31,581 nucleotides of DNA, taken from IMG/VR virus record IMGVR_UViG_3300030331_001136, positions 1 through 31,581 of that record; one strand, given 5' to 3'. A program made the position numbers and the translations under genes. Under the pieces are notes generated by a model, which worked only from the letters and a program-made list of their open reading frames with translations, was not told where the DNA came from and did not search any database. The DNA comes from a virus. Its lineage: Duplodnaviria > Caudoviricetes. This document shows positions 1 to 31,581 of the stretch, one piece after another. Within the stretch, counting starts at the first letter, position 1, and every line of letters begins with the position of its first letter.

Positions 1-98
1 ATAAATTCTTTTGCTTCTATCCTATCCAATAAAACCTGTTTCCATTTTTTGTTTATTGATTTATCTGCATGGGCTTTATCGTGACACTTTCGGCAAAC
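1..98. repeat. Terminal direct repeat / circular overlap, copy 1
   Basis: 1-98 is identical to 31480-31577; positions 99 and 102 differ from 31578 and 31581. Confidence 0.95.
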
Positions 99-278
99 GG
101 GAAATAAATTATCAATTCTATTTAATCGGTTGTTTTTTACCCCGCCAAGCCCCTTATTTTCTAAATGGTGTATATCTACCGCTTGTGCCATAAAACAGCC
201 CCAGCAGATAGGGATATCGCTTTCACAATACCCCCAAAAGTCTGAGAACAACTTTTTATAGTTCTTCAAGGTTTTCAT
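1..278 (-). CDS. HNH endonuclease (96 aa); continues across the junction into 31479..31467
   Basis: Manual translation from ATG at 278: MKTLKNYKKLFSDFWGYCESDIPICWGCFMAQAVDIHHLENKGLGGVKNNRLNRIDNLFPVCRKCHDKAHADKSINKKWKQVLLDRIEAKEFMDKI*. Has CxxC...DIHH...NL..CxxCH; ATGA overlaps with both neighbours. Confidence 0.9.
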   Translation of the reverse strand, partial: MKTLKNYKKLFSDFWGYCESDIPICWGCFMAQAVDIHHLENKGLGGVKNNRLNRIDNLFPVCRKCHDKAHADKSINKKWKQVLLDRIEAKEF

Positions 279-742
279 TTCATACATTTGTTAAATGCTT
301 CAACTGACTTTTCTGTTAAGACAAGTATTTGGTTTTCGTTAAAACGACCACCGCCCATTGAACGACCAACAACACCTGTAACAAACATAACTAAATTTGG
401 ATTTATATAATTACCAGTTTTCTTTAGTTCATTTGTTACTGCTTTTTGAACTGATGGTTCTGATGGTTGGTGAGCATATCTTGTATCTTGTGGCTCTTGT
501 GGCTGACCATTTTTAGGCACAATATAAAGGTTTTTTATATTAAAATATTCATTTCCCTTACCCGACCTTTTAGAACTACTAATATCATAACTAATATTGT
601 CACCAACTTGCGGTACAGGGTTTAAATTTTCCCTTATATACAACCATTCATTTTCGGTTGTAACGATAAGATAGTTATATTCCATCATACCAGCATCATT
701 TACTTTCCCTTTATTTTCGATTTCTTTTATTGTTTTATTCAT
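275..742 (-). CDS. Hypothetical protein, possibly OB-fold ssDNA-binding
   Basis: ORF track 275..754; likely start MNKTIK at 742 behind a GGAG RBS. Beta-rich N-terminus and P/Q-rich linker; SSB role inferred from position only. Confidence 0.6.
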   Translation of the reverse strand: MNKTIKEIENKGKVNDAGMMEYNYLIVTTENEWLYIRENLNPVPQVGDNISYDISSSKRSGKGNEYFNIKNLYIVPKNGQPQEPQDTRYAHQPSEPSVQKAVTNELKKTGNYINPNLVMFVTGVVGRSMGGGRFNENQILVLTEKSVEAFNKCMK

Positions 743-756
743 TATTAACTCCAATT

Positions 757-1146
757 TTATTTATTAATTACGCTATAGCCACGACCTTCAAGACAATTAT
801 TAAGTAAATCTGTTCTTGTCTGTAACTTTGGACTTAACCATAACACCCGCCACCTAAGATTATTATAAAGCACCTTACTTTTATCCCAAAAATAACTTGT
901 GTTATCTTCGACAATACTTTTGCAAGTGTGCAAATCATCGTGGTATCTGTTCATGTCACCCTTAATATTGGCTGACGATTTACCCCGACTATCGACAATC
1001 GGGGTAGTTGAACAACTTATTAAAAACCCTAATGCAACTAAAGAAGCCATACCAATTAGAATTTTTGAAAAGATAACAGCACCTTTATTTCTTTTGCGGT
1101 AACTGTTCGCTTGTTCTATATGAAGTTTGAAATATTTATTATTCAT
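757..1146 (-). CDS. Putative lipoprotein
   Basis: Hydrophobic stretch ending in lipobox-like LISC-STTP; C-terminal CLEGRGY; start probably MNNKYF at 1146. Confidence 0.65.
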   Translation of the reverse strand: MNNKYFKLHIEQANSYRKRNKGAVIFSKILIGMASLVALGFLISCSTTPIVDSRGKSSANIKGDMNRYHDDLHTCKSIVEDNTSYFWDKSKVLYNNLRWRVLWLSPKLQTRTDLLNNCLEGRGYSVINK

Positions 1147-1348
1147 TGAACTTACCCCAAACTTCGTTCCATGTTTCTCTAACATAGATTTCAAGGTTAT
1201 CTTCTGTGATAAAAAAGTCGTAACCTTTTTTTCTTAACTCTTTAGCTTTGCCCTGTGCTTCTTCTAGGGCATCGCTATTCTTGCAAATATTCGGAATCAA
1301 AGTGTAAAGAAACTTTTCTTCTAAATGCTCTTTGTATTTTGCTGACAT
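1139..1348 (-). CDS. Hypothetical protein (69 aa)
   Basis: ORF with GGAG RBS, overlaps the next gene. Confidence 0.75.
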   Translation of the reverse strand: MSAKYKEHLEEKFLYTLIPNICKNSDALEEAQGKAKELRKKGYDFFITEDNLEIYVRETWNEVWGKFNE

Positions 1349-1503
1349 GATTGAACTCCAATTTTATTATTATATATTTTTATTATTTTAAAATTATTAT
1401 ACACCAAAGCATATTTATCTTGGTATATAATTTTGTAGTAATGCTTGACCTTACCATCTTCGATAAGGTCAAATCTTACATAGTTATTAAAAGATAATTT
1501 CAT
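1321..1503 (-). CDS. Hypothetical protein (60 aa)
   Basis: Start overlaps the upstream stop; part of a tight operon. Confidence 0.55.
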   Translation of the reverse strand: MKLSFNNYVRFDLIEDGKVKHYYKIIYQDKYALVYNNFKIIKIYNNKIGVQSCQQNTKSI

Positions 1504-1700
1504 TTATTCCCCCTATCTAAGTAATAACAATGCACCAACTTTTTTTCTATTTTTTCTGCTCTTTTAAAATCATCATATGTAAAATCGCCCTTTTGAATAA
1601 CGTCTTTGCCTTCAATAACTTGACAATTTTTTTTGAAATTTGCGATTGAACCTCTCAAAATTTCGATGTCTTTTTGGCTAAATTTCTTGTAATACATCAT
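1500..1700 (-). CDS. Hypothetical protein (66 aa)
   Basis: AAGGGGG RBS, operon continuity. Confidence 0.7.
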   Translation of the reverse strand: MMYYKKFSQKDIEILRGSIANFKKNCQVIEGKDVIQKGDFTYDDFKRAEKIEKKLVHCYYLDRGNK

Positions 1701-1854
1701 CGCCCCCTTTTTCAGTTTCTATTTCTCTATCCATAGGAACAGATATTTTTATATGTATAAAACCACCTGTCATTGATGAAATGGCATAATCACTTGGACA
1801 AGTTTTAAGCCAATTTAAAGTTGTTTCTATATTTTTTATTTGAAAGCTACTCAT
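1678..1854 (-). CDS. Hypothetical protein (58 aa, not in ORF track)
   Basis: Manual translation MSSFQIKNIETTLNWLKTCPSDYAISSMTGGFIHIKISVP...; AGGGGG RBS; fills the gap. Confidence 0.7.
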   Translation of the reverse strand: MSSFQIKNIETTLNWLKTCPSDYAISSMTGGFIHIKISVPMDREIETEKGGDDVLQEI

Positions 1855-1862
1855 AGTACCCC

Positions 1863-2051
1863 CTATATTTCTTTATCTAAAATTTGCTCAACCATAATTA
1901 TCTTACCATAAACAAAACACCCTTTTCGTGTTTTGCATTGTGATAAACCATCTTGAAAATCATAATCTTTAGATTCATAACTCTTAAATTCATCTTTAAG
2001 AACTTGTAACCAATCATATAATCTTTGATGTATTGTTTTTTTATTTTTCAT
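1863..2051 (-). CDS. Hypothetical protein
   Basis: Start probably MKNKK at 2051; the track's 'MEFI' is the RBS region. Confidence 0.7.
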   Translation of the reverse strand: MKNKKTIHQRLYDWLQVLKDEFKSYESKDYDFQDGLSQCKTRKGCFVYGKIIMVEQILDKEI

Positions 2052-2087
2052 TATAAACTCCATTTTTTATTATTATTATGATTTACC

Positions 2088-2136
2088 AAGTAAATCTTGT
2101 AAGGCAGAAACCATGTCTGCCTTAATAGGTTTACTT
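2088..2136. terminator. Long intergenic stem-loop (terminator or processing site)
   Basis: taaggcaga/tctgcctta inner stem plus aagtaaatct/aggtttactt outer stem. Confidence 0.55.
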
Positions 2137-2461
2137 AAATTTGAAAATGTCCGTGATTACTCAATTCAAATACATATGTTCCATTTCCATATTGCTTCTG
2201 AAAATTTGTCCAAAAGAATACGACAAAATATTTACCCGATTGTTTATCTTCAACAACTGTATAAGCTGGATAAAAATCTGTATCATATTTTCTTTTAATT
2301 AATTTTTGAACTTTTTGTGCTTGTCTATCAGCGTTCCAAAAATTTTTATAGAATTTTTTGTGGTATAAATCAGTTAGCTTTTCTTTGCCCCACCAATTTT
2401 GACATCTATCCAAAACTTTTTCGTATAAAACATTTTCATTATTTATAAATGTATTCGCCAT
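2135..2461 (-). CDS. Hypothetical protein (108 aa)
   Basis: GGGAG RBS, TAATG coupling. Confidence 0.75.
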   Translation of the reverse strand: MANTFINNENVLYEKVLDRCQNWWGKEKLTDLYHKKFYKNFWNADRQAQKVQKLIKRKYDTDFYPAYTVVEDKQSGKYFVVFFWTNFQKQYGNGTYVFELSNHGHFQI

Positions 2462-2601
2462 TAGATACTCCCATTATTATTAATAAATTGTTGTGCTTCT
2501 TTTTTAGTTCTAAAAATATCCAAAACTTTACCATTTAGAGATACAGCCCATTTACAAGCTGTACCCCAATTTTCAGTTTTATATATTTGGTAATTGTTCA
2601 T
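2461..2601 (-). CDS. Hypothetical protein (46 aa, not in ORF track)
   Basis: MNNYQIYKTENWGTACKWAVSLNGKVLDIFRTKKEAQQFINNNGSI*; TAATG overlaps at both ends. Confidence 0.7.
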   Translation of the reverse strand: MNNYQIYKTENWGTACKWAVSLNGKVLDIFRTKKEAQQFINNNGSI

Positions 2602-3059
2602 TAAATACTACCCATTCTGATTGTATGTGCATGACCATTTTCAAATGCTTCCATACCTCTATCAATAGAAACATTTTTCATTTCTCTAGCTTTAGATGGT
2701 TTGACACAATAAGTATTTACTGAACCATCAGCGGAATAATGAATTCTATCCATTTCTTTATTTACTGCTATTGGAACACATTTGATTGGTTCGCCAATAT
2801 TTCTATATTGAACACCATCACAATCCATGCCTTCTTCGACAATCACAGTATAACCATATTCAGAATTATTTTTATATCTGTTGAAGATAGTTTCTTTCAA
2901 AGTCAAAAAATCAGTAATTCTATATTGTCTAAAAAAGTTAATATAATCTCTTAACAGCACTCTGCATTTAGTATCATTCTTAACTAAATCGTAATAATAC
3001 TCGATTGCTCTTCTATCTTTAGCAAACTGTGTTGGGTTATTTTTTTTAAAAACATTCAT
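2601..3059 (-). CDS. Hypothetical protein, first gene of the early operon
   Basis: Start MNVFKK at 3059 behind GGAG; directly downstream of the predicted promoter. Confidence 0.75.
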   Translation of the reverse strand: MNVFKKNNPTQFAKDRRAIEYYYDLVKNDTKCRVLLRDYINFFRQYRITDFLTLKETIFNRYKNNSEYGYTVIVEEGMDCDGVQYRNIGEPIKCVPIAVNKEMDRIHYSADGSVNTYCVKPSKAREMKNVSIDRGMEAFENGHAHTIRMGSI

Positions 3060-3104
3060 TATGAACTCCATTATTATTTTATTATTATCGGCATCATTGC
3101 CCGT

Positions 3105-3128
3105 AAACCTAGCTTAAATCCTAGGTTT
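3105..3128. promoter_or_regulatory. Inverted-repeat operator overlapping the early promoter
   Basis: AAACCTAG-N8-CTAGGTTT covers the -10 and spacer. Confidence 0.65.
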
Positions 3129-3139
3129 TTAAATGTCAA
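3111..3139 (-). promoter_or_regulatory. Sigma70-type early promoter
   Basis: TTGACA (3139-3134), 17-nt spacer, TAAGCT (3116-3111). Confidence 0.75.
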
Positions 3140-3185
3140 CAACAGAATTAATTATTGTGTATTTTTTATATTTATTTATTATAAA

Positions 3186-3289
3186 ATGTGTCGATGGTAA
3201 TAATTTCCTCCAGCATTCGACAAGCATAATTGTTAAGAACTCCAATTTTTTAACAAAACATAGGGGATAATATGTTATTATCCCCTATG
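3186..3289 (+). ncRNA. Candidate structured leader / antisense RNA with three hairpins
   Basis: Stems tgtcga/tcgaca (3189-3222), tgttaa/ttaaca (3231-3255) and a perfect 14-bp stem (3259-3289); loops carry CCTCC and ACTCCAAT. Confidence 0.5.
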
Positions 3290-3649
3290 ACCTTAGAAAA
3301 TGACTTACAAATTGCTGTAAATGAATATCTAAACTATTTATCCAAAAGCTATAGATTTCGCCATTTTCATTGTCCTAATGAGGGAAATAGACCTGTTTCT
3401 TATAAAGTAAAACTAAAAAAAATGGGATTAAAAGCTGGTTGCCCCGATATAATTATCGAATATCCTCAAGGTAAAATCTTATATATTGAATTAAAAACCA
3501 AAAAGGGGCGGTTGTCTGATTCGCAAAAATTATGGGCTATACAATCAAAAGCTATGGGAACACCCCACTATATAGTGCAAGGGGAAATCACCGAATGTTT
3601 AGACGAAATCAAAAGTATTATTCAAAAAAACATTCCAGCGGGGTGTTAA
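3272..3649 (+). CDS. VRR-NUC domain nuclease
   Basis: E.DLQ...FHCPNEG...KKMGLKAGCPDI...IELKTKKGRLSDSQ motifs; start at 3272 or 3287. Confidence 0.9.
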   Translation: MLLSPMTLENDLQIAVNEYLNYLSKSYRFRHFHCPNEGNRPVSYKVKLKKMGLKAGCPDIIIEYPQGKILYIELKTKKGRLSDSQKLWAIQSKAMGTPHYIVQGEITECLDEIKSIIQKNIPAGC

Positions 3650-3664
3650 ATTTCCCATGTATGA

Positions 3665-3802
3665 TTAGACCTTGCGAAGCCTTAAAACCCGCTGACGGGC
3701 TTTATATGACGATTTATTTCGCCTTTTTGACCTCTTTTTTCGATTTATCGGTCTTTTATCAATTAATTCGGAAATAGTTGCTGTAGTTGTGAAACCACTC
3801 AT
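3665..3802 (-). CDS. Small Arg/Lys-rich protein (45 aa, not in ORF track)
   Basis: MSGFTTTATISELIDKRPINRKKRSKRRNKSSYKARQRVLRLRKV*; ATGA coupling. Confidence 0.65.
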   Translation of the reverse strand: MSGFTTTATISELIDKRPINRKKRSKRRNKSSYKARQRVLRLRKV

Positions 3803-3981
3803 TTTCCTACTTTCCGCATTGCTCGAACATGGGCTTGTGCAAAAGTTCTGCCTTTTTCCAAATCTTCAGCCATTTGTTTCATGTGTTTAAGGCTATGATG
3901 TCTTGCATGGCGGTTCATTGTCTTTTTTTGTCTTGATGTAAGATTTTTTGTAAATCTTTTAATAGAAGCTACTTTGACCAT
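3799..3981 (-). CDS. Small basic His/Lys/Arg-rich protein
   Basis: ORF track; TAATG coupling. Confidence 0.75.
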   Translation of the reverse strand: MVKVASIKRFTKNLTSRQKKTMNRHARHHSLKHMKQMAEDLEKGRTFAQAHVRAMRKVGK

Positions 3982-4076
3982 TATTTCTTTCGCATCTTCA
4001 TTTTATTTTTTTTCTTTTTCTTCTTTTTCTTATTCATAGGCTTTGAACTTGCTCTACTTCCATAATGATAAGGCAT
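3981..4076 (-). CDS. Poly-Lys microprotein (31 aa, not in ORF track)
   Basis: MPYHYGSRASSKPMNKKKKKKKKNKMKMRKK*; mixed AAA/AAG codons; TAATG coupling at both ends. Confidence 0.7.
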   Translation of the reverse strand: MPYHYGSRASSKPMNKKKKKKKKNKMKMRKK

Positions 4077-4177
4077 TATTTTTTCCCTTTCTTTTTCTTG
4101 TTACCTTTTTTCTGACTTTTTAAAATTGCCATTTGTAAGCCTTTAGGTAATTTTTTTTGTTTTTTAGTTAGTGCCAT
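4076..4177 (-). CDS. Lys-rich microprotein (33 aa, not in ORF track)
   Basis: MALTKKQKKLPKGLQMAILKSQKKGNKKKKGKK*; GAGGT RBS. Confidence 0.7.
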   Translation of the reverse strand: MALTKKQKKLPKGLQMAILKSQKKGNKKKKGKK

Positions 4178-4186
4178 ATTTACCTC

Positions 4187-4300
4187 TTAATGTAATACAG
4201 TTGAATGTATTACAATTAGGATAGCACAAAAAATTAAAATCTGAACCCATGTTTTTAACTGTTCAAAAGTTTCCCACATTTTCTGTAATTTTTTTTTCAT
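4187..4300 (-). CDS. Small single-TM membrane protein
   Basis: MKKKLQKMWETFEQLKTWVQILIFCAILIVIHSTVLH; GGGAG RBS before ATG 4300. Confidence 0.65.
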   Translation of the reverse strand: MKKKLQKMWETFEQLKTWVQILIFCAILIVIHSTVLH

Positions 4301-4466
4301 TAGTTTCTCCCTTTTCTTTTGGAACACATACTTGGTGTAAAGTTTTACATATTTTACATTGATAAACATTTACAAACCAGTTGTTAATTTTAGTTTCTAA
4401 TTCTAAACACTTTTCATTATGTAAAACTATTGAATTTTTTTGGAAACAATTCATGCAAACCATCAT
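4263..4466 (-). CDS. Small Zn-ribbon-like protein
   Basis: CxxC...CxxC; ATGA coupling. Confidence 0.55.
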   Translation of the reverse strand: MMVCMNCFQKNSIVLHNEKCLELETKINNWFVNVYQCKICKTLHQVCVPKEKGETNEKKITENVGNF

Positions 4467-4864
4467 TGTTTTTTCCTGTTCATAAGCTGTAATCCTTGTT
4501 TTCCGAAACGATAGCCAAATGAACTTCCAATAATGATATAAAGCATATTAGAAAACCAATCGGGTGTATGCTGGTCTAAAAACACAAAGCCTTCTTTTAC
4601 ATATTCTTGAGTAAAAGGCAAAAATGAACAAATCAATATACCGCCGAAAATCAATGACCAAAATTCGTCTTTCCAACTTCCGCCCATTTGGTCTGTTAAA
4701 GACCTCTCATTTAGCATTGCACTTGTTGCTTCAGTTTCAAAAACTTTAGCTTCTGCTTTTGCCCTAGCAACTTTTACTTCTGATTCTGCTTTTGATTTAT
4801 CTACCCTTCCTTGAAGCCAAGTGCCGACAAGTGATGATAAAGGTGAAATTAAGGCTTGTAACAA
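4463..4864 (-). CDS. Holin-like membrane protein (3TM holin-like)
   Basis: Adjacent to the endolysin; amphipathic N-terminus, SWKDEFW motif, two TM segments, SFGYR end; TTG start. Confidence 0.7.
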   Translation of the reverse strand: MLQALISPLSSLVGTWLQGRVDKSKAESEVKVARAKAEAKVFETEATSAMLNERSLTDQMGGSWKDEFWSLIFGGILICSFLPFTQEYVKEGFVFLDQHTPDWFSNMLYIIIGSSFGYRFGKQGLQLMNRKKQ

Positions 4865-4872
4865 ATTACCCC

Positions 4873-5307
4873 CTAAATGCTTTTTTCCATTTTCTCAATA
4901 AGCCTATTCCATCTATTTGTAGTTTGATTATAGGCTCGGCTATCTTTCATTTCTAAAATAGCTGTTTCAATATCATTGTTTTGTAAGGCTTGTTTAAACT
5001 TTTTAAATTGACTAAGTTTTGGTAAACCTAGTTGAAATGACATATGAATTACACATTCCCTTACATTGTCATCAATATCCATACCTTCGCAAAAAGTATT
5101 GGCATCATCTATCGCAACATCTAAATCTTTTTCAAATAATTCAACTGCTCTTTCATGTGTAATCGGTTTCATAAGTTCTTCTTTTTCATGGTCACGAATT
5201 AAATGTCCAGCCGAAATTGTCCAATATCCTAAATGGTCTTGGTAAGGCTCAAGCAATAACCCGCCTTCTTCTCGAATAATATCTTCCTGTAAGGTTACTA
5301 AATCCAT
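4873..5307 (-). CDS. Endolysin, GH24 (T4 lysozyme-like)
   Basis: EEG...YQDHLGYWTISAGH catalytic E-D-T pattern and MSFQLG; start MDLVTL at 5307. Confidence 0.9.
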   Translation of the reverse strand: MDLVTLQEDIIREEGGLLLEPYQDHLGYWTISAGHLIRDHEKEELMKPITHERAVELFEKDLDVAIDDANTFCEGMDIDDNVRECVIHMSFQLGLPKLSQFKKFKQALQNNDIETAILEMKDSRAYNQTTNRWNRLIEKMEKSI

Positions 5308-5492
5308 TCTATCCTCGATAATACAAAAGCTATAAACTGTGTGCCAACCATAAAACCAATAGCCCATAAAACATAGTTCAGTTTCTTAACCTCTTTTTGT
5401 AGATGATAAATATGGTTAGTTTCCAAATGTTCTATCTTATTGTAAAGATTGACTAAATGTTCTTTGCTTGTTTTTGGTTCTAATTTTGCCAT
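5298..5492 (-). CDS. Coiled-coil protein with C-terminal TM helix
   Basis: LETNHIYHL coiled coil, then a hydrophobic tail; lysis-module position. Confidence 0.7.
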   Translation of the reverse strand: MAKLEPKTSKEHLVNLYNKIEHLETNHIYHLQKEVKKLNYVLWAIGFMVGTQFIAFVLSRIEWI

Positions 5493-5523
5493 GTAAACAC
5501 CATATAATTTTTCAACCTCTATA

Positions 5524-5718
5524 TCAATATAATCTCATGTTTTCATTTACATTTACTAATTTACAATAACATTGATAATTTTTTGTTTCATCACCAATTC
5601 TTACTTCTTGTTTATGTAAATACTTTTGGAAATATTTACAATTATGCACATTCGATAAATGCAAATTTCCCGCTGGGATACCGCTAAGATAACAAGCTAA
5701 TAAAAAGGCTGGTTTCAT
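5524..5718 (-). CDS. Small Cys-rich, probably exported protein
   Basis: Hydrophobic N-terminus, four Cys residues. Confidence 0.65.
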   Translation of the reverse strand: MKPAFLLACYLSGIPAGNLHLSNVHNCKYFQKYLHKQEVRIGDETKNYQCYCKLVNVNENMRLY

Positions 5719-5720
5719 GC

Positions 5721-5756
5721 TAAACCATTGATTTTATTGACTATTTTTCCAGGATA
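5721..5756 (+). promoter_or_regulatory. IHF-box + TTCCWGGATA module, copy A
   Basis: taaaccattgattttattgactatttttccaggata; reverse complement of 5721-5733 = AATCAATGGTTTA, matching WATCAANNNNTTR. Confidence 0.7.
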
Positions 5757-5764
5757 TAAGCCCA

Positions 5765-6088
5765 TTATTTGCCATTCTTTTGCATATATGCAGAAGTTCC
5801 CATGTAAGCACCTACAATACCAGCACCACTAATATAAAATAAATTCGATATATCGCTAAGTGCATTTACTCTTTCGATAGGTACTATAAACATCGCAACA
5901 GTAAAAACACCCATGCCGATTAAGGTATATCTTGCCATTCTAAGTTGTGCTAAATTTTTTCTAAGTTTTGTTTCAGTTTCTTTAATTTCTTTAACATGGC
6001 TTAATTCTTCATCTGAAACTACACCATCACCATCAGTATCATAATCAGAAAAAACACTATCTTTTTGAAATTTTTTTTGTTTAGCCAA
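5765..6088 (-). CDS. Membrane protein with EF-hand-like loop and two TM helices
   Basis: DTDGDGVVSDEE loop; two hydrophobic segments; TTG start. Confidence 0.75.
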   Translation of the reverse strand: MAKQKKFQKDSVFSDYDTDGDGVVSDEELSHVKEIKETETKLRKNLAQLRMARYTLIGMGVFTVAMFIVPIERVNALSDISNLFYISGAGIVGAYMGTSAYMQKNGK

Positions 6089-6152
6089 AGTAAAAACCCC
6101 CTAAAAAACTAAAAGACCATATGCCTAATGTTAAAAATATAAAATTTATCAT
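6081..6152 (-). CDS. 23-aa hydrophobic peptide (not in ORF track)
   Basis: MINFIFLTLGIWSFSFLGGFYFG*; TGATG coupling with the upstream gene. Confidence 0.45.
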   Translation of the reverse strand: MINFIFLTLGIWSFSFLGGFYFG

Positions 6153-6631
6153 CAATTTTTTATTTTATACAAATATGCCAAAAATACAATAAAACCTATA
6201 ACTGTGCATACTAGTAAAAATATCGCACAATAATTTATAATTTTATCTCTTTGTTGTTGTCTTGCATAAATAAATTGTTGCCTATCTTTTCTAATTTGTC
6301 CTTCTGTTGCCAAAAGTTCATTCCAGCCCGATTGTCCATATTGCCCCATAATAAGCATTTTTAATTCATGTCTTTGTTTTTCAAGTTGTTTCTTTGCTAT
6401 AAAACTATCTAGGGCAACTTTTTCAACATTACCGCTGTTAAAAATTGATTGAACTAATGTTGGCTGTTTTGCTCTTTTTTCATAATTTTCAATGTCTGAT
6501 GTATTGGAAATAAGCACTTTTAGCTGACCGCCCATTTCGGAAATATCTTTTCCTAATGCCACGCCCTGTTTAAGGTAATTAAAGGCTTTTGTCGCCCCTG
6601 TTAGTAATAATCCTATGGTTGCGGGGTCGAT
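6152..6631 (-). CDS. Membrane-anchored coiled-coil protein; start codon uncertain
   Basis: Frame is open upstream of GTG 6562 to (I)IDPATIGLLLTGATKAF; C-terminal TM helix. Confidence 0.7.
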   Translation of the reverse strand: MDPATIGLLLTGATKAFNYLKQGVALGKDISEMGGQLKVLISNTSDIENYEKRAKQPTLVQSIFNSGNVEKVALDSFIAKKQLEKQRHELKMLIMGQYGQSGWNELLATEGQIRKDRQQFIYARQQQRDKIINYCAIFLLVCTVIGFIVFLAYLYKIKN

Positions 6632-6640
6632 AATACACCT

Positions 6641-7189
6641 CTATTCTTCGGGAAAATCAAAGATTGGGGCATTTCCAGTTGGAACTCCATCTTTCATAGG
6701 TGTATCAAATAATTTAATAAAATTATCTAATGTTTTACACGCTGTTATTTTATCTTCAATATTTTTACAAGCATCTCTTATAGCTTTTCTTTTTGCTGTT
6801 ATATCTGAAGGTACTGCCAAACTCGAATCATCAGTTGCCCTAATAATATACCAATCCGACTTTGTAAGCATACTATTTGCTGATTCTTTTGTTTGTCTTA
6901 TCCAAATAGTTTTTAATCCCTCATTGATAAGTTTTGTTTTTCCATCTTCTTGATACAACTGTTTGCCATCTTCATCTTTAGCATCTTCATCATCAAGTTT
7001 TCGTTCAATACCTTTTGACCAATAAAAACGATTATCAAAACTTGTATCTTCTTCTTTTTCCCAAACTAATTTAAATTTCTTTTTATCTTCAGCACTCCAA
7101 GCACTAGCCCAATTATAGGGGTGTTTGTATGTGCCATCTGACCAAGACTTTCCCTCTTTGATTATTATTCCATTATGTTTCCAAGGCAT
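6641..7189 (-). CDS. Tail-fibre-associated / assembly chaperone-like protein
   Basis: C-terminal LTKSDWYIIR...RKAIRD pattern; directly after the receptor-binding gene. Confidence 0.65.
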   Translation of the reverse strand: MPWKHNGIIIKEGKSWSDGTYKHPYNWASAWSAEDKKKFKLVWEKEEDTSFDNRFYWSKGIERKLDDEDAKDEDGKQLYQEDGKTKLINEGLKTIWIRQTKESANSMLTKSDWYIIRATDDSSLAVPSDITAKRKAIRDACKNIEDKITACKTLDNFIKLFDTPMKDGVPTGNAPIFDFPEE

Positions 7190-7198
7190 TTTTTTCTC

Positions 7199-10024
7199 CT
7201 ATTTTGCATTACTAAATTTAAAAGGTTGATCTGCAAAAGCCATATAGATTACAGTATGACCACTAGCGTTTACATCATTACCACTTGATGCCCTAATTTT
7301 TATGCCATTGCTAAGAAAATCTACAAAATTATAACTTGTGCTTTCTGATGATGGTTCATTTGCTACCAAATAACCTTTTATTTCGTTAAATGGAGTACGT
7401 TTATTATCAATAATAACCCATTCATATCCACTTGCAGTTATACTTTTAGCCATAAAAAATGAGGGAGAAAAACCTAGATGAATGTAAGTGCCATCTGTTG
7501 AACCATTTGGTTGATAACTGCCAAACTTAGAGTAGCCCTCAATTTCAGCAAACACAAAGGCAACATAATTATTTCCAGAAAAATTAACAGCACCTCCAGT
7601 TCCTAATGAAATAACTGAACTTGTAGGTGCAGTATCATTCCAAAAAACAGCACTATCTTGTGTGGCAAGGTTTTGATTTATATGCAAATATTCTGTTTCT
7701 GGTGCAGACGTATTTTCTCCATGATAAACTATCCAATTTCTTGTACCATTTCTTTCTTTTATTAAAATCCATTTTGGAACTTTACCTAATCCATGCCCTA
7801 TTGTTCCATTACTACCAGTACCAGTATAAGTTACAATACTAAAACCAGATGTTTCGTTGGTTTGTGATACACTTAGAATTGAGCCATCAAAGTTAGTAGA
7901 GCCATGTGTTGTGTTAGTTCGCACCTCTGCACCCATGCCAGAATGTAGCTGACAATAGTAATAGAGGTTAGCAACACCACTTGCTACTGTTATCGTGGTT
8001 AAATAATTGCTATCGTCTTTTACAACTCCAGTTGTATATTCTGAACCACCACCATGCGTTCCATTGTTTGTTAAAGAAAATCTTAATGGGTGTCCTTGTG
8101 CTGAACTGTCTGACCAATCAAAAACATATGTGCCACCCTCTTGCAAATCAAGGTCAACTCCATTTGTGCCAAATCCAGTTGTGCCATCACTTTTAAAAAA
8201 CTGATATTTATTTGCACCAGTTCCATGCCCATAATCTGTACTATCTGCAACTACTTTTACTTTATACGTCTTTGTTGGTGTTGTCCCACCTGCTTTCCAG
8301 TTCCATACTACATATGTATCACTTGAGCCATTTATTTGCCCATCAGTTCCTAATGTATAGCCATCATTTGTAAATGTTTTTTGTTTATTTGCTTGTGTAG
8401 ATTCAGCACTAGTACTATCAGATTTTAATTGTTCTGATGCACCTCTTGAACTATCAAATAATAAATGACTAACTGCATTATTTCGTTCTTTAAACCAACC
8501 CCAATCTGGTCTAAAACCAACACCAGTTACCTCCCTATCATCTGTACCATTACCAGTATAAAGAACTGTATTAAAATGGTCATCTGCTTGTTCAGATTGA
8601 TTTGGACTTATTGTAGTGTCTGGTAGGTTAGATGAGCATAGTGCAAGATAATCAGTATGACTAGATGGTAAAGCTGTATGGAAATCACCTTTGCCATTCG
8701 CATCAGTATTTCCACCTGCTGTTTCTTGCCCTGCAAAAGTGCTGTCTTGACCAAAATTGAAAGTTAATTGAGTTTGATAATTGCTTGTTCCAATAACATA
8801 ATCTGTATCTTGCATACCAGTAAAAAGTTCAAAAGGTGTGCCACCATCAACATTATACTTTATAGATGTTGTAGAACTTTCTAAATCAATAAATATTCCT
8901 ATTACTGAATTTTGCACAATATCTGGGTGACTTGTTATAGATACTGCACTTCCTGCACTAATTTTATATTCTGTTGTTCCATTTACATTTACACCATATA
9001 GATATCCTTGAGAACTTGTACTCCAACCAGAAGCTGACCAATAATAAGAATTACCACTTAATCTTCGTCTGCTTGCTTCTATTATTCCTACACTAAATGC
9101 TTTGCCACTTGGACTTTCATCTACTCTTACTTCATAATACCATTTTCCAGATGGGAGCAAAAAAGTTCCAGTTGCCATATCCCATACAGATGTGTCATAC
9201 CTTAAATTTCCCTCTGAAATAGTACCACCAGATTTATCTAAAACATTTAATGTAGAAAAATTATTTGTAGGACTATCTAGCACAACATCTGTAGAAGCTA
9301 ATCCACTTGTTGCAGTAAAATCATTCCCATTGCCACTTGTGTCATCTCCTATTGAACTGCTATCTGCAAAAGTTAATCTAAATCCGTTTGTTCCGTAAGT
9401 TAAACCAGATATTGCTTTTGGTATCCATACATCATTTTTTGTTTCACCAAAACTAGATGGTGTCAATGCTGTACCATCAATAAAATTAATTTCAGCCATA
9501 TAACCATCCAACCATTGTGTTGCAGTATAGCTTAATCTTCCAATATAAAAATTTCCTGCAAAATTAATTGCTAAATCAGAATCTTGTGCAGGTGTGGTTG
9601 AAAAAGTTAATGTTTCTTGCACACCATTTACATATATTTTTATTCTATCACTTGCAGTTGATTGTGTTGTGTCTACTGCTAAAACTATATGATACCAGTT
9701 AGTTGTATCCCTAAAAACTCTCGTTGTTGAAACTATCGCTGTGTAAACATTACTTGTTATATTTCTAAAAGTTAAAATATCACCTGCTTCAAAATGAAAC
9801 CAAAAATCATTTATACTTGTGCCTACTCCCCCACTTAATATTATTTGACTACTTCCTAAATTTGCTCTTTTTATCCAAAAACTGTAGGTGTTTGTTCTTC
9901 TATTAGATGCAGAAAAGTTTTTATATAAATCTACAGTATCTCCATCTTCAAAACGTAAAGATTGATCTATAGTTTCTGGATAAAATCCTGCACTAGCACC
10001 AAACCATTTTTCATTGCTTAACAT
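7199..10024 (-). CDS. Receptor-binding / lectin-like structural protein (LamG + SPRY-like + repeated beta domains + cupredoxin-like insert)
   Basis: WYHIVLAVDT...IYVNG (ConA/LamG), SGKWYYEV (SPRY-like), repeated YTG.G...P.W...KERN units, HPLRFS...YYYCQLHSGMG. Confidence 0.8.
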   Translation of the reverse strand: MLSNEKWFGASAGFYPETIDQSLRFEDGDTVDLYKNFSASNRRTNTYSFWIKRANLGSSQIILSGGVGTSINDFWFHFEAGDILTFRNITSNVYTAIVSTTRVFRDTTNWYHIVLAVDTTQSTASDRIKIYVNGVQETLTFSTTPAQDSDLAINFAGNFYIGRLSYTATQWLDGYMAEINFIDGTALTPSSFGETKNDVWIPKAISGLTYGTNGFRLTFADSSSIGDDTSGNGNDFTATSGLASTDVVLDSPTNNFSTLNVLDKSGGTISEGNLRYDTSVWDMATGTFLLPSGKWYYEVRVDESPSGKAFSVGIIEASRRRLSGNSYYWSASGWSTSSQGYLYGVNVNGTTEYKISAGSAVSITSHPDIVQNSVIGIFIDLESSTTSIKYNVDGGTPFELFTGMQDTDYVIGTSNYQTQLTFNFGQDSTFAGQETAGGNTDANGKGDFHTALPSSHTDYLALCSSNLPDTTISPNQSEQADDHFNTVLYTGNGTDDREVTGVGFRPDWGWFKERNNAVSHLLFDSSRGASEQLKSDSTSAESTQANKQKTFTNDGYTLGTDGQINGSSDTYVVWNWKAGGTTPTKTYKVKVVADSTDYGHGTGANKYQFFKSDGTTGFGTNGVDLDLQEGGTYVFDWSDSSAQGHPLRFSLTNNGTHGGGSEYTTGVVKDDSNYLTTITVASGVANLYYYCQLHSGMGAEVRTNTTHGSTNFDGSILSVSQTNETSGFSIVTYTGTGSNGTIGHGLGKVPKWILIKERNGTRNWIVYHGENTSAPETEYLHINQNLATQDSAVFWNDTAPTSSVISLGTGGAVNFSGNNYVAFVFAEIEGYSKFGSYQPNGSTDGTYIHLGFSPSFFMAKSITASGYEWVIIDNKRTPFNEIKGYLVANEPSSESTSYNFVDFLSNGIKIRASSGNDVNASGHTVIYMAFADQPFKFSNAK

Positions 10025-10746
10025 TAGCTAAAAGCCAACTGTGGTGTACCAAGTAAAATAGAGTTATCTGCTTTTATCATATAAGGCACAACGTCATAAG
10101 CACTATTTGCACTTGATAAAGTTAAACCACTTCCACCTACAGTTTCATAATCTGTGCCTAAAGATACTGTGCCTGCTGAACCAGAACTAGGCTGAATAAA
10201 TATCATTGCACCAGTTTGACCAACATTTGATGCTTCTGTTGAGGGATTTGATAAAGTATTTGCTCCGCTACCTAAAGTCAGAATAAAGTTTTGGTTGCTA
10301 TCAAAGTCTAAGGTTTTACTCGTAGATATTGTTGCAGTTTCAGTTGCAGTAACACTTGCATTGCCTAAAACAATTCTTCCCGTTCCATTAGGTGTTAAAT
10401 TAATATCCCCATTACTTGTACTAACAATACTATTCCCATTTACATCAAGATTCCCCCCTAATTGAGGTGTAGTATCTCCAACTACATCAGTTGCAGAATC
10501 TGACACATTAACTGTATTTGCAGTCGTGTTAAATGTTGCAAAAGTAATATCATCTGAGCCATCAAAAAATTTTAATATTGGTGCAGATGCACTTGAGGTG
10601 TCTAGCCAGAATGTGCCACTAACTGCACTTGATGGTCTTGAACTTCCAGAGTTTGATGTATTGATTGCACTCAATACTGTATTTAAATCACTCCTAAATG
10701 ATGGAAATGATTGATTTGCTATTGTAAAATCAGTTGCTTGTGCCAT
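10024..10746 (-). CDS. Tail fibre / adaptor protein
   Basis: IANQSFPSFRSDLN...SRPS...FWLDTS N-terminus and DTTPQLGGNLDVNG motif; Ser/Thr/Gly-rich. Confidence 0.75.
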   Translation of the reverse strand: MAQATDFTIANQSFPSFRSDLNTVLSAINTSNSGSSRPSSAVSGTFWLDTSSASAPILKFFDGSDDITFATFNTTANTVNVSDSATDVVGDTTPQLGGNLDVNGNSIVSTSNGDINLTPNGTGRIVLGNASVTATETATISTSKTLDFDSNQNFILTLGSGANTLSNPSTEASNVGQTGAMIFIQPSSGSAGTVSLGTDYETVGGSGLTLSSANSAYDVVPYMIKADNSILLGTPQLAFS

Positions 10747-10763
10747 AATTATTTATACTCCTT

Positions 10764-13700
10764 TTATGTTCCTTTTGCAATAAAATCAAATGTTCTTCCT
10801 ACTCCATTGTCTGAACTATTTAAAAATTGCACATTAAATCCATTTACAGTTTTATTTGTTACATTAAAATAATCGCCAGTATTTAAAGTTTGTCCAGTAA
10901 TACCTACTGCATAATTAGTATTTAAAAATGGATTAATAAATGTAATTGCTTTTGTTCCAGTAGAATTAGAATAACTTTCATATGGCAATAATGTATTTGA
11001 TTGTGTAACTTGCGCTCCCCATAAATAAACACTTCCAGCACTTGTCCCAGAGTTTACATCTGGATAAATATAAAATAACCCAGTACCAGTAAAACTGTAT
11101 GTTCCTATAAATGAACATCTGTACCAACCATCTGTACCAACTGCTGAAATAGTAGTAGTTACATTAGTTACCCCTGCAGTAGTATAAGTTCCAGCAACAG
11201 TTCCATTTGATAAATTATAAATAGTTCTACTATATTGGCTCAAACCAGATTGTCCATACAACAATGAAACATTATTATTTGTATTTGCTTTTGCATAACA
11301 TGAAACAGCATATGTTCCTAAGTCATTATGATTATTAAATTTGTAAACTGCTCTATATGATACTGCTGTTTTTGCTACTAAATCTGCTGTAACTTGACTA
11401 TTTATAGGATTCGCAATTTGATTTGCTGTAACTGTTATATTTACTCCACTTCCATTATCTGACCAACTATCAAATGCTTCTGAATCTGGAACTTGATTGC
11501 TCCAACTATGAATATCATTATCACTAAATATTCTATCTTGCATATCAATAGAAACACTAACTTCTGATACTACTGGTGTGCTTGCATTATCTCTTGAAAT
11601 TAACACAACCCTAAATTTAAAATATCTTGCTTCATATTCACCAATAACAAAACCTCTAAAATCTGTAAATGTGCTGTTATCATCACTTGTTGCTATCTCT
11701 AAATGTGCATTACAATTAGCGGGGGTATCTCCATCAAAATTAGAACTGGCATCATCAAAATTACCACTTCTTGCATCGAATAAATCATCGGGGTTATCTG
11801 ATGTTTGTGTTAAAGAAGCTGTTATTCTTGCTGTATGTTTTGCCCCAATGTCAATAACATTAGCAAACTCATAATTTCCCGATGAAACAAAATCTGCATT
11901 AGAAGCACCACTATCAAAAAATCTTACTGTTTCGTCATCAAAATTACCACTAGCACTATCAAATAATTCTGATGAATCTAGTTCTATTGCATTATCTAAC
12001 ACAACAACATTTGTTTTTGTTCCGCTAAATGATGGGTGTTCTGATTGTGTGGTTATTTGATTAAAATTTAATGTGCTAGTTACATTTGATATAATCGCTG
12101 TTGCATTTGAACTAAAATTTCCAAGTTTATCAACTGCTTTTATAAGATAAGTTCCTTGTCTTGCGGGAACTGTTACTGATGTGGCTGGTCTTGACACCTT
12201 TTCAACCAAAGCAACAGAATTTTGCCAATCTGCTGTACCATCTGTTTCTTCTGAAAATCTAACATTGTAAAAAGCTAAATCTAAATCGCCTACAGCTTCC
12301 CATGATAAATGAACTTCTTGTCCACTTACATTAGCTGAAAAATCCGTAACATCTGAAGGCGGGGCTATTGCACCAACTATTGTTCTTTGTGCTGAAACAT
12401 ATGTTGAAGATACTCCAATTGTGTTTACAGCCTTAACCCTTACATCATAAGTTTGCTGGTCAATTACATTTAAAACCCGATGATTTAAACCCGAACCTTG
12501 TGCATAAATAATAAAATTACTATCGGAACTAAGTTTGTATTCAACTTGGTAGAAATCTATAAAATTATCTGTACTTGCCCCAATTGCTATATCTAAAGCA
12601 ACAATAACAGTTCCGTCATTATACTCTATTAACTGGTCTGATAATGTAACACTTGCTGGGGGTTGAACTGTAAAAACATTTGGCAAGGTTGTAGTTGGAA
12701 TTGTTGCAACTTCTTGTTGTGTTCCAAAAGTATAAAAACTATCTTGATGTTCTGAACATTGTAAACTAACAGTATGGTCGGGATTTATAGAAAGACCTTG
12801 AACCCTAAATGCTTTTGCTGAAAATGCTGGTGTTGCATGAGTGATATTAACCAAATCACCAATAGCCAAATCAAGGGCTGTAGCGTCTGCTGTGAGGGAT
12901 ATATCTAAACTTGACCTAGACCGCCTTAAAATGATTTCTGCCATCTCTTGGGCTTGATATGGGCTTGTAAACATAGAAAAATCAAACCTACCTTCTAAAA
13001 GTAAACCTCCATCTGCTGTTTTCATTGTTGAATGTTGGTCGGCACTAGCCAAACCAGTTTCATCTACTGGTGGAAATTGTGCTGTGTCTGATTGAAAATT
13101 TTTATCGGGATTTATAAAACTTACAATAACCCTGTTATATCTTGAGTTTTTATTTTTACTTTGTACCGATATACCTCCAATAATATTATCTTCTGTTAAT
13201 GTTATTGAAGCTGAACCTGTTGTTTCTACTAAAATATTATATTTACCCGCAGAAAAATTTAAATAAGACCTTGAACCTCTAATAAAATCTCTAACATTAT
13301 CAATAGCTTTTTTTGAAGTATCGACAACTGTATGGCTATCCATCAAATCAATCTGACTTGCCCCACTAAAAGGGGTTATATTGGTATCACAAACATCACC
13401 CGCAACTTGCCAATCTGCAAAATTGGTATCAAAATAACTGTTTGCTATTCCCATACCAAATCTATCATTCCGCAAGTAATCTAATAATTGATATATTGGA
13501 TTATCGGAATATTCCCATGTTGTGCTTGTGTCGGCTCTATGGCTTCCGCTTCCGCCTGTTACTGTGCTATCAAGATTTGGATTATAAACTTTTTTACCTT
13601 GCACTATAGCTTGAACAGTTGGTAATGAACCAAACTTATCTTGATTCCATTCAAATCTTAATGCTAAGTATGCCAAACCTCTTAATCTATGGTTGCTTGT

Positions 13701-14189
13701 CCATGAAGATAAAGTTGACAATAATGTTGAAGCATTTTGACTATCAGTTCCAAAATGTGCTTCTACAGTTATTAAACTACTTCCCGAATAAAAATTAGCA
13801 TCACTACTTGCTACAGTTCTTTGAGTTCCATCGGTTAATACACCATTTAAAGTAACTGTATTATCATTTATTATTAATGATGAAACAGCATTTATCTCGC
13901 CTTCACTCAATACTAAAGCCATGTAAAGATATTGATTATCTGTTCCCGATGTTTCTAAAAAAACAATGTTTCCACCTACTTTTCTTGTTCCGTAAATTAT
14001 AGGAATATGTGCATTTGCATTTATTTTATTGACCAAAACACCCCTAGCATTTTGTTCTTGTAAATTTTCCCCAAAGTCGGGAATATCGGGCATGGGAACA
14101 AGCCACCCTATTACATCTTCAACAACGTCTACAACAACATCTACAACATCTTCTATTACATCGACTATCGCTTCAAATGGATTACACAT
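10764..14189 (-). CDS. Tail tip / host-specificity protein (lambda J-like) with FN3 domains
   Basis: IPIIYGTRKVGG, LRGLAY, DNP...LDYLRNDRFG and FN3-like YDVRVKAVN motifs; position after the distal tail genes. Confidence 0.85.
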   Translation of the reverse strand: MCNPFEAIVDVIEDVVDVVVDVVEDVIGWLVPMPDIPDFGENLQEQNARGVLVNKINANAHIPIIYGTRKVGGNIVFLETSGTDNQYLYMALVLSEGEINAVSSLIINDNTVTLNGVLTDGTQRTVASSDANFYSGSSLITVEAHFGTDSQNASTLLSTLSSWTSNHRLRGLAYLALRFEWNQDKFGSLPTVQAIVQGKKVYNPNLDSTVTGGSGSHRADTSTTWEYSDNPIYQLLDYLRNDRFGMGIANSYFDTNFADWQVAGDVCDTNITPFSGASQIDLMDSHTVVDTSKKAIDNVRDFIRGSRSYLNFSAGKYNILVETTGSASITLTEDNIIGGISVQSKNKNSRYNRVIVSFINPDKNFQSDTAQFPPVDETGLASADQHSTMKTADGGLLLEGRFDFSMFTSPYQAQEMAEIILRRSRSSLDISLTADATALDLAIGDLVNITHATPAFSAKAFRVQGLSINPDHTVSLQCSEHQDSFYTFGTQQEVATIPTTTLPNVFTVQPPASVTLSDQLIEYNDGTVIVALDIAIGASTDNFIDFYQVEYKLSSDSNFIIYAQGSGLNHRVLNVIDQQTYDVRVKAVNTIGVSSTYVSAQRTIVGAIAPPSDVTDFSANVSGQEVHLSWEAVGDLDLAFYNVRFSEETDGTADWQNSVALVEKVSRPATSVTVPARQGTYLIKAVDKLGNFSSNATAIISNVTSTLNFNQITTQSEHPSFSGTKTNVVVLDNAIELDSSELFDSASGNFDDETVRFFDSGASNADFVSSGNYEFANVIDIGAKHTARITASLTQTSDNPDDLFDARSGNFDDASSNFDGDTPANCNAHLEIATSDDNSTFTDFRGFVIGEYEARYFKFRVVLISRDNASTPVVSEVSVSIDMQDRIFSDNDIHSWSNQVPDSEAFDSWSDNGSGVNITVTANQIANPINSQVTADLVAKTAVSYRAVYKFNNHNDLGTYAVSCYAKANTNNNVSLLYGQSGLSQYSRTIYNLSNGTVAGTYTTAGVTNVTTTISAVGTDGWYRCSFIGTYSFTGTGLFYIYPDVNSGTSAGSVYLWGAQVTQSNTLLPYESYSNSTGTKAITFINPFLNTNYAVGITGQTLNTGDYFNVTNKTVNGFNVQFLNSSDNGVGRTFDFIAKGT
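11752..11951. repeat. 17-bp direct repeat inside the tail tip gene
   Basis: tcatcaaaattaccact at 11752-11768 and 11935-11951, encoding SGNFDD twice. Confidence 0.7.
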
Positions 14190-14629
14190 TAATTATATCT
14201 CCAATTTGAACCAAGATTTTTAAATCCAAGTTTGTTAAATACTGGGTCAATATTTAAACCGCTAGTTACAGGTAAATACATCGGTAAATTATCTGAAACT
14301 TTTTTTATAGCTTCAAATAATGCTGTTACTAATTTAAAATTTCGGTAATTCTTTTTAATATAAATTGTATGTATATGAATACATTCACTTTTACTAAACC
14401 AATATTCTGTTTTATTAAAAATTGCACAACCCAAAATGTCATCTAAATCTAAATCCTTTAAAAGAATAACTTTGCCTTTTACTAACATAACATTTATAAA
14501 ATTTTCTAATTTTTTATCATCAACTTCGGGATAATCTAAATTTTGCAAATCTTCATCTTTAAAGGTTTTAAGTAAATCGCAAACAATTTGAACATCTTTT
14601 TTTTCTGCATTGTATAAATGTATACTCAT
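14189..14629 (-). CDS. GNAT-fold acetyltransferase-like protein
   Basis: IHTIYIKKNYRN (motif A-like) and FNKLGFK; probable start MSIHL at 14629. Confidence 0.65.
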   Translation of the reverse strand: MSIHLYNAEKKDVQIVCDLLKTFKDEDLQNLDYPEVDDKKLENFINVMLVKGKVILLKDLDLDDILGCAIFNKTEYWFSKSECIHIHTIYIKKNYRNFKLVTALFEAIKKVSDNLPMYLPVTSGLNIDPVFNKLGFKNLGSNWRYN

Positions 14630-15192
14630 AATCTGCCCCACTTAATATCACGAACAGTTAATGCAGAAAATTCCATTCCTTTGTCACCGCTGAAAAATCT
14701 TTGTTGTGAATTATCAGTTGTTGTTCTTCCATTTGTTTTAGAAAAGTTTCCCCAATGTGATGTTGCTGTAAGATTTAATGTTGCTTTTTGTGTGTTATCA
14801 CTAATTTTAAAACTATCTATTGTGCCATAAAATAATAAAAAAGGGTCTGCTATTAGAGAAAAATTTGTATCAAAAAACCCTCTATACACATAAACATTAT
14901 CATTTATAATATTTTCATTTAATGCACCAGCTATATAAGTTTGGTCAACACCCGATAAACTTACAATCAAAGAATTTTTTGTTGGATTGTTTGTTTCGCT
15001 TACAGTTGTAATATTTCTCAAATGTCCATTTGCTGAATATGTTCTTGAAGAACCCGAAATACTAGAAACAACATCAAAACTAGCATTTGTTAAATATACT
15101 GGTGTTGAAAAACCAAGTTCAATTAACAAAACAGGGTCAATATTCCCCGTTGCTAATTCTGTTTTTACTGCACTTGATAGACCTCTAGCCAT
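14626..15192 (-). CDS. Minor tail / baseplate hub protein
   Basis: Between Dit-like and J-like genes; SLSGVD and TTDNSQQRFFSGDKGMEF...WG motifs. Confidence 0.7.
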   Translation of the reverse strand: MARGLSSAVKTELATGNIDPVLLIELGFSTPVYLTNASFDVVSSISGSSRTYSANGHLRNITTVSETNNPTKNSLIVSLSGVDQTYIAGALNENIINDNVYVYRGFFDTNFSLIADPFLLFYGTIDSFKISDNTQKATLNLTATSHWGNFSKTNGRTTTDNSQQRFFSGDKGMEFSALTVRDIKWGRL

Positions 15193-15196
15193 GTCT

Positions 15197-15232
15197 TATC
15201 CAGGAATTTTATCTAATAAAATCAATGACTTA
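15197..15232 (-). promoter_or_regulatory. IHF-box + TTCCWGGATA module, copy C (inverted)
   Basis: Minus strand taagtcattgattttattagataaaattcctggata; AATCAATGACTTA at 15220-15232 is a perfect WATCAANNNNTTR. Confidence 0.7.
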
Positions 15233-15240
15233 CACCTATT

Positions 15241-15849
15241 TTATAAACTTTCTCTAACATCAAATTCATAAGAAAAAAGTAAATTACCATCTTTATCATT
15301 TGAACTTGTGCTAAATTCTTGAACATCACTTGTAAGATAAACTTTAAATGGCACACTATCATAAGTCACCGCACTATTGTCCGCTAATGCTTCCCTAAGG
15401 GGTGGTTCTATTGTTACTGTTGCAGAATTGCTTGATGAAGTTACGTCTTCAACAACCATATAAACTTTATCATGTGCAAATTTAATAAAATCTCCAGCTT
15501 TCAATCTTCCAGCACCATCACTAGCAAAACCATCTATAGCTATTGTTGTATCTGCAACAGCATGACTTCCATTGACAAGTAATGTGCCAGTTTCATTTCC
15601 TAAAGCATTGAAATAGCTGGGAAAAGTAACTGTAAAATCTTCTTTTCTTGACCTTTGCTTCATAATAAAAGCCTGTATCGGGGCAAAATCTGCCCGTGTC
15701 ATTGGCTGATATTGTATTGTAAAACTAAAATGCTGACCTTGAACTTGCCTTCTAAAAGTCTTGCCACTATCTGTTTCACTAAACAAAGTTTTTTGATTAC
15801 TTTTAAGATTAATCGCTGTAAAATCTGTGTTTGGTAATGCCCCACTCAT
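15241..15849 (-). CDS. Distal tail protein
   Basis: Directly after the tape measure gene; LKAGDFIKF...VYMV...IEPPLR pattern. Confidence 0.7.
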   Translation of the reverse strand: MSGALPNTDFTAINLKSNQKTLFSETDSGKTFRRQVQGQHFSFTIQYQPMTRADFAPIQAFIMKQRSRKEDFTVTFPSYFNALGNETGTLLVNGSHAVADTTIAIDGFASDGAGRLKAGDFIKFAHDKVYMVVEDVTSSSNSATVTIEPPLREALADNSAVTYDSVPFKVYLTSDVQEFSTSSNDKDGNLLFSYEFDVRESL

Positions 15850-17954
15850 ACTATCGCCATTTTACCTTTTTCATTAACTGCACTATTTATTAAATTTATT
15901 ATTGTACCCCTACTATTTACCAGTAATTCATTAAAACCTCTAGCATCTACAGTATTTATATTAAAATTTACTGTAACGGGCTGACTTACTGAATTTAACT
16001 TGCTGTTTGGTATAACTGTACTTGGGGCATCGGGAACAACCATTTCTGCACCAGCTTCACCTACCATGTAAGGCTCACCCCTGTTCATTCTACCGCCAAG
16101 CCTTCTTCCTTGATATTTTGTTTTAGCAATCGTGGCTATTTGAACCGCACCTAAAGCACCTATTGCAATGGCTAATGGTATATTCGGCAATGCTTTAGCA
16201 ACACCTCTAGCTGTGGACATTATAGCTTCTGCCAAATTAAAAGCCTTGTTTAATTTAAATGCTTTTTCATTATGTCTTGCCATTTCGGCTAATGCTTCCC
16301 TTCCAACCTTAACTGCTAAATCAGTTTTTTGTTCACCTGTTAATTTTTCAACATTTATTTCACCAGCCCTACCAGCTTTTAATAATTGCATAGTTTGTGA
16401 CATAACTTGTTTTTGAATTTCTAATTCTTTTCGTGCTGTATCGTGTGCAAGTTGTATTTTTTTATCTGCTCTTATTCTATCAAGTTCAGCTTGTAATTCA
16501 TCATTCTCCATTATTGATTTAATTTTGTCATTATGAAGCTGAGTCATAATATCCATTTCAAGTTTTGCCATTTGTTTTACAGCATCTAATTTTTCTTCAT
16601 CTATTAATGCTTGTGGCTTGACACTTGGTAAACTGGCATCAATTCCTAAAGCTGTTCCATCTGTGGGTTTTGGTTTTGCATTTTTTAAAGCATCAAGGGC
16701 TTTTGCTTGTAAAATAATTGCATCTGTATGTTTGCCCGTTTCAACAATTATTCTTTTAATTCCAGCTTCTTCCATAGCACGGGCTGTTTCAGCATCTTTT
16801 ATTTTTTGAATTTGTAAGTCTATAAATTTCACTTGGTTTTTTAAAGTATTGCTTACAACATTTCCGCTTTTTGCTAATTGTTCATCTAATAATTTTTTTC
16901 TTCTTAACAAATCATTTAAGGTATTTGTAGGTTTTACACCTTTTGCCATTGCATCATTCATCAATAAAATAGCTGTGGAAATACCAACAAAAGCCCCAAT
17001 AATTGATGTTCTTGCAACTGTTCCAAAAGCTAGTAAAGCTATCCTTGCTTTTCCTATCGCTACTGCTAAATTAAGAAAAGCGGTTGCAATTTTACCGACT
17101 ACTATCGCTATACCAAGTGCCTTTAATATTTCAAAGTTATCTTTAATAAATCTTACTGCTTCACCAGCTTTTATAACTGCTGTGGATAAACCTTCACCAA
17201 TAGATTTCGCAATGTCATCAATAGTTTTTTGATTGTCTTCAAGGGCTTTATCTAATGCCCCAAATTCTCTTTTTAATCCTACAAAGAATTGTTCAGCCAC
17301 AACTTTTTGAAAGTTAAAGAATTTATCGCCAATCATTGAAAGTCTGCCTTCTAATGTATTGGCTAAATCACTTGTAGCGTTTGCAAACCTACCATTTGCA
17401 CCAAAAACCCTTCTAAATGCTTCGGCTGTTTCTTCTGCTGTAACTGTTGCACCAGCTTTAAATCCAAGTAAATCCCTAACACCTCTTTCACGAAAAATAT
17501 CTGCACTTGCTACACCAGCAGAAAAAGACCTTTGAATTTGTTCTGCTGTAGTTCTAAAATCTAAACCAGTAACAGAAGCAACCCTTCCAGTAATCTGAAG
17601 CATTTCTTGTAGTTCTTCTGCATTTTTACTTACAACAGCTAGATTACCCGCACCCTGTTGGATTTGTTGTAAACTAAAAGGTACTTTAGAAGCAAACTTT
17701 GCCATGACATCAAAAGCCTTTGCACCTTCATCTACACTTCCAAATAAAAATTTTAATCTGATTTGTAAAGATTCGACTTGTTTTCCAACATCGACAAAAG
17801 ATTTGATTGCTACCCCAGCACCCAAACCTATAAGTGCATTTCGCAAATTAAATACTGCATTTTTCATTTTGTCGACATTCGTTGTCGCACTTTGCATAGC
17901 TTGTCGGGTTTTATCCTTCGCTATGATGTCAATATTTACTTGTTTACTTGCCAT
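15846..17954 (-). CDS. Tape measure protein
   Basis: 702 aa, Ala-rich helical; FASKVPFSL tape-measure domain and C-terminal GG...YMVGEAGAEM..P. Confidence 0.92.
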   Translation of the reverse strand: MASKQVNIDIIAKDKTRQAMQSATTNVDKMKNAVFNLRNALIGLGAGVAIKSFVDVGKQVESLQIRLKFLFGSVDEGAKAFDVMAKFASKVPFSLQQIQQGAGNLAVVSKNAEELQEMLQITGRVASVTGLDFRTTAEQIQRSFSAGVASADIFRERGVRDLLGFKAGATVTAEETAEAFRRVFGANGRFANATSDLANTLEGRLSMIGDKFFNFQKVVAEQFFVGLKREFGALDKALEDNQKTIDDIAKSIGEGLSTAVIKAGEAVRFIKDNFEILKALGIAIVVGKIATAFLNLAVAIGKARIALLAFGTVARTSIIGAFVGISTAILLMNDAMAKGVKPTNTLNDLLRRKKLLDEQLAKSGNVVSNTLKNQVKFIDLQIQKIKDAETARAMEEAGIKRIIVETGKHTDAIILQAKALDALKNAKPKPTDGTALGIDASLPSVKPQALIDEEKLDAVKQMAKLEMDIMTQLHNDKIKSIMENDELQAELDRIRADKKIQLAHDTARKELEIQKQVMSQTMQLLKAGRAGEINVEKLTGEQKTDLAVKVGREALAEMARHNEKAFKLNKAFNLAEAIMSTARGVAKALPNIPLAIAIGALGAVQIATIAKTKYQGRRLGGRMNRGEPYMVGEAGAEMVVPDAPSTVIPNSKLNSVSQPVTVNFNINTVDARGFNELLVNSRGTIINLINSAVNEKGKMAIV

Positions 17955-18125
17955 TTATCTTGCCTGTGCCAATCTCATTTCTCGTTCTCTTTCTTCGTTT
18001 TGAATTTCATAATATGCTATCCACATATAAAATTCACTTACTGGCATTTGCAAGATTTCGGAAACTGTTTTATGTAATCTTTCGGCTAAACTAAAAATAT
18101 TGTGAAGTTCATTATCGTTCTTCAG
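17955..18125 (-). CDS. -1 frame extension of the tail assembly chaperone (gpT-like)
   Basis: After A AAA AAC: LKNDNELHNIFSLAERLHKTVSEILQMPVSEFYMWIAYYEIQNEEREREMRLAQAR*, stopping at the tape measure ATG. Confidence 0.85.
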   Translation of the reverse strand: MKNDNELHNIFSLAERLHKTVSEILQMPVSEFYMWIAYYEIQNEEREREMRLAQAR

Positions 18126-18475
18126 TTTTTTTTATAGTCATCAACATCGGTGTTTCCTGTTCCCATTATTTTGGTAGCAACTTCTGCAATAATGTTTGTG
18201 TCTGCTTTTTTCTTAAAACTTAAAGCATCACTTGCATTAAACATTAACTCACCATCTTTTGTTAAAGCCTTTGTAATAATTACATCAATCAAAACTAACA
18301 AATCAGTATTAGTCGCACCTTTAAACAATTTTTGCTTTTCCATCATGTTAAAAGGTTTGGTATGGATAGCCATATCACCTACCAAGCCCCATTCGGGTAC
18401 TTCTATAATTTGTGTTTCTAGGCTATTAAAATGGTCACGAACACCACTAAAATAATCAATCTTGTTATCTGCCAT
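18122..18475 (-). CDS. Tail assembly chaperone (gpG-like)
   Basis: Between tail tube and tape measure; IEVPEWG motif; ends YKKN at a slippery site. Confidence 0.85.
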   Translation of the reverse strand: MADNKIDYFSGVRDHFNSLETQIIEVPEWGLVGDMAIHTKPFNMMEKQKLFKGATNTDLLVLIDVIITKALTKDGELMFNASDALSFKKKADTNIIAEVATKIMGTGNTDVDDYKKN

Positions 18476-18489
18476 GTTTAACTCTTAAA

Positions 18490-18876
18490 TTAAACTGTGC
18501 CGATTGTAAGACCACCCGTGCCTTGAATATTAACAGTTCTAGTTATTACACCATCTAAAGGTACACCAACTGACATTCCAGTTACGATACCTGTGCCACT
18601 AAATTTTCTATCGCCACTTTCATTGCCTTCGGGCAAAAATGCAAATGTTAATTCAGAACCCTGTACCATTGTTGTCTGACCAGTATCGGTTTCATCAAAA
18701 TTCATTTCAATCGTGGCGGTAAATGTACCCCTTCCGACTAAAAAAGATTTCATTGAATTACCTAATGCGGTATCTTCAACAACATCGTGTGTAGTATCAA
18801 CTGTAAATCCAGTTGCATTGCCAAGTGTCGTTCCACCAATAGTAACAACACCCTCTTTTCCGTGATGTGTAGCCAT
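18490..18876 (-). CDS. Major tail tube protein
   Basis: GKEGVV, EDTALG, PEGN.SGD and FSGTGIVT...QGTG motifs; strong AAGGAG RBS. Confidence 0.85.
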   Translation of the reverse strand: MATHHGKEGVVTIGGTTLGNATGFTVDTTHDVVEDTALGNSMKSFLVGRGTFTATIEMNFDETDTGQTTMVQGSELTFAFLPEGNESGDRKFSGTGIVTGMSVGVPLDGVITRTVNIQGTGGLTIGTV

Positions 18877-18879
18877 GCT

Positions 18880-19035
18880 TTACTCCTTTTCTTCTTCTTT
18901 TGGTTTTAACATTTTTTCGGATTTCTTTGAAGTATTATTTTGTTCTTTGTACCCAAGATTTTTAAAATGTTCTATGTGGTCTTCTGAACAACGAATAATC
19001 ATGTCATCTTTTGACATTGTGATTTGTTTTGCCAT
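18880..19035 (-). CDS. Hypothetical protein (51 aa, not in ORF track)
   Basis: MAKQITMSKDDMIIRCSEDHIEHFKNLGYKEQ...; GGGAG RBS, TAATG coupling. Confidence 0.7.
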   Translation of the reverse strand: MAKQITMSKDDMIIRCSEDHIEHFKNLGYKEQNNTSKKSEKMLKPKEEEKE

Positions 19036-19478
19036 TATGCACTCCCTCTTGTAAATTCATATATTACTCTAACAGTTATTCTTACCCCGCCATAGGGATA
19101 AATTGTTCCTTCGTCTGTTGTTGCTTCAATAATCTGTGTATCAATAGCGTTTCCGTTTCTTGTTACATCATTATCAAGTGTTTCTTCAATAACTTCAATA
19201 ATTTGGTTTCTAACTGTATCAATATTGCTTGTTGTGCCTTTACCAAAAGCAACAATCAAAAAATCAAGTGTACCCCTGTAAGTTCCAGCACCCGTATCAC
19301 CTATGCTTGACACTTCCCTTGTTTCGTCACCCGATTGAACAAACAATGCTGGAAATTGTGCATCACTTAATTCTTCGACTTCAAAAGGTTCTCTTGTAAT
19401 CTTTTTAAACTCGATAGGGCTTGTAACTGAATCAAGTTTTGTAATTATATCACCAGCTATGTTTTCTCTTTTGCTCAT
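19035..19478 (-). CDS. Tail terminator / completion protein
   Basis: MSKRENI start, acidic, FPAL motif, upstream of the tube gene. Confidence 0.7.
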   Translation of the reverse strand: MSKRENIAGDIITKLDSVTSPIEFKKITREPFEVEELSDAQFPALFVQSGDETREVSSIGDTGAGTYRGTLDFLIVAFGKGTTSNIDTVRNQIIEVIEETLDNDVTRNGNAIDTQIIEATTDEGTIYPYGGVRITVRVIYEFTRGSA

Positions 19479-19942
19479 AATCTCATTTCTTTAAAATAAA
19501 ACTTTGAAAATTCAGATTTAATTTTGAGTTCTTCTTTATCTCCAATAGAAAAAAATGGTCGTGTAATTTTTCTTTTTCCAACACCGAAAGTATCGTGATA
19601 AGAAGCTATTTTTGCTCTTTCCATATTTGAAAAAAACAATGTGCTTTTAAATCCTCTTGTTCTGAAATCTAAACTGCGAAACATTTTGCCCGTGTCTGTA
19701 AGGTCAACAAAACCTGTTTGTCTACCCCGCTTTTTTCGGCTTCTGACAGTACTTTTTGCATATGACCGCATTTGACCACCATCGGGTAGTTTTCCAGCCT
19801 GTGTACGCTTCGTAATCATCATTACAGCCATGTTTGAAACTCTATTAAGTGATTTAGTAATAACAGCCCTTTGTTTTCTACCAATTCTTTTTAAAAGGTT
19901 TGTTACCTCTATCGTGTTCACTTTGGCTTGTGCTTGTATCAT
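19475..19942 (-). CDS. Neck / virion morphogenesis protein
   Basis: Basic; LTDTGKM, YH..G and RPFF motifs. Confidence 0.7.
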   Translation of the reverse strand: MIQAQAKVNTIEVTNLLKRIGRKQRAVITKSLNRVSNMAVMMITKRTQAGKLPDGGQMRSYAKSTVRSRKKRGRQTGFVDLTDTGKMFRSLDFRTRGFKSTLFFSNMERAKIASYHDTFGVGKRKITRPFFSIGDKEELKIKSEFSKFYFKEMRL

Positions 19943-20415
19943 CTAACTAATCGTAAATGATGAATTGGTTCTTTTTCACTATCACTTACAGTTCCACCAC
20001 CATCTTCATCATATTCTACACCATCTCGAAGAATATCATTAAATTCTTCATCATATCTATCCCGATAAAAATCTATCTGAACTTGAAATGTGTCTTTTCC
20101 CTCGCCTGTGTCGGGGTCTCGCCATTTTGTTAGTTGTGGATAAACATATTTCCATAATGCCAAATAAACAACTGCTAATTCAAATTGTGCGGGTGTAAGT
20201 TTACTATTTTCCATTTCAACAGATGTTACTTTAGTAATATCCTTGTAACGAACTGTGTGTCTGTATCTTTCCCACCATTCTTCCCTAATTCGCCTTATAA
20301 CATCATTCTCAGCAAATTGTATTTGGTCAACAAAAGTTGTTATTCCAAATTCTAAAATATCGGGCTGTATCTTTTGCAGATGTGTATTTTGGACACTAAA
20401 AACTGTTGAGGACAT
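19939..20415 (-). CDS. Head-tail adaptor
   Basis: Position after the capsid gene, helical acidic profile; function inferred from synteny. Confidence 0.6.
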   Translation of the reverse strand: MSSTVFSVQNTHLQKIQPDILEFGITTFVDQIQFAENDVIRRIREEWWERYRHTVRYKDITKVTSVEMENSKLTPAQFELAVVYLALWKYVYPQLTKWRDPDTGEGKDTFQVQIDFYRDRYDEEFNDILRDGVEYDEDGGGTVSDSEKEPIHHLRLVR

Positions 20416-20603
20416 TATTTATCCTTTTTAGCTGGTTTCGGGGCTGGTTTTTCCTCAATAATAGTTTGGTCTTTTGGCGGGGCTTTTGGCTTGCCTTCGT
20501 CTAGCTTCCAACCCCTTCTTGTCCATATATCAATATTGTTTTCATAATCAACTTTAGGTCTTTCGATAACTCTATCGCCTTTTGTAAGTTTTACCTTATC
20601 CAT
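20415..20603 (-). CDS. Hypothetical protein (62 aa)
   Basis: AAGGGA RBS; Pro/Lys-rich tail. Confidence 0.7.
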   Translation of the reverse strand: MDKVKLTKGDRVIERPKVDYENNIDIWTRRGWKLDEGKPKAPPKDQTIIEEKPAPKPAKKDK

Positions 20604-20619
20604 AATCTTTCCCTTAATG

Positions 20620-20641
20620 AAAAGGGGTGGAAAACCACCCC
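20620..20641 (-). terminator. Rho-independent terminator after the major capsid gene
   Basis: GGGGTGG-TTTT-CCACCCC followed by TTTT on the minus strand. Confidence 0.8.
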
Positions 20642-20648
20642 ATAAGTT

Positions 20649-21488
20649 TTAACTTGCAACTGAGTCTGCTGTTAATTTAACACCATATGTATCGTGTAAC
20701 TCACCGACACCATAAACTGCTGTTGCAACGATTTCGTCTGCTCTTAATGAAGCATCTCTTTGACTTTCAATCTTTAGGTCTTGCATCATTGCTAAAGCTA
20801 AAGCATCTTGGGAAAATACTCCACCAATACTATCGTCTGAACCATCAACAGAAATATTACTTGATTCAAAAATTTGAATACCAGCAATCTGACCAACTAA
20901 ACCATTTCTCATAGCTTCGTTTGATAATTCTGTATTTAAACCAGCAAATGTATTTGTTAAAGACTTCTTAACATTGAATATTTGCTTCGGGTGAAATACA
21001 CCATAATAAGGGGCTGGGGCATTATTTGTCATAAGTTCTGCACTTGCTTCAAATAAGTCTTGAACTGTAAGTTCTTGACCAGCACCACCCGCTTTTTCTG
21101 TAGAAAAGCCAGTAAATAATGCTGATAAATCACCATCTATCTTTTTTGCAATAGCTTCCCCAAATAATCTTCCAATATCTCCAGCTACATTTCTTGAAGC
21201 TGAATTTCTTGCAAGGTCTGTTAATGTTGTCATAATTCCAACCTCTGAAGCTGTTATAGTAACTGATGTTGGATTTACTGCTGTATTGCTTAAATCAGTA
21301 GCTTCGTTTACTGCTGACGCTGATACCGCTGAATAAATTGGAACTTCAACTGATTTACCACCACCCGCAATAGTGTAGTTTCTGACAAGATTTCGCATTA
21401 TTGATTGCTCATTAGCAACGAACAATGCTTCTGCAACTATCTCAGTATATAATTCTGAAATGGTTGAACTGGTTGTTTCGTTAGCCAT
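20649..21488 (-). CDS. Major capsid protein (HK97 fold)
   Basis: Follows the scaffold gene; SVEVP, AIAKKID, HPKQ, GQIAGIQIFESSN and YGVGEL motifs; strong RBS and terminator. Confidence 0.9.
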   Translation of the reverse strand: MANETTSSTISELYTEIVAEALFVANEQSIMRNLVRNYTIAGGGKSVEVPIYSAVSASAVNEATDLSNTAVNPTSVTITASEVGIMTTLTDLARNSASRNVAGDIGRLFGEAIAKKIDGDLSALFTGFSTEKAGGAGQELTVQDLFEASAELMTNNAPAPYYGVFHPKQIFNVKKSLTNTFAGLNTELSNEAMRNGLVGQIAGIQIFESSNISVDGSDDSIGGVFSQDALALAMMQDLKIESQRDASLRADEIVATAVYGVGELHDTYGVKLTADSVAS

Positions 21489-21515
21489 ATATACTCCTTT
21501 AAAAAAATAGCTATA

Positions 21516-22229
21516 TTATTTTAAACTGTTTATCACTCTAGGTTTTGAATCTCTTTCCTTCTTATACTTGCGGTATAAATCTCGGTGTTCTTTTATGCTA
21601 AAGTCATAGTCCTCATAATTAAAGGCTTTTTTGAGTTCTTGCCTGTCCACATTTGACCTTGTGCCACTACCGCTAGGGGTTGGTGATACAAAGTGCGGGT
21701 TCTGTGTCAAAAACTCTTGAACCAGTTCATCGGTTGTAAAGAGTTCCCCATTATTGTTATATCTTGGTAAACCTTTTGAATCAAGTATTTCAACATTTCC
21801 AGTTTCATTTAGTTTGATTTGATTTTGTAAAAGTGAAACTACTTGGTCGGGGTTTATTGCTCTGCCTTTTGAAGCAGATGATAACAATGCTTTATTAATC
21901 TTTATATCTCTTAATTGATTTTGTAATTCTTCTTTTTCCCTGTTAAACTCTTGGGTTTTGTTTTTTATGATTTCTTCAAACTCGCCTTTTTGAATTTTTT
22001 GTTTTTCTGCTAATTCTTTTTGTTGTTTTACAGCTAATACAGCTTCATCAAAGTCTTTTACACCTAACCTTTTATTTAAGGCACTTCTATCCCTAGCCAC
22101 TCGGTTTGTAATAATCTCTTGCATTTCTGCTTCTGTAAACATTCTTTCTTTTGGCTTTTCTTCAGTAACTTCGGGCTGTGTAACCTGTTCCTGTTCTTCT
22201 GTTTGTTCTACTTTATTTTCTTCTGACAT
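21516..22229 (-). CDS. Capsid scaffolding protein
   Basis: Acidic N-terminus, FTEAEM, coiled coil, NPHFV...SGSG; GGAGG RBS. Confidence 0.85.
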   Translation of the reverse strand: MSEENKVEQTEEQEQVTQPEVTEEKPKERMFTEAEMQEIITNRVARDRSALNKRLGVKDFDEAVLAVKQQKELAEKQKIQKGEFEEIIKNKTQEFNREKEELQNQLRDIKINKALLSSASKGRAINPDQVVSLLQNQIKLNETGNVEILDSKGLPRYNNNGELFTTDELVQEFLTQNPHFVSPTPSGSGTRSNVDRQELKKAFNYEDYDFSIKEHRDLYRKYKKERDSKPRVINSLK

Positions 22230-22249
22230 TTATGTCCTCCATTTTACTA

Positions 22250-22278
22250 TTTATATCAAATTTATTGAATTTTTTCAA
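22250..22278 (-). promoter_or_regulatory. Putative promoter for scaffold-capsid genes
   Basis: TTGAAA (22278-22273), 17-nt spacer ending TGA, TATAAA (22255-22250); AT-rich context lowers specificity. Confidence 0.5.
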
Positions 22279-22463
22279 ATCTTTACATCTTCTTTTGGTG
22301 TTATTTCAATTTGTGATATTATTTCTTCGATATCATTGATGATTGTATTCTCTTTCAAACTTAAATCCACATACAATTCTCTAATTTGTGCAATATCTTC
22401 TTTAGAAAGATTTTCGCCTTTTTCTTGTAAAATTTCTGTTATTTTTTCAAGGGATTTTGTCAT
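22275..22463 (-). CDS. Small acidic protein, candidate immunity partner
   Basis: 62 aa; overlaps the 3' end of the MuF-peptidase gene. Confidence 0.55.
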   Translation of the reverse strand: MTKSLEKITEILQEKGENLSKEDIAQIRELYVDLSLKENTIINDIEEIISQIEITPKEDVKI

Positions 22464-24444
22464 CTTTTATTTCCTGTAGTAATTTCAAAAATTCGGGGGC
22501 TACTAAATCTTCTTTACCTCTATAATAAAGTGAAAAGTTTTCAACAAACCATTCTTTAGTGTTAGTTGTTCCATAACCCGATGGGCTGTGTTCTTTAATG
22601 TTTTTAACTTTATTTAGTCTTTTTTCTAATGGTCTTTCGACTTGTGTCCATTCGGGTTCAAGCCCACTAGCGGGGTTTACCCTAATATCTCTAATTTTGT
22701 ATTGCTGATGAACATGATGTCCTATTTCATGGTAAAATGTAGCTCTAAACTGGTCTAAATTATTATCTTCAAATGCTTTTGCTGAAAAAGGTCTATTTTT
22801 TAAATTATCACCTCTTTTCCAATTAGATTTCTCGGTATAAAGTGATGAAGTTGATAATTTATTCAGTTCATTATATTTTTCTTTAACTTTAGTTTTCTTT
22901 TTTAATAATTGTTGTACTGCTCTTAGTTGAACTAAACTTATGTTTGTGTTTCTTCTAAATTCAAAATACGTTTCTGCCCCAACTTCATTATAAATTTTAT
23001 CTAATTGCATTGCTAATTTTACGTCTTCATCTAAAAGTTTATCTAATTGTTGTTCAATTTTTTTGTTTCTAGCTTCCTTTACAAATTTACTTCCAATATT
23101 TTTAGAAGTTGCCTTTGCAAATTGAACTTGTATACCCATTGTTCCATCGCCCATATTAGCTAAAAAAGAACTCTCATTTTTTGAACCTCTAATTCCTCTA
23201 ATCATAGGCACATTAAATTTTTTACATAATTGTTCTGCTTCGGGCATCAAAGCCAATATCATAGACAAACTATCATCATCTAATTTTGAACCCGCTAAAG
23301 TTCCAAAGTCTGAAACTTTTTGTCTTGTGTAATGAACTTTATTTTTATTTAAATATCTGTCATCTTTACTAGCATCATTAAAAATTTTATTTAGTCTTTT
23401 TGTAGCTTCATTTGCAGAAACTATTTTAATTGTTTGTTCTGTAACACCTTCACGATTGATAGGTTGAAATATGTCTGTTTCGTCAACAACTGGCGGGGGT
23501 GTTGTCGGTTGTACTGGTGTTTCTTCGGGTACTTCATCTGCTTCTTCGCCCCATGCTGGGTCTGTTGGTAGCCAAGTATGTCTGCATCTATAACCACCCC
23601 TTACAATAAAAGGGTCACCAGTTGATTTACCTTGCCAAGACCTTCTGTTCCACATTTCTCGTATTTGTTCTTCTGTGAGTGTCCTGTTAAGCATACCAAC
23701 ACAAAATTCTCTACTATCTCGAACTAAAGTTCCTGTATAGGTAAAATGAGTAAGCCCAGCTTCTTTTGCTTTTGCAACTGTAAATTGTCCGTGAAACTGC
23801 ATTACAGAATCATGGGCTATTTGACTTGCATATCTTCTTAGATTGTTTCCAGCCCTATCACTTGCATATTGTGTGTGTAATTTTCTGACCGCTTCTTCTA
23901 CCTGTGCTTTTTTTGCATTATCAAATTTATTTTCATTTATAAAATCTACCAGTTCATTTATTTCTGCACTATTTGACGATTTATAAACCCCGTTGATATG
24001 TGACCTTATATTGCTGACCATATCTTCAAAAGGTCTACCAGCTATTGTACTTTGGTAAACTTCATCATTAATAACCTTGAGAAATCTTTCCGCAATGTCT
24101 TCAAATCCGCTAAATGATTGATATTTAAGGGCATTTATGGTTCTAAGGTCAACTTCTGTAAGACTTTTGAATTTACTTGGGATTGGCATTTCACCAAATC
24201 TATCTAATACTTCTTTTGCTATCTTGTTATATTCTTGATTTATAATTGTGTCTGCTTCATCTAAAAAACTTTCATCAATTAGTTTTTTTATAGCTGGTCG
24301 TAATTGAATAGCTAGTCTTTGTGAAACCAGTTGCCCTTTTGTTGCTCTTGTAACTTCTTTGACAACATCTTCTTCAAGTTTGTATAGAACATTTATTATT
24401 CTTTCTTCATGCTGGTCTGCTAGTTTTTCTAAAATTTTTGACAT
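22447..24444 (-). CDS. MuF / SPP1 gp7-like minor head protein with C-terminal HExxH metallopeptidase-like domain
   Basis: DSREFC...GGYRCRHTW MuF signature, Pro/Glu linker, then FYHEIGHHVH...SGYGTTNTKEWFVE. Confidence 0.85.
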   Translation of the reverse strand: MSKILEKLADQHEERIINVLYKLEEDVVKEVTRATKGQLVSQRLAIQLRPAIKKLIDESFLDEADTIINQEYNKIAKEVLDRFGEMPIPSKFKSLTEVDLRTINALKYQSFSGFEDIAERFLKVINDEVYQSTIAGRPFEDMVSNIRSHINGVYKSSNSAEINELVDFINENKFDNAKKAQVEEAVRKLHTQYASDRAGNNLRRYASQIAHDSVMQFHGQFTVAKAKEAGLTHFTYTGTLVRDSREFCVGMLNRTLTEEQIREMWNRRSWQGKSTGDPFIVRGGYRCRHTWLPTDPAWGEEADEVPEETPVQPTTPPPVVDETDIFQPINREGVTEQTIKIVSANEATKRLNKIFNDASKDDRYLNKNKVHYTRQKVSDFGTLAGSKLDDDSLSMILALMPEAEQLCKKFNVPMIRGIRGSKNESSFLANMGDGTMGIQVQFAKATSKNIGSKFVKEARNKKIEQQLDKLLDEDVKLAMQLDKIYNEVGAETYFEFRRNTNISLVQLRAVQQLLKKKTKVKEKYNELNKLSTSSLYTEKSNWKRGDNLKNRPFSAKAFEDNNLDQFRATFYHEIGHHVHQQYKIRDIRVNPASGLEPEWTQVERPLEKRLNKVKNIKEHSPSGYGTTNTKEWFVENFSLYYRGKEDLVAPEFLKLLQEIKDDKIP

Positions 24445-24447
24445 GAA

Positions 24448-24735
24448 TTATAATGTGGAACTTTTTTTCCATGCCCTAATAGACCAATAGGCGGGGGATA
24501 AAGATTTCTGACCTTTGACCTTTTTTAAAACTCCGCCCATTCTAGCCAAAAAAGATTTCTGCCTTGATGGTATATTCTTTTTAATGGACATACCCCTTGC
24601 ACCATAAGTAACTTTCTTAATTTTACCTGTTGCCCTATTTCTGACATAAACACCAAACTTTTTATTTTTAGATTCACTTGCTGACAATCTAAAAGGTTTA
24701 TTTAATGTCACTTTTCGTCCTTGATATTCAGCCAT
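24448..24735 (-). CDS. Basic conserved-looking phage protein
   Basis: KKFGVYV...KKVTYG...KSFLARM...SPAYWS; highly basic. Confidence 0.75.
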   Translation of the reverse strand: MAEYQGRKVTLNKPFRLSASESKNKKFGVYVRNRATGKIKKVTYGARGMSIKKNIPSRQKSFLARMGGVLKKVKGQKSLSPAYWSIRAWKKSSTL

Positions 24736-24886
24736 TATCTTTCCCTAAGTCATTGTTTTTATTGAGTTTTTTCCAGGATAAATCTTTCAATCTTTCGTTA
24801 ATTATTGTCTTACACATTGGACATTTCCACACACTTTTTATCACTTCTTTCAAAGCAACTTTGCACCTAATACAAAGTTTGACCAA
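24728..24886 (-). CDS. Zn-ribbon microprotein (52 aa, TTG start, not in ORF track)
   Basis: MVKLCIRCKVALKEVIKSVWKCPMCKTIINERLKDLSWKKLNKNNDLGKDNG*. Confidence 0.65.
   Translation of the reverse strand: MVKLCIRCKVALKEVIKSVWKCPMCKTIINERLKDLSWKKLNKNNDLGKDNG
24746..24780 (+). promoter_or_regulatory. IHF-box + TTCCWGGATA module, copy B
   Basis: taagtcattgtttttattgagttttttccaggata; one mismatch to the IHF consensus. Confidence 0.7.
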
Positions 24887-24888
24887 AT

Positions 24889-25152
24889 TTATTTCTTTTT
24901 CCTTTTAGTAGCAGAACGAATAATCTCTTTATCAAATGTTGCCCTTCTACCCAGTTTAATTAGTTTGTTTACCCTTGCCATAGCCCAAGCCGACATAGGA
25001 ATTCTAGGTCTGCTTCCAGCACTTAAAAAAGCACCTTGCCCTTTTCTGTAACTTCTTTTTAAATCGGTTAAATTAAATAATTTAGATTTCTTTGCTTTTG
25101 CCTTTAATGTTGCAACTACTTTTGCTGATAAAGGTTTTCTTCTTACTGCCAT
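24889..25152 (-). CDS. Basic protein (DUF5824-like by recollection)
   Basis: YRKGQGAF..GSRP....AWAMARV motif. Confidence 0.7.
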   Translation of the reverse strand: MAVRRKPLSAKVVATLKAKAKKSKLFNLTDLKRSYRKGQGAFLSAGSRPRIPMSAWAMARVNKLIKLGRRATFDKEIIRSATKRKKK

Positions 25153-25343
25153 TATGACCTGTTCCTTCGCTGTAATAAAGTTCTAGGTATTCTTAAACCA
25201 GCACGATATAAAGCACTTACCTGTTTAATTAAACTAGCCCTAGCCTTTCTTTTTGCACCCTTTAAACCAGCAAGATATTTCTTAGGTATCTTTGTTTCTT
25301 TGTCTTTGGGTACTCGTCTAACTTTCCGCTTTTTCTTCGCCAA
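25152..25343 (-). CDS. Small Arg/Lys-rich protein
   Basis: PKKYLAGL motif; TTG start overlapping the portal end. Confidence 0.7.
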   Translation of the reverse strand: MAKKKRKVRRVPKDKETKIPKKYLAGLKGAKRKARASLIKQVSALYRAGLRIPRTLLQRRNRS

Positions 25344-26742
25344 CTGTTTGACCTTCTACTTCTGTTGTTTGAAACTGCCCTCTTACTGCTCTTGTTGCAT
25401 CAATCTCATCATTAATAGTTCTAATTGTTTCACTATCATCAATGACCGCTTCTGCAATTTGCTTATCAAGTTCTTTATTAAATGTTTCTGATTTAATGCC
25501 ACTAGCTTTTGCCATTTGTAAATATTGTAAATCATTAGCCCAATCACGAATATCAAATGTATCGGGATAATTTACTTGACCATTCCATTGTTTATCTTGC
25601 CATGTAGCAAATAATGACCATATCTGCATTTCTGCATTTTCTAAATAATCTGCTTTTTCTGATAATCGTGCATTTAAAAGCTGAAATTCTGTTTGTAAGG
25701 CTATACCACTAGCAATCTGTTGTCCTGTAGCCCTCACACTCCCCATGTGTGTAATGCGGTCTATGGCATCAACTTTCATTTGTATACATTTCATTATTCC
25801 GTCTAAGTTTTGACCGCTAGGCTGGATAATATAAGGCTTTAAACTAGCTTCTAAATCTTCGGGTATTTCGATAATAGAACCAGCACCCGCACTTGCTTCG
25901 ACATTCGGTGTTTTAACTAAACTTGGGTGATTTGATAATCTGATTAACTGCTCTTTCTCGGAATAATCATTATAAATAGATTGCTGTAAATAAGCGACAT
26001 CTGCTAAATCACTTATCCCGATAGGTCTTTTATGTCCTCTGAGGTTATAGACATTTACTGCTGGAATTCTGCCTATCGGGTTTGCAATTTCTTCAATAAG
26101 TGTTGCACTACCTTCTTCATACTCTTTTTCGTATTCTTCAACTTCGTATGTACTTATTAATTCTTCTGTAAATACTTTGACGATTGCCCGTTCTGCATTT
26201 ATATCTTCAATGACAACTAAATAATCTAAATAAAACCTACCGCTTGAAGCCCTTGCATAATTCCAATCGACAACATTTTCGGGGGTAAGAATAGAAATAT
26301 ATGGTCGAATATCCTGTGCTAATTCTTCTGCTCTAGTCTTTGTTACAGTTTGTGGCTTATCGACAATAACCCAACAATTACCATAAATACTAGCGTTCAT
26401 TTGAACTTCCCGCATAACAGTATTAAAATTTCTTCCGTCTAAATCTGCATCATCTAAAAAAGATAACAATGATTCATCACCATCTAAATCGCCATAATCT
26501 CGTGTTGGCGGTACTCTCCAAAGAAAGCTAGTGTATATCTGAACAACATTTTTACAATGATTATCAACAGGTGTATGTTTTACCCTTGCATCATATTCTT
26601 CGGGGCTTTCTAAAATATATCTGTTTAAATACATTCCATTTTTGTAATCATTACCGCCTAAATAACTTCTTATGTAAAATTCCCAATTTGCTATATTGGC
26701 TTCCCATAATTCATGTTTTTGCTGTAATTGTTTTCTGTTCAT
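25318..26742 (-). CDS. Portal protein
   Basis: Follows terL with TAATG; DADLDG, YGNCWVIVD and SGIAL motifs; size fits. Confidence 0.9.
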   Translation of the reverse strand: MNRKQLQQKHELWEANIANWEFYIRSYLGGNDYKNGMYLNRYILESPEEYDARVKHTPVDNHCKNVVQIYTSFLWRVPPTRDYGDLDGDESLLSFLDDADLDGRNFNTVMREVQMNASIYGNCWVIVDKPQTVTKTRAEELAQDIRPYISILTPENVVDWNYARASSGRFYLDYLVVIEDINAERAIVKVFTEELISTYEVEEYEKEYEEGSATLIEEIANPIGRIPAVNVYNLRGHKRPIGISDLADVAYLQQSIYNDYSEKEQLIRLSNHPSLVKTPNVEASAGAGSIIEIPEDLEASLKPYIIQPSGQNLDGIMKCIQMKVDAIDRITHMGSVRATGQQIASGIALQTEFQLLNARLSEKADYLENAEMQIWSLFATWQDKQWNGQVNYPDTFDIRDWANDLQYLQMAKASGIKSETFNKELDKQIAEAVIDDSETIRTINDEIDATRAVRGQFQTTEVEGQTVGEEKAES

Positions 26743-27959
26743 TAACTCCACCTTTGCGGTTGGCTAGGCACAAAGTTTCTTCGCAATGGAAATAAATATT
26801 CCACTAAGTAACCCAAGGCATCGTTCATGTGGTCGAAACCGCTGTCTTTATCGGGCTGTGTTGTGCCTTCCTTATAAATTTGTCTTTCCAAACTTTTAAT
26901 AACATTTTTACATGATTTTACAACAAACAAAGAATTTTTTCCATTAACATTTTTTAATTTAGAATTTACTGCATTTATTCGGTTTCTGACTAAGGGGGCT
27001 GTGTTTCTTGTCCTTACACTAAACCCAGCATTTTTAAGTATAGCCAAATCTGTAACACCACCCGCAGAAGTCTTTCTTTGTCTTGCACTTGGGTCGGGGT
27101 AAACAGCTATCTGTTTGTTTTTGTATCTGTTTCTAATTTCTTCACACATTTCATTCGTATTACTACTGTATATCTGTATTTCATCTATTACAATTATTTT
27201 ATCATGCTGAACAATACAAACAACACCGCACATAGGGTCAATATTGAAGTCTAAACCGATGTGATAAATAGGGCTGTCGCTGTTATATTTTTCTAAAATG
27301 TTTTTATCTCGATTAAAGTTGTAATAAATCATTCCCGAATAATTAACAAATGTTGCTTCATATTCTTGCTGAAATGTTCTTAAATCTAAATCTTGTTTTG
27401 CCTGTTCTATTTCTTCTTGTGGAACTTGTCCGCCCTCTAATGTGGTGTATTTAAACGATGACCATTCATTGTTTATTTCACCCATTTTAAATAATTCATA
27501 TGACCAGTTACCAAATCCTCTAGGGCTTCCGCAGAATAAAGCATGACCATTTGTGTCTGATAATGTTGGTCTAAGCACTTCAAACCAAGCTGTTTTATTG
27601 ATGTCTGAAAATTCATCACAAACAATAAAATCAAGCCCAACACCTCTAAGAGATTGTTCATTATCGCTTCCCCGAAGTGTAATCTGTGAATTATTTCTAA
27701 GTGTAATTGTAAGGTCACTATGATTTATTGTTTTAACCCATTTGTGATATATCATTTTTTCTTTTAATACACCCCAGCAAATCGCCTTTGCTTGTCTATA
27801 GCTAGGGGCAACATACCAAACCTTCTTCTTGGGCTGTGAAGCAAACTTGGCTATTTCATTGATTGCTAAATATGTTTTGCCAAACCTTCTGCCTGTAATT
27901 AAAACCCTAAATCTTGATGGATTATTAATAACTTTCTTTTGTGGTTCTGTAAGTGGCAT
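26742..27959 (-). CDS. terL: Terminase large subunit
   Basis: Walker A GRRFGKT, Walker B IVCDE, nuclease GLDFN and DHMNDALGY. Confidence 0.97.
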   Translation of the reverse strand: MPLTEPQKKVINNPSRFRVLITGRRFGKTYLAINEIAKFASQPKKKVWYVAPSYRQAKAICWGVLKEKMIYHKWVKTINHSDLTITLRNNSQITLRGSDNEQSLRGVGLDFIVCDEFSDINKTAWFEVLRPTLSDTNGHALFCGSPRGFGNWSYELFKMGEINNEWSSFKYTTLEGGQVPQEEIEQAKQDLDLRTFQQEYEATFVNYSGMIYYNFNRDKNILEKYNSDSPIYHIGLDFNIDPMCGVVCIVQHDKIIVIDEIQIYSSNTNEMCEEIRNRYKNKQIAVYPDPSARQRKTSAGGVTDLAILKNAGFSVRTRNTAPLVRNRINAVNSKLKNVNGKNSLFVVKSCKNVIKSLERQIYKEGTTQPDKDSGFDHMNDALGYLVEYLFPLRRNFVPSQPQRWS

Positions 27960-28264
27960 TAGTCATTAGACCATGTTAAAGGTTCTTCTAATTGGTTCTC
28001 TTCTAATCTATCTTGCTGACCTAATATGTTTTTGCCTAAGAATATAAGCATCGACACATTACCCTTTTCTGCTGACTTCCATTGTAATTGTCTTAATCTC
28101 ATTTTCTGTTCTGCTCTACCTTTTGTAAGATATTCCGAATAACTCTTTTCTAAAAGGTCTGCTGAACAACCAAAAAAGTCTGCCATTTCTTTATTTGTAC
28201 AGCCAAACTTCGCTAATTTTTGTAATTGTTTTGTATCAATATTATATTTCTTTGGTCTTGCCAT
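27959..28264 (-). CDS. terS: Terminase small subunit
   Basis: MARPKK, HTH-like segment, GNVSMLIFLGKN.LGQ; coupled to terL. Confidence 0.85.
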   Translation of the reverse strand: MARPKKYNIDTKQLQKLAKFGCTNKEMADFFGCSADLLEKSYSEYLTKGRAEQKMRLRQLQWKSAEKGNVSMLIFLGKNILGQQDRLEENQLEEPLTWSND

Positions 28265-28408
28265 GTCCTTTTAACCCTAAGTGTAGGTAATTAGAATTTA
28301 TCTAGTATTTGTCTAAAAATCTACTTTTTTATTAAAAACCTAGCTTTTAATCTTGATTTAAGCGGTTTCTAGGGGGTGTAAACAAGTCTTCGGGTATGTT
28401 AGTACCCC

Positions 28409-28597
28409 CTAAAATAACATTTCTATCTGATTATTATTATCGGCTATTATGCCTTTTGGATTATTAATATCTATTATTTGTTTCTGCATTGTCTTATAAA
28501 GTAATGGATTAACTATTTTTAAACACTCCATAAGTTCTTCATATTTAGCATCTACTTCGGCTTGTTGTTCTTTTGTCAATCCATTATCGTATGTCAT
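28409..28597 (-). CDS. Hypothetical protein (62 aa)
   Basis: GAGGT RBS, ATGA coupling. Confidence 0.65.
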   Translation of the reverse strand: MTYDNGLTKEQQAEVDAKYEELMECLKIVNPLLYKTMQKQIIDINNPKGIIADNNNQIEMLF

Positions 28598-28794
28598 AAT
28601 TTATTTACCTCTATACATTCACCCATAACAATATTGTGATATGGCGGTACTTCTTTAGCACGATAATATATTAATCGCATTTGACATTCTTTTTTTTTTT
28701 CAAACTGCCAATCAAACATATGAGTAAAACAGGCTTGTTTGGCTTCTCCATTAGCTATCCAAGCTGAACAGATTAATGCTATTGCTTTAAACAT
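28594..28794 (-). CDS. Small Cys-containing, probably exported protein
   Basis: Start MFKAIALICS behind AAGGA; four Cys residues. Confidence 0.65.
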   Translation of the reverse strand: MFKAIALICSAWIANGEAKQACFTHMFDWQFEKKKECQMRLIYYRAKEVPPYHNIVMGECIEVNKL

Positions 28795-29017
28795 CTTTTT
28801 TATCCTTGCATAAACAAATTTTATAGTCTTTACCATTAAGATTTTTTATTCTGCCATTTTGTCTTGTATAATTATATTCTCGATTATTAAAAATCCATAC
28901 TACAGCAGAATTACATATATTACATTTTAAAGCATCACCAAGCATATGTTTTTTATATTCGGGAAATCGTAATTTTTGATGTTTCCATTTTCTTTCTTTT
29001 AACAAAATTAAACCCAA
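28787..29017 (-). CDS. Zn-binding hypothetical protein
   Basis: CNIC...CLC; start uncertain. Confidence 0.55.
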   Translation of the reverse strand: MGLILLKERKWKHQKLRFPEYKKHMLGDALKCNICNSAVVWIFNNREYNYTRQNGRIKNLNGKDYKICLCKDKKDV

Positions 29018-29835
29018 CCCTTCATGTCTAAATACAGTTCTGCTTCTTGTTTTGTGAACTCACCTTCTTTTATGGCTCTTAAAACATCGCTTGGGTTTTG
29101 TCTTGCAGATGTAACAATAAAAGGTTTTGTTATCTTTTTAGCTATACATTCTTTGAAACCTTTTAACCTCAAATCATACATATCAACCTTTTCTGTATTG
29201 CTCGATGGTATTTCATCTAAATATTTTTTGTCTGACAACCAATGTGCGGGGTGTTTTGCATATTGTTTATCTGTTATAGAATCATAATATTTGTTGAACA
29301 ATTCGCAAAGTTCAGTTGGTTTATTATGCCATTCTTTATCAAGTTTTCCAAAGTTTTTTTCGGCTCTACCTTTACTGACCTTATATTTTATCTTTTCCCA
29401 AAATATACTAAAATTATTGGTTTTAGGTTTAAGGGTATTGGTAGGGGTAGGGGTAGGGGGGTTTTGGCTAGGTTTTTTTGGTCTACCACCTAGCTTCCCG
29501 TTTTGCCTTGACGCTTCCCTTCTGTTTGTAATGTAAAGATATTCCTGTAATTGTCTTTCATTTTGAAAAACCCCATTTACCTCAACAAAAAACTCTTTTA
29601 TCACCTCATCACAAGCTAATTTTTCTGCTTCTGTGACACACATTGCTATACGATGATATGTAGTGGCATTGTTTGGTATACCTTGACACCTCTTGTTCCA
29701 ATTCCAACACAATAATCGAACATAGCAACCAATATGTGTATTTGTTAAATGTGCTGTTCCAGCAATAAAGTCATCTGTGAACAGATACCAAGCCTTTAAT
29801 TTTTCTCTTGGTTTTGAATTTTCTTGTATAAACAT
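29008..29835 (-). CDS. DUF1376 / YdaU-family replication initiator-like protein
   Basis: DDFIAGTAHLT...GCYVRLL, NGKLGGRPKK, and C-terminal FSIFW...K...HPAHWL motifs. Confidence 0.85.
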   Translation of the reverse strand: MFIQENSKPREKLKAWYLFTDDFIAGTAHLTNTHIGCYVRLLCWNWNKRCQGIPNNATTYHRIAMCVTEAEKLACDEVIKEFFVEVNGVFQNERQLQEYLYITNRREASRQNGKLGGRPKKPSQNPPTPTPTNTLKPKTNNFSIFWEKIKYKVSKGRAEKNFGKLDKEWHNKPTELCELFNKYYDSITDKQYAKHPAHWLSDKKYLDEIPSSNTEKVDMYDLRLKGFKECIAKKITKPFIVTSARQNPSDVLRAIKEGEFTKQEAELYLDMKGWV

Positions 29836-29860
29836 AAATCACTCCAATCTCATTAGTTTA

Positions 29861-30652
29861 TTAATAGCCCCAAACCTCTTTTCTTGCATTTAGGACAGTT
29901 TCCTCTTTCCAAATCCAGTTATCGGGATTAGGGATTAAAATATCCCTTACATCTTCTTTATTATCAACCATTTTAAGAAAATTTGCCATTGCTTTTACTG
30001 CATGAATACAAATAGACATAGGTGTTTGATAATCCTCAACAGATAGGTTTGTAAATTCTGCACCTTTAGTTTTTGTTGGTGTTTTCAAATACCATAAAGA
30101 TTGTCTTGCATTTGTACCTTTAAAATAAACTGCTTGTTGCATAGCATGGGATATTGATACTTCTTTTGGTAAATTTTTAGATGTTTTCAAATCTATGTAA
30201 AAATCTTCTTTTGTGTTTTTATCCTCGAAATGAAAATCTGTATAACCGATAAAAGGTATTCCCTCGATATCAAGTTGAACCTTTTTTTGATAATCTAAAA
30301 GTTCCCAGCGAAAAGCATAGTTTTGAAATGTCCTAGCCCCTAATTCTAACAATGGTACTAAATTTTCTCTTTCATCGTCAATTTTTGGGTCTGTGATACG
30401 ACTACAATTTGAATTGTATTCATCAATCATCTTTTTACTAGCTTCCTCAACTGATATTCCGTTTAAAACCATATTTAAACCACTTTCAACCGCACTTCCT
30501 CTTTCTGCTGAAGCACTTGTTGGGAATTGATAGCCAAATATTCTTCTTAAAGCCCATCTTTCCCTATAGAAAGCAAATTCGTTTAAATGACTAAAAGACA
30601 AGGGCAACAAACTTTTGTCACCCTCATCAAACTTTTTAAAATGTTCAATCAT
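29861..30652 (-). CDS. PD-(D/E)XK exonuclease
   Basis: LSFSHL, RGSAVE, GYTD, IDLKT and QQAVY motifs. Confidence 0.85.
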   Translation of the reverse strand: MIEHFKKFDEGDKSLLPLSFSHLNEFAFYRERWALRRIFGYQFPTSASAERGSAVESGLNMVLNGISVEEASKKMIDEYNSNCSRITDPKIDDERENLVPLLELGARTFQNYAFRWELLDYQKKVQLDIEGIPFIGYTDFHFEDKNTKEDFYIDLKTSKNLPKEVSISHAMQQAVYFKGTNARQSLWYLKTPTKTKGAEFTNLSVEDYQTPMSICIHAVKAMANFLKMVDNKEDVRDILIPNPDNWIWKEETVLNARKEVWGY

Positions 30653-30860
30653 CTATAGACCTCACATATTTTTTACAAACAGATAAATTTTTTTCTATTT
30701 GATTAATAAGGTCACCTGTATCTTTGAATACATTACTGCAAATACCAAAATGAATTCTATAATTTCTCAAATGAAATAAAGTATCTTCCATAACTTTAAT
30801 ATCTTTATTTACAGTTGTTTTATGCTGTTCTGTGCATAATCTTTCAATTTCATTTATCAT
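30645..30860 (-). CDS. Hypothetical protein
   Basis: Probable start MINEIE behind GGAG. Confidence 0.65.
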   Translation of the reverse strand: MINEIERLCTEQHKTTVNKDIKVMEDTLFHLRNYRIHFGICSNVFKDTGDLINQIEKNLSVCKKYVRSIDD

Positions 30861-30861
30861 T

Positions 30862-31101
30862 TTATACTCCATCAACAGGTTGTAATAAATCTTTTGATAT
30901 TAAACGATATTCTGCGTAATTTTTTCCATTATTTTCATTGACCATTCTTTTTGTATCAATGTTATAACCTTCTTGTCGCAAATCAAAAATAACTGCACTA
31001 AGTCTTGTGCATCTAAAATCGGTTATTGCTTCCCAAGATGTAATGGTTTTTTTCTCTAATAGTCTTTGTAAGACTAATTTTCTTTGTGATTGTTGGCTCA
31101 T
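30862..31101 (-). CDS. Winged helix-turn-helix protein (HTH_39-like)
   Basis: SQ...L..L....IT.WEA....RLSAVIFDLR..GY.I pattern. Confidence 0.85.
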   Translation of the reverse strand: MSQQSQRKLVLQRLLEKKTITSWEAITDFRCTRLSAVIFDLRQEGYNIDTKRMVNENNGKNYAEYRLISKDLLQPVDGV

Positions 31102-31113
31102 AACTATTCCTTT

Positions 31114-31470
31114 CTATAAATGTTTTTTCACCATTTCCCTTTCGTTGACAACTTTTGTTCTAAGGTCATCACGAAAAGTCTTAAAAGATTCAAACCTAAT
31201 TTTGGCTTGATTTCTTTGCTTCAAGGTTACCTTGTATCTATCAAAGTAATCCTTAAATTTCTTGTCCGAATAAATATGTCCATTTAATTCGGTCATGTTC
31301 TTATATCCGCCCTTTTCAACATAATAAAGTGTTAATTCTGCAATCAAAACTTTTTCTTCTTTTTTCATAAGGTCAACCGCTGTATCTAAATCGGCAAACA
31401 CTAAACCTAATTCTTCTTGTTTGTGTGATAGTAAATGCGGTTCAAATTCTAATAAATATATATCGTTCAT
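31114..31470 (-). CDS. Hypothetical helical protein (118 aa)
   Basis: ATGA-coupled to the HNH gene across the junction. Confidence 0.75.
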   Translation of the reverse strand: MNDIYLLEFEPHLLSHKQEELGLVFADLDTAVDLMKKEEKVLIAELTLYYVEKGGYKNMTELNGHIYSDKKFKDYFDRYKVTLKQRNQAKIRFESFKTFRDDLRTKVVNEREMVKKHL

Positions 31471-31479
31471 ATCTTATCC

Positions 31480-31577
31480 ATAAATTCTTTTGCTTCTATC
31501 CTATCCAATAAAACCTGTTTCCATTTTTTGTTTATTGATTTATCTGCATGGGCTTTATCGTGACACTTTCGGCAAAC
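31480..31577. repeat. Terminal direct repeat / circular overlap, copy 2
   Basis: Identical to 1-98; implies a circular map of about 31,479 bp. Confidence 0.95.
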
Positions 31578-31581
31578 AGGG

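What the first reader, a model, noticed from the sequence alone, without database searches (positions are those of the whole stretch)
3186..3258. Candidate antisense RNA displaying anti-RBS loops against early genes
Seen: divergent from the early promoter, the plus strand folds into hairpins. Hairpin 2 (3231-3255) presents GAACTCCAATTTT. This matches plus-strand 1353-1365 (13 nt) and 747-758 (12 nt), and partly matches 2056, 3064 and 29841. All of these are RBSs of minus-strand genes, including the initiator, so a plus-strand RNA would pair with their mRNAs. Hairpin 1 carries the anti-SD sequence TTCCTCC. Known: P1 C4 and P4 CI RNAs control phage genes through loop pairing. Inference: an RNA-based multi-target repressor in a phage with no recognisable CI.
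Basis: partly seen in the sequence, partly recalled or inferred. Interest (0 to 1): 0.75.

Follow-up and report, generated by a model that had tools for sequence, protein, structure and literature searches.

The report
Co-evolving anti-ribosome-site RNA in marine phages
A family of marine phages keeps a small hairpin whose loop is the mirror image of the ribosome-landing sites of the phage's own early genes, its replication initiator among them, and loop and landing sites have changed together many times, so the hairpin is likely part of an RNA that would pair with those messages and turn the early genes down.

Summary
The window is a complete 31.5-kb marine phage whose capsid is 65-70% identical to HTVC111P-type pelagiphages. 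Hairpin 2 (3230-3256) lies between the leftward early promoter and a VRR-NUC gene. Its core is complementary to the RBSs of five early genes, including the initiator.

In 157 related sequences a hairpin stands at this place, with unrelated stems that still pair and a loop core that is CUCC in 150. The loop seed has 18 variants, and each phage's early RBSs match its own variant: 177/951 with runs of 8 nt or more, against 2.8% for foreign loops and 12/425 for late genes; permutation 0/200,000. The initiator RBS, 4-5.6 kb away, switches with the loop. The mini-ORF is not conserved. Cultured HTVC111P and HTVC026P show an analogous hairpin.

Not shown: any transcript, any repression, or a 3' end. 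There is no terminator, so the RNA is probably the VRR-NUC leader. Hairpin 1 shows no significant covariation, G.U pairs are not enriched in the duplexes, and 3 of 16 loop types lack targets. A conserved palindrome and a winged-HTH gene suggest protein control as well. Best reading: a multi-target anti-RBS repressor RNA that works like P1 C4 but is not a member of that family.

The parts
3155..3182 (+). Predicted rightward promoter (-35 TTGTGT 3155-3160, -10 TATTAT 3177-3182); inferred start about 3186-3189
   Evidence: TTG-N19..21-TA lies 30-68 nt before the loop core in 124 of 143 distinct segments, against 44.6 expected from shuffles. The strict sigma-70 scan found no site. Inferred.
3186..3227 (+). 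Hairpin 1, with a large open loop holding UUUCCUCC; role unclear
   Evidence: Folding and accessibility. The stem is wholly replaced while the loop is kept in genomes with 96-99% identical VRR-NUC. C-rich in 86 of 157 loci; no significant covariation with targets.
3230..3256 (+). Hairpin 2, the conserved anti-RBS hairpin (loop CUCCAAU 3240-3246; seed GAACUCCAAUU 3237-3247)
   Evidence: Core CTCC in 150 of 157 loci, with CC unpaired in all 157 (the CC anchor was itself sought in or next to the loop). Stem covariation; loop-RBS covariation.
3259..3289 (+). Hairpin 3, a GGGG/CCCC stem that buries the VRR-NUC start region
   Evidence: Median -19.4 kcal/mol. + strand more stable in 77 of 84 distinct versions, - strand in 2. 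A T-rich tail follows on + in 7 of 157 and on - in 20 of 157.
3272..3649 (+). VRR-NUC nuclease gene, likely a Holliday-junction resolvase (ATG at 3272 or 3287)
   Evidence: Pfam VRR_NUC E 7e-8; PHROG endonuclease and Holliday junction resolvase.
3111..3139 (-). Predicted leftward early promoter (-35 TTGACA, 17 nt, -10 TAAGCT)
   Evidence: Read from the sequence; below the scanner's threshold. A minus-strand ORF starts 120-450 nt upstream of VRR-NUC in 133 of 146 loci.
3106..3127 (.). Palindrome AACCTAG-N8-CTAGGTT over the early -10; likely an operator
   Evidence: At most 2 mismatches in 132 of 158 loci, with arms conserved and spacer free. A second copy with 2 mismatches lies at 28337-28358.
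3063..3070 (-). Target RBS of the first early gene (start 3059)
   Evidence: 8-nt match. The first early gene matches by 8 nt or more in 89 of 131 loci.
2056..2062 (-). Target RBS of the gene starting at 2051 (weakest of the five)
   Evidence: net -3.8 kcal/mol with accessibility.
1353..1365 (-). Target RBS of the gene starting at 1348
   Evidence: 13-nt match; net -9.2 kcal/mol.
747..758 (-). Target RBS of the conserved 155-aa gene (start 742), which has a predicted OB-fold and may be an SSB
   Evidence: 12-nt match. Family present in 59 of 62 long loci. Model pLDDT 81.5; only weak OB-fold hits, E 0.02 or worse.
29841..29848 (-). Target RBS of the replication initiator (29008-29835)
   Evidence: 8 Watson-Crick, 11 with G.U. 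PHROG primosomal protein and Pfam DUF1376. Orthologous RBSs switch with the loop; 32 of 42 match by 8 nt or more.
30862..31101 (-). Winged-HTH gene, candidate binder of the palindrome (inferred)
   Evidence: Pfam HTH_39 E 8e-16. Present in 57 of 62 long loci, with the RLSA/RLAD-x-I motif kept in the 12 loop types shown.

Best explanation
A conserved hairpin in front of the VRR-NUC gene carries a 10-11-nt seed complementary to the ribosome-binding sites of several of the phage's own early genes, and it is likely transcribed from a promoter facing away from the early operon and would pair in trans with those sites to block their translation. Shown: the hairpin, its covarying stems, the complementarity, and the joint change of seed and targets across 18 seed variants. 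Inferred: (1) a rightward transcript starting near 3186; (2) nucleation through the open CUCCAAU loop on the GGAG of AU-rich, unstructured RBSs, then melting of the weak inner stem to give 8-13 bp; (3) ribosome exclusion at the first early gene, the initiator, the OB-fold gene and a few others, which damps the early and replication programme while a winged-HTH protein likely controls the early promoter at the palindrome; (4) the RNA is the 5' leader of the VRR-NUC message, or a piece cut from it, with hairpin 3 keeping nuclease translation low. The flanks of the SD core act as a private code that separates the phage's early RBSs from its late ones.
For: Own loop against own early start regions: mean top-2 run 7.75, against 5.86 off the diagonal over 16 types, 0 of 200,000 permutations. 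Late control 5.41 against 5.24, 8586 of 50,000. The result holds for targets over 600 nt and over 1500 nt away (0 of 100,000 each), over 2500 nt (192 of 100,000), and within each of the two loop groups (691 and 16 of 100,000). Runs of 8 nt or more: 177/951 cognate early, 12/425 late, 455/16,167 non-cognate. Perfect 10/10 at 58 of 489 cognate GGAG sites against 14 of 14,290 non-cognate. The initiator RBS reads GGAGTTC, GGAGATC, GGAGAA or GGAGCAT according to the loop. Near-sisters L093 and L099 differ in loop and RBS together. Stems: 94.9% paired, 8 of 9 pairs with two-sided changes, 13 G.U cells, and the 6 unpaired cells all U.U, on 13 selected rows. In the GAACTCC group the following AATT is invariant in 33 distinct versions while flank columns are 39-88% conserved, and the match to targets fades outside about -4..+7. 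The tree needs 27 loop changes, minimum 17. Core early proteins can be 92-100% identical between different loop types. Analogous divergent anti-RBS hairpins rank 1 of 160 in HTVC111P, 1 of 151 in HTVC026P and 4 of 151 in HTVC202P.
Against: No expression or repression data. G.U pairs are not enriched among cognate loop-RBS mismatches: 16 of 203 (7.9%) against 12.9% non-cognate, p 0.037 in the opposite direction. Identity at the DNA level therefore fits as well as RNA pairing. Hairpin 2 alone does not fix the strand: + better in 26, - better in 32 of 63; isolated G.U 10 against A.C 5. The strand rests on hairpin 3 and the promoter pattern. Types ATTCTCC, GGACTCC and TTACTCT have no good targets and ATTTTCC pairs only through a G.U; own loop was best or tied in 9 of 16 types and second in 3. 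12 of 92 well-covered phages have no target of 8 nt or more, and 29 have only one. Matched RBSs often sit in an AAT-repeat cassette (98/177 against 85/774), which could spread by recombination. Duplexes are short (net -3.8 to -9.2 kcal/mol), and hairpin 1 fits the late scaffold RBS just as well (-9.1). HTVC112P has no such hairpin. The tree is a quick tree on 115 columns, with 61 of 119 branches unresolved.
Confidence: 0.68

Rival explanations
1. A phage protein reads the extended RBS motif, on RNA or DNA, and the hairpin read on the minus strand (GGAG in the loop) is a decoy or further binding site, like CsrA/CsrB or T4 RegA/RegB (recalled).
For: No G.U enrichment in the duplexes. Hairpin 2 folds about equally on both strands. 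An OB-fold protein is encoded nearby.
Against: It would need about 18 specificity variants, yet core early proteins can be 92-100% identical across loop types. The minus strand here lies upstream of the early promoter. The adjacent hairpin 3 favours + in 77 of 84, and a rightward promoter pattern precedes it.
Confidence: 0.12
2. The three hairpins are a cis-acting leader switch for the VRR-NUC gene: the CUCC loops compete for the GGGG arm of hairpin 3, or early mRNA binding to the loop acts as the trigger that frees nuclease translation.
For: The element always precedes VRR-NUC, with the core 15-29 nt before hairpin 3 in all 157 loci. The start codon is buried and lacks a nearby SD in 133 of 144. 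There is no terminator.
Against: The variable flanks of the loop track early RBSs, while the GGGG arm is nearly constant. The three hairpins fold independently with open loops. The trigger version still needs the same RNA-RNA pairing.
Confidence: 0.09
3. The loop is a relic or gene-converted copy of the repeated early-gene RBS cassette, kept in a hairpin that has some other job such as RNA stability; the match has no function.
For: Matched RBSs are enriched in AAT-repeat cassettes, perfect matches dominate, and some types have no targets.
Against: The seed is invariant while stems turn over, and the match stops at about 11 nt and leaves out the AAT repeats. The initiator RBS mostly lacks the long repeat yet switches too.
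Confidence: 0.08
4. The sequence is simply the RBS of a translated minus-strand mini-ORF (3227 to about 3129).
For: The window has an ATG 12 nt after GGAG and 32 open codons.
Against: The ATG is absent from genomes with 96-99% identical VRR-NUC. An ATG lies 3-14 nt after the core in 11 of 157 loci and GTG/TTG in 56, with peptides of 4-56 aa in the rows printed and no shared family.
Confidence: 0.03

Closest known systems
C4 antisense RNA of phages P1/P7 (Rfam RF01695, accession from PMC2864571)
   Same: Phage RNA whose loops pair in trans with short sites, one partly occluding an RBS. A few changed bases in loop and target set the specificity between P1 and P7 (PMC5320573, passages read).
   Different: No Rfam match. 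No three-stem C4 fold, one conserved loop rather than a' plus b', and the targets are many separate early genes and the initiator. No integrase.
P4 CI RNA
   Same: An RNA that restrains the phage's own replication genes by pairing (PMC4825925, passage read).
   Different: CI is processed from the transcript it controls, pairs with the flanking seqA/seqC and causes termination. Here the RNA is divergent from its targets, which are RBSs up to 5.6 kb away.
Cuckoo (CcsR/RSs0680) sRNAs of Alphaproteobacteria
   Same: Adjacent hairpins with variable, covarying stems and anti-SD loops (PMC4615179, passages read).
   Different: The cuckoo loop is a fixed CCUCCUCCC repeated in 2-4 hairpins. Here one loop varies around CUCC and tracks the phage's own RBSs.
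Mycobacterial 6C sRNA
   Same: Multi-target binding through C-rich loops without a chaperone, including a replication gene (PMC6486639, abstract read).
   Different: A chromosomal RNA with longer C-runs, unrelated in sequence, with no self-specific code described in the abstract.
P22 sar and lambda OOP antisense RNAs
   Same: Divergent phage RNAs that repress translation of, or degrade, a developmental mRNA (PMC12197685, parts 1-2 of 6 read).
   Different: They act on one mRNA and are cis-encoded with long complementarity (recalled). This RNA does not overlap its targets and pairs over 8-13 nt with several.

Membership tests
C4 antisense RNA (RF01695) | Match to the Rfam covariance model | tested here: not met
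   cmscan to E 5 over the window: three matches elsewhere, all below their gathering scores, none at 3186-3290.
C4 antisense RNA (RF01695) | Three-stem fold with loops a' and b', closed by a P1 stem | tested here: not met
   Three independent hairpins in a row.
C4 antisense RNA (RF01695) | RNase P processing to a 77-nt RNA | not testable with these tools
   Needs mapping of RNA ends.
C4 antisense RNA (RF01695) | Loop and target covary to set specificity (works-like feature) | tested here: met
P4 CI RNA | Encoded in the controlled leader, pairing with flanking seqA/seqC to terminate transcription | tested here: not met
   The element is divergent from and upstream of the early promoter, and its targets are distant RBSs.
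Cuckoo RNA family | 2-4 hairpins each with a CCUCCUCCC loop | tested here: not met
   18 seed variants around a CUCC core; the full motif is not in the hairpin-2 loops listed. No Rfam hit.
Trans-acting anti-RBS sRNA (general kind) | Conserved structure with an exposed seed complementary to target start regions | tested here: met
Trans-acting anti-RBS sRNA (general kind) | Own intrinsic terminator giving a discrete RNA | tested here: not met
   A T-rich tail follows hairpin 3 on + in 7 of 157 loci.
Trans-acting anti-RBS sRNA (general kind) | Transcript present and represses targets | not testable with these tools
   No informative RNA run was on offer.

The most novel reading that the evidence does not exclude
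The 18 seed variants are RNA-coded exclusion groups in integrase-less marine phages. The RNA of a phage already in the cell silences the initiator and first early genes of any incoming phage that shares its RBS code, or holds the genome in a low-copy carrier state. Competition then drives seed and RBSs to diversify together, like P1/P7 heteroimmunity or plasmid incompatibility, but written into the Shine-Dalgarno flanks.
Probability: 0.25. Interest if true: 0.87.

Novelty: new variant of a known kind. Interest (0 to 1): 0.72.

Why it matters
HTVC111P-type phages are described as abundant and apparently lytic (bioRxiv 10.1101/2019.12.14.876532, passages read), and no regulatory RNA of theirs turned up in my searches. 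The element suggests how a small phage with no integrase and no recognised CI can turn down many unrelated early genes with one 11-nt seed. It also gives an unusually rich natural record of compensation between seed and target. Cultured HTVC111P and HTVC026P carry an analogous hairpin, so the idea can be tested directly, and the matched seed/RBS alleles are ready-made orthogonal pairs.

Tried and rejected
Expression: the run search gave one RNA run (share 0.07) and one unlabelled run (0.32). Laid on 3184-3990, their contigs covered only 3860-3990 and 3361-3980, not the element.

Searches that gave nothing: Rfam, nothing at the element. Promoter scanner, no site. Hairpin-1 covariation, not significant. 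G.U enrichment test, negative. Genome collection: 3 loci, only one close, a 2.6-kb contig in a Flavobacteriales bin that is probably mis-binned, so no host and no prophage. Hfq in the host is unresolved. The 155-aa target has no Pfam or PDB sequence family, and its fold search had no hit at E 0.001 or better; the viral and wide fold searches were never run because the machine was busy.

Rows dropped: L152 (no anchor) and L184 (other context) from 159; 2 of 18 loop types with too little flank; L132, L193 and L194 from the 16-row alignment, because MAFFT put them out of register. The 13 rows kept were chosen for sharing one stem register, so leans toward the structure. Only the best 80 loci per scan were returned (80 of 200, 80 of 139, 80 of 211). 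In the cultured phages I moved the start of the first early gene of HTVC111P and HTVC202P 30 nt down to the SD-bearing ATG. The anti-SD used to pick start codons was recalled, not taken from a call.

Literature: searches found no description of this RNA. In PMC10690425 the seeds were absent from 7 supplementary files; files 1 and 2 could not be searched and may hold it.

Full report
Context. The window is a virus record of 31,581 bases, 100% complete by CheckV, with about 100 nt repeated at its ends. It has terminase, portal, capsid, tail-tube and tape-measure genes, a primosomal-type initiator, a PD-(D/E)XK nuclease and a winged-HTH gene, all on the minus strand; the VRR-NUC gene is the one plus-strand gene with a family hit among the 54 ORFs scanned. 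The capsid is 65-70% identical to those of Pelagibacter phages HTVC111P, 112P, 026P and 202P, so a SAR11-type host is plausible but not shown. No tyrosine integrase was found in this genome or in 5 near-complete relatives.

Observation. These five RBSs are the best of 44 curated start regions for pairing with hairpin 2; the late genes J and portal come next. The leader folds into three separate hairpins with open loops. Only 7 of the 13 nt are in the loop, but opening the inner stem costs about 3.3 kcal/mol, leaving net energies of -3.8 to -9.2.

Conservation. I collected 248 loci through the VRR-NUC protein. Of these, 233 had 200 nt or more upstream, 159 were distinct and 157 were used. In each, hairpin 2 was defined as the hairpin just before hairpin 3, without asking for a motif; the 13-nt seed was then anchored on the CC in or next to its loop. 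The core is CTCC in 150 of 157. Stems differ completely between groups yet pair: on 13 rows chosen for a common register, 94.9% of cells pair and 8 of 9 pairs show two-sided change, far above the shuffled and slid controls. In the largest group the four bases after the core are invariant in 33 distinct versions, while the flanks drift. Hairpin 1 has swapped its whole stem but kept its loop between genomes with 96-99% identical VRR-NUC. The mini-ORF start is missing in those genomes and rare elsewhere.

Loop-target covariation. The seed has 18 variants. Scoring each loop against each type's early start regions gives 7.75 on the diagonal and 5.86 off it (0 of 200,000 permutations, 16 types); late genes show no such effect. 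The result holds for distant targets and within both loop groups. Runs of 8 nt or more occur in 177 of 951 cognate early sites, 12 of 425 late sites and 455 of 16,167 non-cognate pairings. The orthologous initiator RBS, 4.1-5.6 kb away, changes with the loop, and 32 of 42 match by 8 nt or more; identical start regions were not merged in that count. On a quick VRR-NUC tree of 122 rows the loop type changes 27 times, minimum 17; support is weak, and recombination between the element and the gene may inflate the count. There are exceptions: three types have no good targets, one pairs only through a G.U, and 12 of 92 well-covered phages have none.

Which strand, what RNA. Hairpin 3 favours the plus strand in 77 of 84 versions; hairpin 2 alone is undecided. 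A TTG-N19..21-TA pattern precedes the element in 124 of 143 segments, against 44.6 by chance. There is no terminator, and the VRR-NUC start is buried and mostly lacks an SD. The RNA is therefore probably the leader of that gene or a product cut from it. How its 3' end forms and how the nuclease is translated remain unexplained. Public RNA contigs were uninformative.

Against pairing. G.U pairs are not enriched in cognate duplexes, and matched RBSs often carry an AAT repeat, so a protein reader or cassette copying cannot be excluded. A protein reader is unlikely because core early proteins can be 92-100% identical across loop types. Copying is unlikely because the match is confined to the seed. 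The AAT repeats resemble Hfq or S1 loading sites (recalled), but whether the host has Hfq was not settled.

Second layer. A palindrome, AACCTAG-N8-CTAGGTT, covers the predicted early -10 and is kept with at most 2 mismatches in 132 of 158 loci, with a free spacer. The winged-HTH gene is present in 57 of 62 long loci with a constant helix motif, so it is the likely binder (inferred). The RNA is thus probably one of two controls.

Cultured relatives. These four phages gave no tblastn hit to the VRR-NUC gene, yet three carry a strong hairpin divergent from the early operon, with a CUCUCUC-type loop matching their GAGAGAG-type RBSs. It ranks 1 of 160 in HTVC111P, 1 of 151 in HTVC026P and 4 of 151 in HTVC202P. 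HTVC112P has only a less structured stretch, picked by eye, that matches its first early gene by 11 nt and its initiator by 9 nt. Homology of these hairpins to the window's element is not shown.

Comparison. It works like P1/P7 C4 (loop pairing at an RBS, with allele-specific codes; PMC5320573, passages) and like C-rich-loop sRNAs (PMC4615179, passages; PMC6486639, abstract). It fails membership in C4, P4 CI (PMC4825925, passage) and cuckoo. It is not among the RNAs in the parts I read of a 2025 review (PMC12197685, parts 1-2 of 6). My ten paper searches did not find it; two unsearchable supplements of PMC10690425 may bear on novelty. Other papers opened: bioRxiv 10.1101/2019.12.14.876532, PMC2864571, PMC2704228 and PMC5436854, passages only. 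Earlier AI notes of this scan describe anti-RBS loops in other phage genomes (37 findings). They are unchecked leads and not support, but they suggest the theme may be widespread. None concerned this genome or look-alikes of this stretch.

Verdict. A real, conserved structured element with strong comparative evidence for pairing with the phage's own early RBSs. Function is untested. New variant of a known kind; confidence 0.68; interest 0.72.

Noticed in passing
window 28337-28358: Second copy of the AACCTAG-N8-CTAGGTT palindrome (2 mismatches) just upstream of the small terminase gene, which could link early and late promoter control. Three matches at up to 3 mismatches are not above chance in the window alone.
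   Followed up: partly
window 2088-2136: Long hairpin (21-nt arms, -24.5 kcal/mol on +, -20.0 on -) between two early genes. The blast rows I printed showed it only in near-identical genomes. Its weak Rfam hit to mir-2767 is below the gathering score.
   Followed up: partly
window 3636-3702: Structured region between the convergent VRR-NUC gene and the late operon: a long + hairpin and a GC-rich - hairpin. A possible transcript boundary.
   Followed up: no
L108 about 32040-32075, minus strand (HTVC202P); L028 about 31390-31425 (HTVC111P): A second strong hairpin with a UCUCUCUC loop near the genome end, on the same strand as the leftward early genes. It is the best anti-early-RBS hairpin in HTVC202P.
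   Followed up: partly
L036, L046, L052, L063, upstream of VRR-NUC: Hairpin 3 carries a structured insertion of about 50-60 nt with a shared core, found in phages of different loop types. This suggests module exchange.
   Followed up: no
L008, L009, L070, L079 and window 3272: In some groups the VRR-NUC start codon lies inside the loop of hairpin 3 with an SD in its 5' arm; in most it lies at the foot of the stem without an SD.
   Followed up: partly
window 275-742: The most conserved early gene has a predicted N-terminal OB-fold, a disordered linker and a helical C-terminal domain with an invariant FVTGVVGR-like motif. Possibly an unrecognised SSB family.
   Followed up: partly
early start regions of many loci, e.g. 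L013, L132, L251: Long AAT repeats precede many early RBSs: 98 of 177 loop-matched against 85 of 774 others.
   Followed up: partly
L110: A 2.6-kb contig with this VRR-NUC family sits in a Flavobacteriales metagenome bin; likely mis-binned phage DNA.
   Followed up: no

What the first reader, a model, noticed from the sequence alone, without database searches (positions are those of the whole stretch)
5721..24780. Three evenly spaced IHF-box + TTCCWGGATA modules hold the only CCWGG sites in the genome
Seen: a ~37-bp module TAARYCATTGWTTTTATT-N7/8-TTCCWGGATA occurs at 5721-5756 (+), 15197-15232 (-) and 24746-24780 (+). The box-to-CCWGG offset is fixed at 27-28 nt. The CCWGG positions (5749, 15200, 24773) are 9,451 and 9,573 bp apart, with 12,455 bp round the circle. 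By eye I found no other CCAGG or CCTGG, although CTGG and CCAG are common. Known: WATCAANNNNTTR is the IHF consensus. CCWGG is the Dcm/EcoRII target and is also methylated by class II DISARM. EcoRII needs two sites to cut efficiently. Inference: the phage keeps a few widely spaced, IHF-bent CCWGG sites under selection. They could be methylated 'self' marks against a defence that scans for unmethylated DNA, decoy or loading sites for a host protein, or packaging/ejection checkpoints. Orientation varies, so they act at DNA level and not as promoters or RBSs. I know of no described phage system with this layout.
Basis: partly seen in the sequence, partly recalled or inferred. Interest (0 to 1): 0.92.

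Follow-up and report, generated by a model that had tools for sequence, protein, structure and literature searches.

The report
IHF-shielded restriction-site cassettes in phages
This marine phage has lost the DNA word CCWGG, a common target of bacterial defence enzymes, everywhere except in three small optional inserts that place it at a fixed distance from a predicted docking site for the host DNA-bending protein IHF; the same insert recurs in unrelated marine phages and likely serves as a protected 'self' mark against a host defence.

Summary
Confirmed and wider than reported. The window is a complete marine siphovirus related to HTVC111P-type pelagiphages. Its only three CCWGG sites each lie 27-28 bp from an IHF-consensus box, in 48-50-bp inserts that a mostly 93-96% identical relative lacks. 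The conserved unit is IHF box + YCCWGGR; the GATA tail is not conserved. It occurs in 10 of 80 relatives at one junction and 6 of 78 at another, and is gained or lost repeatedly on the tree. It recurs at the same offset in two other phage families. Offsets 27-28 give 117 viral hits, against 77 over ten neighbouring offsets and 14 for CCSGG. In a relative that stopped purging CCWGG, three of four IHF boxes decayed while CCWGG stayed; some purged relatives lost CCWGG and kept the box. No cassette-linked phage gene and no host-chromosome copy was found. Even 10-kb spacing holds only in three-copy genomes. Best reading (0.4): IHF masks a few CCWGG sites kept as self marks for a host CCWGG-reading defence. 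Host, binding and methylation are untested. Ten literature searches found no description; this scan noted CCWGG purging and a CCWGG island before, not this cassette.

The parts
5717..5766 (+). Cassette C: about 50-bp insert in the lysis region; IHF-consensus box from 5721, CCWGG at 5749 (offset 28); ends at the start codon of ORF 5524-5718
   Evidence: (absent in G025; right edge approximate because the flank differs)
15192..15240 (-). Cassette B: 49-bp insert between the distal-tail gene and the baseplate-hub-like gene; box from 15232, CCWGG at 15200 (offset 28)
   Evidence: (empty allele in runs X9, X11)
24737..24784 (+). Cassette A: 48-bp insert between the portal region and the head-morphogenesis region; box from 24746, CCWGG at 24773 (offset 27); adds 16 codons in frame to the small ORF 24728-24886
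15241..15849 (-). Distal tail protein gene, upstream of cassette B
   Evidence: phrog_1302, E 4.8e-30
14626..15192 (-). Tail (baseplate-hub-like) gene whose start abuts cassette B
   Evidence: phrog_2048, E 4.1e-43
24448..24735 (-). Conserved 95-aa gene whose start abuts cassette A
   Evidence: phrog_7595; 544 relatives in viral contigs
5524..5718 (-). 64-aa gene of the lysis region whose start abuts cassette C
   Evidence: identical protein in the cassette-free relative G025
1..31581 (.). Complete 31,479-bp siphovirus genome purged of CCWGG outside the cassettes, and of GGCC, CCGG, GCWGC, GGWCC and nearly all GATC; no Pro-Gly pair in ORFs of 100 aa or more

Best explanation
The three repeats are optional 48-50-bp inserts that pair an IHF-consensus box with the genome's only CCWGG sites, and they likely act as IHF-shielded 'self' marks that let the phage pass a host defence that reads CCWGG. 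Shown: the pair is one unit of fixed geometry, toggled at a few gene junctions, found in three phage families, with the box intact wherever the genome is CCWGG-purged and the CCWGG is present. Inferred: some hosts carry a CCWGG methyltransferase coupled to a nuclease or DNA motor, so free unmethylated CCWGG is removed by selection. Inferred: host IHF binds the box and its wrap ends at the CCWGG, so that cutting or loading there is hindered. Most speculative step: a defence that also attacks site-free DNA (as reported for DISARM) would be stopped or disarmed by a few such sites, probably once methylated, so two to five copies several kb apart beat zero copies in those hosts. In hosts with a plain CCWGG cutter the cassette would be a liability and is mutated or deleted; in hosts without the system the box decays.
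For: Clean indels against a close relative; minimal 35-bp indel L534 versus L535. Offset- and W-specific: 117 hits against 77 over offsets 29-38, at most 12 per offset, 14 for CCSGG, and 0 of 126 sampled strong IHF boxes. In loci found by protein alone, 16 of 25 distinct high-scoring boxes carry CCWGG at 27-28. The central W flips (26 A, 23 T at offset 27), as for a symmetric recognition site. Family 2 record G011: 5 CCWGG against about 48 expected, all beside a box; of 17 words tested it strongly purges only CCWGG and GANTC. Its unpurged relative G048 (27 sites) keeps 4 of 4 homologous CCWGG but has broken boxes at 3. L515 and L517 keep the box and lost CCWGG. 14 changes on the portal tree, at least 6 forced. 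No phage gene tracks the cassette. Candidate host systems exist: EcoRII-C in 16 of 401 alphaproteobacterial genomes; a DrmA/DrmB/DrmMII-like island in a 28% GC, 1.4-Mb genome and an McrBC/LlaJI-like + methylase + Vsr locus in another. Precedents read as passages: IHF binding alters methylation of a neighbouring GATC at carAB (PMC6245113); DISARM does not fully depend on its motif (bioRxiv 2021.12.28.474362).
Against: No host is identified, so no link to a given defence is shown. No binding, methylation or cleavage data. Cassette-free relatives are also CCWGG-poor, three with none (G025, G028, G029), so zero sites is viable. Gaps reach 17.7 kb within one record (G006), so there is no tight coverage rule. 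The composite was not found as a repeated element of bacterial chromosomes, which a true self mark might be. At carAB the protection is described as passive. Hits and tree rows are related sequences, not independent events; the tree is the quick one and is enriched for bearers. CCWGG specificity of the candidate methylases is inferred from neighbours and profile hits, not tested.
Confidence: 0.4

Rival explanations
1. Decoy or trap: the IHF-bound, unmethylated CCWGG binds a host restriction enzyme or methylase without being cut and, once replicated to many copies, titrates it.
For: Same coupling of box and purge. EcoRII binds two or three sites and has non-cutting effector domains (PMC4081073 passages). 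5 of 18 bearer records carry one free CCWGG in a gene. An earlier scan note describes a CCWGG-rich island in a purged phage (e1-6119799, not checked here).
Against: A sponge favours many copies; these genomes hold 2-5. With almost no free sites there is little to protect, and a bound effector site would activate an EcoRII-type enzyme.
Confidence: 0.2
2. A non-defence docking site: a host or phage DNA-handling protein with a YCCWGGR site works with IHF in replication, recombination, packaging or late-gene control, and CCWGG is scarce elsewhere for separate reasons.
For: Fixed geometry; cassette A sits at the same junction and orientation in all 14 family-1 bearer records that cover it; single IHF-adjacent CCWGG in other purged phages lie in origin- or pac-like regions; CCWGG survives in unpurged G048; family 2 has a longer palindrome around two sites.
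Against: Absent from most relatives and from a close complete genome; no linked phage gene; no promoter or terminator predicted at the window's sites; box decay follows loss of the CCWGG purge.
Confidence: 0.2
3. Exploitation: the phage uses the host CCWGG enzyme, with IHF limiting it to a nick or a rare break that starts recombination or rolling-circle replication.
For: Few dispersed sites in both orientations; the genome encodes a PD-(D/E)XK exonuclease; single EcoRII sites are refractory (title-level and review passages).
Against: No read or contig evidence of breaks was available (contigs only); the sites are not next to the replication genes.
Confidence: 0.1
4. Shield only: the useful part is the IHF site, and CCWGG is a passenger tolerated because IHF covers it.
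For: In G750, G752, G046 and G753 the only CCWGG lies beside an IHF box at offsets 32, 32, 15 and 34; L517 keeps the box without CCWGG.
Against: A passenger would not be fixed at 27-28 bp across different junctions and three families while spacer bases and the central W vary; generic strong boxes lack it (0 of 126).
Confidence: 0.1

Closest known systems
Restriction-site avoidance in virulent phages (T7, T3; survey cited in PMC12707154 as Rusinov 2018, seen as a reference only)
   Same: Genome-wide loss of CCWGG and other palindromes.
   Different: T7 (2 sites) and T3 (3 sites) have no IHF box near their residual CCWGG; here the residual sites are inserted, conserved cassettes.
IHF/PepA protection of a Dam GATC at the E. 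coli carAB control region (PMC6245113, passages)
   Same: IHF binding changes access of a methylase to a nearby site.
   Different: Chromosomal, single, described as passive; not a movable cassette and not tied to defence.
EcoRII (type IIE) multi-site requirement and refractory sites (PMC4081073, passages)
   Same: CCWGG target; few, distant sites escape efficient cleavage.
   Different: Explains tolerance of sparse sites, not their insertion with an IHF box.
Class 2 DISARM (DrmMII methylates CCWGG; described in bioRxiv 2021.12.28.474362, passages)
   Same: CCWGG self mark plus helicase motors; protection not fully motif-dependent; a similar island occurs in a small low-GC alphaproteobacterial genome.
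   Different: No IHF role or phage cis-element is mentioned in the passages read; that genome is not shown to be the host.
RecBCD-Chi self recognition and P1 pac (IHF plus Dam sites); both recalled, no call
   Same: Short cis signals that change how a host DNA machine treats DNA; pac combines IHF with methylase sites.
   Different: Chi is frequent in the host and has no IHF part; pac is single and essential, while these cassettes are 2-5 and optional.

Membership tests
IHF binding site | Core consensus WATCAANNNNTTR (recalled) with an upstream A/T tract | tested here: met
   Exact at sites B and C, one mismatch at site A; A/T-rich spacer; the same box lies at tRNA ends in 18 of 60 bacterial loci scanned (counted by eye from the table).
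IHF binding site | Binding and bending by IHF | not testable with these tools
   Needs EMSA or footprinting. Candidate small alphaproteobacterial genomes hold 2-3 HU/IHF-family genes, none over the himA cut-off.
Classical restriction-site avoidance | Residual sites are unconserved leftovers, mostly in genes | tested here: not met
   True for free sites in relatives and for T7/T3; not for the cassettes.
Integrase att site | Integrase gene and a tRNA-like core next to the IHF box | tested here: not met
   No integrase among 54 ORFs; no Rfam match; three sites with differing spacers.
Sigma-54 promoter with IHF site | TGGCAC-N5-TTGC after the box (recalled) | tested here: not met
   Seen by eye in some bacterial hits but not in the cassette consensus.
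pac/cos packaging signal | One essential site at the terminase genes | tested here: not met
   Three dispersed sites; none in complete relative G025.
Miniature transposable element | Shared terminal inverted repeats and target duplication | tested here: not met
   By eye, ends differ between junctions; a short AAAGA repeat flanks one allele group only.
Self mark of class 2 DISARM or EcoRII-like systems | Host carries the system and the site is methylated | tested here: inconclusive
   Such loci exist in Alphaproteobacteria but the host is unknown; only contigs, no modification data.
HTVC111P-type pelagiphages | Capsid and structural module related to HTVC111P/112P/026P/202P | tested here: inconclusive
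   Capsid 65-70% identical, but the window's clade is separated from them by a long branch; Pelagibacter as host is not shown.

The most novel reading that the evidence does not exclude
Marine phages of unrelated families have converged on a protein-free counter-defence: a 35-50-bp cassette that recruits the host's own IHF to present a restriction site as an uncuttable passport to a missing-self, CCWGG-reading defence. This would show both a new class of cis-acting anti-defence element and a host system that attacks DNA for lacking a mark.
Probability: 0.35. Interest if true: 0.92.

Novelty: categorically new. Interest (0 to 1): 0.8.

Why it matters
Known phage answers to restriction are losing the site, modifying DNA or making inhibitor proteins. 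Here a phage that has removed a site puts it back beside a host nucleoid-protein box, and close relatives toggle the insert. The 35-bp minimal unit, with natural box-dead and CCWGG-dead alleles, makes a direct test possible in laboratory strains. It could reveal how motif-independent defences such as DISARM tell self from foreign DNA, and it offers a sequence marker of strain-level host range in an abundant marine phage group.

Tried and rejected
Nucleotide search against cultured phages: no match; module searches there gave IHF-box-only hits, and the two records opened (PHB01, YO006_4) had no CCWGG at the box. Cassette-specific phage gene: none. Host copy: the genome scan gave 66 stretches that are att-like tRNA ends, sigma-54-like promoters or scattered sites; Pfam on 49 of 84 ORFs near 17 of the non-tRNA hits showed no methylase or restriction gene; the metagenome scan gave 35 stretches, 34 with homologues of window proteins. 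Host assignment failed: capsid search in 301 genomes of one order found nothing; the terminase search gave no host names; the order reached through G360 has 42 genomes and is not shown to be Pelagibacterales. No IHF-CCWGG pair in 10 extended methylase loci or, above the reversed-pattern control, in 5 genomes. RNA structure: no Rfam hit, weak folds only. Even spacing: P 0.01 and 0.007 for the window and G002, but 0.05-0.2 for two-copy genomes and G011, and the junctions are shared, so not independent (three circle lengths were set to 31,000 by assumption). Lower free-CCWGG rate in bearers (5 in 441 kb against 25 in 264 kb) is driven partly by G027 and G030 and ignores relatedness, so I do not lean on its P value. 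RNA runs held little of the stretch and were uninformative.
Full report
Observation. The window is a complete virus record whose ends overlap with a 31,479-bp period. CCWGG occurs three times, at 5749, 15200 and 24773, each 27-28 bp downstream of an IHF-consensus box. The box pattern occurs only 6 times in the genome, and 300 order-3 simulations never gave two modules. CCWGG scarcity by itself is ordinary here: the genome also lacks GGCC, CCGG, GCWGC and GGWCC and has 2 GATC, and has no Pro-Gly pair in ORFs of 100 aa or more. Contigs of runs X1 and X5 match the three modules without a difference, while X9 and X11 carry empty alleles at two of them; X1 or X5 may be the window's source.

The phage. 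Gene families give a siphovirus: terminase, SPP1-like portal, capsid, tape measure, distal tail, J-like fibre, lysozyme, DUF1376 replication protein; no integrase or methylase was detected among 54 ORFs. The capsid is 65-70% identical to HTVC111P/112P/026P/202P, which suggests a marine alphaproteobacterial host but does not show it. These four cultured phages have 0-4 CCWGG and no module.

The modules are optional inserts. Record G025 (complete; 94.5% identical over 16.5 kb, less in the fibre region) has no CCWGG and lacks all three as gaps of about 50, 49 and 48 bp. Among loci found by protein alone, the cassette is present at the portal-side junction in 10 of 80 and at the distal-tail/hub junction in 6 of 78 with enough flank, 2 loci being dropped. 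One allele pair differs by exactly 35 bp, box through CCWGG (L534, L535). On a quick portal tree of 76 rows, 25 with the cassette and enriched for bearers by my pattern search, the label needs 14 changes, at least 6 forced by well-supported branches. The GTG start of the empty allele in the G025 clade looks like a deletion scar (by eye), so loss is likely there. Of near-complete family records, the window and five others hold 2-3 cassettes and eight hold none; bearers were picked by pattern, so this is no frequency. Three main junctions recur: portal side (antisense in all 14 bearer records that cover it), distal tail/hub (optional) and the lysis region (place and orientation vary). Two-copy genomes have gaps of 12-14 and 16-18 kb, so even spacing is a feature of three-copy genomes only.

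What is conserved. From 66 distinct modules the consensus is TAAGTCMTTGWTTTTAYT, an A/T-rich spacer, then YCCWGGR; at offset 27 the central base is A in 26 and T in 23 of 49, and the GATA tail varies (box and CCWGG positions are partly fixed by the search pattern). Controls: 117 viral stretches at offsets 27-28 (79 in the window's family, 16 in family 2, 22 elsewhere) against 77 over offsets 29-38, 14 with CCSGG, and 0 of 126 strong boxes from a 3/64 sample of the collection. These are counts of related contigs, not of events. In protein-found loci, 16 of 25 distinct high-scoring boxes carry CCWGG at 27-28.

Convergence. Family 2 (G011, 36.3 kb, complete, 44% GC, capsid under 50% identical to any cultured phage) shares no core structural protein with the window, only a few small or fibre-region genes. 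It has 5 CCWGG against about 48 expected; three are at offset 27-28 and two at offset 15 from a box. Of 17 words tested it strongly purges only CCWGG and GANTC. A third group (38-39% GC, different head genes, tail proteins mostly 25-56% identical to the window's) has the offset-27 cassette at other junctions as the only CCWGG of each contig. In G750 (60 kb, complete; 1 site, about 85 expected), G752, G046, G753 and G037 the single CCWGG also lies beside a box, at offsets 32, 32, 15, 34 and 28, mostly in origin- or packaging-like regions; I treat these as related but distinct, and they were found by pattern. T7 and T3 show no such link.

Natural experiments. G048, 86-97% identical to G011 by segment, is not purged (27 CCWGG in 30.3 kb). 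It keeps CCWGG at 4 of 4 homologous sites but the box core is broken at 3; the fifth site lies in a different allele. Conversely, purged L515 and L517 keep the box and changed CCWGG, and G047, which also purges CCSGG, lost one cassette CCWGG and kept its box. I saw no purged genome with cassette CCWGG and a broken box in the records listed. Box integrity thus follows the CCWGG purge, which points to one host agent behind both.

The partner is probably host-encoded. No gene is shared by bearers and missing from non-bearers. The composite is not a repeated chromosomal element in the collections searched. CCWGG-type systems are patchy in Alphaproteobacteria: EcoRII-C in 16 of 401 sampled genomes (the tally includes G392, flagged unpublished, and no other claim rests on it), several with Vsr and a methylase. 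In an order of 42 small genomes, 2 had a strong match to the methylase segment: one in a DrmA/DrmB/NERD-UvrD island, one with an McrBC/LlaJI-like pair and Vsr. Their specificity is inferred and none is shown to be the host. Marine methylome papers report methylated CCWGG in viral genomes (PMC9516812, PMC8919816; passages); the first notes few RM systems in its SAR11 genomes, which counts against a SAR11 host with such a defence being common.

Mechanism. From recalled IHF geometry, the offset-27/28 CCWGG lies at the edge of the roughly 35-bp wrap and the offset-15 one inside it. IHF is known to alter methylation of a neighbouring GATC (PMC6245113, passages). Shielding explains why the sites survive, not why they are inserted. 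EcoRII-type enzymes tolerate sparse sites (PMC4081073, passages) but zero sites would be safer. A benefit needs a defence that also acts on site-free DNA, as stated for DISARM (bioRxiv 2021.12.28.474362, passages). Low copy number and dispersal fit a cis-acting mark better than a sponge. I put 0.4 on the shielded self mark, 0.2 on a decoy, 0.1 on use of host nicking, 0.2 on a non-defence docking site and 0.1 on a passenger.

Novelty. Ten full-text searches listed nothing on IHF-flanked restriction sites kept by phages. The library lacks most subscription papers; I read passages of seven papers (also PMC12707154 and PMC10644984), saw the rest as listings, and read no supplements. Earlier scan notes report CCWGG purging and one CCWGG island, not this cassette; they are unchecked leads. 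The element is well supported; its function is not tested.

Noticed in passing
window 7228 and 9964: The only two GATC sites both lie in the tail-fibre gene 7199-10024, the region least similar to the closest relative; probably an imported piece.
   Followed up: partly
window 737-770, 2046-2079, 3054-3087: Three copies of a 34-nt A/T-rich repeat at early-gene starts, likely a shared promoter or ribosome-binding leader.
   Followed up: no
window 3104-3132 and 28332-28360: 29-nt inverted pair, 83% complementary, in the two main gene-free gaps.
   Followed up: no
window 3259-3649: A 14-bp perfect hairpin overlaps the start of the VRR-NUC gene, the only clear + strand gene.
   Followed up: no
G750:C1 4330-4470 (L726); G752:C1 19700-19870: The genome's only CCWGG and only strong IHF box lie among TTATCCACA (DnaA-box-like) repeats near the terminase-side region; origin-like. 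These genomes also purge GCWGC.
   Followed up: partly
L772 1114-11648 and L781 11169-13124 (G674): DISARM-like island (DrmA, DrmB, NERD-UvrD, a 1107-aa unknown, DrmMII-like methylase, integrase) in a 28% GC, 1.4-Mb alphaproteobacterial genome.
   Followed up: partly
L771 6168-11061 (G773): HTH-fused cytosine methylase with an McrBC/LlaJI-like nuclease pair and Vsr.
   Followed up: partly
L487 (-3992 from the 95-aa gene), L491, L471: An offset-15 variant also occurs in the window's family, near the terminase genes.
   Followed up: partly
G011 25560-25580 (L218): An offset-15 module written inside a 381-aa reading frame and conserved in G047.
   Followed up: partly
L309: A 1.5-kb contig with the family's lysis-region cassette is filed in a Flavobacteriales MAG; probably mis-binned.
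   Followed up: no
L242 (G020) 644-803 and 4023-4242: Clusters of paired strong IHF boxes in an unrelated, unpurged phage.
   Followed up: no
L047: A family member with 10 CCWGG in 4.5 kb, i.e. not purged.
   Followed up: no
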